A stretch of DNA of 44,815 nucleotides, taken from contig JAOUFE010000002.1 in NCBI GenBank assembly GCA_029858425.1, positions 1 through 44,815 on the forward strand. The letters run 5' to 3'. The position numbers were made by a program, and so were the translations under genes. The notes under the pieces are model-generated. The model saw only the letters and a program-made list of their open reading frames with translations, had not been told where the DNA came from and did not search any database. This document shows positions 1-44,815 of this stretch, piece after piece; the first letter of the stretch is position 1; every line of letters begins with the position of its first letter. Source of the DNA: Spirochaetia bacterium (GTDB lineage Bacteria; Spirochaetota; Leptospiria; Turneriellales; JAOUFE01).

Positions 1-218
1 AAACTGGCTTTTTGCTGGAAGCCCGCGAGGCGCCCACGCAAGCTGTGCAATATTCTCCATAATTCAAACGGCAAAACTCAATGGCCTGGAACCTTATTGG
101 TACCTCAGATATTTGTTTGAAAAATTATCATCTGCAAATACAGAACAATTGAAAACAGTTGCACCCCATCGTATTGAATTAACCGCTTTTAAAAAAAGTG
201 GCGAAAATTGACGCTTAC
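1..218 (+). mobile_element. Right-hand end of an IS66-family insertion sequence (element continues beyond the left window edge)
   Basis: It contains the transposase C-terminus (nt 2-211). Immediately after the stop, ...GACGCTTAC (212-218) is the reverse complement of GTAAGCG. From memory, IS66-family terminal inverted repeats usually begin with GTAA(GCG). Confidence 0.7.
2..211 (+). CDS. IS66-family transposase (TnpC), C-terminal fragment, 5'-truncated by the window edge
   Basis: Frame 2 reads NWLFAGSPRGAHASCAIFSIIQTAKLNGLEPYWYLRYLFEKLSSANTEQLKTVAPHRIELTAFKKSGEN*. The (K)NWLFAGS...GA...SLI.TAK.NGL.P..YL block is the conserved IS66 TnpC C-terminus. It is absent from the supplied ORF track because it has no start codon in the window. 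Confidence 0.8.
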   Translation, partial: NWLFAGSPRGAHASCAIFSIIQTAKLNGLEPYWYLRYLFEKLSSANTEQLKTVAPHRIELTAFKKSGEN

Positions 219-385
219 AATGAATCAATTACTTTAAATGCCTCGTCGCGTCTTTGTTGAAAATTAGCTTCCATTGAATCTTCAATCAAAATAATTATTT
301 CTGCGCTTTTGCCTTTAAATTGCTCCAGGCCGTCAATATGGATATCGTTCGATTGAATTTTCTTATGTACTTTTATTGCATTCAT
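215..385 (-). CDS. Small hypothetical ORF (56 aa), probably the 5' remnant of a gene cut by the IS66 insertion
   Basis: My own translation: MNAIKVHKKIQSNDIHIDGLEQFKGKSAEIIILIEDSMEANFQQRRDEAFKVIDSL*. Its stop codon TAA (215-217) lies inside the IS terminal GTAA. It is too short for the ORF track and I recognise no family. Confidence 0.3.
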   Translation of the reverse strand: MNAIKVHKKIQSNDIHIDGLEQFKGKSAEIIILIEDSMEANFQQRRDEAFKVIDSL

Positions 386-452
386 ACATCCCCTTTGACA
401 TACCGCAATGTCGTTGTCAATTCGTTATGGATACACCTTTATGGATACACCT

Positions 453-1388
453 TCAATGCACATACCCCGACTGGTTTTTAAAATTCGCGCTGGCAGCCGC
501 CTCAACGCCAGAGGACTGCCCAACGCTGCTTTTGGCATTGACAAAAGTAGCCGAGGTCGCGCCCCCGCTGCCGGCATTTACAGATTCCTGAAGCATTCCA
601 TACAAAGGGCTGTAATGAATGGTACTGGTCAAGTGCGGTATGGCGAAAACTTCGGGCGATAGCGTTTCGCCGCCGCTGTTGATCGCGCTAACCTTGTAAT
701 AGTAAGCCGTTCCATTAATCACCAGCGGGCCGCTGTGAACAAACGGCGATGTCTTGTTCGAAAGTTTGTTGGAATTAATGGTGATGCCGGTTATGGCGTC
801 CCAGTAAATATTGTACGCCGTTGCGCCGCTCACCGGACTCCATGAAATCGTCACCTGGGAATCGCCCGGCGAGGCGCTTGCATTGGTGGGCGCTCCCGGA
901 GCTGCCGTGCTGGGCGTTGCCCCGCTGATTCCCGAGGGCGCGCTTTCGCCCATGGCGTTTACCGCCGTTACCAGGTAGTAATACGCCGCTCCGTTAATGA
1001 GTCCGCTGTGGGTATACGGAAGGCTAACGCCGCTTATTTTATTGCCCGTGGCGGTGGTCAACCCCACGCCGTTTCCCCAGTAAATGTTGTAAGAATCCGC
1101 ATCGGTGACGGGACTCCACGAAATGGTAACCCGGGCATCCGAAGGCGCGGCGGCAATTCCAGCGGGCGCAGCGGGTATCAAAAGCGGCGTATCGCGCCCG
1201 GCAATGTGATCTGCGCGGCGTTTTATATCGGTGTAAAGATCGCAGCCTGAAATAAATAAAAATAACAGCAGCAGGGAACGGATATGTCCGATCCCTGCTG
1301 CGAGAAATTTTTGTAAGGAACGGTCTCGACAGTTCCCTGAGGTGATCTGTGTATTACGGGTACTGATTTTAAAAAATAATTCGCTCAT
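453..1388 (-). CDS. Lipoprotein with two fibronectin type III-like repeats
   Basis: 311-aa ORF with a lipobox-like LLLLFLFISGC. It has two internal repeats of the form P..(A/V)....G(D)..VTISW(S)PV..A.(S/A)YNIYW...(L/I)....N.......P(Y/F).H(S)G(L/P).NG.AYYY.V.A.N..GE(S/T). The codon composition is clearly GC-richer than its neighbours. Confidence 0.7.
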   Translation of the reverse strand: MSELFFKISTRNTQITSGNCRDRSLQKFLAAGIGHIRSLLLLFLFISGCDLYTDIKRRADHIAGRDTPLLIPAAPAGIAAAPSDARVTISWSPVTDADSYNIYWGNGVGLTTATGNKISGVSLPYTHSGLINGAAYYYLVTAVNAMGESAPSGISGATPSTAAPGAPTNASASPGDSQVTISWSPVSGATAYNIYWDAITGITINSNKLSNKTSPFVHSGPLVINGTAYYYKVSAINSGGETLSPEVFAIPHLTSTIHYSPLYGMLQESVNAGSGGATSATFVNAKSSVGQSSGVEAAASANFKNQSGYVH

Positions 1389-1408
1389 ATTTTATTTCCC
1401 CTGTTTCG

Positions 1409-2395
1409 CTAAAAATCTTTGTGAAATTCCAGGCGAATATAGTAACCGGCATTGCCCTGAAGATATTCCGGCGCGGTCAGCGCCACAACCTGCCCCAGGT
1501 TCTGGTGTAAAGCGAGCCTTTCATAACCCTTGCCGTAAATCAGCGTATCTGCTATGGAAACTGCATACACCGATACCAGGGCTATGAGCGCATAGCCGCG
1601 CATTTTCGATGAAAAATTTGCGGCGGCATATTTACCTTCCAGTCCGCTGGTTGCGTTTTGATAATCCTTGAGTTTGTTGCCATAGTCGATAAAAAAATAC
1701 GTCATGGCGCCGGCAGATGCCCCCCAGAATCCCATGTAAACCCAGCCGCGCGGCTGGGCTGCGTACACATGTCCCAGACCCGGCAGCAGCGCATTGCGCC
1801 AGATCATGCCGCCCTGCGTAACCGAGGTGTCGTGAATCATCTTCGTTACCACTTTTTGCTCCACCGGCGGCAGTTTGTCTTTCATGGCAAAACTCATTTC
1901 TTCGGCCAGTTTCGAGATAGAATCAAACATGTAGCTGTCCAGCGGCACAGACTTTGTGCGCGCTAAAATAATGCGCCCGCCGGGAATTTCCACGGCCTTG
2001 GCAAAAATCTGCATGTGATCGCTCAATGCGGCAAAACTGCCAATAACCACCACATCGACTTCGAGCTTTTTTCCGCCCCTCGTAGCCGTATCTTCGCGAG
2101 CGGCGTCTTCTTTTTTAAATTCTCCGCCCTCGGTGAGTTTTTTCCATTCAGAGCGCGGCAAAAGTTCAAAGTTTCTGGTTTTATCGAGCGGCTCAAGAAA
2201 GGCGTCGGCGATGGTATCTTCGAGGTATGCATAATCGGCGGCTTTCTGGCTGTTGACAAAGTCAAATATGACGACGCGCCGTTTGACCAACAGCGGCTTT
2301 TTAGTTTCATTGGCCGCAACATGCGATACTGCCAGTAGAAATACAACGATCCAGGCCAGGCCGCCGTATAGGGATTTAAAGTTGAGTTTTTTCAT
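1409..2395 (-). CDS. Secreted/membrane protein of unknown function
   Basis: 328-aa ORF. It has an N-terminal signal peptide (LAWIVVFLLAVSHVAANE), a soluble domain (VVIFDFVN...YLEDTIADAFLEPL) and C-terminal hydrophobic segments (LLPGLGHVY..., GWVYMGFWGASAGAMTYFF). It is GC-rich like the preceding gene. Confidence 0.55.
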   Translation of the reverse strand: MKKLNFKSLYGGLAWIVVFLLAVSHVAANETKKPLLVKRRVVIFDFVNSQKAADYAYLEDTIADAFLEPLDKTRNFELLPRSEWKKLTEGGEFKKEDAAREDTATRGGKKLEVDVVVIGSFAALSDHMQIFAKAVEIPGGRIILARTKSVPLDSYMFDSISKLAEEMSFAMKDKLPPVEQKVVTKMIHDTSVTQGGMIWRNALLPGLGHVYAAQPRGWVYMGFWGASAGAMTYFFIDYGNKLKDYQNATSGLEGKYAAANFSSKMRGYALIALVSVYAVSIADTLIYGKGYERLALHQNLGQVVALTAPEYLQGNAGYYIRLEFHKDF

Positions 2396-2543
2396 ATAAT
2401 TTTAAGAATGAATAACGTATTAGCGACTAAAGGCGATAAAGTCAAGATTTTTTTTAACAAACACTTTGCGAAATTATCATTATTAACTTGACAATCTGTG
2501 TTTTTTAAAAGTTTTGTCGGTTACTCAATTCCGGAGGGATAAA

Positions 2544-2831
2544 TTGCCAAATATACAATCAGCCAAAAAAAGAATGCGTCAAAACGTAAAAAAGCGCGTT
2601 CAAAACAGAAATAAAAAGTCATCTATCAGAACATTCGAAAAAAAAATCAGAAAATTTACGCTTGAAAAAAATATCGAAAAAGCAAAAGAAGTGCTAAGCG
2701 GTTATTTCTCGCTGCTGGATAAAGCGGCAAAAACAAACCTGATTCATAAAAATGCCGCCAGCAGAAAAAAATCCCGACTGACAAAGCTGGTAAAAAAGAA
2801 TGAAGCGGGTACCCAAACTCCGGCCGAATAA
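2544..2831 (+). CDS. rpsT: 30S ribosomal protein S20
   Basis: (M)PNIQSAKKRMRQNVKKRVQNRNKKSSIRT... is the canonical S20 N-terminus. A TTG start at 2544 is preceded by GGAGGG. The track ORF start at 2514 would add a non-homologous leader. Confidence 0.9.
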   Translation: MPNIQSAKKRMRQNVKKRVQNRNKKSSIRTFEKKIRKFTLEKNIEKAKEVLSGYFSLLDKAAKTNLIHKNAASRKKSRLTKLVKKNEAGTQTPAE

Positions 2832-2838
2832 AAATACC

Positions 2839-2912
2839 GGGCGATTAGCTCAGTTGGTTAGAGCGCCTGCCTTACAAGCAGGAAGTCACAAGTTCGAATC
2901 TTGTATCGCCCA
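2839..2912 (+). tRNA. tRNA-Val (anticodon TAC); 3' CCA not encoded
   Basis: Hand-folded cloverleaf: acceptor GGGCGAT/ATCGCCC, D arm GCTC-AGTTGGTTA-GAGC, anticodon arm CCTGC-CTTACAA-GCAGG, T arm ACAAG-TTCGAAT-CTTGT, discriminator A. Confidence 0.9.
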
Positions 2913-2920
2913 AATTTACA

Positions 2921-3739
2921 TTAATCGACATAAACAAACCTTTTTTTCTGTTCTTCCGTAAGTCGGCGATTTAAAACGGACTGCATATATCTTGGGCTGT
3001 ATCGGCGCGACAAATGTACAAGAACGACCTTTTCATTCTTGAATAAATTTGCCTCTGATATAATCTCGTCCAGATGGGTGTGACCCCATTTGCGGGCTCT
3101 TTCCACATTGCGTTTCTCGTCAATATAGGTGCATTCCATAAAAAGCACGGCGGCGTTCCTCATCAGCTCATTTTCCCGGATAATTTCAATGGTAGAATCA
3201 CCGGAATAAGCAAATATGGGAATTTCTACAATTTCAAAAATATCTTCGTGCTCTTTCAGACGCGCGATCTGCCGGCCAGACAGGTGCAAATATTGCTTTT
3301 TTAGTTTTTTTGTTGTTTTTAAAATTACATAGCCAAAAGCGCTCACTCTGTGGTTGGCTCTGACAGACATTACATGAAGATCTTTTTTTATTTCAATTTT
3401 ATCGCCGACTTCAATTCCGGCAACATCACACTTGTAGTCAAACTCTTCGATATCCTGCCAAAGTCGGGTAATTTTGGATAAAGGTTTTTGTACTGATTTG
3501 GGGACATAAATGGTGCCCGGGTTTAGTTTTCGCAGGGAACGCTGGCTGAAATAATAGGAAATTCCAGACGCATGATCCAGATGCCCATGAGATAAAAAAA
3601 CAACAGGTATATCAATCAGGGCATCGGGGCATTTGCCTGTGTCAAAGGCAACTTTAAAATCAGGTAAGATATAGCACGATTCAATGCCTCCGGTACTTTC
3701 AAATTCTACCCGGATATTTTTGTGTGTAAAGGATTTCAT
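2921..3739 (-). CDS. MBL-fold metallo-hydrolase (RNase Z/ElaC-like)
   Basis: 272-aa ORF with the HxHxDH motif (FLSHGHLDHASG) and later His/Asp residues typical of the metallo-beta-lactamase fold. It overlaps the upstream folK-panB stop by 4 nt. Confidence 0.6.
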   Translation of the reverse strand: MKSFTHKNIRVEFESTGGIESCYILPDFKVAFDTGKCPDALIDIPVVFLSHGHLDHASGISYYFSQRSLRKLNPGTIYVPKSVQKPLSKITRLWQDIEEFDYKCDVAGIEVGDKIEIKKDLHVMSVRANHRVSAFGYVILKTTKKLKKQYLHLSGRQIARLKEHEDIFEIVEIPIFAYSGDSTIEIIRENELMRNAAVLFMECTYIDEKRNVERARKWGHTHLDEIISEANLFKNEKVVLVHLSRRYSPRYMQSVLNRRLTEEQKKRFVYVD

Positions 3740-4989
3740 TCACCCTTGTAAAATTCTTCCCCGGAAGGGTAATTTTTTTGCCGGACATCCCCGGAAAAAT
3801 TTTCAATGGCATTGAAGATCTCTTTATAACCATCCATATACTTTCTGACGAATCTGGCTGAAAAATCAGCGTCAAGTCCAAGCAGATCGTTAATGACCAG
3901 AACCTGACCATCTACTTCCGGGCCGGCTCCAATTCCGATAACCGGAATTTCAAGCGCCGCAGCAAGATCCTCGCCAAGCCCGTATGGAATCATTTCAACA
4001 ACAAGCGCAAAAATTCCGGCGTCCTGCATTTGAATGGCCTCCTGGATCAGTTTGTCCCGGTCATCCGGATTTTTGGCCTGTAGTCTATAACCGCCGGTTT
4101 TCAGAACAGACTGGGGCATAAGTCCAAGATGACCCATGACAGGAATTCCGGCTCGAATAATTTTTCTGATTACATCCATGAACTCGATTCCACCCTCAAG
4201 CTTTACGGCGCTGGCTCCTGTCTCGCGTATGAGTCGACCGGCATTGGCAACGGCCTGTTCCTCGCTGGTGTGATAACTTAAAAAAGGCATATCCATGATA
4301 ATAAATTTATCGGGCGCTCCTTTTTTTACAGCGCGGCCATGATAAACCATGTCGTCCATGGTGACACACAGGGTATTTTCTCCCCCTTGAAAGACATTGC
4401 CAAGCGAATCGCCCACGAGAAGTACGTCGAGCGAAGTTCGCGCCATGACTTTGGCTATGGTAAAATCGTATGCGGTCAACATGACTATTTTTTCAGATGC
4501 TTTTTTTTTGGCTTTGAAATCAGAAATGGTTTTAATTGGTTGAGTATTCATATTTTTATAGTATATAGCCTGTTCATGATTTTGCGGTAAAAGCTCGGCC
4601 AATATTTTTCTTACCCAGCTTCGCGCATTATTCCAGATATGAGGAATTTCCAGATTCTGGCTGCGGTATTCTCCGGCAGACCACCATACAATGTCAATGT
4701 CAATTTCACGGGGACCGTAGCGGTACGACCTGGATCTTCCTGTTTCAATTTCAGTTTTCTGGACAATTTCCAGCAAATCAGCGGGACTCAAATCCGATTG
4801 CAGCAGCACGCCCACGTTGATAAAGTCTGGTTGCGTTTTCACCATTTCCGGACTGGTAGCGCAGGCATCGGTAGTGCGGATAACCGTCAGACCTTTTTGC
4901 TCAAGGCGTTTTATGGCAGCGCGAATATTTTCCGGTTTGTCGCCAAGATTGCTGCCGAGAACAAGAATGTACAGATGTTGAAATTTCAT
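3736..4989 (-). CDS. Bifunctional HPPK (FolK) / 3-methyl-2-oxobutanoate hydroxymethyltransferase (PanB) fusion
   Basis: N-terminal ~140 aa: LVLGSNLGDK...QPDFINVGV...GRSRSYRYGPREIDIDIV...LEIPH (HPPK pattern). C-terminal ~265 aa: KIVMLTAYDF...LLVGDSLGNV...MDDMVYHGRAV...IMDMPFLSY...AVKLEGG...GIPVMGHLGLMPQS (PanB pattern). It is one uninterrupted 417-aa ORF. Confidence 0.85.
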   Translation of the reverse strand: MKFQHLYILVLGSNLGDKPENIRAAIKRLEQKGLTVIRTTDACATSPEMVKTQPDFINVGVLLQSDLSPADLLEIVQKTEIETGRSRSYRYGPREIDIDIVWWSAGEYRSQNLEIPHIWNNARSWVRKILAELLPQNHEQAIYYKNMNTQPIKTISDFKAKKKASEKIVMLTAYDFTIAKVMARTSLDVLLVGDSLGNVFQGGENTLCVTMDDMVYHGRAVKKGAPDKFIIMDMPFLSYHTSEEQAVANAGRLIRETGASAVKLEGGIEFMDVIRKIIRAGIPVMGHLGLMPQSVLKTGGYRLQAKNPDDRDKLIQEAIQMQDAGIFALVVEMIPYGLGEDLAAALEIPVIGIGAGPEVDGQVLVINDLLGLDADFSARFVRKYMDGYKEIFNAIENFSGDVRQKNYPSGEEFYKGE

Positions 4990-4998
4990 GAGTCATTT

Positions 4999-5688
4999 TT
5001 ACTTCTGACTTTGCGAGCCGAGGAAGTCGGCTACTGTTTTTTCTTTATCCTTTACGCTGGCAATATGTTTTGCAATTATTTTGTCGTAATCAATTTCTCC
5101 GGTTTGAATGTCAAAGCGGATAGACTCCATGGGCTGCAAATCCAGATCAAATTTATAGGCGCCTGCTTTTTGGGCATATTCGCGAGCTTTTTTCCAGTAG
5201 GGCAATGCCTGTTGATAAAATCCCCCGGCGGCGGAAAACGAGACCTTGAGATCGTCGGCAAAATCCAGGTTGTAAAAATATAAATGCCGTTTGTCGTAAA
5301 GAGCGCCAAGACTCAGGTAAGAGCGCATAATCATAAGGTTCAGGTGCATAAACATGAGCAGCCGGTATTTATGGTATTGCTCCCTGGTCTCAATTTTGCA
5401 TAGCGCCTGCGAAGGATGCCTGAAGCGCCGCTCCAGAGCCGTGTTTAGGAAATAAATATTTCGTCGTATTTCGGGCTCTCCGTAGAGCATTTTCAATCCG
5501 TACATAAGAAAAAAATCTTCAACGGTCTGCGGATGCCACTGGTGCAGTTGCTTGGGAAGCCAGTCTGAAAACTTTGTGTACATATCCGACTGGTCATAAT
5601 AATAATCCAGGCGGAGTTCCGCAAACAGAGAGTTGGAAAGCGCGGCAAAAACAGAGATGGCCGCAATGTAGACCTTTATTTTTTTCAT
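4999..5688 (-). CDS. Hypothetical secreted protein
   Basis: 229-aa ORF with a signal peptide (VYIAAISVFAALSNSLFA). It lies 10 nt upstream of folK-panB on the same strand. I recognise no family. Confidence 0.55.
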   Translation of the reverse strand: MKKIKVYIAAISVFAALSNSLFAELRLDYYYDQSDMYTKFSDWLPKQLHQWHPQTVEDFFLMYGLKMLYGEPEIRRNIYFLNTALERRFRHPSQALCKIETREQYHKYRLLMFMHLNLMIMRSYLSLGALYDKRHLYFYNLDFADDLKVSFSAAGGFYQQALPYWKKAREYAQKAGAYKFDLDLQPMESIRFDIQTGEIDYDKIIAKHIASVKDKEKTVADFLGSQSQK

Positions 5689-5796
5689 TGCTTAAGGTAT
5701 TATCGAACATTCTCCAGGGTTCTTGCACAAAATAAAGGGGGATGGAAAGAATAATTCTATAAATGATGAATGCTGAATTTTAAATCAAATTTTTCA

Positions 5797-5876
5797 ATTA
5801 GCGTGTTTTTGGGCGCAAAGCGCCCAAAAACACGCATTTTACCGAATTCTGACGTGAATATCGAAGTTCTTGCCCA
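5797..5876. repeat. Palindromic intergenic repeat, copy A (central hairpin plus one arm; other arm degenerate)
   Basis: GCGTGTTTTTGGGCGC-AAA-GCGCCCAAAAACACGC (5801-5835) is followed by the arm ATTTTACCGAATTCTGACGTGAATATCGAAGTTCTTGCCC. That arm is the reverse complement of the left arm of copy H. Confidence 0.75.
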
Positions 5877-5963
5877 GACCCTTAGAGCTTCATATTCCCA
5901 CCAATTTGCAAAAAATTCTTTTGCACAGAGAATGCTGTTATTTTTATGACAAAGAAATAATTT

Positions 5964-6611
5964 ATGAGCGGTCTTGATCCCGTACTAATGCTTAAAACTT
6001 TACCGGCCGTAATTATCGGTCTGACGGTGCATGAATTCTCGCATGCATGGATGGCTTTTAAATTGGGCGATAAAACTGCCAATGATATGGGGCGACTTTC
6101 TTTTAATCCCCTGAAACATATTGACCCCCTGGGTTTCCTTTTTATTTTAATTGCTGGATTTGGATGGGCAAAGCCTGTCATGTTTAATCCGGAAAACCTG
6201 AAGCACAAGCATAGCGGCGAAATCCTGATTTCCCTGGCCGGCCCGGTTTCAAATCTTATTCTGGGAATACTTTGTTTTGTTATTGTCCGGGGTCTTTATG
6301 GAGTTGATTTTTTCCAGACAACCAACATTGGCCAGGGTACAGTCAACATTGTATTTATTGCAGGCATAATAAATTTTGGTCTTTTTATTTTTAATTTAAT
6401 TCCATTGCCACCTCTGGATGGATCCCATGTATATTTGACTTTTTTAAAAGTAAAAAATCCTGCTGTATTTAATTTGTTCTATAAATATGGTACAATGGCT
6501 TTATTTATTATTATTATCATTGAAAATCAAACAAAAATAACCTTGCTTCCTGTCCAACCGGCAATAAATTTTATTGTTAATTTACTGCTAAAATTATTGG
6601 ATTTTAATTAG
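5964..6611 (+). CDS. Site-2 protease family (peptidase M50) membrane metalloprotease
   Basis: HExxH motif in a TM helix (VHEFSHAWMA), a second motif NLIPLPPLDGSHV, and a multi-pass hydrophobic profile. Confidence 0.8.
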   Translation: MSGLDPVLMLKTLPAVIIGLTVHEFSHAWMAFKLGDKTANDMGRLSFNPLKHIDPLGFLFILIAGFGWAKPVMFNPENLKHKHSGEILISLAGPVSNLILGILCFVIVRGLYGVDFFQTTNIGQGTVNIVFIAGIINFGLFIFNLIPLPPLDGSHVYLTFLKVKNPAVFNLFYKYGTMALFIIIIIENQTKITLLPVQPAINFIVNLLLKLLDFN

Positions 6612-6618
6612 CATAAAA

Positions 6619-7080
6619 ATGAAAAAATCCATTAAAAAAATTCAACATAGAAGAAATATTTCGCGAGAACATGTAGATAAAAAACTTCGAAGACGGATTA
6701 CAATGTTTATTGTAATTGTTTCCTCCATTTTGAGCGTTGCAGTATACAACATTGCAATGAATAAAATTACTCCCCTGCCAAGCCTGCTTGGATTATGCGC
6801 GGGTACAATAATTGGTCTTGTGGCAGGACGCATGTTTAAAATGTCCTGGGATGAAGAAACGGAAAAAGTTGTTTCGCGTCTTGACAGGATTGGCGTGATT
6901 TTTCTCGTTTTATATATCGCTATTGAAATTGGCAGAAAATGGGTATTTGGTTACTGGATGCACGGCGCCAAATTAAATGCCTTCGGACTTATTTTCCTCG
7001 GTGGACTACTTTTGGGTAGATTACTTACAATGATGAAGAATATTAAAAAAGTCTTGATCCAGGAAGAAAAGCTGATTTAA
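6619..7080 (+). CDS. Hypothetical membrane protein
   Basis: 153-aa ORF with about four hydrophobic helices. It starts 8 nt after the M50 gene. Confidence 0.5.
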   Translation: MKKSIKKIQHRRNISREHVDKKLRRRITMFIVIVSSILSVAVYNIAMNKITPLPSLLGLCAGTIIGLVAGRMFKMSWDEETEKVVSRLDRIGVIFLVLYIAIEIGRKWVFGYWMHGAKLNAFGLIFLGGLLLGRLLTMMKNIKKVLIQEEKLI

Positions 7081-7127
7081 AATTGTAGCTCCGGAGGGAT
7101 GAGAGTTCGTCTCACCCCCCAAAAAAA

Positions 7128-7652
7128 CTAATTCCTTTTTGTTATCTTAAAAGTTACACGTCGGTTTTTTTCGCTATATGGTTCATCAATCAAGTACTTT
7201 GTTCCTACCCCTTGATATTTTAATTTATCAGAAGATATCCCATTTTTTACAAGTTTATCGTATAGAGTTTTTGCCCGCCCCGTTGATACATCCTGGTTTA
7301 TTTCATCGCTTCCGGATTGATCCGTGTGACCTTCAATCAACAGTACATATCCATCAGGAATTCTGGCGCTCAATTCTTTGAGCACGGGAAGTGATTTTTC
7401 AATCCATTCGGTGTTTGCAAGAGAAGTCTGATTTTTTTTGTAGCCCGTCACTTTTCTCTCGTCCAATTTTTTATTCATGTCTTCAAGCAGAGCTTCCGGA
7501 GAGCCTCCTTCTGATGAGAGAGAAACTTTCTCGGCAGGTTTTGCGGTTTCTACTACCGGTTTTGGTTCTTCTTTTTTTTGTGCTGAACCGCAATTGATTG
7601 TGTACACAGTTAGTACAAGAATCCATAATATGGACGTTTTTTTGAATATCAT
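7128..7652 (-). CDS. OmpA-family (peptidoglycan-associated) lipoprotein
   Basis: Lipobox LTVYTINC. The C-terminal OmpA-like domain reads LLIEGHTDQSGSDEINQDVSTGRAKTLYDKLVKNG...GVG...NRRVTFKI. Confidence 0.8.
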   Translation of the reverse strand: MIFKKTSILWILVLTVYTINCGSAQKKEEPKPVVETAKPAEKVSLSSEGGSPEALLEDMNKKLDERKVTGYKKNQTSLANTEWIEKSLPVLKELSARIPDGYVLLIEGHTDQSGSDEINQDVSTGRAKTLYDKLVKNGISSDKLKYQGVGTKYLIDEPYSEKNRRVTFKITKRN

Positions 7653-7923
7653 TTTTCAATCCTCATATGTTTTTTATTTAGAAATGTATTTATACAATCC
7701 ATTTTACAAAAATACATGTTATTTTTTTGTTTTGGGACAAACCATGAATTTTAACCTGGTTCCGTATTTGCACAAGGATTAAATAATTTCTGGAACAATT
7801 AAATTTTTGTATGATGCGCGTGTAAAGGAATTTTTTATTCATTTTTGTGACATAAAAATTTTATTTCACACGCCTGCTTGCCTGATTTTGTTTTACATGG
7901 CAAGTTTTGCTGCCGCCTTACAG

Positions 7924-9453
7924 CTAAAAACTCCATTGTATGCCTCCATTGATGGCTCCTGCAATGGGGTTTTCAGAAAAAATTGCATATTTTTCTCCCA
8001 AGCCTGCGCTTATTTGCAAATATATTTTCACGTTGGAATTTATGTTGAAATTGGAAAACAAAACCGGCATAACAGAAAAAGCCTCAAGTGAAATAAATGC
8101 GCTTATGCCCCATGTAAACAACTCGACATCCTGAAGTGAAACAATATTGAAAAAAAGGTAATGTTGATTAAATACAAATGGATCATATTCCGCCAGAACC
8201 CCGGAAAAAAACAACAGATGAAATTGATTCAGCAAGGTATTGCCTGTAGCATATTGTTTTTTGGTTTGATCAAGCGCATACGTTAAAGAGCGGTATGTAT
8301 TTCCTGGAATACCAAAACCATTAAAATAATAACCGGCCGAAATATCACAATTCATTTTTTTGAAGAATACAGCTGAATAGTTAAACGAAACAAGAGACTC
8401 CATAAAATATTGCTGACCGGAGTTTTCAACGGGAGTAAATGAATAATATGCAAAACCGGAAGTATTTTTTTCAGACAAGCCATATTGCGCTCTGCCATTG
8501 GATATCATCAGTTGCCAATCCATGTTCAAGGTTTTTAGAATCCTCCAGATCATTTCCGATCCAAATCCAAAATGGTTTTGCGTTTTACGGTCTGGATTGT
8601 TTTCCCAGAAAAAATACAGGTCAGTCTGGATTACCGGAAAATTAAAGCTGTTTTTTGCCATGAAAATGCTGGCCGGGTTTATCCAGTATAAATATTCAGA
8701 AATCTTTTTCCCTTCTTGATTGTTTCCCATATTATGATAGGGAATCAGGGGAATAAATAATAGATCCATATGATAGATGTCTCTTGAATATCCCATTTTT
8801 ATTCCTGGAAATGAAATCGGCGTGTATTCCTGTATAAATTCTCTTGGGGGCAGATAGCGTTCAAAAAAACTGACTGGATTTCTATAAAAGCTGTTTCCCA
8901 TCTTAAGAGGGAGAACTCCGCCCGACAGGCAAAAAATATTTTCATTGTTGATCGATAAATTCAGGTTTAACGATAATTCATAAGCGTAAAAATGTGTAAA
9001 GGATAATTCCTCATTAAACATGGGGTGAATCATGTCTATCGCTTGTCCGGATGGGCTTGAGTCTTTCATGGTTTTTAGCGCCTGTGCTTTTGTGTTTGTT
9101 GTGCTGCGAATTCCCAAGTCTATATTTGTGCTGAATATTCCGGAAAATCTTGCTTTTTGAGAATATCGTAATATCTGACTAAATATCCACGAGTCAAAAA
9201 CAGCAAAGTTTTGATCCGGTAAAAATATGGAAGTCCCGGGGAATTGTTTTTGAACAACAAGATCCATTTGCAATCCTGCTAATTTTTTTTTACCTGACTT
9301 GTTTTCATCACCGGAATTTTCAAATATATCAAACTCTGAGTTTGGTTCCTGGCCGGAATTTAGGGAATATATAAAACTACCATGATAAAGGCAGAATATG
9401 ATACCTGCCTGAAAAAAAGCTATATATTTTTTTCGAATTTTCATAACATTCAC
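7924..9453 (-). CDS. Probable outer-membrane beta-barrel protein
   Basis: 509-aa ORF with an N-terminal hydrophobic signal, aromatic-rich alternating sequence, and a C-terminal ...GGIQWSF (terminal Phe typical of OMPs). It is translationally coupled (4-nt overlap) to the upstream LolA-like gene. Confidence 0.55.
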   Translation of the reverse strand: MNVMKIRKKYIAFFQAGIIFCLYHGSFIYSLNSGQEPNSEFDIFENSGDENKSGKKKLAGLQMDLVVQKQFPGTSIFLPDQNFAVFDSWIFSQILRYSQKARFSGIFSTNIDLGIRSTTNTKAQALKTMKDSSPSGQAIDMIHPMFNEELSFTHFYAYELSLNLNLSINNENIFCLSGGVLPLKMGNSFYRNPVSFFERYLPPREFIQEYTPISFPGIKMGYSRDIYHMDLLFIPLIPYHNMGNNQEGKKISEYLYWINPASIFMAKNSFNFPVIQTDLYFFWENNPDRKTQNHFGFGSEMIWRILKTLNMDWQLMISNGRAQYGLSEKNTSGFAYYSFTPVENSGQQYFMESLVSFNYSAVFFKKMNCDISAGYYFNGFGIPGNTYRSLTYALDQTKKQYATGNTLLNQFHLLFFSGVLAEYDPFVFNQHYLFFNIVSLQDVELFTWGISAFISLEAFSVMPVLFSNFNINSNVKIYLQISAGLGEKYAIFSENPIAGAINGGIQWSF

Positions 9454-10202
9454 TCGCCTGCATTTTCCAGAGCGGAGGGATTAAAGTAGTAATCTGGAAT
9501 ATCAATGGCCTGTACTGATGACATTTTAATCAGCGAATAATCATTTTCCAGAAGCGCATTTACAATCTTGATTTGTACCGGGTAAATCTGGTTATGGTCA
9601 TCTGCTTCATACTTTACAAAATATATTTTTTTCAAAAGTATCCCGGAACGCGCATACGCCTCGAAATAAAGAATTTTTCCTTTAACGTAATAATATTTTA
9701 CCAGGCCATATGGAGCGTTTTTATTTATTGCCTGAAAAGATAAAATATAATTTTGCGTATTCCTGTCATGCTCGACCTTTATAAAATTGTATAAATTAAA
9801 AAGCGATGAGCTGACAATGTCGGTGAGATTTACGCTGCCGCTCAGGTTCATGCTCGAATTTATCACAAGCGTTTTTTGAATTTTCGGAAAATATTGCCAT
9901 AGCTGATCGTTGATCATCAGAATTTTTTTCCCCAGATCTCTTTCGGGATAAGAAAATATCAGCAGCGTTTTGTTGCTTTTACTGTACACCGTAAATGTTT
10001 TTACAATGGGCTTTTGGTTTGGAACAAAGGTCGCCAATTGAAAAATGGCCCGGTACTCTTTGTTGTTTACCGATAAAATTTTACGAAATTCTTCCAATAT
10101 TGCTTTTCCGTTATCCGTTTGATTTACGGTTTCTTCGGGATAGGCCGGAAACGAAAAAGAACCGGTTAGCAGGGTTGTTAATATAAAGAATTTTGTTTTC
10201 AT
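9450..10202 (-). CDS. LolA-like outer-membrane lipoprotein-sorting protein
   Basis: Signal peptide, then ...LLIFSYPERDLGKKILMINDQLWQYFPKIQKTLVINSSMNLSGSVNLTDIV... This matches the F.(Y)P.rd.G...L.....lW.Y.P......I......GS....D pattern of LolA-like sorting proteins (from memory). Confidence 0.65.
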   Translation of the reverse strand: MKTKFFILTTLLTGSFSFPAYPEETVNQTDNGKAILEEFRKILSVNNKEYRAIFQLATFVPNQKPIVKTFTVYSKSNKTLLIFSYPERDLGKKILMINDQLWQYFPKIQKTLVINSSMNLSGSVNLTDIVSSSLFNLYNFIKVEHDRNTQNYILSFQAINKNAPYGLVKYYYVKGKILYFEAYARSGILLKKIYFVKYEADDHNQIYPVQIKIVNALLENDYSLIKMSSVQAIDIPDYYFNPSALENAGE

Positions 10203-10286
10203 ACCATTAGTATAGGCTGGTTTTTTTGAATTGTAAATAGGACTTGTGTCCTTTTATTTTAAAATGAAATAGTACGTTTGTACTTT

Positions 10287-11246
10287 TTACTCAATGGTAT
10301 TGTTAATCAAATTCAGGAGTTTACCGCGTGTGGGCGTTTTTGCTTTTTCAAAAATATTGGATATGTGATTTCGGATTGTACTGGGCGATAAAAAAAGTTT
10401 GGACGCGATTTCCCTGTTGCTCAGACCGGCGATAATCATTTCAATAATTTCAATTTCGCGGTCGGTAATTTTATATTTTACAATAAATGCATGGGGGATT
10501 TTTTGAGATTTCTCAACATAAATTTTTCGGGCTGCCTGTATTACAGCCAGACTAATAATTGAAAAAACCAGGAGATTCAACGGCTGCAGAAAAATTCCAA
10601 CGGGATATTGTTGTTTCAAAAGTTGATGTCTTTGCGCCTCGAAATCAAAATATACCAGAATAGTCGAAACTATACAAAATACAATTAAATATTTTGCGGC
10701 AAGTTTTCGAACCGGATCATCAATACTTTTATATGCACGAAAAACAAGAATATTGGAATAAATAATGACAATATAAAGAATCAACACGCCCATCCACATA
10801 AGAGCAAGTAGCCAGGGGTTGATCAGAAAAACATCCATCAACGACTTAAATGTATTTATGTATCCCCGACTGAAAATGACAAGACCATTAACCATCGAGA
10901 AGAAGGATAATGCTGCAAAAAACAATTTCACTCTTTTGGTATTTTCCTTTCCGGCTACTGCTCTGAATAAAACAGGTATTGTGTAAATTACAGGCGCGCT
11001 GAACAAAAGCATGCTGGATGTATAGGCAAACAACATTTTTATCATATTGCTGAACAATCCCATATTCAGGTAAGCATAAAAAGTTAGAGCCACAAAAAAA
11101 ACCATAACAATTGTTGCGGCAAGATGAAACAAATAATAGCGAATAATCTCCAGTCTATATTTTTGATATAAGAAAATATAAACGCCTGCCGTCATTAGAG
11201 CCGCCATAAGAGAAAAAATCAAAAACAATAGATAAAGGTGAGCCAT
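10287..11246 (-). CDS. Membrane-bound one-component regulator: ~7 TM helices plus a C-terminal LuxR-type HTH
   Basis: Seven hydrophobic segments are followed by ITDREIEIIEMIIAGLSNREIASKLFLSPSTIRNHISNIFEKAK (LuxR/GerE HTH signature). Confidence 0.75.
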   Translation of the reverse strand: MAHLYLLFLIFSLMAALMTAGVYIFLYQKYRLEIIRYYLFHLAATIVMVFFVALTFYAYLNMGLFSNMIKMLFAYTSSMLLFSAPVIYTIPVLFRAVAGKENTKRVKLFFAALSFFSMVNGLVIFSRGYINTFKSLMDVFLINPWLLALMWMGVLILYIVIIYSNILVFRAYKSIDDPVRKLAAKYLIVFCIVSTILVYFDFEAQRHQLLKQQYPVGIFLQPLNLLVFSIISLAVIQAARKIYVEKSQKIPHAFIVKYKITDREIEIIEMIIAGLSNREIASKLFLSPSTIRNHISNIFEKAKTPTRGKLLNLINNTIE

Positions 11247-11287
11247 GGGAAAAACGAAATGTAGACAGGGTATTGGGTGACAAGAAA

Positions 11288-13141
11288 TTATTTCAATATT
11301 TTTTTCAGCAAATAATTTATTTTTCGGGCTGACAGGTACATGAATTTATAGAAAAGCATGGCGGCATTTTGGTCGTTGTTATCCTGCTCTGTTATGGTTA
11401 AAATTATATTTTGCGCATTTATGGAAAGCGCCTCATTGGCATGAGAATATTTTTTTATTTCATTGTCGTTTGCGTCCAATTTTTTATAAATATCATTTAG
11501 CCTGGCATTACCGGCTCCTTGAGCTGCCCTGGAAAATTGAAAGTTTTCAAGATATAAATTTTCCAGCCTTTTACATTCCTTAAGGATATTCTTCAAGGCT
11601 GCAACAGCTTTTTGGTCATTAGCGGGGCGCTCCCCATTCATGATTAAATCTAACGAACAGGATTCGTTTGCCGAATTTTTTACAATATCCCGTAAACTTT
11701 TATGGGTAAATCCCTCAAGATATGCGCCCCTTTGGGTTGCATTATAAAGATGTATGCCGGATTTTTGTACTTTCATTGCCTGTTCCTGAAACCATCCGGA
11801 AAATACGCGAAGCTTGTCGTTGGTAAACAGGGCGCCATTTTTCTCCGGTTTTGCCGAGTTATCTGGATCGGCAATGGATTTCTCTACTTTTCTTGGAGGA
11901 ATAGCCCGCATCTGGAAAAAATTGTGCATTTCAAATCCCGAAAAACGGGTATTTTTATTGTACACCATCGCCTCTAAAACCGAACCTTTGACATGAGCCA
12001 GTTTGTCTGAAAACGACAAATCCTGTCCTGTTAAAATAATATTTTCCGGATGTAACTTTATGGCGAGGTCAAATGCATTTGTGCTTACCGAGCCGCCATG
12101 AGCGATTTCTCCGCGCGATTCGTTCTGACGAATCACAAGATCCATATAAAAAGGGTTGTCCCACCAGAAAACCGGAGCCTGGATTTTATCGAGATAATGG
12201 CTGGACTGGTAACATACAACCGGATCCATAATCCAGATGCTGCGATTGGCCTCCGGGTTCATTGCAAAGTAATGATTTAGCCATTGTGGGTCGGCAGAAA
12301 TTACAATATCGGGAAAAATATTATTCTTGATTAGCGGCATGAAGGCCGTATCTGCTGCTATTAAAAAAAACTTTAAACGATTTTCTCGTAGATCAGAGAA
12401 GCTTTCCGAAAGCGAAGGGCCGGCTCCGCAGACTACCACATTCTGAATTTGTCCTTTCAGGGTTTCAATTATGGCGCCAAGTTTTTTTCCCTGAAGGAGT
12501 TGTTTCATGTTCAGAACGATATTTTTGTTCCAGATTCCCTGAAACTTGATTATGGTGGCTTGATTAATCGACCGCTTGTACATAATGGAATCCAGTTGAT
12601 CTTCCAGATTTTGGCAGGCAGTCGCATGGATCTGAAAGGATGCCCTGTGTTTATACAGCCGAATGGCGTTCAGGTTTTTATTTTGAAAAAAAACCAGAGA
12701 ATCTTCGAGCGTATCCATTTGCGGATCGGGGCAATAGTATATATATATTTTTTTGGGGCAATGGAGAATATCAGACAAAGAAAGACAATAAAATAGAGTT
12801 TCCGGATCGGTTTCAAAAACAAGAATAGATTCAATTTGCGGGTTTTTCATGGCCTCCATGAATGGATACCCGATTCCTGCGCTGAGAAAAATCAAATGTC
12901 TTGTTTGGCTGTCAATGGTATTTTCCATTTGCCTGACGCCTTCTCTTTGCGGATCGCGGCGCGAATGGTACCAGATGCCATTTTTCTCAAACCCATTGGC
13001 CAGAACATTTTCTGTATTTGCCGCCCAATTTGTTTTGTTATCCTCAACGGCCAACAGAAGATTTTTTATGGGCGATAATATTCTTTTTTTTGATTCAAGA
13101 AAAGCCAGATTTTTATTAAATTGAAGTTCATTAGCGCTCAT
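11288..13141 (-). CDS. Maf-like / DUF115 (MptE-like) protein, putative glycosyltransferase
   Basis: Core motif VVVCGAGPSLSES...LIAADTAF...DIVISADPQ is typical of motility-accessory-factor/DUF115 proteins. I prefer the ATG at 13141 (MSANELQFNKNL...). The track ORF extends to 13171. Confidence 0.65.
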   Translation of the reverse strand: MSANELQFNKNLAFLESKKRILSPIKNLLLAVEDNKTNWAANTENVLANGFEKNGIWYHSRRDPQREGVRQMENTIDSQTRHLIFLSAGIGYPFMEAMKNPQIESILVFETDPETLFYCLSLSDILHCPKKIYIYYCPDPQMDTLEDSLVFFQNKNLNAIRLYKHRASFQIHATACQNLEDQLDSIMYKRSINQATIIKFQGIWNKNIVLNMKQLLQGKKLGAIIETLKGQIQNVVVCGAGPSLSESFSDLRENRLKFFLIAADTAFMPLIKNNIFPDIVISADPQWLNHYFAMNPEANRSIWIMDPVVCYQSSHYLDKIQAPVFWWDNPFYMDLVIRQNESRGEIAHGGSVSTNAFDLAIKLHPENIILTGQDLSFSDKLAHVKGSVLEAMVYNKNTRFSGFEMHNFFQMRAIPPRKVEKSIADPDNSAKPEKNGALFTNDKLRVFSGWFQEQAMKVQKSGIHLYNATQRGAYLEGFTHKSLRDIVKNSANESCSLDLIMNGERPANDQKAVAALKNILKECKRLENLYLENFQFSRAAQGAGNARLNDIYKKLDANDNEIKKYSHANEALSINAQNIILTITEQDNNDQNAAMLFYKFMYLSARKINYLLKKILK

Positions 13142-13589
13142 GGGTTTTTCTAAAGAGTATTCTTTTCTCATCGGTGGAAATCAAAATTTCCTTTCGCATA
13201 ATAAAACCGTTCTTTTCAAAAAATATTTTTGATCTTGAATTTTCCGGAACAATGTACGTCCAGATTCGGTTTATATTTTTTTCTTTTATTGTATTTTCAA
13301 AATGCCTCAGGAGAATCGATGCATAGCCATTTTTGTAGTATTGAGGACGCGTTGCAATGATGTGTATAAAGGCTTTTGTGCGATTGCACGCGCCATACAG
13401 GTAGCTTACCAGTTCCGAGTCTTTATACAAGGCAAAGGATGAGTCGGCAAACAACAGACTGAAAAGCGCATGATGATACGGACGAATAAACTCTGTTTTG
13501 GAGAGCCAGAACAAATCCAGATTTTGTAAAATTTTCCTGTGCTCTGATAAAGACAGACGCCTGATTTCCAAAGAAGCTTTTATTTGCAA
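13131..13589 (-). CDS. GNAT-family N-acetyltransferase
   Basis: 152-aa ORF with an acetyl-CoA-binding-type segment IIATRPQYYKNGYASILLRHFEN and C-terminal ...FFEKNGF. It starts 11 nt downstream of panD and overlaps the Maf-like start by 11 nt. Confidence 0.7.
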   Translation of the reverse strand: MQIKASLEIRRLSLSEHRKILQNLDLFWLSKTEFIRPYHHALFSLLFADSSFALYKDSELVSYLYGACNRTKAFIHIIATRPQYYKNGYASILLRHFENTIKEKNINRIWTYIVPENSRSKIFFEKNGFIMRKEILISTDEKRILFRKTHER

Positions 13590-13600
13590 GATATGAGCAA

Positions 13601-13948
13601 TTATACGGAATGATTGTTATCGTCAACAAGAACAATAACAGGTTTGTGTACGCCTGCCTCTTCCGGCGAATAATTTCCATACGTGATTATAATGATTTTA
13701 TCGCCCTTGTGACCAAGCCTTGCCGCTGCCCCGTTTAAGCAAATAGTTCCGGAGCCTGGCTCGCCTTTTATTAAATATGTAATCAGACGGTGTCCGTTGT
13801 TGATATTTACCACGTGAACCTTTTCAAATTCAAACATACCGGCTTTTTTTAGCAAATCACTATCCACCGTTAAACTGCCTTCATAAAACAAATTTGCCTC
13901 TGTTACAGTAGCGCGGTGAATTTTGGATTTTAATAGCGATATCATCAT
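13601..13948 (-). CDS. panD: Aspartate 1-decarboxylase
   Basis: MMISLLKSKIHRATVTEANLFYEGSLTVD... includes the self-cleavage Gly-Ser (YEGS). AGGAGG lies about 10 nt upstream of the ATG at 13948. The track start at 13975 adds 9 non-homologous residues. Confidence 0.9.
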   Translation of the reverse strand: MMISLLKSKIHRATVTEANLFYEGSLTVDSDLLKKAGMFEFEKVHVVNINNGHRLITYLIKGEPGSGTICLNGAAARLGHKGDKIIIITYGNYSPEEAGVHKPVIVLVDDNNHSV

Positions 13949-14080
13949 ATGTTTCAACCCCCCTCCTGAATACAAACAATATATATCCCGGGATTTAAAA
14001 TGGCAATATAGTCATAATTTTATTTCAGGACATCGTGCAAACCCGGATTATTTGCATTTCGGGTCTCTGGCTGTATTTCA

Positions 14081-14145
14081 GAGCTTGGACATGAACCTCA
14101 ATAATCAGATCAAAATGTATTAAAATGCGCGTTCATGCCCAAGCT
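14081..14145. repeat. Palindromic intergenic repeat, copy B (internally deleted: one arm plus both termini, no central hairpin)
   Basis: GAGCTTGGACATGAACCTCAATAATCAGATCAAAATGTATTAAAATGCGCG joins directly to TTCATGCCCAAGCTC. The termini GAGCTTGG(A)CATGAAC / GTTCATGCCCAAGCTC are inverted repeats. A further arm fragment TTTCGAGTTCCTGCC follows at about 14150-14164. Confidence 0.65.
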
Positions 14146-14357
14146 CTGTTTCGAGTTCCTGCCGGGCTCGCGGCACATGCAGGAAAAATACGTATGGGGT
14201 GCCGGAAAACGCCGTTTGCAGGCAGGGGAAAGACATTTCCCCTTTAAAAAATAAATATTAAACAGCGGCAAATTTCCATGTCCGAAATTGCAACGGGGTG
14301 TAGCAGGTACTTAATCTTATTGACCGTACAAATACTGCTTTTACCATTTGATTTATT

Positions 14358-15773
14358 ATGAAATCTGGTTTAAAATTTTACGCAATTATAGTCGGCATCC
14401 TGATCTGGATCACAAATCCGGCGGCAGAGGATTTGCCTTCCGGGTATGAATTTATCGACAGTCTGATTAAAAGCCAAAAATATGATATGGCCGATGAGAA
14501 ACTAAATGAACTTTTAAAGACCAATCCGGACAATCCCGACGCTTTAATGTTTAAAGGTATTCTCATCTTTTATCGGGATGCAATAAGCCCTGACGAGAAA
14601 GAGGCCTGGCAGGGCATCGATTCCATTTATGAACCGGATTTTAAGGCCAACTCTTTTGAGAATTCTTCGATTAGTCCGGAAACTGCCGCTAAAATTTCCG
14701 GATATTTTAATAAAGCCCTGAAAATAGATCCCTCCCGGATGAATATTCAGCTTGGATTATGCTACGCGTACTCCAAAGCCGGCATGAAAGAAGAGCTGAT
14801 ATCGAGATTACCCGAATTAAAAAAATATTCTACTCCCGCCGATAAAATGCAATACAACATGTCGGAATATGCCCGAATCCTTGCGCGCCAAAAAACAGTC
14901 ATGGATGGAATAGATGTCTTTAATGAGATCATTAAACTATATCCCGAAGACGGTAATATTGTAAATGATATGGGCGTCCTGTATTTTGAAAATGGAATGC
15001 TGGACGAATCCATGAAGTATTTTCATCAAGCCGAAAAAACAGGAAATCTGGACCGAAACACGCTCGAAAATCTGATGCTTGTTTATTCCCTTACCGGCGA
15101 TTTTAAAAAAGTGGAAATCATGTCCCAACTGCTTTCCAGCGCGGACAAAAACAACCTCAATGTAGTTTACGAAGCTCTCCATCAAAGGCTTCAGGGCGAT
15201 CCTGACTGGATCGAAACGCTGAAAAAATTTCATTCGAGAGGTAACGACAAAGATGATGTCAACCTTTTTGTAAGCGCCCTTCGAAAATCAGCATCGCAGG
15301 GAACTTTTGAAAAAATGATCAGCACGGCGCATTATAACCTGCCTGCTCCCTTGCTTGTACTGAACTATGAGTGGGCCATAAAAAGGTTTCCAGATCAGTT
15401 CGATACGCTTTTTAATTACGCCGAATTTTTAAATTTCTATCGGCATTACCCGAAAGCTGTGGAAATTTTTAAGAAAATAATTGATCAAAATATGACATTA
15501 AATGGAGACGAAAAAGAAAAGTTTAATTTTTACTATGCATGGGCGCTGTACAGCTCCGGGAAAAAACTTCAGGCTCAACAATACTGGAAAAAACTGCTCA
15601 GCAGCGATGACTTTTATCGAAAAAGCGCCGCAAGTTTCTTTTTGGGCAGATATTATTACGAGAAAAAGGATTATACAATGGCGAAAAAATATCTCTCCTA
15701 TTCAAAAGACAGCCCGGACAAATCCAAATATGCCGAGTTTAGCCTGAACATTTTCAACAAAATAAAAAAATAA
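14358..15773 (+). CDS. TPR-repeat protein, secreted
   Basis: 471-aa ORF with a signal peptide (FYAIIVGILIWITNPAAE) and multiple TPR-like A/Y/L-patterned helical pairs (e.g. YYAWALYSSGKKLQAQQYWKKLL). Confidence 0.65.
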   Translation: MKSGLKFYAIIVGILIWITNPAAEDLPSGYEFIDSLIKSQKYDMADEKLNELLKTNPDNPDALMFKGILIFYRDAISPDEKEAWQGIDSIYEPDFKANSFENSSISPETAAKISGYFNKALKIDPSRMNIQLGLCYAYSKAGMKEELISRLPELKKYSTPADKMQYNMSEYARILARQKTVMDGIDVFNEIIKLYPEDGNIVNDMGVLYFENGMLDESMKYFHQAEKTGNLDRNTLENLMLVYSLTGDFKKVEIMSQLLSSADKNNLNVVYEALHQRLQGDPDWIETLKKFHSRGNDKDDVNLFVSALRKSASQGTFEKMISTAHYNLPAPLLVLNYEWAIKRFPDQFDTLFNYAEFLNFYRHYPKAVEIFKKIIDQNMTLNGDEKEKFNFYYAWALYSSGKKLQAQQYWKKLLSSDDFYRKSAASFFLGRYYYEKKDYTMAKKYLSYSKDSPDKSKYAEFSLNIFNKIKK

Positions 15774-15781
15774 CTTTGTTG

Positions 15782-16294
15782 TCAGGAAACCGCTCTTACT
15801 TCTGAATATTGTCTGAAAAAATCAAAATCAGAATTTTCGAATGCCGATAACCGTAAACCCATTTCTTTAAAGTATGTCTTTAGAATATGCAAATGCATGA
15901 TTTCTTCATCGTCCGGATTTGCTGCCGATTCCTGTGCGGATATTACAAGAAATGTCTCTTCAATTTCCTGATGGAAACTTTCACTTTTCCCGGTAAATAT
16001 CATTACAGAAGCAATCAGGTCAAAATGAATCGTATCGATAATTAAATCAAATTCATCGTCGCTTTTTTCCCAGTGCTCCGAGGCAATGTGAGTTTGAAAA
16101 TAATCTCCCCAGGTGATCACGTCGGGTTTTACTCCGAATTTTGCTTCGATTTTGTCCACTTCGGAATTTGGCAAATACGGCCTTGCGGCTACCTTATCGA
16201 CCAGTTTTTTGAGATATCTCAATCTCTCAACTTTTCTATCTGAAATTTTCTTTTGTGCAATCATATCATCGATGGCCGGATTAATATCTTTCAT
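15782..16294 (-). CDS. Hypothetical cytoplasmic acidic protein
   Basis: 170-aa ORF. I recognise no motif and no signal peptide. Confidence 0.45.
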   Translation of the reverse strand: MKDINPAIDDMIAQKKISDRKVERLRYLKKLVDKVAARPYLPNSEVDKIEAKFGVKPDVITWGDYFQTHIASEHWEKSDDEFDLIIDTIHFDLIASVMIFTGKSESFHQEIEETFLVISAQESAANPDDEEIMHLHILKTYFKEMGLRLSAFENSDFDFFRQYSEVRAVS

Positions 16295-16354
16295 ATAATT
16301 TTTATCGGAAAAATAAAATATTATTGCAGTCTTTTTTCTTTCCGATATAAAATT

Positions 16355-16849
16355 ATGATTAAAAAAAATTACCGTTATTATCTTTTCATTATTGGTCTGT
16401 TGTTTAATGCTATTCCTTTAGTAGCGCAGGAAGCCAAAATTAGTCCTTCTGAAAAACAGGAAGCTATATTTTTAAATCTTGCCGAGAGTTTGTACAAAGA
16501 CGGCGAATACAATCGAGCGCTTTCGGTCTACCTTGACTTTGTAGATCTTTATCCGGATTCTTCGTTTCTTGTCAGGGCTCTGGAGACCATGGCCGATCTT
16601 TACGAGAAGCTCCAAAAATATCCCGAAGCCTTGAATATCTATGAAACCCTCTATCAAAGAACAGGCACGTCCAGCAGCCGTGGTCTTTTTTATTATTACA
16701 ACCAGGCCAGAATCCTGAATATTATGGGCGATGTGGACAAGGCGGCTAAAATATATGACGAAATTGTAAAAATCAGTCCCGACAGTCCCTATGCAAAAAA
16801 ATCTCAAATAAACAACAAACTCAACAGTATTTTTAATCAGGATTCATAG
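16355..16849 (+). CDS. Small TPR-repeat protein, secreted
   Basis: I prefer the ATG at 16355 (MIKKNYRYYLFIIGLLFNAIPLVAQE signal). It has TPR-like repeats (YKDGEYNRALSVYLDFVDLYPDS..., YEKLQKYPEALNIYETL). Confidence 0.6.
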   Translation: MIKKNYRYYLFIIGLLFNAIPLVAQEAKISPSEKQEAIFLNLAESLYKDGEYNRALSVYLDFVDLYPDSSFLVRALETMADLYEKLQKYPEALNIYETLYQRTGTSSSRGLFYYYNQARILNIMGDVDKAAKIYDEIVKISPDSPYAKKSQINNKLNSIFNQDS

Positions 16850-16872
16850 TATGACCAACGAATTGAGCCGGT

Positions 16873-17115
16873 GCGTGTTTTTGGGCTGCCTAAAAAGTCG
16901 AAAGTTCACCACGGAGGCGCGGGTGCGTTAGGCAATGCCTGCGCAAGCCATCAGGATGCACGGAGATTTTGATGAACTAACGCCTGAAAAGGCATTTATT
17001 TCGTATTTTCTCCGTGCGCTCCTGTCTTCGTGGTGATATCTTTTTCTTTTTGGACAGCCCCAAGAACACGTCAGTCTAAATCATTCTGACTGAATTTCGA
17101 GTTCATGCCATGCTC
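16873..17115. repeat. Palindromic intergenic repeat, copy C, with a ~165-nt structured insertion in the central hairpin
   Basis: The stem halves GCGTGTTTTTGGGCTG (16873-16888) and CAGCCCCAAGAACACG (17055-17070) are separated by sequence that is itself an imperfect palindrome. The standard arm TCAGTCTAAATCATTCTGACTGAATTTCGAGTTCATGCC follows. Confidence 0.7.
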
Positions 17116-17167
17116 CCCGTAGATAATTCTTGACAAAACGATATTCTGAATTAAAAGGACATGCGAT

Positions 17168-18184
17168 ATGAGAATCAAAATAATTTTGTATTATCTTACT
17201 TTTGTCTTGCTGACCGGCAGCCTGTATTCAGGCATGTTAGACGATTTCAAGAACAAAAATCAGCAAATGCTGACGGACTTTAAAAAAGAAATTTCCGATA
17301 TGCAAAAAGAAATTGTCAGCCGAAATCTAAAATTTCGTGTTGAAATGAATGACTTAATGAAAAAGCAAATTGAGGAGATCACCGGATTAAATATACCAGA
17401 TAAAGCTCCCGAAAAAGAAAAGCGGCATGAAGAGGAGCCGGTCAAACCCGACAGAATAGAGCCTGTTCCAGACCAACCGGCAAAGAAGGAAAAAAAACCA
17501 CAAGAGTCGGCTTTTGAAGATAAACGAAAATTTTGCGATGTTCATGCGCCAAGTTTTGACTGGCGAACTTACGGCATTGTTACTCCTGTAAAATATCAGG
17601 GAACCTGCGGAAGTTGCTATATGTTTTCTGCCATGGCTTCCTATGAAGCCAATTTTAACCTTTTTTTTGAAAAACAAGTCAGTCTCTCCGAACAACACTT
17701 CCTTGACTGTGGGGACAGCGGATCCTGCAATGGGGGATGGTACGGTACTGTTTTTGAAAAAATGCAGGAGACCGGAGCTATTGATGCAAACGAATACCCC
17801 TATAAGGGAAAGGTATCATCCTGCAGCGTAAAATCCCGGGGTCAATATTTTTCTCTTGACACGGGTTATGTGGGAAAATACCTTCAAATCGCTTCAGTAC
17901 CCCAGATTAAAGATGCTCTTTGCAAACATGGGGTGTTATCTTCATCCGTATATGTCACGCGTATGTTTACAGCTTATGCAGGGGGAATTTTTGATGAACA
18001 TGCCAAAGTCGAAAAAACCAACCATGCCATTAATATTATTGGCTGGGACGAATCCAAAAAATCGTGGCTAATAAAAAATTCATGGGGAGAACAGTGGGGT
18101 GAAAAAGGCTACATGTGGATTGAATATGGTTCCAATAACATTGGACTTGGAACTGAATGGGTATTTCCCAAAAAAATAAAATAG
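17168..18184 (+). CDS. Secreted papain-family (C1) cysteine peptidase
   Basis: It has a signal peptide and a charged linker. The catalytic Cys is in QGTCGSCYMFSA, the His in NHAINIIGWD, and Asn/Trp in IKNSWGEQWGEKGYMWIEY. Confidence 0.85.
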   Translation: MRIKIILYYLTFVLLTGSLYSGMLDDFKNKNQQMLTDFKKEISDMQKEIVSRNLKFRVEMNDLMKKQIEEITGLNIPDKAPEKEKRHEEEPVKPDRIEPVPDQPAKKEKKPQESAFEDKRKFCDVHAPSFDWRTYGIVTPVKYQGTCGSCYMFSAMASYEANFNLFFEKQVSLSEQHFLDCGDSGSCNGGWYGTVFEKMQETGAIDANEYPYKGKVSSCSVKSRGQYFSLDTGYVGKYLQIASVPQIKDALCKHGVLSSSVYVTRMFTAYAGGIFDEHAKVEKTNHAINIIGWDESKKSWLIKNSWGEQWGEKGYMWIEYGSNNIGLGTEWVFPKKIK

Positions 18185-18192
18185 GATGTTTT

Positions 18193-18912
18193 ATGCAAAT
18201 GAAAAAATATTTTACAGCATTATGTGTTTTTATTTTTACAACAAGTTTTAATCCCGTATTTGCTGGAGGCGCCGGAGTTTATGGAATCATTTCTTTTGTA
18301 TCCGGAGATGTTACCATTACCTCCGGGCAAAAAAGTTTTCCTGCAAAAATTGGCGCAAAAATTCAAGTCGCAGATTCCATTGTAACCGGGAATGGAATTG
18401 CCCGAATTCAGATTGCGGGCACATACATTTGTCATATTGAGAAAAATACAAAAATTACCTTTCAGGAAATTCTTGAAACCAACGAAAAGGACTCCTACAA
18501 TATTAATTTATCCACAGGCCAGATATTATCAAGATTAATTCGCGAAAAAAACAAAAAAGCAAACTTGACCATAATAACACCGACTATCACCGCAGCTGTA
18601 CGCGGAACCGATTTCATGGTGAGCGAAACTGAGAAATCAGCGCCGGCGGAAGGCGAAAAAAGTATAACCACGGGGGTGTACGTAAGCCAGGGAATAGTTG
18701 AGGTTGAATCCCCAGGCAGGGAAAAAGTGAATGTAAACGCAGGAGAAGAGGTGAAGGTATTGCCCGGAGAATTAAGAAAATCCATGATGGAAGACTTTAT
18801 AAGCGCAAAAATGAAAATTCTGGATGAATTGAAAATTATGAAGGAATTTAACTGCAAATTAATTGAAGAGCAAAAAGAAAAAAATCGTAAACTACTCGAG
18901 GAGATGAAATGA
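18193..18912 (+). CDS. FecR-domain protein, secreted
   Basis: It has a signal peptide (ALCVFIFTTSFNPVFA). GDVTITSGQ...AKIGAKIQVADSIVTG...ARIQI... and TAAVRGTDFMV are typical FecR-domain strings. The ORF overlaps the peptidase gene end. Confidence 0.65.
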   Translation: MQMKKYFTALCVFIFTTSFNPVFAGGAGVYGIISFVSGDVTITSGQKSFPAKIGAKIQVADSIVTGNGIARIQIAGTYICHIEKNTKITFQEILETNEKDSYNINLSTGQILSRLIREKNKKANLTIITPTITAAVRGTDFMVSETEKSAPAEGEKSITTGVYVSQGIVEVESPGREKVNVNAGEEVKVLPGELRKSMMEDFISAKMKILDELKIMKEFNCKLIEEQKEKNRKLLEEMK

Positions 18913-20111
18913 AGATATTACTGTATAATGGCGGCCGGGAAAAACTTCTGGTTCAAAAAACGAATATATATTTTTTTGTTTTTTTGTACATTTTTTTAAT
19001 GATTTCTGGATGCGGAACATCGAAATCCAACATTAAAACCACATCGGAAGAAGGCTGGACAACCGGCGAAGGAGTTGGTTCTATTGTGGACAATGAAATT
19101 GGTAAAGCCAAAGATGATGCCTTAAACGACGCCAAAAGAGACGCCGTAAAAAAGGTGATTGGAACGTTAATAAAATCCAAAACGGAAATAGACAGCGGAG
19201 TTTTTCAGGATTCCGAACTCACCGCAAAGTCCGAGGGATTCATAGACACCTACAATATTCTCGATAGCAAAGCAATATCAAAGTATGAATACCAGGTGCG
19301 CATAAAAGCCAAGGTCAGCAAGGCCAAGATAGAAGAAGCCATTGAAGACATGATCTCGCAGCAAGCTCGCCCCATAATGATGGTGTTTGTCAGCGAAAGT
19401 ACTTTTGGAAACAAAGATGTATCAGGACAAAGCAAGGCCGGTACTGCCATTGAGTCTGAATTTACAAAAAAAGGATTTCCTCTTGTTGACCGGGCTACCT
19501 TTGAAAATATTCGAAAATCAAAAAATGACAGAATTATGGAAGCGTTAAAGGGTAACAATAGCGCTGCAAAGGAAATTGGAAGTCTCGGCGGAGCCGAAAT
19601 TGTTCTTGTGGGCGATTCCGTAATTTCATCGGCGGGGCCAGTAACCGAAGGGTCAAAACTGATTTCTGTCCAGGCCGATGTCAGCATTCGTGTTATTGAA
19701 ACAACAACTGGATCCATTTTAACTACCGGGCAGGAACATGCAGCCTATCCACACATAAATATGCAAACTGGCGCGGTTGAGGCCACAAAAAGAGCTGTGG
19801 CATTATTATCAAAAAAATTAATTCACGATATTGCCAACAAATGGAAAACCGGGAAAGCGACGATAATCGATGTATCGATTTCCGGAGCAAATTATGAACA
19901 GGTAAAAAAAATCCGCAGCGAATTGCTCGAAAAAGTCAGGGGTGTAAAAGCTGTACATAGAAAAGAAAACTCGGGAAACATTTCTATTTTACAGGTCGAA
20001 TTTGAAGGAGATTCTTTTACATTTGTTGACCGGGTGATTGATGCAAAAATGACCTATCCCCTGACGACCGGAAATGTAAAAAGGAATTCAGTAGATTTTC
20101 AAATAAAGTAA
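18909..20111 (+). CDS. Lipoprotein with an N-terminal LPP20/FlgT-like domain
   Basis: Lipobox LMISGC. GEGVGSIVDNEIGKAKDDALNDAKRDAVKKVIGTLI resembles the LPP20/FlgT-N pattern. The ATGA overlap with the FecR-domain gene stop indicates translational coupling. Confidence 0.6.
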   Translation: MKILLYNGGREKLLVQKTNIYFFVFLYIFLMISGCGTSKSNIKTTSEEGWTTGEGVGSIVDNEIGKAKDDALNDAKRDAVKKVIGTLIKSKTEIDSGVFQDSELTAKSEGFIDTYNILDSKAISKYEYQVRIKAKVSKAKIEEAIEDMISQQARPIMMVFVSESTFGNKDVSGQSKAGTAIESEFTKKGFPLVDRATFENIRKSKNDRIMEALKGNNSAAKEIGSLGGAEIVLVGDSVISSAGPVTEGSKLISVQADVSIRVIETTTGSILTTGQEHAAYPHINMQTGAVEATKRAVALLSKKLIHDIANKWKTGKATIIDVSISGANYEQVKKIRSELLEKVRGVKAVHRKENSGNISILQVEFEGDSFTFVDRVIDAKMTYPLTTGNVKRNSVDFQIK

Positions 20112-20184
20112 AAAAATGAACGGAATGTCTGCGGAGATAAAGAATCCGCGCAGAATTCAAATTTAAAATTAAAAGGAGAAAAAA

Positions 20185-20664
20185 ATGAAGAAAAGTGTAA
20201 AAATTGGTTTGAATTACCTGGTATTAATCGCAGGTATTCTCATCATAAGTCTGACAGCGTCGTGTGGAGATACTACCGATACCATGATTAAGGGTAAATC
20301 GTATAAAACCGAAGGATGGATTAATGACGATACTTTTGTTGTTACAGCGCTGGGTGCGCCTGCGCCTGATGCAAAAGGTTTGGTAAAAAGAAGAACCCAG
20401 TCAAAAGAAGCTGCTATTATTATGGCGCAAAAAATGATCGTTGAAAAAATGATTGGAGCCCAGCTAAAAGGCGCTTCTGCCGTCAAAGATGGCGAATCTG
20501 CAGGTATTGTTGTTACCAAGGAATTTGAAGGAATGGTAAAAGGCGGTTCAGTCGAAAAAATAACATACGATGAAGATGATAACTGTGAAGTTTTATATCA
20601 GGTCGAAGGACGCGGTTTGAAAAAAAGAGCTGCTCTGGAAATCGAGAAACTAAACAACAAATAA
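20185..20664 (+). CDS. LPP20-like small lipoprotein
   Basis: Lipobox LTASC. RRTQSKEAAIIMAQKMIVEKMIGAQLKG is an LPP20-like helix pattern. AAAGGAG lies 7 nt before the ATG. Confidence 0.55.
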   Translation: MKKSVKIGLNYLVLIAGILIISLTASCGDTTDTMIKGKSYKTEGWINDDTFVVTALGAPAPDAKGLVKRRTQSKEAAIIMAQKMIVEKMIGAQLKGASAVKDGESAGIVVTKEFEGMVKGGSVEKITYDEDDNCEVLYQVEGRGLKKRAALEIEKLNNK

Positions 20665-20673
20665 AAACCTTTA

Positions 20674-20735
20674 TCAGCCTGCTTGAAGAATTTTTTAAAA
20701 CAGATAAAACTCAGGCAGGCTGAATTTTATCTGTT
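20674..20735. terminator. Possible bidirectional terminator region between convergent genes (two alternative/nested hairpins)
   Basis: TCAGCCTGC (20674-20682) pairs with GCAGGCTGA (20715-20723). AACAGATAAAA (20699-20709) pairs with TTTTATCTGTT (20725-20735). The flanks are A/T-rich, but there is no clean U-tract. Confidence 0.35.
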
Positions 20736-20745
20736 CCAAAAATGA

Positions 20746-21747
20746 TCATCCAGTCCTGCTATTTAAGATATCTTGTAATTCATTAAATACTTGTTCTGGC
20801 GTGATTTCAATCATGCAGGCATGATCTTTTCTCAAACAAGGATTGCTTCCGTTGATGGAGCAGGGTCTGCAATTGAGATAATCAAGCTGAACAGTTTTAC
20901 TTCCTTTTGACAGGGGAGCATATCCAAAATATGGATGAGATGGCCCCCAAATGGACAGCACCGGTACTCCCACCAGCGCCGCTACATGCATATTGGCTGA
21001 ATCCATGGAGACAACAAGATCAAGGTGTTGAATAAATTCCAGGTCTTCTGAAAATGAATATTTACCGGCAACAACGGTGGCAATTTCCCCAAATATTGCA
21101 TTAAGATTGTCTTTTTCTTGCGGTCCGCCAAGAATATAAATTTCACCCGATAAATTTTTTTTAATCAGAGCAATCACCTGTGCCACATTTTCAGAAGGCC
21201 ATTCTTTTAAATGATGGCGGCTCGTTGGAGCAATTCCAATATTAATGATTCCGGATGGAGGAGTTATACCTGTTTTTTCGGGAGTAATTAAATAATGAGC
21301 GTTATCGGCCTTGACGGGAATACCGGCATCCTTGAATACTCTACGGTATCGTTCCACGGAATGCATCAAAGGTATTAAAACTTTATTTTTTCTTCTGGCC
21401 ATTTTCCATTTTTCAAGACGTCCCTTGTTTATTCGATATGTTTTAAGGTTCAGGAAAAAGCAAAGAATTCGGGTTCGATAAACGCCATGAAGATCAAGGA
21501 TAGCATCAAAGTGGCGCATCCTTTTTACTTTGCGTGCAAAACGCCATAATTGTATAAAACTTCCCTCTGTTGCCACATGAATCGGAATAAACTGCAATCG
21601 TTCGATACCATAAAAAAAAGGTTGAAATTCAGGGCGGCTCACAAAGGTAATATTTATTTTTTTATCAATGGCGACAGCTTCCCTTAGCGCGGGAACGCAT
21701 AACGCCACATCCCCCCTCGCCGAAAATCGTAAAACAAGAATATTCAT
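20746..21747 (-). CDS. Glycosyltransferase family 9 (heptosyltransferase-like)
   Basis: N-terminus MNILVLRFSARGDVALCVPAL and C-terminal ...VVSMDSANMHVAALVGVPVLSIWGPS... are typical GT9 (RfaF/RfaC-like) strings. Confidence 0.8.
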   Translation of the reverse strand: MNILVLRFSARGDVALCVPALREAVAIDKKINITFVSRPEFQPFFYGIERLQFIPIHVATEGSFIQLWRFARKVKRMRHFDAILDLHGVYRTRILCFFLNLKTYRINKGRLEKWKMARRKNKVLIPLMHSVERYRRVFKDAGIPVKADNAHYLITPEKTGITPPSGIINIGIAPTSRHHLKEWPSENVAQVIALIKKNLSGEIYILGGPQEKDNLNAIFGEIATVVAGKYSFSEDLEFIQHLDLVVSMDSANMHVAALVGVPVLSIWGPSHPYFGYAPLSKGSKTVQLDYLNCRPCSINGSNPCLRKDHACMIEITPEQVFNELQDILNSRTG

Positions 21748-21755
21748 CAGATTTC

Positions 21756-22385
21756 CTAAAGGGATTTCTTGTATAGAGATGGATTTAATTCCGGGTCGTT
21801 GTACATTTTTAATTGTCGATATACTTTCATATATTTATTGCCTGATGCAATATCCCACATCAATTCATCAAAACATTTGGACAAATCTGTCATTTGCTGA
21901 TTCATAATAGATAATTTCTCCGAACACGTCTGGAGGTGAACTTTACTGCCCCCTTTTCTGTTTACTTCAATCTTCATATGAAATATTTTCAAACACAATA
22001 TCGAAACCCTGTCTAATATCCATGCCGGACTTTCCGAGTTCATGCGGGCATCTTTTTGCAATTCAATTTCCGTGTGATGAAATGATTTTAAAATCCACTC
22101 GTCAATTTTTTCAACCGTATCATTTCGATTTTGATTGGAAAGATCAATTTTCCTTTTTATCAAAAGAGCCTCTCGTGGATCAATTTCAGGAGCGCGAATT
22201 ATATCTTCCAGATGCCATTGGACGGTGTCTATCCAGCATTTAGTGTAGAGAAGATTCTCTATGGTGTTTGAATTTTCATCAAACGGGTTTTGAATCAAAT
22301 CAGTAACTTCATCGCGTATATGATAATCCTCAATAGCTTTAAAAAATATTTTTTCGCAGTAATCGGCGTTTACAGGGATATTCAT
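21756..22385 (-). CDS. Hypothetical protein (possibly the DUF4254 family often found next to GT9 genes)
   Basis: 209-aa ORF, 8 nt upstream of the GT9 gene. The family guess rests only on size and context from memory, not on a motif match. Confidence 0.45.
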   Translation of the reverse strand: MNIPVNADYCEKIFFKAIEDYHIRDEVTDLIQNPFDENSNTIENLLYTKCWIDTVQWHLEDIIRAPEIDPREALLIKRKIDLSNQNRNDTVEKIDEWILKSFHHTEIELQKDARMNSESPAWILDRVSILCLKIFHMKIEVNRKGGSKVHLQTCSEKLSIMNQQMTDLSKCFDELMWDIASGNKYMKVYRQLKMYNDPELNPSLYKKSL

Positions 22386-23092
22386 TATTTTTTTGCTTTA
22401 TTGGTTTTTTTTGCCGGTTTTCTATTTAAGGATTTCTTTTTTTCTTTTCTCTCCGGGTTTTTTGTTTTTTGTGAAGAAATGCTGAAATCCCGTATCATAC
22501 ACCTCATTGTACATTTTTCGGAGAAAATTGTTTCAGAAACTGTCTTGAAACTGTTTTTTTTAAAAAATTTTATTCCTTCTTCGGTAAATGTCTGCAAAAA
22601 AACAGGTTTTTTATCTTTTGCTGCGTGGTCAAGAATATTGGAGAGTATCAATTTGCCATACCCCTTCCGACGATATTCGGGATGTACAGCAAGGTAAAAT
22701 AAATGCCAGTATTCTCTACCCGCCATGTGATCTTCCCGTAGTTTCCATGAAAAATCGATAAACTTCATCACTTTATTAAAGGTTCTCAAGCCCAGAAAGA
22801 AAGGAATGAACAAAAAACCGGACTGAATCATGGATAAAACCGAAATTTGCCTTCCGGGAGGTATGGACATTGTTACAGCTATTACCCGATTCTTGTGCAG
22901 GATAATATATTTTTCTCCAAATTTCTCGAGTATTCCGGAAATTGCATTTATCAATTTCAAGGTGTGTAGCCTTCTTTTTGCGGGGTTTGGCGAAAAAAAC
23001 ACAATTCCCGGATCATCTGCAAAAGATTGCGCAATTAACTGCACCGCCATCGTTTCATATGTTCCCGAACATTTTTCAATTATTGGCTTCAT
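22385..23092 (-). CDS. GNAT-family acetyltransferase with a lysine-rich C-terminal tail
   Basis: WHLFYLAVHPEYRRKGYGKLILSNIL...FFKKNSFK (GNAT core). The C-terminal 30 aa are KTKNPERKEKKKSLNRKPAKKTNKAKK. It overlaps the next gene's start by 1 nt. Confidence 0.7.
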   Translation of the reverse strand: MKPIIEKCSGTYETMAVQLIAQSFADDPGIVFFSPNPAKRRLHTLKLINAISGILEKFGEKYIILHKNRVIAVTMSIPPGRQISVLSMIQSGFLFIPFFLGLRTFNKVMKFIDFSWKLREDHMAGREYWHLFYLAVHPEYRRKGYGKLILSNILDHAAKDKKPVFLQTFTEEGIKFFKKNSFKTVSETIFSEKCTMRCMIRDFSISSQKTKNPERKEKKKSLNRKPAKKTNKAKK

Positions 23093-23107
23093 GTTTTCTT
23101 ATGCTAT

Positions 23108-23380
23108 TCAGGTTTTGAAAAACATCAATATTCCAATAATCACAAAACCAGCCCCCGCAAATTTCTGAAGGTATGCCGGATTTATTATATTTGCAAGAAG
23201 TTGGCCGGCAAAAACCCCAATGGCTGACGTGGTAATCAACGCAAGAGAGGCGCCTGAAAAAATCAAAAGCTTGCTTGCACCCTTTTCTGTGGCAAAAAGA
23301 AGAGTTGCCAGCTGGGTTTTATCTCCCAACTCGGCAAGAAAAACAGTTATAAAAACGGTAAATAATACTTTTATTTCCAT
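23108..23380 (-). CDS. UPF0016/GDT1 (TMEM165-like) family membrane protein, single-repeat half-size form
   Basis: 90-aa ORF with three hydrophobic helices and one ELGDKTQLAT signature (E-x-G-D-K-T). Confidence 0.8.
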   Translation of the reverse strand: MEIKVLFTVFITVFLAELGDKTQLATLLFATEKGASKLLIFSGASLALITTSAIGVFAGQLLANIINPAYLQKFAGAGFVIIGILMFFKT

Positions 23381-23521
23381 ATTACCCTCGCTGAAACTTA
23401 ACAGACAGCCAATATTATATTCACGAAAAACTTATTATTGCAACTCTCTTGTTTTGCAAATATATAAATCAGGATACACCTGCAAGCTTTTACCTGCTCT
23501 TCTATAAAATTGACAGGGGTA

Positions 23522-23655
23522 CTCGAGCATGGGCATGAACCTCCATAATCAGATCAAAATGTATTAAAATGCGTGGTTTTGGGGCGCGAAGCGCCCCAAA
23601 ACCACGTTAATTTATATCATTCTGACTGAATATTGAGGTTTATGCCCATGCTCGA
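23522..23655. repeat. Palindromic intergenic repeat, copy D (full length, best-preserved)
   Basis: Termini CTCGAGCATGGGCATGAACCTC (23522-23543) and GAGGTTTATGCCCATGCTCGA (23635-23655) are inverted repeats (20/21 by my count). The central hairpin is GCGTGGTTTTGGGGCGC-GAA-GCGCCCCAAAACCACG (23571-23606). Confidence 0.9.
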
Positions 23656-23739
23656 ATAATGAAATTGCGAAATGCAAAAAGAAAAATATAAGAGTTGACA
23701 ATACAAATTTTTGATGAATTTTCAATAAAAGGGAAAAAA

Positions 23740-24492
23740 ATGGTTTCATGTATAATTTGTCATAAACAGAATTCGAAAAAATTATTGAATAAAAATGGTT
23801 ATGGTCTGGTAAAATGCAAAAACGATGGTCATATCTATGTAGAAAATCCTCCGGTGGGCAAACAATTGACGGATATATATTCGCTTGAGTATTTTGAAGG
23901 CAGCGCTGCTGTTGGGTATCGCCATAATGTTTTTACGGCATCAGCAAAACAATTATCGAGATCCGAACGACGGGTTCAAAAACTCAAGAGATTTTTTCAG
24001 AGCGGCCGTGTTTTGGATGTTGGGTCCGGTCCTGGATTTTTTGTAAAAGCGGCATCCCGGTATTTTGAAGCAAACGGTTGCGACATATCACAGGCCGCTG
24101 CCGATTTTGCAAAAAAGAATCTTCAAGTAGATATTTGGGTAGGAGATTTTGTGGATTATCCTGATGCAAAAAATTCCCTGGAGTGCATTACCATGTTCAG
24201 TCAATTAGAGCATACTATCCATCCGGAAGAAAATTTGAAAAAAGCTGCCAAATTGCTTGTGCCGGAAGGTTTGCTCATCATTTCCCTTCCCAACATAAAT
24301 GGTTTACCAAGATACGTTCAGGGTAGATTCTGGAGAGGTTTTTCCATTCCGGAACATTTGCATTTTTTCAATCGGAAGAATCTGGAAATAGTATTAAATA
24401 ATGCGGGATTTTTACTTTTAAAGCATAAATACAGCGAAAACAATTTCTTCCGGGATACCAATTATTTTTATGCAAAAAAATTGAGTTTATAA
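23740..24492 (+). CDS. Class I SAM-dependent methyltransferase with an N-terminal Cys-rich segment
   Basis: Motif I VLDVGSGPGFF and an N-terminal CIICH...VKCKNDGH. I prefer the ATG at 23740 (the track starts at a TTG at 23695). Confidence 0.7.
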   Translation: MVSCIICHKQNSKKLLNKNGYGLVKCKNDGHIYVENPPVGKQLTDIYSLEYFEGSAAVGYRHNVFTASAKQLSRSERRVQKLKRFFQSGRVLDVGSGPGFFVKAASRYFEANGCDISQAAADFAKKNLQVDIWVGDFVDYPDAKNSLECITMFSQLEHTIHPEENLKKAAKLLVPEGLLIISLPNINGLPRYVQGRFWRGFSIPEHLHFFNRKNLEIVLNNAGFLLLKHKYSENNFFRDTNYFYAKKLSL

Positions 24493-25545
24493 TTTTAGCA
24501 TAATTTCCTGATTTTCTATATTCAGGCCTTTTTTTAGTCCGGGACTGATATTTTCTTTTGCAATTTGAATAACGTAAGGCAATATTTTTCTGGATAGCGC
24601 AATGGATGCGCTTCCTGGTACGGCTGATGGAAGATTTGCTATCGCGCTGTGAACCACTCCTTCTTCCATGTAAACCGGTTTTGAATAGGTGCAGGGACGG
24701 GTGGTTTCAAAGCAGCCTCCCTGATCGACGGCAATATCAAATGCCACGGAGCCTTTGGGTAAGAGTTGAATCATTTTGCGGCTAATGATTTGCGGCGCAC
24801 GCCGGCCATAGACATACACAGCTCCAATAAGAACGTCTACCTGCGGCAATATTTTCATAATATTTTCATAAGAACTTTCCAGAATGGAAATACGAGAATA
24901 TTTTTTTTTCAGCATCACAAGAAGCGACGGGTTAATATCAACCACCGTTAACCTTGCTCCGACTCTATATGCTGCATCTAACGCGCTTTGTCCCGCCGCT
25001 CCAGCTCCCAGGATAAGAACATGCGCCGCTTGATGAAACGGATTTTTTCCCAGTAACACCCCCTTGCCTCCATAAGCCGACATTAAAAAGCTGGAACTCA
25101 ACGAGACCGACAAGTAACCGGCAATTTGACTCATTGGGGTCAGCAGGGGAGTTTTTCCATTTTTTTGCACCGTTTCAAATGCATATGCGGTTAAACCTGT
25201 CCCGGCAAGTTCGCGGGTCAGTTGCGGATTGCCTCCGAGATGAAGAAAACAAAACAATGTATGATGTTTTGCAAGCAGCGGAATTTCAGTCGGCTGTGGC
25301 TCTTTTACTTTTACGATAATGTTTGCCTTTTTATATAAAGTAGCCGGATCGACAACAATTTTGGCTCCAACAGATTTATATTTTTCATTGCCAAAGCCTG
25401 CATACTCTCCTGCATTTGCCTCAACAATCACATCAAAACCATTGTTGATTATTTCCAGACAATCCGAAGGGATTAAGGCCACCCTTGTTTCATTTGCTTT
25501 TGTTTCACGCGGAATTCCAATAATCGCCCTCGCCATAAATGACAA
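24487..25545 (-). CDS. ald: Alanine dehydrogenase / PNT-family NAD(H)-dependent dehydrogenase
   Basis: IIGIPRETKANETRVALIP..., VKVKEP, PLLTPMSQIAG, the Rossmann motif VLILGAGAAGQSA, and DIAVDQGGCFETT follow the AlaDH pattern. Confidence 0.75.
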   Translation of the reverse strand: MSFMARAIIGIPRETKANETRVALIPSDCLEIINNGFDVIVEANAGEYAGFGNEKYKSVGAKIVVDPATLYKKANIIVKVKEPQPTEIPLLAKHHTLFCFLHLGGNPQLTRELAGTGLTAYAFETVQKNGKTPLLTPMSQIAGYLSVSLSSSFLMSAYGGKGVLLGKNPFHQAAHVLILGAGAAGQSALDAAYRVGARLTVVDINPSLLVMLKKKYSRISILESSYENIMKILPQVDVLIGAVYVYGRRAPQIISRKMIQLLPKGSVAFDIAVDQGGCFETTRPCTYSKPVYMEEGVVHSAIANLPSAVPGSASIALSRKILPYVIQIAKENISPGLKKGLNIENQEIMLKL

Positions 25546-25643
25546 AACTTATGGGGGATGTGTGCGCAAGAATTTTTCGTAAACGTGAAAAAAATAATAC
25601 GATGAACGGGACAAGGACGGGAAAGCCCGCGCGATCGTGCCTA

Positions 25644-25687
25644 TGCAGGAACTTCGATATTCAGGTCAGGATGTTGTAAAATACGCG
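25644..25687. repeat. Palindromic intergenic repeat, copy E (single arm only)
   Basis: TGCAGGAACTTCGATATTCAGGTCAGGATGTTGTAAAATACGCG aligns with the left arm of copy H (GAACTTCGGTATTCACGTCAGAATGCAGTAAAATGCGTG). No central hairpin follows. Confidence 0.55.
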
Positions 25688-25839
25688 TTTATTGAAAAAT
25701 TGTAGACGATCCCGACTGAGCATATGATATTAGTTACGAGAATTGGAACAGGAAAAAAATTTCAATGCGGTCGACATGGAAAAGAATACAATTCACACCA
25801 GAGTGGCCGAGCTATCCATCGACGAGGATGGAATTGTGC

Positions 25840-26160
25840 ATGACCATTGACCATAAAAATGGTCTTTTCAGCAATGATCCCATGGATATTCTTGCGGCCA
25901 TTAAAAAAATCACCGGAGGGCAAAAGGCCGCAATTTTGGGGAGTTCCGTCCATTTCAGGATTCCTTCGCGCGATGTGCGGATTTTTGCCGCCAGTACGGA
26001 AAACGCAAGGGACATCAAAGCCGCCTCATCGGTCATTACAAATCCGGCAGCAAGGATATCAGCCAACTTCTTTATGAAAGTAAACAAACCCCCGTTTCCC
26101 TTTAAATTTTTTTCAACGGAAAAAGAAGCCCTTGGCTGGCTGAAGCAATATATCCAATGA
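25840..26160 (+). CDS. Small STAS/SpoIIAA-like protein, apparently N-terminally split by a 1-nt frameshift
   Basis: The C-terminal ...ARISANFFMKVNKPPFPFKFFSTEKEALGWLKQYIQ resembles small STAS-fold proteins found upstream of sensor genes (from memory). A better-looking N-terminus, MEKNTIHTRVAELSIDEDGIVH, sits in another frame (25776-25850). Confidence 0.45.
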   Translation: MTIDHKNGLFSNDPMDILAAIKKITGGQKAAILGSSVHFRIPSRDVRIFAASTENARDIKAASSVITNPAARISANFFMKVNKPPFPFKFFSTEKEALGWLKQYIQ

Positions 26161-26166
26161 ATTTCT

Positions 26167-28764
26167 TTGAATAATTTTAATACGATGCAGAAAGATCCTG
26201 TAAACGATTCACGAATTGAAAAAATTCTTCATCTGATTACTGAATTTGCTTCGGGTAATCTGGATGCCCGCGAGAAGCCTTCCAATAAAAACGATGACAT
26301 TGAGGGCATCATTGGCGGCTTGAACATGCTGGGCGAAGAACTCAAAGCCTCTACCGTATCCAAAAATTTTCTTGGCAAGATTCTGGATACTATGGTGGAT
26401 GGCCTGATTATTGCCGATTCCGGTTTAATCATACTTGATGTCAATCCTGCCATGGAACTGCTAAGCGGCTATGATGCAAAAGAGCTGGTGGGGAACTCGC
26501 TTGAAAAAATTTTTGGCGACCACGACATGTTTAATTCGCTGTCGGGTCATTACTCTGGAAACGAATATTTTGCCGCGATTGAAACGACCTGTTTATCAAA
26601 GGAAAATATTAAAATACCTGTATCGGTTTCGATTTCCTGCATAAACGATCATGAAAATCTTTCCGATGCATATGTTATTATCAGTCATGATATCAGCGAA
26701 ATCAAAGAAAGAGAATCCCAGATACTTGCCGCCAATCAAAAATTGTCCTCCATTCTGGAAGCCCTGCCCGATTTATTGTTTGAGGTCGATTTAAACGGTC
26801 TTATTCACAACTATTATTCGCCCCATTCAGGAAGGTTTGTTTTGCCCTCCATGGAATTTATATATAAAAACCTGTCCGAGGCTTTGCCAGCTTCGGCTTC
26901 TGCATCAATCATGGAAGCAGTTCGGGCGGCGAATGTTGACGGCTGGTTCGGCGGAAAACAGTTTGAGGTAACGATCGAAAATGCAAATTTATGGTTTGAA
27001 ATTTCTGTAAATCAAATGATTGGGGTACAGAGTCTAAGTCCGCGGTTTATTGTTCTGCTGCGAGACATTACGAGACGCAAGAATATTGAAGATGAATTGC
27101 GCATTGCGGCAGTAACTTTTGAAACCAACGAAGGTATTGTAATTACCGATGCACAAGCCCGGATTATCCGCGTGAACTCGGCTTTTCAGGAAATAACCGG
27201 TTACAAAGCAGAAGATGTAATTGGCAAAAACCCCCGCATAATGAGCTCCGGGCGGCACGACAAGTCGTATTATGCCGACATGTGGAAACAGTTGCAAACA
27301 CGCGGAACATGGGCAGGCGAAATATGGGATCGGCGTAAAAACGGGCAGGTGCATCCAAAGTGGCTGACCATAACCGCCGTAAAAAATCAAAAAGGCGAGA
27401 CCACCCAGTATGTAGGTATTTTTAACGATATGACGGCACGCATCAAGGCCGAAGAAGAAATTCGCAACCTTGCTTTTTACGATACCCTCACAAACCTTCC
27501 CAACCGACGTTTACTTATGGATCGCCTGCGCATGGCTCTTTCTCTGTCTGGTCGCACAAATAATTTTGGGGCAGTATTGTTTTTGGATCTGGACAAATTT
27601 AAAAGTCTAAACGACATGAAGGGTCACGAATACGGGGATAGGTTATTGATTGAAGTCGGGCAACGCATTGTTTCCTGCGTCAGGGAAGTCGATACCGTGG
27701 CAAGACTTGGCGGAGATGAGTTTATAATTTTGATAGAAGAATTGGGTTTGGTTAAAAACTCTGCCATGCAGAAAGCGGCGATGATTGCCGAAAAAATTCG
27801 CAGCGCCCTGGCCTTACCCTATCAGTTTGAAGATTATAAGCACTTTTGTTCCACCAGCATTGGTATATGTTTGTACAAAGGCAGCGAAATAGCTGAAGGA
27901 GTTTTACTTAAATCGGCAGATATGGCCATGTATCAAGCCAAGGAGTCTGGGCGCAATACTGTTCGCTTTTTTGATCCGGATATGCAGCGGGCAGTGGAAA
28001 ACCATGCAGAGCTGGAAGGAAATCTCAGAAATGCCATTGAAAAATCCCAGTTAAAACTGTATTATCAGGTTCAGGTAGACCGCGATTTGCGCCCGATTGG
28101 GGCAGAAGCCCTGATACGATGGGAACATCCCGGTCAGGGATTTATTTCGCCGACGCAATTTATTCCCATTGCCGAAGAAAGCAATTTGATTCTGGACATA
28201 GGTGCGTGGGTACTCCACAATGCATGTCGGCAACTTGCCATATGGAACAATGACGAAAAAAGGCGTCACCTGACACTTTCAATTAATGTGAGCGCCCGGC
28301 AATTTGGACTTCCCGGTTTTGTGGAAAGTATTACCAGCGCTATCCAGGAACATGGCGTTGATCCATCTCGCTTGAAACTTGAGTTAACCGAGCATGTCCT
28401 TCTGAGCGATGTAACAAACGTTGTGGCAAAAATGCATGCCCTTAAAGAGCTCGGTGTATGGTTGTCTATTGATGATTTTGGCACAGGTTATTCTTCCCTG
28501 TCTTATTTGAAGCGCCTCCCTATTCACCAGTTAAAAATAGACCAGAGTTTTGTCAGAGATACAGCTACTGACCCAAATGATGCCATGATGGTGAAAACCA
28601 TTATCAGTCTTGCCCAAAATTTCCATTTAAACGTTATTGCCGAGGGGGTTGAGAACAAAGAGCAGCTTGATTTTCTTGTGCAAAATGGATGTATGGCATA
28701 TCAAGGCTTTTTGTTTGGAAAACCCGTTCCTCTTGCAGATTTTGAGGCGCTTGTAAAAAAATAA
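26167..28764 (+). CDS. PAS/PAC-GGDEF-EAL c-di-GMP signalling protein
   Basis: It has several PAS-like segments (e.g. GIVITDAQARIIRVNSAFQEITGY...GKNPRIMSSG). GGDEF is intact (RLGGDEFIILI) and EAL is intact (EALIRW..., DDFGTGYSSLSYL, QGFLFGKP). The real start may be the ATG at 26185 (MQKDP...). Confidence 0.85.
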   Translation: MNNFNTMQKDPVNDSRIEKILHLITEFASGNLDAREKPSNKNDDIEGIIGGLNMLGEELKASTVSKNFLGKILDTMVDGLIIADSGLIILDVNPAMELLSGYDAKELVGNSLEKIFGDHDMFNSLSGHYSGNEYFAAIETTCLSKENIKIPVSVSISCINDHENLSDAYVIISHDISEIKERESQILAANQKLSSILEALPDLLFEVDLNGLIHNYYSPHSGRFVLPSMEFIYKNLSEALPASASASIMEAVRAANVDGWFGGKQFEVTIENANLWFEISVNQMIGVQSLSPRFIVLLRDITRRKNIEDELRIAAVTFETNEGIVITDAQARIIRVNSAFQEITGYKAEDVIGKNPRIMSSGRHDKSYYADMWKQLQTRGTWAGEIWDRRKNGQVHPKWLTITAVKNQKGETTQYVGIFNDMTARIKAEEEIRNLAFYDTLTNLPNRRLLMDRLRMALSLSGRTNNFGAVLFLDLDKFKSLNDMKGHEYGDRLLIEVGQRIVSCVREVDTVARLGGDEFIILIEELGLVKNSAMQKAAMIAEKIRSALALPYQFEDYKHFCSTSIGICLYKGSEIAEGVLLKSADMAMYQAKESGRNTVRFFDPDMQRAVENHAELEGNLRNAIEKSQLKLYYQVQVDRDLRPIGAEALIRWEHPGQGFISPTQFIPIAEESNLILDIGAWVLHNACRQLAIWNNDEKRRHLTLSINVSARQFGLPGFVESITSAIQEHGVDPSRLKLELTEHVLLSDVTNVVAKMHALKELGVWLSIDDFGTGYSSLSYLKRLPIHQLKIDQSFVRDTATDPNDAMMVKTIISLAQNFHLNVIAEGVENKEQLDFLVQNGCMAYQGFLFGKPVPLADFEALVKK

Positions 28765-28837
28765 TGGGGGGATGGGACAAACAGATACCGCGGTGGGCGG
28801 CGTCCGCCGCGTCGCTATTTACCTGCGTAAGCGCCTC

Positions 28838-28958
28838 GGCATGAACCTCAACAATCGGATCAAAATGTATTAAAATGCGCGTTTTTGGGGCGCTTCGCGC
28901 CCCAAAAACGCGTCAGTCTAAATCATTCTGACTGAATTTCGGGGTCCGGCCCAAGCTC
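28838..28958. repeat. Palindromic intergenic repeat, copy F (full length)
   Basis: The order is GGCATGAACCTCAACAATCGGATCAAAATGTATTAAAAT, then hairpin GCGCGTTTTTGGGGCGC-TTC-GCGCCCCAAAAACGCG (28877-28912), then TCAGTCTAAATCATTCTGACTGAATTTCGGGGTCCGGCCCAAGCTC. Confidence 0.9.
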
Positions 28959-28982
28959 TCGTGAGTTTCAGGCACTTAAAAC

Positions 28983-29131
28983 ATGCTCCCAAACTCACGC
29001 AGGTAAATTGAAGAAAGATTCGCTTTTTCCCGAAAATTTCATCCCAAAATGGAAAATCCCTGCAAATTTTATACTCCCTGCCATAAAATCAAATTGGAAC
29101 GCTGGTTTTACCTGCGTGAGTTTGGGAGCAT
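28983..29131. repeat. Perfect 25-bp inverted repeat flanking a 99-bp segment, 65 nt upstream of the giant coiled-coil gene
   Basis: ATGCTCCCAAACTCACGCAGGTAAA (28983-29007) and TTTACCTGCGTGAGTTTGGGAGCAT (29107-29131) are exact reverse complements. Degenerate extra copies are TTTACCTGCGTAAG (28818-28831) and CGTGAGTTTCAGGCAC (about 28960-28975). Confidence 0.85.
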
Positions 29132-29195
29132 TACTTAAAAAAATCTCTATTAAAAAAAGGGTTGTAATTGCAGATTTCTTTATGAAAGTGACATA

Positions 29196-32100
29196 ATGTT
29201 GGAATTATCTATTCCTTTTTTGGCTTCGGTAATTATAACCATCCTGCTTCGCCGTCTTGACAAATCCAGCATTAATCTTCGAAAGTTAAAAACTTTAATT
29301 GAACGCGGGCAGAAGGAGCTGGTAGATATCGCTCTACAGAAAAAAGAAGAATTAAAAGACGCCAGCACCCAACTTGATTTGCTTCTTATCAATTCTGATA
29401 AATATCTTGGCGAACTTAAAAGCGAATTGACCGGTCTCAAAAATACCGTTTCTGAAGTTCAGGGCAGTCGCGCCGGTCTTCTCGAGATGGACGGCGAATT
29501 GCAGTCGCTGGAACTAACCACCAATTCTGTAAAAGATCAGCTTCGATATATAAACGAATCGCTCGATAAAATTGACCAGCATCAAAAGAAAATAAAAAAT
29601 CTGCAGGAATACATAAAAAATGTAGATAACGACGCATCAAAAATGGTAAAAAGTTTTCAAAAAGCCATTGGAGACAAGTCTGAAGAAGTTGTGCGCCTTA
29701 TGGAAGCCAAACTAAACGCAGTATCTTCCGAAACCCACGATTATCAAAAAAAACTTCGCGACGAATTGCTTGAAAAACACGGTATTTTGTCTCACAAGAT
29801 TACCGAGAGCTACAAGGAACTTGAGGGTTCTCTGCGAAATAGCGCTAGGGGGTTAACCGCGACTATCGAAAAAGAAGTCCACAGCCGTTTTTCGATCCTG
29901 GATGATCTGGACGTCCGGATCAGCGCCAATGAAAAATTATTAAGCGTTCATCTTCCGGATCTTGTGGAGCAGCTCAAACTGAAATTTCAGCATGATCTTA
30001 TAGACAGTCAAAATCAATTGGAGAATTTAAATAAATCTATTGTTCGCACCGAAGATGACTTGCGAAAACGTTTTGAAAAAATCCATGCAGAAATTGATGA
30101 AGAGCGGAATACCTTGTTTCAGAATTTTATTGAGGAAACAGACAAGATCAGGGATCAGATTCATTCTCTGGACTATGACACTCTTGCCAAGAAAGATGAA
30201 TTGATTCGTTCTGTCAAAGAAGAAGCGTCCAAAATCCAGGGACAAATTACGTCATTTGAGAAAATATACGATCATGCCCGGGAAAATATTTACAAGCAGG
30301 TCAATGCCCAGGAAGAGGAGCTTGCAAATCATCTGGTCAGACTTCAACTGGCGATTCAATCTTCTCTCGATACGGTCAACCAGGAGTCTGACAGAAAAAA
30401 AACTGAAATTGAACTTTTTCTCGCCGGGGTAATTAAATCTTCAAGCGAACAAATGGCGTCTCTGGAAAAATCTCTTGAACATAAATCAGAAAATCTGGCG
30501 GAAAAGCATAAAGAAAATGAAGAAAAGGTAAGCGATCGCCACAAAAAGTTTGAAAATTTTGTCGCAAGGGCTATGATTCAGGTGGAAGAAACATCGAGGG
30601 AAAAAGACGAAGAGTTTCTGGAAAAAATCAGCCAGTTTGAAAAAAACCTGAAACAAGGCGAGAGCGAAATTGAAAAAAGGCTTGGAAAATTTGAAAAGCT
30701 GATAGAAACTTCTTTGCGCCTGCTTGATTCAAAAGCAGCCGACAAAAAGGATGAACTTTCAGAATTTGTCGATAATGAGTTTGATAAAGTAAAAACCAAA
30801 ATTGATTATTTTCATGAGTTATTTAACGAAAACTCGGGATCCTTGACCGAGCGTGTGCGTGAAAAAGAAGATCAGCTTTTACTTCTTGTTGAAAACTATA
30901 AAAAAGCGGCTGAAAATACCGCTTCTGAAATAAACATTCAATCTGAAAAAGAAAAAGAAAAATTAGGCGAATTTATCACCGGTCAGTTGAATCTGGCAAA
31001 ATCAAAATTTGACTCATTTCAAGGCCTCTATGAAACTGGAATGAATCAGGTTGCCAGTAGCGTGGACAAGGCTCAGAACTATTTCAATGAGCAATTGTCC
31101 GGATTTGAATATAGTGTACAGAATACCATTGATTCGCTTATTCATGAAACCGGAGAACGCAAAAAAGGAGCTGTTGAATTTTTTTCTGAACAATTCAGAC
31201 AAATGGAAACAAAATTCCATGAGCTCAATAAAAATTTTATGGAAAATACGGAAGAATATAACGCCGGAATGAATGAGCGCGAGAATCTTCTAAAAGAAAT
31301 GACTTCCAGGGCGACAGCCTTTATCCAGGAAAGCTCGGCAGCCATTGCTGAGGACGCGCAAAGACAACAGCGCGATTTCTCGCAATCTATTCAGGCAGAA
31401 CTCAAGAATGTTGAAGACAAACTCATAAACTTTCAAAATACATATTCGGAATCCATTCATTCGTTTGAAGACAGCCTTGAAAAAAAAGATCGGGAGCTGG
31501 AATCCAGATTATCTCATATGGAGGATGTTTTGGATTCGTCGATCCGGATGCTGAATGAAGAGTCCGGGAAGCGCCGCGAAGAAATCAGCGCATATGCCGA
31601 TACGGAACTCTCCCGCTTTGATAAAAAAATAGATGAAATAAAAACTATATATGAAAAAAATTCTAACTTTGTAAGCGGTAGTCTGAAAGTCCATGAGTCA
31701 GAAATCAATCAGCTGGTAGATAATTTCAGGGACATTGTACATGCTTCGGTTCAACAAATTGCCGATGAAGCCGAAGCCAGGAAAGACGAGATACAGGGCT
31801 ATACGGCAGACCAGTTCGACGCACTTCAAAGTAAAATTGAAACTTTTAACAAGATCGTCAACGAGGGTTCCGAAAATTTCCAGGAAACTGTCCATTCGTC
31901 AACAGAGGGTCTGGAAAGCAAGGTTTCCGGAATTGAGGAAGAAATAAAAAAAGTTTTTGAGAGTATTCATGCTGAAAGTCAAAAACACAAAAAAGAATTA
32001 AGTGATTTAATTTCAAAAGAAATTAAAGTAATAGATGACCGACTGGAAGACTTTGCAAAACTTTATCAAACATCCGAAAATTCGATTGAGGAGAATTTTG

Positions 32101-34742
32101 ACACGCACCAGGAAAGCCTGATGGAAACGATAAAAGTTATTCAGCAGACGATTGCCGTTTCAATTCAGGAAATTCACGACGAGTCAGACAGGAAAAAAGC
32201 AGAAATTCACAAATATGCGCAATCCGAAAGTGCTGAATTAAATGCAAAAATTTCAGAACTGGACAATGTATTTAACCGGGCGATAGAAGAAATTAAAGCA
32301 AAAGTCCGGGAAAATGATACCCAGATGGAAATCGAGAAAGGATCTCTTGAGAAATCAATTCGCAGCGCAATTGATCAGGTGTTTGACGAGAGCGAAGACC
32401 GAAAAAATGAATTTATAAAATCTGCCGAAGAAGAACTCGGAAAGTTTCATGAAAAAATGGGCTCCTTTCAGTCGGTATACAACGAGAGTATTGAGAACAT
32501 ACGCAAGAAATCTGAAATGGCTGCCGATGAGGTGAACGGACTTATTTCGGGTTTAAATACTGTCATTGATAATGCCATGGCGAAGTTTGAAAATCTTGGC
32601 TCCGAGGAAATGGAAGAATTGCAGGTTGAGATTAACAAGGCCGTTGAATCTGTACAGAAACGTGCTGAAGAAGTATTTCAGGAATCGTACGATCAGTTTG
32701 TTTTTGATGTCAAGGAATTTCGGGAAGAGTTTAATCGTGTTCAAAATCAAATTGAATCTCTGGAGTCCGTCAGCGAAGAGCGCTATAAACAATTAAATAA
32801 CGAAATTATCGATGTAAAATCCAAAATCCAGGACAACCTTTCTTCCTATGTTCAGCAGATCAAGAAATCGGCAAAAGATTTAACCGAAGTTTTTGAAAAG
32901 GATTTATCCGGGAAGCTTTCCTATGTATCGAAACAAATTGAAAGCCTTGAGGGGGAGATTGAAACTCTGCGAAACAGGTCAGTAGAGGAAATTGAAGGCA
33001 AGGTTTCCCCGCTTTACAGTAAACTGGGAAATATCGAAAAAAATCTGCTTGAATCGCAAAAACATTTAATGGATAAATGGAGCGAGGAAACAGCCCAGGT
33101 AATGAAAAAAATTTCAGAAAAGGAAATTTTATTTTCCCAGTCAGCCGAAAAGTGGGAAACACAATTTGAAGCCATGACCCGCAATGCGCGCGATAGCGTT
33201 CACAAAGGTTTTGTAGATCTCGAGAAAAAGCGTACGGATCTTCTGGACAGTTTTGACAGCACAATAAATCAAAAAATGTCCGATGTCGAAAGATTTTCCG
33301 GAGAATGGTCGGAAAAAAATGAAAAAACTCTTTCCGAATTAATATCGTCCTTTAAGTTAAAAATGCAGGAAAAAGAAGATTCCGCGTTTGATAAAATGCA
33401 GCAAATGTCGGCCAGGTTTGGCGAAATAAAAAAAGAAATTCAGACCAGACATGACTCGGTGCTGGAAGTACTACAGGCCGAGAAATCAAGTCTTGAAAAA
33501 GAGATGAAGCAATTAAGCGAAAAGCAATTGCAGCTCTTTAATATGGAAATGGACGGGCGCATTGAGAAAACAGCAGAGATGATGCAGACAAGTTCAGACG
33601 CCACCATTGCAAAAATTGAAAAAGAGATTTCGGGCTTAAGATCAGAGTTTAAGGAAATTGAGGAATCAACCCGCGAAATGATAGCAAGTTTTACGTTTGA
33701 TAAAAAAGAATTGTTTAACAAAATTGATAAAGAAACAAAACTGACAGCAAAAGAAATAATGGGTGTTCAAGAGGCCTTTAACCGACTGAAAGATGAAATG
33801 AAAATTCTGGATAAGGCTGAAAAGAGTACCGAAAAGGTAAGAAATGTTGTCAAGATTCTTGAAGACAAACTAAACGCTGCCGAAGGCAAAAGCGCTGAAA
33901 TTCAGGATATTTTTCGCCGCGTCGATGAACTTAAAGAAATGCGCCTGAAACTGGATGCGGAATTAATGATGCTTGCCCAAAAAAGGGAAAAGGTCGACAA
34001 ACTGGAAGACCAGCTCTCGCTTATTTTAAATCTGCGTGATGAAATTGAAGAAAAAGGCGAACAGCTTGATATGGTAAAAAGCAAGGTGCAAGATATTATT
34101 GGCGCCCAGGAACAGGTAGATGTATATCGAAGCCGCCTTGATAATATTCTCGAAGAATTTGTTCAGCAGCATACGCTTGTGGAAAATGTTCTTGGTACTA
34201 TTTCAGGTCACCAGAAATCCGTTGATGAAATTAGCGGGCGCATGGAAGCCTTAAACGGCACGGTCAAGGTTGTCGATGAAAGATCCAGGTTGTTAAAAGA
34301 CCATATGGATTCTCTTGAAGTAAAAATGGAATCTCTAAAAAAACACGAAACAGAAATTGTCGATGTTAAAAATAAATTTCTCGAGATTGAAGACTTGATC
34401 CAGGACATTGAAAATCGTAAAAAGCAAATTGATACTTTGCGCAAGCGTTTCGAGGAAATGAGAATCTCCATGAATGACAGCGTTATTTCCATAGAAAAAA
34501 TTGAACACAATGCCGAAACAAAAGTAAAACAGCTCACCGACCTGATTAATGCTTCGGAATATACAGAAAAAATCACTTCAAAGGTATCCGGGAAAGTGGC
34601 TCCCCAAAAAATAGGCGTCGACAAGAAAAATATGATTATTCGGCTTGGGGAAATGGGATGGTCTGCAGATGAAATTGCTTCAAAAATTAATATGGATTTA
34701 ACTTCCATTGAAACAATTCTTTCAACATCTATCCGCCAATAG
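29196..34742 (+). CDS. Giant (1848 aa) membrane-anchored coiled-coil repeat protein with a small C-terminal HTH-like domain
   Basis: It is one uninterrupted ORF. It has an N-terminal TM helix (IPFLASVIITILLRRL) and over 1700 aa of E/K/L/I/S-rich helical sequence. A motif of the form (D/E)ES..RK.E(I/F)..(Y/F)......L...(K)(I/L)..F...(Y/F) recurs about every 69 residues. The last ~35 aa are MIIRLGEMGWSADEIASKINMDLTSIETILS. Confidence 0.8.
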   Translation: MLELSIPFLASVIITILLRRLDKSSINLRKLKTLIERGQKELVDIALQKKEELKDASTQLDLLLINSDKYLGELKSELTGLKNTVSEVQGSRAGLLEMDGELQSLELTTNSVKDQLRYINESLDKIDQHQKKIKNLQEYIKNVDNDASKMVKSFQKAIGDKSEEVVRLMEAKLNAVSSETHDYQKKLRDELLEKHGILSHKITESYKELEGSLRNSARGLTATIEKEVHSRFSILDDLDVRISANEKLLSVHLPDLVEQLKLKFQHDLIDSQNQLENLNKSIVRTEDDLRKRFEKIHAEIDEERNTLFQNFIEETDKIRDQIHSLDYDTLAKKDELIRSVKEEASKIQGQITSFEKIYDHARENIYKQVNAQEEELANHLVRLQLAIQSSLDTVNQESDRKKTEIELFLAGVIKSSSEQMASLEKSLEHKSENLAEKHKENEEKVSDRHKKFENFVARAMIQVEETSREKDEEFLEKISQFEKNLKQGESEIEKRLGKFEKLIETSLRLLDSKAADKKDELSEFVDNEFDKVKTKIDYFHELFNENSGSLTERVREKEDQLLLLVENYKKAAENTASEINIQSEKEKEKLGEFITGQLNLAKSKFDSFQGLYETGMNQVASSVDKAQNYFNEQLSGFEYSVQNTIDSLIHETGERKKGAVEFFSEQFRQMETKFHELNKNFMENTEEYNAGMNERENLLKEMTSRATAFIQESSAAIAEDAQRQQRDFSQSIQAELKNVEDKLINFQNTYSESIHSFEDSLEKKDRELESRLSHMEDVLDSSIRMLNEESGKRREEISAYADTELSRFDKKIDEIKTIYEKNSNFVSGSLKVHESEINQLVDNFRDIVHASVQQIADEAEARKDEIQGYTADQFDALQSKIETFNKIVNEGSENFQETVHSSTEGLESKVSGIEEEIKKVFESIHAESQKHKKELSDLISKEIKVIDDRLEDFAKLYQTSENSIEENFDTHQESLMETIKVIQQTIAVSIQEIHDESDRKKAEIHKYAQSESAELNAKISELDNVFNRAIEEIKAKVRENDTQMEIEKGSLEKSIRSAIDQVFDESEDRKNEFIKSAEEELGKFHEKMGSFQSVYNESIENIRKKSEMAADEVNGLISGLNTVIDNAMAKFENLGSEEMEELQVEINKAVESVQKRAEEVFQESYDQFVFDVKEFREEFNRVQNQIESLESVSEERYKQLNNEIIDVKSKIQDNLSSYVQQIKKSAKDLTEVFEKDLSGKLSYVSKQIESLEGEIETLRNRSVEEIEGKVSPLYSKLGNIEKNLLESQKHLMDKWSEETAQVMKKISEKEILFSQSAEKWETQFEAMTRNARDSVHKGFVDLEKKRTDLLDSFDSTINQKMSDVERFSGEWSEKNEKTLSELISSFKLKMQEKEDSAFDKMQQMSARFGEIKKEIQTRHDSVLEVLQAEKSSLEKEMKQLSEKQLQLFNMEMDGRIEKTAEMMQTSSDATIAKIEKEISGLRSEFKEIEESTREMIASFTFDKKELFNKIDKETKLTAKEIMGVQEAFNRLKDEMKILDKAEKSTEKVRNVVKILEDKLNAAEGKSAEIQDIFRRVDELKEMRLKLDAELMMLAQKREKVDKLEDQLSLILNLRDEIEEKGEQLDMVKSKVQDIIGAQEQVDVYRSRLDNILEEFVQQHTLVENVLGTISGHQKSVDEISGRMEALNGTVKVVDERSRLLKDHMDSLEVKMESLKKHETEIVDVKNKFLEIEDLIQDIENRKKQIDTLRKRFEEMRISMNDSVISIEKIEHNAETKVKQLTDLINASEYTEKITSKVSGKVAPQKIGVDKKNMIIRLGEMGWSADEIASKINMDLTSIETILSTSIRQ

Positions 34743-34750
34743 AGCCTGGA

Positions 34751-34797
34751 CTGATTTAAATCATTCTCACTAAATTTTGAGTTCATGCCCAAAAGCT
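34751..34797. repeat. Palindromic intergenic repeat, copy G (single arm only)
   Basis: CTGATTTAAATCATTCTCACTAAATTTTGAGTTCATGCCCAAAAGCT matches the right arm of copies C, F and H. It begins 9 nt after the giant gene's stop. Confidence 0.6.
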
Positions 34798-34869
34798 AAG
34801 CAGTTAAACTGCAAAGCATCTTTATTTAACTTCTTCTTTACGTGGGACTTGTTTTGCTCATATTAGCCT

Positions 34870-35559
34870 ATGATGGTTTCGTTATTAAAAAAAATATTTC
34901 AAATTTTCATAGCGATTGCTATTTTTTCCCCCGGAGTTTTGTATAGCGATAATCATAATGGGTTGAAAACACTTGAGTTTAAGGTTTTTGGAAAAAAGGG
35001 ACAATCTATCCAGAAAATGACAATAAACAGGATAAAAACAGAAACATTTGTTCGTTATGTAGACAGTCTTGGTGAGAGTTCCGAAAATATTTTCAGCGAT
35101 GAATGGAAACCCTTGCAGATAAAATATTTTGATATCCAAAACAGGGAATATCTTTGGATAAAATTTGACTATCAAAACCGGAGAATAATATCTAAAGGAA
35201 GAATTAAAAAAAACTATGATCTTGAGGAGCCGGTGTATGACGGCAATGGCTCCATTTTCTATGTTTTTTCAAAAATACTGCCCCCAAAAGATAAAACCAT
35301 TACATTTCATGTATTTCAAGCGAAAGAAAAAAGAATTGTAAAAATGTATATGAAATATCTTAATCAGGAAAACATATACATTGGCGGGAAAATGGTACAA
35401 GCAAATGTATACGAAACCGGCCTGATAAACGGGTTTTTAAAATTTTTTTGGCCGTATAAATACCATTACTGGTTTTCAGTTGAAACGTCGGAATTGCTGC
35501 GATACGAAGGTCCAGTTGGGCATGAAAGCAGCGAAATCATTGAAAAGGAAATTTTATGA
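34870..35559 (+). CDS. Hypothetical secreted protein
   Basis: 229-aa ORF with a signal peptide ([18 protein letters not shown]) and beta-rich-looking sequence. Its stop overlaps the next gene's ATG (ATGA). Confidence 0.5.
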
Positions 35560-36542
35560 GAATGCGAAAATTGGGAAAGCAGGGGCTTGAGGTGTCTGCA
35601 ATTGGGCTTGGCTGCATGGGAATGTCTGATTTTTATGGATCGCACAACGATTCGGAATCCATCCAGACTATTCACCGCGCCATTGATCTTGGAATAAATT
35701 TTCTGGATACGGCTGATATGTACGGAATTGGGAAAAATGAGGAACTTGTAGGTAAGGCCTTGCAGGGAAAACGCGACAGGATAATCCTTGCCACCAAGTT
35801 TGGAAACGTGCGCAGCAATACCGGAGAGTTTTTAGGAGTAAACGGCAAGCCTGAATATGTTCGAGCTGCATGCGAGGCAAGCTTAAAAAGGCTCGGGGTT
35901 GATGTAATTGATCTTTATTATCAGCATCGTGTAGATGCGCAAACGCCGATTGAAGAAACCGCAGGCGCAATGGCGGAGTTAGTCAAAGAAGGTAAGGTAA
36001 AATATATCGGTCTTTCTGAAGCATCGGCAGCGACCATAAAACGAGCGCATAAAATTCATCCGATAAGCGCTTTGCAAACAGAATATTCATTGTGGACCAG
36101 GGATGTGGAGAGCGAAATACTGCCCACGATCCGCGAGCTTGGAATTGGCTTTGTTTCCTACAGCCCTGTTGGCCGGGGTTTCCTGGCCGGTCGCTTTCAC
36201 AAAAAAGAAGATTTTGAAAGCGGAGATTATCGAGCAAGATCGCCTCGCTTTGACGATGCAAATCTCACAAAAAATCTGGAACTTCTGAAAAAAATTGAAC
36301 ACATGGCTTCGGCAAAAAAGTGTACACCGGCACAGTTGTCCATTGCATGGGTTCTTTCGCGCGGTCAGGATATAGTCCCTATTCCCGGCACAAAAAGGAT
36401 TCAATTTCTTGAAGAAAATTCACGCAGCATGGATATCAGTTTAACTCCGGAAGAAATAGAAACTCTCGATAAAATGTTCCCCCAGGGAATTGCAGCGGGG
36501 GATCGTTATCCGGAATCCGGGATGAAAACGGTAAACCGCTAA
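35556..36542 (+). CDS. Aldo/keto reductase family oxidoreductase
   Basis: [21 protein letters not shown]...[12 protein letters not shown]...NEELVGKAL...ILATKFG...DLYYQHRVD...IGLSE... is the classic AKR (YhdN/Tas-like) pattern. Confidence 0.85.
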
Positions 36543-36604
36543 AGAAAAAAGACTTTTCAGGCTATTGGCTAAATAAAGAATGCTTTCTCAATTGGAGATA
36601 TCAT

Positions 36605-37063
36605 ATGAATACATCAATAATGGAAAAATTGCACCTGGAACAGGTATCAAAACCCTTAAACGTTCACGTCGGGGATACCGTCAAGGTACATTATCGCATC
36701 AAAGAAGGTAATAAAGAGCGAATCCAGGCATACGAAGGAATTGTAATTGCCATTCGCAATCAAGGCGCTGGCAAGTCCATTGTTGTACGGCGTGTTAGTT
36801 ATGATGTAGGCGTTGAGAGAATTTTCCCCATTTATAGTCCGACCGTAGAAAAAATTGAAAAAGTAAGAAGCAGCAAAATCAGAAGATCAAAGCTCTACTT
36901 TCAGCGAAAACGAGCAGGAAAAGAAAGCCGTTTGACTGAAATTAAAAAATCAAAAAAAACAGACTCTGTGTTTGATAAAGCTGAGAAAAGAAGAAGCTCT
37001 GCGCCAAAAACAGAAATTGCTGCCGTTGAAGCACTGGCAACTGAAACTCCTGCTGCAAATTAA
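36605..37063 (+). CDS. rplS: 50S ribosomal protein L19 with a ~40-aa basic/Ala-rich C-terminal extension
   Basis: VGDTVKVHYRIKEGNKERIQAYEGIVIAIRNQGAGKSIVVRRVSYDVGVERIFPIYSPTVEKIEKVR..K.RRSKLYF is the canonical L19 core. GGAGA precedes the ATG. Confidence 0.9.
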   Translation: MNTSIMEKLHLEQVSKPLNVHVGDTVKVHYRIKEGNKERIQAYEGIVIAIRNQGAGKSIVVRRVSYDVGVERIFPIYSPTVEKIEKVRSSKIRRSKLYFQRKRAGKESRLTEIKKSKKTDSVFDKAEKRRSSAPKTEIAAVEALATETPAAN

Positions 37064-37123
37064 TTTTTCAGACGAAACAAACCCTTGCAAAAATACATTC
37101 CGGGAAAAACCGGATTTTAAATC

Positions 37124-37855
37124 GTGAAAGATGTTCAAAAACTGATTGAGGTAATTCCGGAGGAAAACAGAAAGAATACATTTATAATTGCCATGGATGA
37201 AGTGGGTCGGGGTTCTTTTTTTGGACCCGTTAGCATTGGCGGTGTCCTTTTTTCTCTAAATGAATTGCTTAATTCTGCAATATATCTTACAGATGATTGG
37301 CAAAAAGAAGTAAAAGATTCAAAAAAGCTCAAAGCGCCTGTAAGAAGCCGTCTTGCACTATTGATTGAAAAAAAATATCCTTCCCATGTCTCGCATGTTT
37401 CAGTCGGCTATATAAATCAATACAATATCAATCGAGCGATTCAGTATGGGGTTTATCGAACAGCCCGGAACCTGATTTCAGGTTTATCCCGGATAAATAA
37501 AGATTATTTTGTTCCGTTTATTTTACTGGATGGAAACTACCGCTTTCAGTATCCGGCTCTCCGCATGAAAGAAGAAATGCCCTCCATATATTCTATTGTA
37601 AAAGGTGATGATAAAGTATTTCATATTTCATGCGCTTCAATTATTGCCAAAGAAAAACGCGACGCAATGATACAAAAAAGCTCTTTAAAATACGTCGGTT
37701 ATGGTTTTGAGAAAAATGCAGGTTATGGAACTCTGGAACACAGGACTGCCATATCCAGTATGGGTCCCACAAGGTTGCATCGAAAAGAATATATCAGGAA
37801 CATCCCAAAGGACACAGATTTTTATTCGCCTGCATACTTGTCTTCAGACCATTGA
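37124..37855 (+). CDS. rnhB: Ribonuclease HII
   Basis: IAMDEVGRGSFFGPVSIGGV (DEVGRG motif), ...DSKKL..., ...SIIAKEKRD... It has a GTG start. Confidence 0.8.
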   Translation: MKDVQKLIEVIPEENRKNTFIIAMDEVGRGSFFGPVSIGGVLFSLNELLNSAIYLTDDWQKEVKDSKKLKAPVRSRLALLIEKKYPSHVSHVSVGYINQYNINRAIQYGVYRTARNLISGLSRINKDYFVPFILLDGNYRFQYPALRMKEEMPSIYSIVKGDDKVFHISCASIIAKEKRDAMIQKSSLKYVGYGFEKNAGYGTLEHRTAISSMGPTRLHRKEYIRNIPKDTDFYSPAYLSSDH

Positions 37856-38475
37856 CCTTTTTGAATAATTTTCCCTTGTTTATCATACATAATTCCGGTT
37901 CCCTGACGTTTGGAGTTGCGAAATTGTCCTTTATAGTATGCCCCATTGCCGTACTTTCTCATTCCAGAAATCATATTGTCATCTTTAAATTCTCCGCTAA
38001 CAATGAGTTCATCCGAAAAAGTTATGGTTCCATTCCCGTCTCTTTTTCCATCTTTCCATTCGCCTTCGTACTTGCTGCCATCTACATATACCATTACACC
38101 GTTGCCGTACATTCTATCTTCTTTCCAACCGCCTTCGTATTTTTGCCCACTGGAAAAAGCCATAACTCCTTTACCGTCTCTCGTTCCCTTATGAAAATCT
38201 CCTTCATAAAGCGCGCCAGTTGAGTCTGCATACTGAAGTTTCCCTTTTCCATCGAATCTGCCAAGAGAAAAATTTCCCTCGTATTTTGATCCGTCTGAAA
38301 AAATAAAGACTCCCTTTCCATTTTCACAGCCGCCTTCCTGGCAGGCTCCCTTTGGGACGTCCAGAGATGATAAATTCAGATAAACCTTTTTCTTTACATA
38401 GGAAAGAACAGTTACATGTAAAGCAATGATAAACACGGGAATTAAAGCTAACATTATTTTTTTTCTCATAAACAA
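37822..38475 (-). CDS. MORN-repeat protein with an N-terminal membrane anchor/signal
   Basis: It has about seven tandem Y.G.(W/F).(D/N)G...G.G repeats (e.g. YEGEWKDGKRDGNGTITF, YEGGWKEDRMYGNGVMVY). Its 3' end overlaps the convergent rnhB gene by 34 nt. Confidence 0.8.
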   Translation of the reverse strand: MFMRKKIMLALIPVFIIALHVTVLSYVKKKVYLNLSSLDVPKGACQEGGCENGKGVFIFSDGSKYEGNFSLGRFDGKGKLQYADSTGALYEGDFHKGTRDGKGVMAFSSGQKYEGGWKEDRMYGNGVMVYVDGSKYEGEWKDGKRDGNGTITFSDELIVSGEFKDDNMISGMRKYGNGAYYKGQFRNSKRQGTGIMYDKQGKIIQKGQWSEDKYAGE

Positions 38476-38543
38476 CCTTTGTAACTGGAAATTCTATAGT
38501 CATTTCAAGTGAATTACACAAATTAGAAACTGTTTTTTATAAA

Positions 38544-39533
38544 TCACCAGATATCGATAACCTCTTTTAGTGGGTCCGCTCCTGCAATCTTTTTTTGATC
38601 AACCAGCCATTCATAGGAAAAAACCTGGTTTCTTCCATGTTCTTTTCCATAATACAATGCCTGGTCGGCTTTTTTTAGAGTATAAAATATATTTAGTGGA
38701 TAATCAATTGCAGTATAACCTATGCTTATGGTGAGTGTTTGTATCTGTGGAAATGATGAATTCTGGATGGTTGTTCGGAGGCGTTCGGCAGCATGAAAAA
38801 CATTTCTATGGGTAGCTTCCAGGGTTAGAATAACAAACTCTTCTCCGCCTATTCTAAAAATCGTATCCTGTGCGCGAATGTTTTCTTTCAGGATTCTGGA
38901 AAACAAGATGAGAACTTCATCTCCAATCATGTGGCCAAAACTATCATTAATTTTTTTAAAAAAATCAATATCTACAAGAATCAGAAAATCCTGTTTCCCG
39001 TAATCGTAGTTCGGATCTTGCAATGTGTTGACTTTTCGATCAAAGGCCCGCCGATTATAAAGGTTTGTTAAAAAATCCCTCTCGTTAGATCGTATTGCGT
39101 AGTAAAAATTAATGAATATATTAAAAAATACAGGGGTAACCGGATCCGGATGTTCGATTATTTCGTTAATCTGGATTTTAATTATATATTGCATTTCTCT
39201 TTCAAAACTTAAAGGAAAAATATAAGTGGTCATATGCCCTGTTTTTGAAATATCGGATATTCCACTCGAAAAGCATTCATTTAGGTCGGGATGATCAAGC
39301 AACAATTCCTCGGCGGAATTTTTTTCGAACATATTTATCAGGGTGATGATTGCATGTTTGTTTTTTTGATGCGGGAATTTTCTTTTAAAATTTACCTTAT
39401 AGTAATATAATTTAATATCCGGAAATATTTCGGCCAAAACTTTTGAAGACTCCCTGAAAAGGCTGATTTCATCTTCGCTCTTGCTTAATATTTCAAGAGC
39501 CTTCCATAACTCTAACCATTTGATTTTATCCAT
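38544..39533 (-). CDS. Diguanylate cyclase (GGDEF domain) with an uncharacterised N-terminal domain
   Basis: DFLTNLYNRRAF..., ILVDIDFFKKINDSFGHMIGDEVL..., RIGGEEFVIL (GGEEF active site), ADQALYYGKEHGRNQV. Confidence 0.8.
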   Translation of the reverse strand: MDKIKWLELWKALEILSKSEDEISLFRESSKVLAEIFPDIKLYYYKVNFKRKFPHQKNKHAIITLINMFEKNSAEELLLDHPDLNECFSSGISDISKTGHMTTYIFPLSFEREMQYIIKIQINEIIEHPDPVTPVFFNIFINFYYAIRSNERDFLTNLYNRRAFDRKVNTLQDPNYDYGKQDFLILVDIDFFKKINDSFGHMIGDEVLILFSRILKENIRAQDTIFRIGGEEFVILTLEATHRNVFHAAERLRTTIQNSSFPQIQTLTISIGYTAIDYPLNIFYTLKKADQALYYGKEHGRNQVFSYEWLVDQKKIAGADPLKEVIDIW

Positions 39534-39663
39534 AATTATTGTTCAAAGTATCGTCCCTTCATCGAGACAAGAGCAATAAATTTTTATCCTTTGGCATCAC
39601 CGTTCTATTAATAATATTTTCCTTTCACTCAATTTATAGTAAAATAGGCCTATCGGGGAAAAA

Positions 39664-40035
39664 ATGAATTTATTTGAGGGAATGACCTTTATGTATAGAA
39701 GACTCATATCCAGAGATGATATTCTTGAATTTGCCAGAATCAGCGGCGACCATGGAATACATCATACCGACCAAAGCCAGAAGCTGTTGGCTCATGGTCT
39801 ATTAATCGCTACACTACCAACAAAACTGGGCGGCGATTTAAACTTTATTGCAAGAGAGATAAGTTTTGAGTTTCTAAAAGGAGTTTATGAAGGGGAAACG
39901 ATAACCTGTATCGGAAAAATTGAAAAACTCATGGAACAAGACACCAGATTCAAGGCAGAACTCTTATTCTCCTGCAGCAATGAAAACGGCGAAATTGTTT
40001 TAAAAGGAAAAACAAAAGGGATGATCTGGAAATAA
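39664..40035 (+). CDS. MaoC-like/hotdog-fold dehydratase-family small protein
   Basis: FARISGDHGIHHTD resembles the MaoC-type (S)GD.NP.H.D motif. The size (123 aa) fits a single hotdog fold. Confidence 0.5.
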   Translation: MNLFEGMTFMYRRLISRDDILEFARISGDHGIHHTDQSQKLLAHGLLIATLPTKLGGDLNFIAREISFEFLKGVYEGETITCIGKIEKLMEQDTRFKAELLFSCSNENGEIVLKGKTKGMIWK

Positions 40036-40048
40036 AAAATGCTTCTTA

Positions 40049-40184
40049 CCCAAGCTCAATAGCGCCCCCAGAACTTCGGTATTCACGTCAGAATGCAGTA
40101 AAATGCGTGGTTTTGGGGCGCGAAGCGCCCCAAAACCACGCTAATTTAAATCATTCTGGTTGAATCTTGAGCTTCATGCCCAGG
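40049..40184. repeat. Palindromic intergenic repeat, copy H (full length)
   Basis: The hairpin GCGTGGTTTTGGGGCGC-GAA-GCGCCCCAAAACCACGC (40105-40141) is identical to copy D's. The arms are GAACTTCGGTATTCACGTCAGAATGCAGTAAAAT and TAATTTAAATCATTCTGGTTGAATCTTGAGCTTCATGCCCAGG. Confidence 0.9.
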
Positions 40185-40280
40185 CACAAGAATTATACTC
40201 TTTTCTGACATTCGACGAAAAATATTCTTTTCATTTTGAGCAGATCGAAAATTTTATCGTTGAATTCACAAGGAGAAAAT

Positions 40281-40670
40281 ATGCCAAAAGTAAACAGATA
40301 TGTAGATATCAGCACAGTAGACCGGGAAGCGAAAAAAGATTATATTGACCGTCATTCCCCGTTTATACATTGCGCTGGAAGCGCAAAAGCCGGTGAGAAG
40401 TTTCAAGTTAGCGTCAAAGTAGGTAAGGAATATACTCATCCGGACGATCCAGATCATTTTATAGAATCGGTAAAACTCTATAATGGGGAATCTATTCTCG
40501 GAGAAGCCCGTTTTTTATCAGGAACCCTCGGAGGATTGGGAGCAAAATCCCAGGCAGAAGTTACTTTTAATTTAGTCCCGTCGTCGGGGAAATTACATTT
40601 AACGGCCGTCGCATACTGCACCAAGCATGGCTTATGGGAATCTGATCCTGTTGAAGTTGCCGTAGCATAA
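40281..40670 (+). CDS. Superoxide reductase (desulfoferrodoxin/neelaredoxin-type Fe-binding domain)
   Basis: Candidate ligand motifs are RHSPFI (E/K-H-x-P type), HPDDPDHFIESV (H...H) and YCTKHGLWES (C..H). AGGAG (40271-40275) precedes the ATG at 40281. The track start at 40236 is upstream of the RBS. Confidence 0.75.
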   Translation: MPKVNRYVDISTVDREAKKDYIDRHSPFIHCAGSAKAGEKFQVSVKVGKEYTHPDDPDHFIESVKLYNGESILGEARFLSGTLGGLGAKSQAEVTFNLVPSSGKLHLTAVAYCTKHGLWESDPVEVAVA

Positions 40671-40724
40671 GACTAAATTACTTGACAGACCATTTTTAAG
40701 ACTCTGTTTGTCCAAGCACGAAAT

Positions 40725-40797
40725 GCTGCCATAGCTCAACTGGTAGAGCAGCTGCCTTGTAAGCAGCAGGTTGGGGGTTCAATTCCCTCTGGCAGCT
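40725..40797 (+). tRNA. tRNA-Thr (anticodon TGT); CCA not encoded
   Basis: Acceptor GCTGCCA/TGGCAGC, D arm GCTC-AACTGGTA-GAGC, anticodon arm GCTGC-CTTGTAA-GCAGC, T arm GGGGG-TTCAATT-CCCTC. Confidence 0.9.
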
Positions 40798-40803
40798 AAG
40801 GAA

Positions 40804-40886
40804 GGGCAGGTACCCGAGTGGCCAAAGGGGACAGACTGTAAATCTGTTGGCTAGCGCCTACGAAGGTTCGAATCCTTCCCTGCCCA
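40804..40886 (+). tRNA. tRNA-Tyr (anticodon GTA), class II with a long variable arm; CCA not encoded
   Basis: Acceptor GGGCAGG/CCTGCCC, anticodon arm ACAGA-CTGTAAA-TCTGT, long variable arm, T arm GAAGG-TTCGAAT-CCTTC. Confidence 0.9.
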
Positions 40887-41016
40887 CATTCCAGGCAAAC
40901 GCCAAACCAATGAGTGAGGAGATTAAACAATAGAATAAATGGAGAGAATTTTGAGAAGGCGCACAAATGTGTTTTTTTAAAATTAGCTCCGGTTATCTAT
41001 TTGTCCAATAACAGCG

Positions 41017-41991
41017 ATGGATTCTCCGATGGAAGGGATCCGTGACGAGCTTTTATCCGGGAATTTTTTTGAAGCCGGAAAAAAGTCCAAACTATGGCTG
41101 CAATCCTTTTCTTATTCCGAAAAAAAAAGCCCCCAATATAAAAAGGCAGCCGAAGCATTTGTGTATTCACAATATTTTCTTCACCGCCAGGATCGTATTT
41201 TTAGAATGCAAACCGACGATCAAAGAGCCCGGTATTATCTGGAGTTGTTGAAGGAATTAAATCAAATTAGAGCCGAAAACGGATTTGAAAAAGCTGACAA
41301 TCCTGTCTGGAATAGCGTCGATCTGTATCTGCATGCGAGAATAGCTGAAAATTATGCAAGGGCATTTGCCGGTCAAAAGTCGTATAATCTGGATCAAGAT
41401 GAGATAATTCAGTTTTCCGTATCGCTGCTGGTTCTGGAGAAATGGAATGCGGCCATTGAAGCCCTTGATTTTTTGCTTCGCTTGAACCGCCACAGTCCTG
41501 TCATCAACTATCTAATGTCATATGCGTATGATAAATCCGGACAAAAGATAAAGTCTCATTTTCATTTGCGAGAAGCGCTTTTTTTCAAACCCGATGTTAT
41601 TTCACAATATCCTGAATTTTTGACGGGAGATATTTTTGAAAAAATATGGCATTCATCATATAATGAAGAAGGTGCGGATGCGGCAGGAAAATCTCGTTAC
41701 AGCGAATTTTCCCTTCTTTTGGAAATTAATGGAGTTTATAAGAGCAATCTGGATATTTCTGAAAAAGAGCTTTTGAATATCGAGAGAAATTTTTTAGATA
41801 AATATTCTCTTTATGAAAAGGATAAAAAAAATTCAAAAACTGATATTTCCGAATTATTGCGGTATTTATGCTGGCTAATTTCATCATATCAGAGCCTTGC
41901 TGTTTACGACAAGGTAGAATTTTATCGTAAAAAAATGATCGATATTAGCCCGGAAACCTGGGAAACTTTTCATAGTAAAAGAATTCAATAA
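41017..41991 (+). CDS. Hypothetical helical protein
   Basis: 324-aa ORF with helical/TPR-like character. I recognise no signal peptide and no motif. Confidence 0.45.
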   Translation: MDSPMEGIRDELLSGNFFEAGKKSKLWLQSFSYSEKKSPQYKKAAEAFVYSQYFLHRQDRIFRMQTDDQRARYYLELLKELNQIRAENGFEKADNPVWNSVDLYLHARIAENYARAFAGQKSYNLDQDEIIQFSVSLLVLEKWNAAIEALDFLLRLNRHSPVINYLMSYAYDKSGQKIKSHFHLREALFFKPDVISQYPEFLTGDIFEKIWHSSYNEEGADAAGKSRYSEFSLLLEINGVYKSNLDISEKELLNIERNFLDKYSLYEKDKKNSKTDISELLRYLCWLISSYQSLAVYDKVEFYRKKMIDISPETWETFHSKRIQ

Positions 41992-42020
41992 TCACTTGCT
42001 TGCAAAAGCCCACCGAACCT

Positions 42021-42138
42021 GGCAGGAACGCGAAATTCCGTCCGAATGATTTTGAGTGAAGCAGTTTTGTGGCGATTCGCGCCCCAAAACTGCGCATGTT
42101 TCCGCATTCTCACGTGCATACCAAAGTTCATGCTTGGG
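42021..42138. repeat. Palindromic intergenic repeat, copy I (diverged full-length)
   Basis: The order is GGCAGGAACGCGAAATTCCGTCCGAATGATTTTGAGTGAA, then imperfect hairpin GCAGTTTTGTGGCG-ATTC-GCGCCCCAAAACTGC (42061-42093), then GCATGTTTCCGCATTCTCACGTGCATACCAAAGTTCATGCTTGGG. Confidence 0.7.
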
Positions 42139-42214
42139 CGCCGCCCTGACTTTTTTGCGATTGAGCCAGAAAGAAACTTGCTAATTTTTTTTGTTTTTTT
42201 TCCGAGAATAAACC

Positions 42215-42961
42215 ATGGAATTTCGTCCGCCCGGTTTACTATATGCGGGATTATTTTTTATTTTACTTTGCATTTTTCCTCTTTCCGGGATAAATGCGGC
42301 GCCGCAACTCAAGACTATTGATACTCCTACTGCCGCCACTCTTGCCAAAGGAGGGTACAGTATTGGCATCTGGGGTTACGATAACGGAGGAATTTTTACC
42401 CGCGCCTTGATGGGCATCCACGATAGTATTTTCCTTGGAGTCTCTTTTGATACTCAAAATCTCATTGGATCTGGAGCTCCTGTATTTAATATTCCTGGAG
42501 TTATCGGCAGAATAAAAATTACAGACGGGTTTGATGACTTTCCCCTGCTAATTGCGGTTGGATATGATGCATTTTATGGTAATGATTCAGCATCAAGTTT
42601 GCGTCAGTCCTGGACGTCGCTGAGAATGATTTACGGACCATACGTTGTTTTTACAAAACCATTATTCCTTTTAAAACATGAACAATCTTTTAATTTAGGA
42701 TTGAGAACACCTATACAGCCTGTGGCAAGGCCGGAGGATACATCGCTCTTTCTGTCTCTCAACTTTCCGATTGGCCAGTTTATCCCCATGTTTGAAATCG
42801 AAAGAATATTTTTTTCAGTAGCTCGCTTTAATGAGATACTCTTTAATATTGGTTTTAGGTACGAACTTTATGATGATTTCGCCATTGAATTAAACCTGTT
42901 AATGACTTTCAACCAACCCGCCTCTCGTGTTTTGACCTTTGAATATGTAGGCGCTTTTTAA
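42215..42961 (+). CDS. Probable small outer-membrane beta-barrel protein
   Basis: It has a signal peptide (LFFILLCIFPLSGINAAP), alternating aromatic/small residues, and a C-terminal ...FEYVGAF (terminal Phe). Confidence 0.5.
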   Translation: MEFRPPGLLYAGLFFILLCIFPLSGINAAPQLKTIDTPTAATLAKGGYSIGIWGYDNGGIFTRALMGIHDSIFLGVSFDTQNLIGSGAPVFNIPGVIGRIKITDGFDDFPLLIAVGYDAFYGNDSASSLRQSWTSLRMIYGPYVVFTKPLFLLKHEQSFNLGLRTPIQPVARPEDTSLFLSLNFPIGQFIPMFEIERIFFSVARFNEILFNIGFRYELYDDFAIELNLLMTFNQPASRVLTFEYVGAF

Positions 42962-42963
42962 GC

Positions 42964-43671
42964 TTAGTCCCCTTTTTTCGCAAAAAAACCAAGCGGTAAG
43001 AATATTTTGGCTATTGTATGCCCATCTTGCCTGATAACGTCAAAATCGTTGACGCTAAGATTCATGTTTTTCAACATTACTGTAATTAACGGAACTCCAA
43101 GTCCCGCTCCTTCTTGTTGTTTGTCTCCCGAATCACCATCACCATCACCATCAAATATGTAGCCCATATTTGAAACTTTTCGGGATTGATCAATGCTTTT
43201 TTGCAGTCTTACCCATTCCACATCCGATGGAACTCCATCATTGATTATTTCAATCAAAAGCCCGTTATCCATTGGTTTCATTACAAATTTTACAAACAGG
43301 TTTTTTTGCCTGCACAGGTTTGCAAAATTCTCAGCCATATGAGTTTCAATTTCCGTTTTAAAAATAGACAGCCAGTTTTCATAAGGCAAATCAGAAAAAC
43401 CCATTTCTGCCAAAAAAAAGTCCAGATAAATTCTCTTGTAAGTCGCTTTCAGGGAATTGGTTAGCAATTCCCTGACAATTAAATAAATTGGGCCGCTTAA
43501 ATCAGAGCGATTTAATTTTCCCAGAACCTCTCTTAGCTTGATTAAAAGTTGTTTTTCATCGCCGCTATACAAATCATAGAAGTCAAATTCAATGGCAAGT
43601 TCTTCGGGATTAATGGAAAATAACTTTTTCCAGGGATTTATCTCCCCTCTATGCATTACAGAAAAACTCAT
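42964..43671 (-). CDS. GHKL (histidine-kinase-like) ATPase-domain protein without a recognisable HisKA/sensor domain
   Basis: N-box-like IVRELLTNSLKA, G1-like IINDGVP, an acidic lid DGDGDGDSGDKQQE, and G2-like GAGLGVPLI. It has a 4-nt overlap with the upstream HDOD gene. Confidence 0.5.
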   Translation of the reverse strand: MSFSVMHRGEINPWKKLFSINPEELAIEFDFYDLYSGDEKQLLIKLREVLGKLNRSDLSGPIYLIVRELLTNSLKATYKRIYLDFFLAEMGFSDLPYENWLSIFKTEIETHMAENFANLCRQKNLFVKFVMKPMDNGLLIEIINDGVPSDVEWVRLQKSIDQSRKVSNMGYIFDGDGDGDSGDKQQEGAGLGVPLITVMLKNMNLSVNDFDVIRQDGHTIAKIFLPLGFFAKKGD

Positions 43672-44603
43672 ATAAGACGATTTACAAATTTAAAAAATTC
43701 ATCATCCTCAATGGCGGATTTAAAGTTTTCTTTAAAATACACAAGATTCTCCTGACCAAGTTTTAATTTTTCTTCCAGTTTTGCGCCATCTATGTCGTCC
43801 TGACTGGAATAGTGCCCGTACCCATATTTCTTGGCAAGATAATTTCCATAAGATACAATATACAGAAGCATATTGTCTTCAACAAGATCACCGGTAAAGT
43901 TCTCGTGTTGATTAAATATTTTTTCATACAGTTCTGGAAGCTTCCATTCTTTTGCGGCTTTCATACCTACGGTCATATGAGAAACTCCAAAAACGCGCTC
44001 CTCGGCCACCGGAAATGAAATATTTTCCTCAACTACCATATCAATTACACTTATGAATTTACGCCTGTCAATGGCATTCATTACAACTTTGCCAATATCA
44101 TGCAATAAACCTGCTACAAACGCTTCTTCTTCAAGATCGGCGCGTCCCATCTTGCGGGCTAATTCCTTGCAAATTACTGATGTCGCGGTGGAATGTTTCC
44201 AGACATATCTTTGAAACCGCGAGTATTTTCCGGTTTCAAACAACGATCTTGAATTTGCAGCCATAGCCAGAGACCTTACTACCCTGAATCCAAGCATTGC
44301 TATGGCATGCTGAAGGCTGGCCACCTGATTTCCACGAGAATAAAAAGAAGAGTTTGCCGCTTTCAAAATAGTTGTCGACATATTTTGATCGGCCTTAATC
44401 AGATTACTCAATTGTTCAAAACTTGCGCTGCTACCGTCATTTAAATTAAGCAAACTCGCCACCACCTGCGGCTGAATTGTCAGCTTTATGTTTTTGATTT
44501 CTGCATCAATATTCACAATTAACCCATCCTCACATATTACTTTTTCAGAGTTTAAACCCGTTGATCCACCATTATACTTATTAATATCTAAATTCGATGT
44601 CAA
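43668..44603 (-). CDS. HDOD-domain signalling protein
   Basis: ...SFEQLSNLIKADQNMSTTILKAANSSFYSRGNQVASLQHAIAMLGFRVVRSLAMA...GLLHDIGKVVM... is the typical HDOD pattern. The listed TTG start is doubtful. A GTG at 44516 preceded by GAGGA is an alternative. Confidence 0.75.
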   Translation of the reverse strand: MTSNLDINKYNGGSTGLNSEKVICEDGLIVNIDAEIKNIKLTIQPQVVASLLNLNDGSSASFEQLSNLIKADQNMSTTILKAANSSFYSRGNQVASLQHAIAMLGFRVVRSLAMAANSRSLFETGKYSRFQRYVWKHSTATSVICKELARKMGRADLEEEAFVAGLLHDIGKVVMNAIDRRKFISVIDMVVEENISFPVAEERVFGVSHMTVGMKAAKEWKLPELYEKIFNQHENFTGDLVEDNMLLYIVSYGNYLAKKYGYGHYSSQDDIDGAKLEEKLKLGQENLVYFKENFKSAIEDDEFFKFVNRLI

Positions 44604-44608
44604 GCTAA

Positions 44609-44650
44609 TTTATTCATCAATTTATTCATCAAAACTTTATTCATCAAAAC
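44609..44650. promoter_or_regulatory. Three tandem direct repeats TTTATTCATCAA(AAC) just upstream of the HDOD operon; candidate regulator-binding sites
   Basis: TTTATTCATCAA (44609-44620), TTTATTCATCAAAAC (44621-44635) and TTTATTCATCAAAAC (44636-44650) are contiguous. They lie upstream of the minus-strand gene. Confidence 0.4.
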
Positions 44651-44815
44651 TGCCGGAGCAGCAGTTCTCGGTGAATATTTTTATAGCTGGATAAACTTAA
44701 TTTCGCTGGTACAGGAATTGGCTTTTTACTTATTTCACGGCAAAATATGCTTATCAGGCATCGTTGAATTCAAAAAACAGCGGTATTTTGGGTTTTATCA
44801 GGTTAAAAAACAAGA

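Follow-up and report, generated by a model that had tools for sequence, protein, structure and literature searches.

A dense family of palindromic intergenic repeats in an uncultured Leptospirales bacterium, very probably MITEs

The 44,815-bp stretch of DNA analysed here (the window) belongs to an uncultured Leptospirales bacterium, a relative of Leptospira, and its intergenic regions are crowded with short palindromic repeats. What these repeats are, and what has kept them in the genome, is the question addressed here. An initial annotation listed nine copies (A to I), all intergenic and non-coding, and proposed both a non-autonomous mobile element and a bidirectional intrinsic terminator. 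Searching the window with an nhmmer profile of copies D, F, H and I (the last reverse complemented) recovered exactly these nine places and no others, within a few bases of the coordinates first given and with E values from 1e-43 to 7e-5, and independent repeat-finding in the window returned the same copies. A 16-mer from the right arm, with up to three mismatches, had six matches in the window versus 0.85 expected, a number reached by none of 100 shuffles. All nine copies lie between genes, and the consensus of the family contains stop codons in all six frames, in line with the annotation. Local density is one copy per 5 kb, and the repeats occupy approximately 2.4% of the window and 26% of its intergenic DNA. 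A further ~57 copies are present in 368 kb of loci from the JGI metagenome Ga0224495. The evidence set out below makes it very probable that the nine repeats are a non-coding MITE family of this bacterium, moved in trans.

The consensus is 128 bp between its termini, within the 120 to 135 bp first estimated, and comprises 16-nt terminal inverted repeats, two A/T-rich arms and a central GC-rich hairpin of 17 bp. The terminal inverted repeats, GAGCYTGGGCATGAAC and GTTCATGCCCARGCTC, are conserved across 33 to 39 aligned copies, and the helix that they form (helix 1) is 76% paired. The arms had been described as mirror images, which they are not exactly; there are two arm types, alpha and beta, and they are variously combined.

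Four window copies are full length. Copy D (23525..23653, plus strand; E=3.7e-43) is 129 bp long, lies between divergent genes, combines an alpha with a beta arm around a central hairpin at 23571-23607 and forms a 68-nt self-complementary palindrome; its boundaries were set by an alignment of 39 copies. Copy F (28831..28958, plus strand; E=3.4e-43) has an alpha-like left arm, a beta right arm and a hairpin at 28877-28913. Copy H (40062..40187, plus strand; E=1.3e-41) has two beta arms and a hairpin at 40105-40141, and a fragment of another terminus (CCCAAGCTC) is found 4 nt to its left. The hairpins of D and H, annotated as identical, are so over 16 bp and differ at the outermost pair. Copy I (42014..42141, minus strand; E=1.5e-39) is inverted and has diverged furthest of the four.

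The other five of the nine copies are partial. Copy A (5792..5882, minus strand; E=1.5e-20), between divergent genes, retains the central hairpin (5801-5836), a beta-type arm and one terminus, GTTCTTGCCCAGACCC (5867-5882); its other arm is degenerate, and the copy is 92% complementary to the left arm of copy H. Copy E (25636..25690, plus strand; E=1.9e-10), also between divergent genes, consists of the left terminus and a beta-like left arm only, and copy G (34753..34797, plus strand; E=7.4e-5) of the right arm and right terminus only, beginning 11 nt past the stop codon of a gene for 1848 amino acids. Copy B (14081..14146, plus strand; E=4e-11), again between divergent genes, is shortened, as had been noted, but is no mere fragment: an internal deletion has removed the hairpin and right arm and left both termini (GAGCTTGGACATGAAC ... 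GTTCATGCCCAAGCTC) and an alpha left arm. Copy C (16872..17116, plus strand) belongs to the family, as annotated, but is a long variant in which ~165 bp stand in place of the hairpin loop. It lies 23 nt past a stop codon and lacks the left terminus; half a hairpin (16872-16890, matched by nhmmer) is followed by the module of ~165 bp (16891-17055) and then by the other half, the right arm and a terminus (17056-17116; E=2.4e-13).

Variant interiors recur outside the window. The internally deleted form of 63 to 66 bp, which keeps both termini, is represented by copy B and by metagenome locus L262:1635-1697, and copy C, for which Rfam returned nothing, shares its module with the long form in L246, as seen in its alignment with L246:440-650. 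A form of ~240 bp occurs in L268. These short, long and ~240-bp elements, with their different interiors, carry the same termini as the full-length repeat. Roughly a dozen of the 39 aligned copies have pieces of other termini no more than ~25 nt away, a sign of nesting.

Median pairwise identity among copies is 73% (maximum, 95%), which, together with the partial state of five of the nine window copies, is as expected of an old family. Its known distribution is narrow: in the searches run, it matched only its own organism and one metagenome. Homologous copies were absent from the species-representative genomes scanned, no matches were obtained in the plasmids or viral contigs searched, and the nearest relatives of the host have neither the repeat nor synteny. 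In Rfam scans of the window, only three tRNAs reach the gathering score and no repeat copy does; E-value-based scans of D, C and F stayed far below threshold, and the top hit, to a plant miRNA hairpin, scored 30 bits versus 100. The initial view that the repeat is not a recognised named family has thus held in all of these collections, and the family is a new one of a well-known kind.

Target-site duplications, suggested as a check by the initial annotation, were found: at boundaries defined by the alignment, an exact 4-bp direct repeat flanks seven of 39 full copies, compared with 0.43 expected and with none of 2000 permutations reaching seven. Allowing one mismatch raises the number to 13 of 39, three further duplications emerge when the right end may carry indels, and two copies, in L242 and L239, are flanked by longer repeats, of 8 and 6 bp respectively. 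Within the window there are only near-duplications of 4 bp with one substitution, at H (AATA/AAGA) and F (GCGT/TCGT), and B, D and I have no flanking duplication there; it is therefore the metagenome copies that carry the case for duplication.

Copy F supplies evidence of another type, since it sits in a solo terminal repeat that belongs to a second family of repeats, intact copies of which adjoin it. The sequences on either side of F, TTTACCTGCGT (28818-28828) and CGTGAGTTTCAGGCAC (28960-28975), together rebuild TTTACCTGCGTGAGTTT..., which is intact at 29107-29138 and, as its reverse complement, at 28976-29007. The repeat interrupted by F is thus found uninterrupted 150 to 280 bp away, as a paralogous empty site. 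No orthologous empty site or presence-absence polymorphism was found in the other assemblies compared, which are of the same strain, are 99.9 to 100% identical and contain an identical set of copies.

Conserved termini, 4-bp duplications, the insertion of F, shared termini around different interiors and the ~57 metagenome copies together form the basis of the MITE reading, and the earlier suggestion of a non-autonomous mobile element is supported by them. Like prokaryotic MITEs in general, which are mostly intergenic, the repeats are short, non-coding and present in many dispersed copies flanked by short target-site duplications. Their length falls in the range usual for MITEs (~50 to 800 bp), and their terminal inverted repeats exceed the customary minimum of 10 to 15 bp. 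The proposed transposase, of the DDE type and encoded elsewhere, would bind the termini, make a 4-bp staggered cut at the target and insert the element, and repair of the cut would generate the 4-bp duplication. Only the termini would matter for movement, so elements with different interiors could be mobilised by the same ends. Copies would pile up where insertion is tolerated, just past stop codons and in long divergent promoter regions, and would later decay into partial forms such as A, B, C, E and G. A possible source of the transposase is the IS5 family (IS5/IS427 groups), as termini starting with GAG and 4-bp duplications would fit the ISfinder description of these groups; no IS5-like gene or matching end was found. 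Neither the window nor the 368 kb of related loci yielded an autonomous element with the termini of the family, and the only insertion sequence seen, of the IS66 family (window positions 1-218), has ends (GTAAGCGTCAATTTTCGCC) unrelated to them.

The central hairpin is better preserved than the arms. Its positions are 94% paired, compared with 76 to 81% in the arms, and compensatory double changes occur at three stem positions, with few to almost none in the arms. The metagenome copies were picked by a pattern spanning the left half of the hairpin, and conservation of that half is therefore in part an ascertainment effect; in diverged copies outside the search pattern, the hairpin is 81% paired versus 63 to 68% for the arms. 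Loops occur as reverse-complement pairs (GAA in 10 copies and TTC in 8, GGA in 3 and TCC in 4, GAC in 1 and GTC in 2, and AAA and TTT, and GAG and CTC, in 1 each), and a single loop flip distinguishes two copies that are 95% identical. The covarying stem triplets mark subfamilies, and mismatched chimeras occur. The compensatory stem changes and the presence of both loop orientations point to palindrome dynamics at the DNA level. Pairing seems to be kept by DNA-level processes rather than by selection on RNA, candidates being hairpin or cruciform extrusion with template switching or correction of one arm by the other. Such maintenance would explain why each loop variant co-occurs with its reverse complement.

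Alternatively, the host may keep the elements mainly as bidirectional intrinsic terminators or insulators, in which the hairpin and its A/T-rich flanks halt RNA polymerase arriving from either side. Copies in co-directional contexts often begin ~0 to 30 nt past the upstream stop codon, the hairpin outlasts the arms even in diverged copies, and a lenient scan flags as terminator-like the hairpins of D (both strands) and of F and H (minus strand), with stems of 16 to 17 bp. The tails of these candidates (CATTTTAATA, ATTTTACTGC or TAATTTATAT) contain U-runs of only 3 to 4 nt; the GC stem is flanked as TTTT-stem-AAAA on both strands, so AAAA directly follows it and any U-tract is short and begins only past the extended stem. 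The plus strand of F has no U-tract after the stem, and B, C, E and G, four of the nine copies in the window, lack an intact hairpin. Placement also argues against termination as the reason for the elements: 23 of 64 copies (four of nine in the window) lie between divergent genes, a position that calls for no terminator. Of 278 junctions, 46 are convergent, yet these contain only one of the 64 copies, and the seven in the window contain none. Orientation behind genes is random (21 versus 19), though the U-tracts of the two strands differ in quality, and the occurrence of loops as reverse-complement pairs suggests DNA-level maintenance. Bidirectional termination, as first proposed, is therefore an unlikely reason for the elements, and a dedicated terminator role is probably not that of the family. 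Judged from the sequence, some copies may terminate transcripts incidentally, and transcriptional effects in general (termination, RNase III cleavage and 5'-UTR structure) are probably incidental.

Selection on RNA, with the repeats acting as structured RNA genes or cis-regulatory elements, is very improbable despite an exceptional fold: the consensus RNA forms one long hairpin (-77.6 kcal/mol; z = -12.8), with the compensatory changes at three central-stem pairs. The single-stranded DNA fold is as exceptional (z = -11), the arms are 76 to 81% paired almost without compensatory change, the covarying triplets define subfamilies of which mismatched chimeras exist, and loops in both flipped forms alter the RNA while leaving the DNA palindrome unchanged. 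Orientation shows no bias relative to genes, and Rfam hits are only those far below gathering scores. A strongly maintained central palindrome, loop flips suggestive of DNA extrusion and a dense intergenic distribution would also suit REP/BIME-like palindromes, spread by a RAYT (Y1 HUH, TnpA_REP) acting on a single-stranded DNA hairpin rather than by a MITE transposase. This origin is scarcely tenable for a 128-bp unit with 4-bp duplications and 16-nt terminal inverted repeats far from the hairpin, in which hairpin-less derivatives (copy B and its counterpart in L262) retain both termini; the conserved 5' tetranucleotide of the GTAG type is absent, and no HUH or RAYT domain was detected among the 30 window proteins scanned.

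Within the MITE reading, the hairpin could itself be a functional module that extrudes in vivo, keeps its own pairing, flips its loop and serves as a crossover point at which alpha and beta arms are shuffled, although this is doubtful. As such, it may be needed for mobilisation, for example by drawing the termini together on single-stranded or cruciform DNA, or the host may have exapted it, at hundreds of loci, for RNA processing or as an insulator. If the hairpin is such a module, the spread of a MITE would depend on DNA secondary structure as well as on termini.

Several classes of bacterial repeats resemble the family in part. REPs are palindromes of 20 to 40 nt that lack terminal repeats and duplications and tend to gather at 3' ends where genes converge. 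The present repeats are likewise dense intergenic palindromes able to form hairpins, but they have termini and duplications and avoid convergent junctions. Correia elements (CREE/NEMIS) of Neisseria, ~100 to 155 bp long and with terminal inverted repeats, number in the hundreds and account for a few percent of the genome. They form long hairpins, are frequently co-transcribed with the genes beside them and have documented promoter, IHF-binding and RNase III functions. Compared by description only, Correia elements have 26-nt termini and duplicate TA, whereas the termini of the present family are 16 nt long and its 4-bp duplications vary in sequence. ERIC/IRU and RUP/BOX-type repeats of enterobacteria and pneumococci are imperfect palindromes of ~107 to 127 bp, intergenic, in both orientations and with truncated and internally deleted forms. 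Their sequences and hosts are unrelated to those of the family described here, which is set apart from them by its distinct 17-bp GC-rich hairpin, flip-flop loops and modular alpha and beta arms. The closest setting is that of the host order: in a census of prokaryotic MITEs (PMC11602168), Leptospirales ranked first among orders, with a median of 154 MITEs per genome. The local density of the present family is very high, and it has no known partner insertion sequence. Its absence from genome-based censuses follows from its host being uncultured.

The family leaves knowledge of mobile elements and of transcription termination unchanged. It provides a clean data set on the evolution of palindromes in mobile elements, with arm chimeras, compensatory stem triplets and paired flip-flop loops. 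In other assemblies, contigs of this strain terminate inside copies A, C, D and H (for H, a Logan contig). With such breaks, and with 26% of intergenic DNA made up of the repeats, the family has to be reckoned with when this uncultured Leptospirales lineage is binned, assembled and annotated, and it illustrates at the level of sequence the MITE richness that has been reported for the order.

A profile seeded with copies D, F, and H and the reverse complement of copy I matched nine places in the window and none beyond, the same nine as in the initial annotation, whose list is therefore complete. Four copies are full (D, 23517-23658; F, 28824-28964; H, 40055-40192; and I, 42012-42148 on the minus strand), and five are partial (A, B, C, E, and G). 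A repeat search agrees on the copies. It also shows copy D to be an imperfect palindrome, its two 68-nt arms having 76% complementarity, and the right-arm 16-mer, at ≤3 mismatches, occurs six times in the window versus 0.85 expected. The gene map places every copy between genes and the consensus has stops in six frames of six, bearing out the intergenic location and lack of coding capacity first reported. Copies total 1,070 bp, which amounts to 2.4% of the window or 26% of the intergenic sequence in it, and 8 of its 10 intergenic gaps of ≥200 bp hold a copy.

All 39 copies with both ends were aligned, as was a cleaner set of 33 among them (alignment A1). The 128-bp consensus is GAGCTTGGGCATGAAC CTCAATAATCAGATCAAAATGTATTAAAAT GCGCGGTTTTGGGGCGC GAA GCGCCCCAAAACCGCGC TAATTTAAATCATTCTGACTGAATTTCGA GTTCATGCCCAGGCTC, and its termini are 16-nt inverted repeats with the ends GAGCYTGGGCATGAAC. 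Arms are of two types, alpha and beta, with alpha/beta the commonest combination; beta/beta arms are found in copy H and alpha/alpha arms in metagenome loci L262 and L237. Median pairwise identity among copies is 73%, and no pair exceeds 95%. The low median, together with the decay of five of the nine window copies, points to an old family with no recent burst of expansion.

The window (39.8% G+C) is assigned to an uncultured member of the Leptospirales because the best match to its ribosomal protein L19 comes from a Leptospirales MAG (69% identity), followed by Leptonemataceae, and because relatives of its 1848-aa coiled-coil protein carry the labels Leptospiraceae or Turneriella. Best matches of its AlaDH gene are just 41 to 45% identical, too distant to help in placing the window taxonomically. 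The same strain is present at 99.94 to 100% identity in ENA assembly ERZ27296335 and Logan run SRR7132115, and exact-protein look-ups returned matches from this strain only. Its contigs in these two data sets break off within copies A, C, D, and H, as contigs do at a dispersed repeat. The coiled-coil protein (29196-34742) is lineage specific, with one homolog (P0002) at 63% identity and remaining relatives of ~1035 to 1311 aa covering just 28 to 67% of it; source-named relatives are from Leptospiraceae, Turneriella, or Spirochaetes MAGs. A single 417-aa ORF at 3736-4989 fuses an HPPK domain (folate pathway) to ketopantoate hydroxymethyltransferase (PanB), and this fusion is also found in the relative L272.

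In JGI metagenomes, the pattern AAAATGCGNNNTTTTGGGGCGC matched 45 loci, >30 of them from a single sample (Ga0224495; G+C, ~40%), and the profile identified 57 copies across these 368 kb. The loci do not overlap the window but have at least two other short repeats in common with it and are therefore attributed to the same organism or one very close to it. Neither the nearest species-representative genome nor the relative carrying the 63%-identical ortholog of the 1848-aa protein has the family, and no real match was obtained among viral contigs or plasmids. A literature text search with the terminus 10-mer returned primer coincidences only, and the one exact match of the right-arm 20-mer in species-representative genomes, in a Clostridia MAG, was judged to be chance. 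The hairpin core pattern matched 63 loci in the same genomes. Most are palindromic repeats from Leptolyngbya-like cyanobacteria, and MAGs of the Anaerolineales, Pseudomonadales, and Spirochaetales contribute single matches. The exact 25-nt core TTTTGGGGCGCnnnGCGCCCCAAAA (L082-L144; e.g., L082:1476-1500 and L085:2073-2097) centres an abundant cyanobacterial palindrome, with >25 loci from one MAG, and also lone palindromes in the Anaerolineales and Pseudomonadales MAGs. Homology of these repeats to the main family was rejected, as their flanking arms are not homologous, and the common core is probably an artefact of the search pattern or convergence.

The initial annotation suggested a non-autonomous mobile element and target-site duplications as a check, and several lines of evidence uphold this suggestion. 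Exact 4-bp direct repeats (CATC, CAAA, CATA, CTTT, TCTC, TTGA, and CTTT) flank the alignment-defined boundaries of 7 of 39 copies, versus 0.43 expected, and none of 2,000 permutations reached seven. The number rises to 13 of 39 if one mismatch is permitted, small right-terminus indels add three cases, and in two copies the flanking repeat is longer (8 and 6 bp). Because every one of the 4-mers is non-palindromic, they do not represent a concealed extension of the inverted repeat. Copy F, flanked by GCGT/TCGT, interrupts a 32-nt terminal repeat belonging to a second, ~163-bp element between TTTACCTGCGT and GAGTTT..., and the intact second element beside it serves as a paralogous empty site. L147 and L272, the closest relatives, carry zero copies and show almost no synteny with the window, and therefore offer no orthologous comparison. 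Identical termini also surround differing interiors: a 63- to 66-bp form (window copy B and L262:1635-1697), a long form with ~150 to 165 bp in place of the hairpin loop (window copy C and L246), and a ~240-bp form (L268). Stray terminus fragments lie within ~25 nt of about a dozen of the 39 copies, including H, which indicates nested or adjacent insertion. Together, the duplications, the insertion of copy F, the varied interiors, and the nearby termini are the features that define a MITE.

Other repeats accompany the main family. The second MITE-like repeat is intact at 28976-29138, adjoining copy F, with 32-nt terminal inverted repeats (TTTACCTGCGTGAGTTTGGGAGCAT); its extra solo terminus (28818-28828 and 28960-28975) is the one split by copy F, and the repeat recurs at 75 to 95% identity in seven Ga0224495 loci (L268, L262, L237, L261, L245, L249, and L239). 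A third repeat (44661-44771; also L269:5531-5643 and L145:18050-18381), for which an Rfam scan returned nothing, has 97% identity to its counterpart in a Ga0224495 contig that ends within it. It may mark the end of some longer repeat; the ENA contig of the same strain stops ~170 bp past the window end. A 43-bp segment by copy B (14207-14249), 91% identical to L228:3747-3789 of Ga0224495, may be another small repeat. The module of copy C (16891-17055; L246:470-620 in the Ga0224495 copy) has an inverted repeat of its own (CACCACGGAGG... / ...CTCCGTG...CGTGGTG) and contains no conserved ORF or Rfam match.

The consensus folds into a single long hairpin whether treated as RNA (-77.6 kcal/mol; z = -12.8) or single-stranded DNA (-47.8 kcal/mol; z = -11). 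Among 33 aligned copies, the central helix is 94% paired and compensatory double changes cluster at three stem positions (CG 20/UA 8, GC 16/AU 11, and GC 16/UA 11), whereas the arm and terminus helices are 76 to 81% paired with few compensatory changes. Metagenome copies were chosen by a pattern that holds the hairpin's left half constant at all but these three positions, so conservation of that half is partly ascertainment; the right half, unconstrained by the pattern, nevertheless covaries, and in six copies outside the pattern the hairpin is 81% paired versus 63 to 68% for the arms. Such covariation could suggest selection on RNA. However, each loop sequence and its reverse complement are about equally frequent (GAA 10/TTC 8 and GGA 3/TCC 4, and more rarely GAC 1/GTC 2, AAA 1/TTT 1, and GAG 1/CTC 1). 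Loop flips are present even among copies sharing arms and stem triplet, and one separates the closest pair (95% identity). Some copies are chimeric, with the left triplet from one subfamily and the right from another. From the loop pairs and covariation, we infer DNA-level palindrome dynamics rather than RNA selection: the palindrome would extrude as DNA, and pairing would be kept by template switching or arm-to-arm correction.

The hairpin was also initially read as a bidirectional terminator, and a lenient terminator scan flags copies D, F, and H. Nonetheless, the GC stem reads TTTT-GGGGCGC-loop-GCGCCCC-AAAA on either strand, and because AAAA directly follows it on both, a U-tract is possible only past an extended 16- to 17-bp stem; one strand has CAUUUUAAUA there, the other UAAUUUAAAU or no tract at all. 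Window copies occupy 4 of 7 divergent, 5 of 30 co-directional, and 0 of 7 convergent gaps. By crude ORF calls, 23 of 64 copies lie at divergent, 40 at co-directional, and 1 at convergent junctions (background junctions, 46, 186, and 46), and orientation behind genes is evenly divided (21 versus 19). This distribution argues against a selected terminator, as the copies do not hold the positions expected of one. Copies behind genes often begin 0 to 30 nt past the stop codon, farther from the next start codon, which fits tolerated insertions that spare promoters. Incidental, putative termination or RNase III cleavage is possible at some copies. A promoter-like TCAATA-17-TAAAAT in the left arm (9 of 12) was discounted as equally common in shuffled sequence.

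In the window and related metagenome loci, no terminus pair encloses a gene and no long repeat is common to different loci as a partner element. The GAG-initial termini and 4-bp duplications are compatible with IS5-family elements, a possible source of the transposase behind the main family. Window positions 1-218 are part of an IS66-family insertion sequence, complete at ~L281:12170-14527, where the ENA contig has tnpA, tnpB, and a 517-aa tnpC in full; it is bounded by the ends GTAAGCGTCAATTTTCGCC, one lying at 212-218 (CGCTTAC). It was rejected as the partner, as its ends bear no relation to those of the MITE.

As far as tested, the main family qualifies as a MITE. It does not belong to the REP/BIME class or to an Rfam family, and the Rfam scans proposed initially matched its copies to none. 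By their descriptions, Correia, ERIC, and RUP elements resemble it in size, abundance, and foldback form but differ in termini and duplication length. In a published census (PMC11602168), Leptospirales is the order richest in MITEs (median, 154 per genome), and the family is therefore a new sequence family of an already-known kind. Only its flip-flop loops and modular arms go beyond the ordinary.

What the first reader, a model, noticed from the sequence alone, without database searches (positions are those of the whole stretch)
29196..34742. 1848-aa membrane-anchored coiled-coil giant with ~69-residue periodicity and a C-terminal HTH-like module
- It is a single ORF of 5.5 kb with one N-terminal TM helix.
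- The rest is almost uninterrupted charged helical sequence.
- By hand-indexing, the anchor motif (ESDRKKTEI, TSREKDEEF, SEKEKEKLGEF, TGERKKGAVEF, AQRQQRDFSQS, SGKRREEISAY, AEARKDEIQGY, SQKHKKELSDL, SDRKKAEIHKY, SEDRKNEFIKS, GSEEMEELQVE) recurs at residues ~397, 466, (514), 583, 652, 721, 790, 859, 928, 997, 1066 and 1135.
- That is a 68-70-aa period over at least 10 units (nt ~30380-32800). Each unit ends in a conserved K(I/L)..F...(Y/F).
- The extreme C-terminus (nt ~34620-34739; MIIRLGEMGWSADEIASKINMDLTSIETILS) looks like a minimal helix-turn-helix.
- A ruler-like repeat protein tethered to the membrane at one end, with a possible DNA- or protein-binding HTH at the other, would suit a cytoskeletal, chromosome-tethering or cell-pole scaffold role.
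- I do not recognise the repeat as a named family. The gene is bracketed by copies F and G of the intergenic repeat.
Basis: partly seen in the sequence, partly recalled or inferred. Interest (0 to 1): 0.7.

Follow-up and report, generated by a model that had tools for sequence, protein, structure and literature searches.

The report
Giant membrane-anchored spirochete coiled-coil protein
This 1848-residue protein belongs to a spirochete-wide, named but unstudied family (SpiroCoCo): a membrane anchor, a very long straight helical rod, and a small end domain related to that of two known flagellum-assembly factors (SwrB, FipA), which gives a testable lead on how spirochetes organise their internal flagella.

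Summary
ORF 29196-34742 (+) encodes 1848 aa with one N-terminal TM helix. It holds a 69-residue repeat (autocorrelation z = 13-18; 12 units, residues 351-1155) and a predicted C-terminal three-helix HTH-fold module.

It is not an orphan. It matches NCBIfam SpiroCoCo_N above its cut-off, and relatives occur across Spirochaetota (339 clusters, about 650-4467 aa).

The number 69 is not special. The whole rod, residues ~120-1430, carries one phase-coherent hydrophobic seam of period 3.63 (69/19 turns). Other lineages lengthen the rod with units of 29, 40, 58, 80, 127, 153 or 167 residues, all whole numbers of turns.

The C-terminal module is not basic (net charge -1). It is homologous to the C-terminal domain of Bacillus SwrB (DUF6115): hhalign gives 95.7% family-wide and 73% for this clade, against 25% for a sigma-factor HTH control. 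In Spirochaetia relatives it also resembles the FlhF-binding DUF2802 domain of FipA.

Best reading: an inner-membrane-anchored cytoplasmic rod that presents a SwrB/FipA-type protein-binding module, probably a scaffold or spacer in periplasmic-flagellum biogenesis. The architecture is shown; the function is inferred. DNA tethering is less likely, and SMC-like, M-like and apolipoprotein-like readings are rejected.

The parts
29196..34742 (+). Whole gene: 1848-aa SpiroCoCo-family protein (213.7 kDa, pI 5.0)
   Evidence: ORF. NCBIfam hits. Mass and pI.
29199..29258 (+). N-terminal transmembrane anchor (residues ~2-21), predicted N-out/C-in
   Evidence: It is the only hydrophobic segment. There is no basic n-region, E3 is invariant, and RR plus 8 K/R follow it. 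A helix at 2-21 appears in the AF2 model of the homologue.
29250..29291 (+). Conserved juxtamembrane motif RRLDKSxxNLRKLK (R19, R20, D22, S24, L28, K30 invariant in the clade)
   Evidence: Alignment A1. The same R-R/Q-x-D-K/R..N..L.K motif is visible in most of the 143 family representatives listed.
29211..29855 (+). SpiroCoCo_N / LA_3659 domain (residues 6-220)
   Evidence: NF047514 scores 85.6 bits (cut-off 75). NF047516 scores 85.6 bits (cut-off 36). Both.
29553..33485 (+). Non-supercoiled rod: residues ~120-1430 with one phase-coherent hydrophobic seam of period 3.63 (about 195 nm if a continuous helix)
   Evidence: Fourier power is 20 against a shuffle maximum of ~1-1.6, and the phase stays at 212-302 degrees throughout. 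The seam is about 120 degrees wide and made of bulky hydrophobics.
30246..32660 (+). Array of 12 tandem 69-residue units (residues 351-1155). Nine well-conserved units lie at 535-1155 (nt 30798-32660). Consensus: K-I-x-x-F-x-x-x-Y ... E-S-x-K/R-x-K-x-E, with an 11-residue charged window that has no core residue.
33693..34565 (+). Canonical heptad-type coiled coil (residues ~1500-1790, period 3.46) with the family's most conserved helical blocks
   Evidence: SpiroCoCo_C covers residues 1509-1842 at 120.6 bits.
34569..34613 (+). Flexible K/S/G-rich linker (residues ~1792-1806)
   Evidence: pLDDT below 50 for model residues 69-83. Length varies between homologues.
34608..34736 (+). C-terminal three-helix HTH-fold module (residues ~1805-1847; G1821, W1822, E1826-I-A, T1840-I-L), of SwrB/DUF6115 type
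   Evidence: - AF2 helices with pLDDT 82-84.
- Foldseek top hits are HTH domains, none significant.
- hhalign to SwrB: 73% for this clade, 95.7% family-wide.
- DUF6115: E 0.012 for this protein.
28825..28957 (.). Full copy of a ~135-nt palindromic intergenic repeat upstream of the gene
34737..34795 (.). Right half-copy of the same intergenic repeat, overlapping the stop codon

Best explanation
**Shown**
- The gene encodes a member of the spirochete-wide SpiroCoCo family.
- The parts, in order, are: a single N-terminal TM helix; a cytoplasmic all-helical rod made of a short heptad segment; about 1300 residues with an unbroken 3.63-residue (zero-supercoil) hydrophobic seam, including twelve 69-residue (19-turn) units; about 290 residues of heptad coiled coil; a flexible linker; and a ~43-residue three-helix module.
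- That module is homologous to the C-terminal domain of Bacillus SwrB (DUF6115). In Spirochaetia relatives it is also similar to the FlhF-binding DUF2802 domain of FipA.

**Inferred**
- The chains assemble in register into a straight homo-oligomeric bundle anchored in the inner membrane.
- The rod is a length-adjustable spacer. It can only grow by whole numbers of helical turns, which explains the 69-residue unit here and other unit lengths elsewhere.
- The C-terminal module binds a protein partner rather than DNA.
[quoted passage not shown] The protein would then act as a membrane-tethered scaffold or spacer for flagellar biogenesis.
For: **Family membership**
- NF047514 scores 85.6 bits, above its cut-off of 75.
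- The family profile retrieves Leptospira proteins named SpiroCoCo over their full length, E 2.5e-55. BLASTP to WP_086446424.1 gives 2e-22.

**Distribution and length range**
- Found across Spirochaetota, about 650-4467 aa.

**Rod**
- Fourier peak at 3.63 with constant phase. The seam is narrow and made of bulky residues.
- The same period is family-wide, and repeat units are always whole numbers of turns.

**C-terminal module**
- AF2 predicts a three-helix module.
- DUF6115 scores 29.6-32.8 bits, above the gathering score of 27, in 4 of 6 Spirochaetia C-termini scanned. DUF2802 scores 20-31 bits.
- Among 14 full-length Spirochaetia members, 10 match DUF6115 and 8 match DUF2802.
- The only NCBIfam hit of Bacillus SwrB (gene order cheD-sigD-swrB-rpsB) is SpiroCoCo_C, E 3.9e-6.
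- SwrB orthologues match DUF6115 at 19.8-33.9 bits, four of the seven above the gathering score.
- hhalign against SwrB gives 95.7% (E 9e-9) family-wide and 73% (E 3e-5) for this clade. The control against SigD region 4 gives 24.8% and 0.3%.
- The same columns matter functionally in the relatives: FipA G110 and L129 are needed for FlhF binding (PMC11620751), and SwrB L155P is a loss-of-function allele (bioRxiv 10.1101/2021.04.30.442225).

**Context**
- Spirochetes use FlhF and FlhG to pattern polar periplasmic flagella (bioRxiv 10.64898/2026.04.08.717139).
Against: - No experiment exists for any family member. No paper mentions SpiroCoCo or LA_3659.
- This protein's own C-terminus is divergent. 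DUF6115 scores only 16.5 bits (E 0.012), and there is no DUF2802 hit.
- The columns equivalent to FipA E126/L129 and SwrB E152/L155 are Ser and Thr here. T1840 is invariant in this clade.
- Similarity to SwrB is confined to ~40-60 residues. The N-terminal regions are not related (hhalign 3.7%).
- The gene is not next to flagellar genes in the window. It is not next to them in relatives either: recG in Leptospirales, and HAD and grpE-dnaK-dnaJ in Spirochaetia.
- The oligomeric state and the parallel-versus-folded-back topology are not determined. The AF2 model of a 1035-aa homologue is low-confidence (pLDDT 63) and has five helix breaks.
Confidence: 0.5

Rival explanations
1. Membrane-to-nucleoid tether. 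The C-terminal HTH binds chromosomal DNA, and the rod holds or positions the nucleoid relative to the inner membrane or pole, like RacA/DivIVA.
For: - The predicted HTH fold superposes on DNA-binding HTH domains: IstA at 0.5 A over 34 residues, sigma region 4 at 1.2 A over 39, plus resolvase and RcsB.
- One orthologue's C-terminus passes Pfam HTH_23 (31.6 bits against 24.6).
- recG lies downstream on the same strand in 20 of 21 Leptospirales loci.
- The linker is basic.
Against: - The module has net charge -1 here and +0.9 +/- 1.8 across the family. The Sleeping Beauty PAI HTH that it weakly aligns with has +9.
- The third helix has no conserved basic residue and is acidic (GEVELILE) in most of the family.
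- The closest specific relatives, SwrB and FipA, are protein-binding flagellar factors.
- recG linkage is absent in the window and in 80 Spirochaetia loci.
Confidence: 0.12
2. General cytoskeletal, division or shape scaffold unrelated to flagella. Examples of the kind are EzrA (N-terminal TM plus helical repeats that regulate FtsZ) and Scy/FilP (long non-heptad coiled coils that organise the pole). The C-terminal module would then be a generic protein-docking domain.
For: - The topology matches EzrA, and the near-3.63/3.67 periodicity matches Scy/FilP (PMC9858780).
- The family is phylum-wide and its genes lie in housekeeping neighbourhoods.
- If extended, the rod (at least ~145 nm in short members, ~260 nm here) is longer than thin spirochetes are wide (from my own knowledge). 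That would force it to lie along the membrane.
- AF2 helix breaks coincide with the insertion hot spots at profile positions ~116-163 and ~333-345. This is compatible with a folded-back bundle.
Against: - The only specific sequence relationship found outside the family is to two flagellar factors.
- There is no significant match to EzrA, DivIVA or spectrin models.
- The core is poor in Ala, unlike Scy/FilP (PMC9858780).
Confidence: 0.25
3. Apolipoprotein- or perilipin-like amphipathic helix that lies flat on the inner leaflet and coats or shapes the membrane.
For: - Pfam Apolipoprotein matches: 49 bits here and up to 84 bits in relatives.
- A period of 3.63-3.67 suits a helix lying on a surface.
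Against: - All matches fall below the gathering score of 90.
- The hydrophobic face is only about 120 degrees wide. It is 76% bulky hydrophobic at its centre and 7-9% on the far side, as in a coiled-coil core rather than a half-cylinder lipid face.
- Overall content of strong hydrophobics is 30%.
Confidence: 0.05
4. SMC/Rad50-type chromosome ATPase (as several databases annotate relatives), or a secreted or surface M-like fibrillar protein.
For: - Source annotations such as 'chromosome segregation protein SMC' and 'SbcCD ATPase subunit'.
- Weak NCBIfam SMC/Rad50 hits.
Against: - The SMC/Rad50 hits score 36-38 bits against cut-offs of 567-729 and cover coiled coil only.
- There is no Walker A, no ABC signature, no LPXTG, no lipobox and no Cys.
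- There is no signal-peptide n-region, and positive charges follow the TM helix.
Confidence: 0.01

Closest known systems
SpiroCoCo family coiled-coil protein (NCBIfam NF047514 / NF047515; LA_3659 family NF047516), e.g. Leptospira WP_086446424.1
   Same: - N-terminal TM plus RRLDK motif, long rod, and a C-terminal G-W...EIA three-helix module.
- The N-domain model is above its cut-off.
- The family profile aligns end to end.
   Different: - This protein is 650-800 residues longer than the ~1035-1193-aa Turneriella and Leptospira members, because of a 12-unit 69-residue array inserted after residue ~350.
- The C-domain model scores 4.4 bits below its cut-off.
- The family has a name but no published function.
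[quoted passage not shown]
   Same: - Single N-terminal TM helix with a large cytoplasmic C-terminal part.
- A helical, charged middle region.
- A homologous C-terminal module: L..(Q)G(Y/W)S..(E)IA......TE(I/V)EL.L. hhalign gives 95.7% family-wide and 73% for this clade, with a reciprocal SpiroCoCo_C hit.
   Different: - SwrB is 167 aa; this protein is 1848 aa with a ~1750-residue rod.
- There is no similarity in the TM or junction region.
- SwrB E152 and L155 are Ser and Thr here.
- swrB ends the fla/che operon, whereas this gene is not near flagellar genes.
FipA (Pfam DUF2802) of Vibrio, Pseudomonas and Shewanella, the membrane partner that recruits FlhF to the pole (PMC11620751)
   Same: - Short periplasmic N-terminus, TM helix, coiled coil, and a C-terminal domain at the end.
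- Spirochaetia family members match DUF2802 at E 3e-7 to 8e-4 as isolated C-termini; 8 of 14 full-length members match it, best E 9.5e-6.
- Those members keep the G...E..L triad at the spacing of FipA G110/E126/L129. This mapping is my inference from the model coordinates.
   Different: - All DUF2802 matches are below Pfam's gathering score (33.5 bits).
- This protein itself has no DUF2802 hit and has Ser and Thr at the E126 and L129 columns.
- FipA is 163 aa and is encoded next to flhF/flhG.
- FlhF binding is untested here.
Scy / FilP of Streptomyces (long hendecad-based coiled-coil cytoskeletal proteins; PMC9858780, PMC3718342)
   Same: A very long rod (over 1000 residues) with a non-heptad periodicity close to that of an undistorted helix, built from long sequence repeats.
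   Different: - Scy and FilP are soluble, have a DivIVA-like N-terminus, and have Ala-rich cores as dimers.
- This protein is TM-anchored, has bulky core residues (5% Ala) and ends in a SwrB-type module.
EzrA (Bacillus and Staphylococcus division regulator; comparison from my own knowledge)
   Same: N-terminal TM anchor with a large helical-repeat cytoplasmic domain.
   Different: EzrA is built of spectrin-like triple-helix repeats that form an arch. No sequence match was found here, and the seam here is continuous.

Membership tests
SpiroCoCo (NCBIfam) | N-terminal domain model NF047514 (and NF047516, LA_3659 family) at or above the curated cut-off | tested here: met
   85.6 bits against cut-offs of 75 and 36, residues 6-220
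SpiroCoCo (NCBIfam) | C-terminal domain model NF047515 at or above the curated cut-off (125 bits) | tested here: inconclusive
   120.6 bits, E 7e-35, residues 1509-1842 matched to model positions 1-313 of 313. This is 4.4 bits under the cut-off. The isolated last 75 aa score 35.4 bits on model positions 252-313.
SpiroCoCo (NCBIfam) | End-to-end homology with proteins that carry the family name | tested here: met
   The family profile built from this protein's relatives hits the Leptospira cluster P0069 (members named SpiroCoCo) over profile positions 1-1063, E 2.5e-55. BLASTP gives 2e-22.
SwrB / DUF6115 | Pfam PF19610 at or above the gathering score (27 bits) | tested here: not met
   This protein scores 16.5 bits, E 0.012. 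Spirochaetia family members score 29.6-32.8 bits. Five of 10 clade members match at E <= 1.
SwrB / DUF6115 | Profile-profile homology of the C-terminal module to genuine SwrB orthologues | tested here: met
   hhalign gives 95.7% (E 9e-9) family-wide and 73.4% (E 3e-5) for this clade. Controls against SigD give 24.8% and 0.3%. Support for this clade alone is moderate.
SwrB / DUF6115 | Conserved TM histidine and junction motif (L48, F51, L53; KEENEKLI), the region most critical for SwrB activity | tested here: not met
   N-terminal profile against SwrB: probability 3.7%. No His in the TM helix.
SwrB / DUF6115 | Gene at the end of a flagellar (fla/che) operon | tested here: not met
   The neighbours are a PAS-GGDEF-EAL protein, a 229-aa protein of unknown function, an aldo-keto-reductase-like ORF (assigned by eye) and rplS.
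FipA / DUF2802 | Pfam PF10975 at or above the gathering score (33.5 bits) | tested here: not met
   No hit for this protein. Spirochaetia relatives score 20-31 bits as isolated C-termini, and 8 of 14 full-length members match.
FipA / DUF2802 | Invariant G110, E126, L129 (G and L required for FlhF binding) | tested here: not met
   This protein has G1821 conserved, but Ser at +16 and Thr1840 at +19. Spirochaetia relatives keep G, E and L at the same spacing. The column mapping is inferred from model coordinates.
FipA / DUF2802 | Short periplasmic N-terminus, TM helix, cytoplasmic coiled coil, terminal domain | tested here: met
   against the FipA description in PMC11620751
FipA / DUF2802 | Direct interaction with FlhF | not testable with these tools
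   Needs a two-hybrid or pull-down experiment.
DNA-binding HTH domain | Three-helix HTH fold | tested here: met
   AF2 pLDDT 82-84. Superposes on HTH domains at 0.5-1.3 A over 34-39 residues, though Foldseek E >= 0.058. This is a prediction only.
DNA-binding HTH domain | Basic recognition helix or positively charged DNA-binding surface | tested here: not met
   Net charge is -1. The third helix reads LTSIETILS here and GEVELILE in most of the family.
SMC / Rad50 | Walker A/B ATPase head, ABC signature, hinge or zinc hook | tested here: not met
   No such motifs. Scores of 36-38 bits against cut-offs of 567-729.
Scy / FilP-type non-heptad coiled coil | Long rod with periodicity near 3.63-3.67 built of long repeats | tested here: met
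   This is a resemblance in how it works, not homology.
Scy / FilP-type non-heptad coiled coil | DivIVA-like N-terminal motif; Ala-rich core | tested here: not met
   No DivIVA hit. Ala is 5% in every sector of the helix.

The most novel reading that the evidence does not exclude
SpiroCoCo proteins are giant, spirochete-specific relatives of the small flagellar factors SwrB and FipA. Anchored in the inner membrane, their straight rod would act as a molecular ruler or rail. Its length is evolutionarily tunable in whole helical turns, from about 650 to 4467 residues. The rod would set where, relative to the pole or to each other, periplasmic flagellar basal bodies are nucleated or activated, through the C-terminal module binding FlhF or the export gate.
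Probability: 0.15. Interest if true: 0.85.

Novelty: new variant of a known kind. Interest (0 to 1): 0.6.

Why it matters
- Spirochetes place their periplasmic flagellar motors at precise subpolar positions with FlhF and FlhG. No membrane determinant equivalent to FipA has been described for them.
- A phylum-wide protein that carries the SwrB/FipA-type terminal domain on a rod of highly variable length is a concrete candidate. It can be tested with existing genetics and cryo-ET.
- The family is also a notable structural case. A hydrophobic seam with the period of an undistorted helix (3.63) stays in phase for more than 1300 residues here, and for thousands in relatives. Lineage-specific repeats are constrained to whole numbers of turns.
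- The analysis corrects widespread misannotation of these proteins as SMC or SbcC ATPases.

Tried and rejected
- **PDB sequence search.** The whole protein gave only noise, kinesin at E 0.1.
- **Pfam on the whole protein.** Only sub-threshold coiled-coil matches such as Apolipoprotein and Baculo_PEP_C.
- **Locus search with the single protein in genome contigs.** Nothing found.
- **Word-indexed homology search with the 345-aa C-terminal alignment.** It was swamped by low-complexity candidates and gave 3 hits. The search with the 75-aa module returned only contig-end fragments, although their Pfam labels gave the DUF2802/DUF6115 lead.
- **AF2 of a full 1035-aa homologue.** Too low in confidence to decide the topology.
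- **Neighbourhood of the window gene.** It is not conserved with any relative. recG is absent from the window and from Spirochaetia loci.
- **Literature.** No paper mentions SpiroCoCo or LA_3659. My guesses at locus tags upstream of grpE gave one result: T. denticola TDE0626 is not co-transcribed with grpE-dnaK-dnaJ. I could not verify that TDE0626 is a family member, so I do not use it.
- **Taxon names.** Cluster look-ups for diverse representatives were mostly uninformative.
- **Rfam.** No family covers the flanking repeat.
- **N-terminal similarity to SwrB.** Rejected.
- **SMC/Rad50, lipoprotein and LPXTG readings.** Rejected by motif checks.
Full report
**1.

The ORF runs 29196..34742 on the + strand and encodes 1848 aa. 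Residues 1-19 form the only hydrophobic segment (Kyte-Doolittle 1.88). There is no basic n-region before it, E3 is invariant, and RR plus a net-basic stretch follow it. It is therefore an N-out/C-in anchor, not a signal peptide, and the rest of the protein is cytoplasmic. The protein has no Cys, lipobox, LPXTG, Walker A or ABC signature.

BLOSUM autocorrelation peaks at lags 69, 138, 207, 276 and 345, with z = 12-15 against shuffles. Ten anchor motifs (514...1135) share one register; those at 397 and 466 are offset by 21. The K(I/L)..F...(Y/F) motif occurs nine times, at 535+69n.

An HMM of the nine clear units finds three further, untrained copies (351-408, 422-479, 476-533). It also finds the same register in two orthologues.

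The units are ancient. Paralogous units are 17% identical against 8% at random. Orthologous units are 24-59% identical, so the array predates the split from a 63%-identical orthologue.

**2. What the 69 means**

The hydrophobic pattern has a single sharp Fourier peak at 3.63 residues (power 20; shuffle maximum ~1-1.6). Its phase stays within 212-302 degrees from residue ~120 to ~1430. That range extends well beyond the recognisable repeats.

[quoted passage not shown] The helices should pack without supercoiling.
- The two ends of the rod (residues 28-120 and 1500-1790) are ordinary heptad coiled coil, with a period of 3.46-3.5.
- The seam is about 120 degrees wide. It is 76% bulky hydrophobic at its centre and has only 5% Ala. 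This fits a coiled-coil core rather than an apolipoprotein-like lipid face. Because bulky knobs-to-knobs positions are disfavoured in dimers (PMC9858780), it hints at more than two helices per bundle.
Each also has near-invariant K1, F5, Y9 and K53.
- If the helix is continuous, the rod is about 260 nm long, at 10.2 nm per unit.

**3. Family**

NCBIfam gives three relevant hits:

| Model | Score (bits) | Cut-off (bits) |
|---|---|---|
| SpiroCoCo_N | 85.6 | 75 |
| LA_3659 family | 85.6 | 36 |
| SpiroCoCo_C | 120.6 | 125 |

- A profile of 16 relatives, searched against 1.84 billion representatives, finds 339 clusters at E <= 1e-10. Lengths run from about 650 to 4467 aa.
- Named members include Leptospira proteins called "SpiroCoCo family coiled-coil protein", formerly "SMC", and a 4467-aa Spirochaetia protein.
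- Genome scans place relatives in Turneriellaceae and Leptospirales, in Spirochaetaceae, Alkalispirochaeta, Marispirochaeta and Treponema, and in further uncultured Spirochaetota. The scans found 21, 447 and 91 relatives.
- Most listed representatives that are complete at both ends show the TM helix with an R-R/Q-x-D-K/R...N..L.K motif and a C-terminal ...L...G-W...EIA... module.
- No paper mentions the family.

**4. The rod is a length-variable element under a phase constraint**

The 3.63-3.64 peak is family-wide, with power up to 27 in a 4467-aa member. Different lineages have expanded the rod with different units:

| Unit length (residues) | Helical turns |
|---|---|
| 29 | 8 |
| 40 | 11 |
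| 58 | 16 |
| 69 | 19 |
| 80 | 22 |
| 87 | 24 |
| 127 | 35 |
| 153 | 42 |
| 167 | 46 |

Expansions cluster at two sites, profile positions ~116-163 and ~333-345. These coincide with helix breaks in a low-confidence AF2 model of a 1035-aa homologue (pLDDT 63). I cannot decide between an extended in-register parallel bundle and a folded-back antiparallel one.

**5. The C-terminal module**

- AF2 on the last 125 residues gives a long helix, a disordered linker, then three short helices with pLDDT 82-84.
- The top Foldseek matches are all HTH DNA-binding domains: resolvase, RcsB, IstA (0.5 A over 34 residues) and sigma region 4 (1.2 A over 39). None is significant (best E = 0.058).
- One orthologue passes Pfam HTH_23.
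- The module is not basic. Its net charge is -1 here and +0.9 +/- 1.8 across the family. The Sleeping Beauty PAI HTH that it weakly aligns with has +9. Its third helix is LTSIETILS here and GEVELILE in most of the family.

**6. The lead that changes the interpretation**

- C-termini of Spirochaetia members match Pfam DUF6115 above the gathering score (29.6-32.8 bits against 27) in 4 of 6 scanned. They match DUF2802 at 20-31 bits against 33.5. Among 14 full-length members, 10 match DUF6115 and 8 match DUF2802.
- DUF2802 is the FlhF-binding domain of FipA. FipA is a 163-aa protein with a short periplasmic N-terminus, a TM helix, a coiled coil and a C-terminal domain. It recruits FlhF to the pole, and its G110 and L129 are essential for that interaction (PMC11620751).
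- I recalled the Bacillus SwrB sequence from memory and tested it. It retrieves real Bacillus genes lying between sigD and rpsB, after cheD. The mutated residues H13, L48, F51, L53 and L155 described for SwrB match these sequences (bioRxiv 10.1101/2021.04.30.442225).
- These SwrB orthologues match DUF6115 at 19.8-33.9 bits, four of the seven above the gathering score. Their only NCBIfam hit is SpiroCoCo_C, E 3.9e-6.
- hhalign of the SpiroCoCo C-terminal profile against SwrB gives 95.7% (E 9e-9) family-wide and 73.4% (E 3e-5) for this clade. A control against SigD region 4 gives 24.8% and 0.3%.
[quoted passage not shown] Its L155P allele lies in the same column as FipA L129.
- N-terminal regions are not related.

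**7. Caveats for this particular protein**

- Its own module is divergent. DUF6115 scores only 16.5 bits.
- The columns equivalent to SwrB E152/L155 and FipA E126/L129 are Ser and Thr1840. The Thr is invariant in this clade.
- It keeps five of the eight invariant SwrB residues in the module (G, I, A, T and E154; the eight are G136, I142, A143, G149, T151, E152, E154, L155).

**8. Context**

- In 20 of 21 Leptospirales loci, recG lies downstream on the same strand. In 15 of these it is within ~110 bp.
- In Spirochaetia the gene sits between a HAD-like gene (69 of 79 loci) and genes for GrpE-, DnaK- and DnaJ-like proteins (51, 48 and 43 of 79). I identified these by eye from canonical motifs. 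No recG lies within 6 kb in those loci.
- In the window neither linkage exists. The neighbours are a PAS-GGDEF-EAL protein, a 229-aa protein of unknown function, an aldo-keto-reductase-like ORF (assigned by eye) and rplS.
- A repeat element flanks the gene on both sides. This is compatible with local rearrangement.
- Synteny therefore gives no consistent functional signal.

**9. Verdict**

Shown: the architecture, membership of the SpiroCoCo family, the phase-constrained variable rod, and homology of the terminal module to SwrB, with similarity to FipA in relatives.

Inferred: a membrane-tethered scaffold or spacer whose terminal module binds a protein of the flagellar assembly or placement machinery. 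Spirochetes do use FlhF and FlhG for polar flagellar patterning (bioRxiv 10.64898/2026.04.08.717139).

A DNA-tethering role is possible but disfavoured. A flagellum-independent cytoskeletal role remains a serious rival. The SMC-like, surface-protein and apolipoprotein-like readings are rejected.

The finding is a new, giant variant of a known kind of protein, inside a named but uncharacterised family. Interest is moderate to high because it yields direct experiments.

Noticed in passing
window 23515-23665, 28825-28957, 40060-40195, 42025-42140 (full copies); 5800-5880, 14070-14140, 25630-25695, 17057-17109, 34737-34795 (half copies): A ~135-nt palindromic intergenic element. Two arms flank a GC-rich hairpin (TTTTGGGGCGC....GCGCCCCAAAA) that resembles a bidirectional terminator. 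At least nine full or half copies lie in 45 kb, and no Rfam family matches. It looks like a REP- or MITE-like repeat and may have mediated the loss of the recG linkage seen in relatives.
   Followed up: partly
window 28976-29007 / 29107-29138, and ORF 29008-29196: A 32-nt inverted repeat (91% complementary, 99-nt loop), unique in the window, sits in the leader of the giant gene. A 62-aa ORF inside it ends in TAATG, overlapping the giant's start codon. This could be a regulatory hairpin or translational coupling, or it could be chance.
   Followed up: partly
loci L002-L021 (e.g. L002 16080-18134): recG (NCBIfam equivalog, 751 bits) lies immediately downstream of the SpiroCoCo gene on the same strand in almost all Leptospirales genomes, sometimes overlapping it. 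The linkage is absent from the window and from Spirochaetia.
   Followed up: yes
loci L022-L101: In Spirochaetia the family gene lies in a conserved block. In order: a TPR-like gene, ExbB/TolQ-like, ExbD-like, a 555-aa ORF, a HAD-like gene, the SpiroCoCo gene, then grpE-, dnaK- and dnaJ-like genes. Neighbours were identified by eye from canonical motifs.
   Followed up: partly
proteins P0094 (4467 aa), P0176 (4002 aa), P0135 (3338 aa), P0050 (2728 aa; 127-residue repeat, z = 58): Some family members are extreme giants with very regular repeats. P0050 has a 127-residue (35-turn) unit repeated with far higher similarity than the units in this window, which suggests a recent expansion.
   Followed up: partly
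locus L185 3001-3501 (Bacillus spizizenii swrB): Bacillus SwrB, described as having a poorly conserved cytoplasmic domain, has an invariant C-terminal HTH-like module. That module is shared with Pfam DUF6115, the spirochete SpiroCoCo family and apparently FipA/DUF2802. The papers I read make no mention of this three-family link.
   Followed up: partly
window 34208-34792 (-): A 194-aa antisense ORF inside the 3' end of the gene gives tblastn matches in relatives. This is an artefact of lying opposite the conserved C-terminal coding region, not a gene.
   Followed up: yes
window 36605-37063 (+): The rplS-like (ribosomal protein L19) ORF, assigned by eye, encodes 152 aa. It has a C-terminal K/S/A-rich tail of about 35 residues beyond the usual length of this protein.
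   Followed up: no
window 26167-28764 (+) and 38544-39533 (-): Two c-di-GMP signalling proteins lie near the gene: a PAS-GGDEF-EAL protein directly upstream and a GGDEF protein 4 kb downstream. A 627-aa protein with an MptE-like domain (PF01973) lies at 11288-13171 (-).
   Followed up: no
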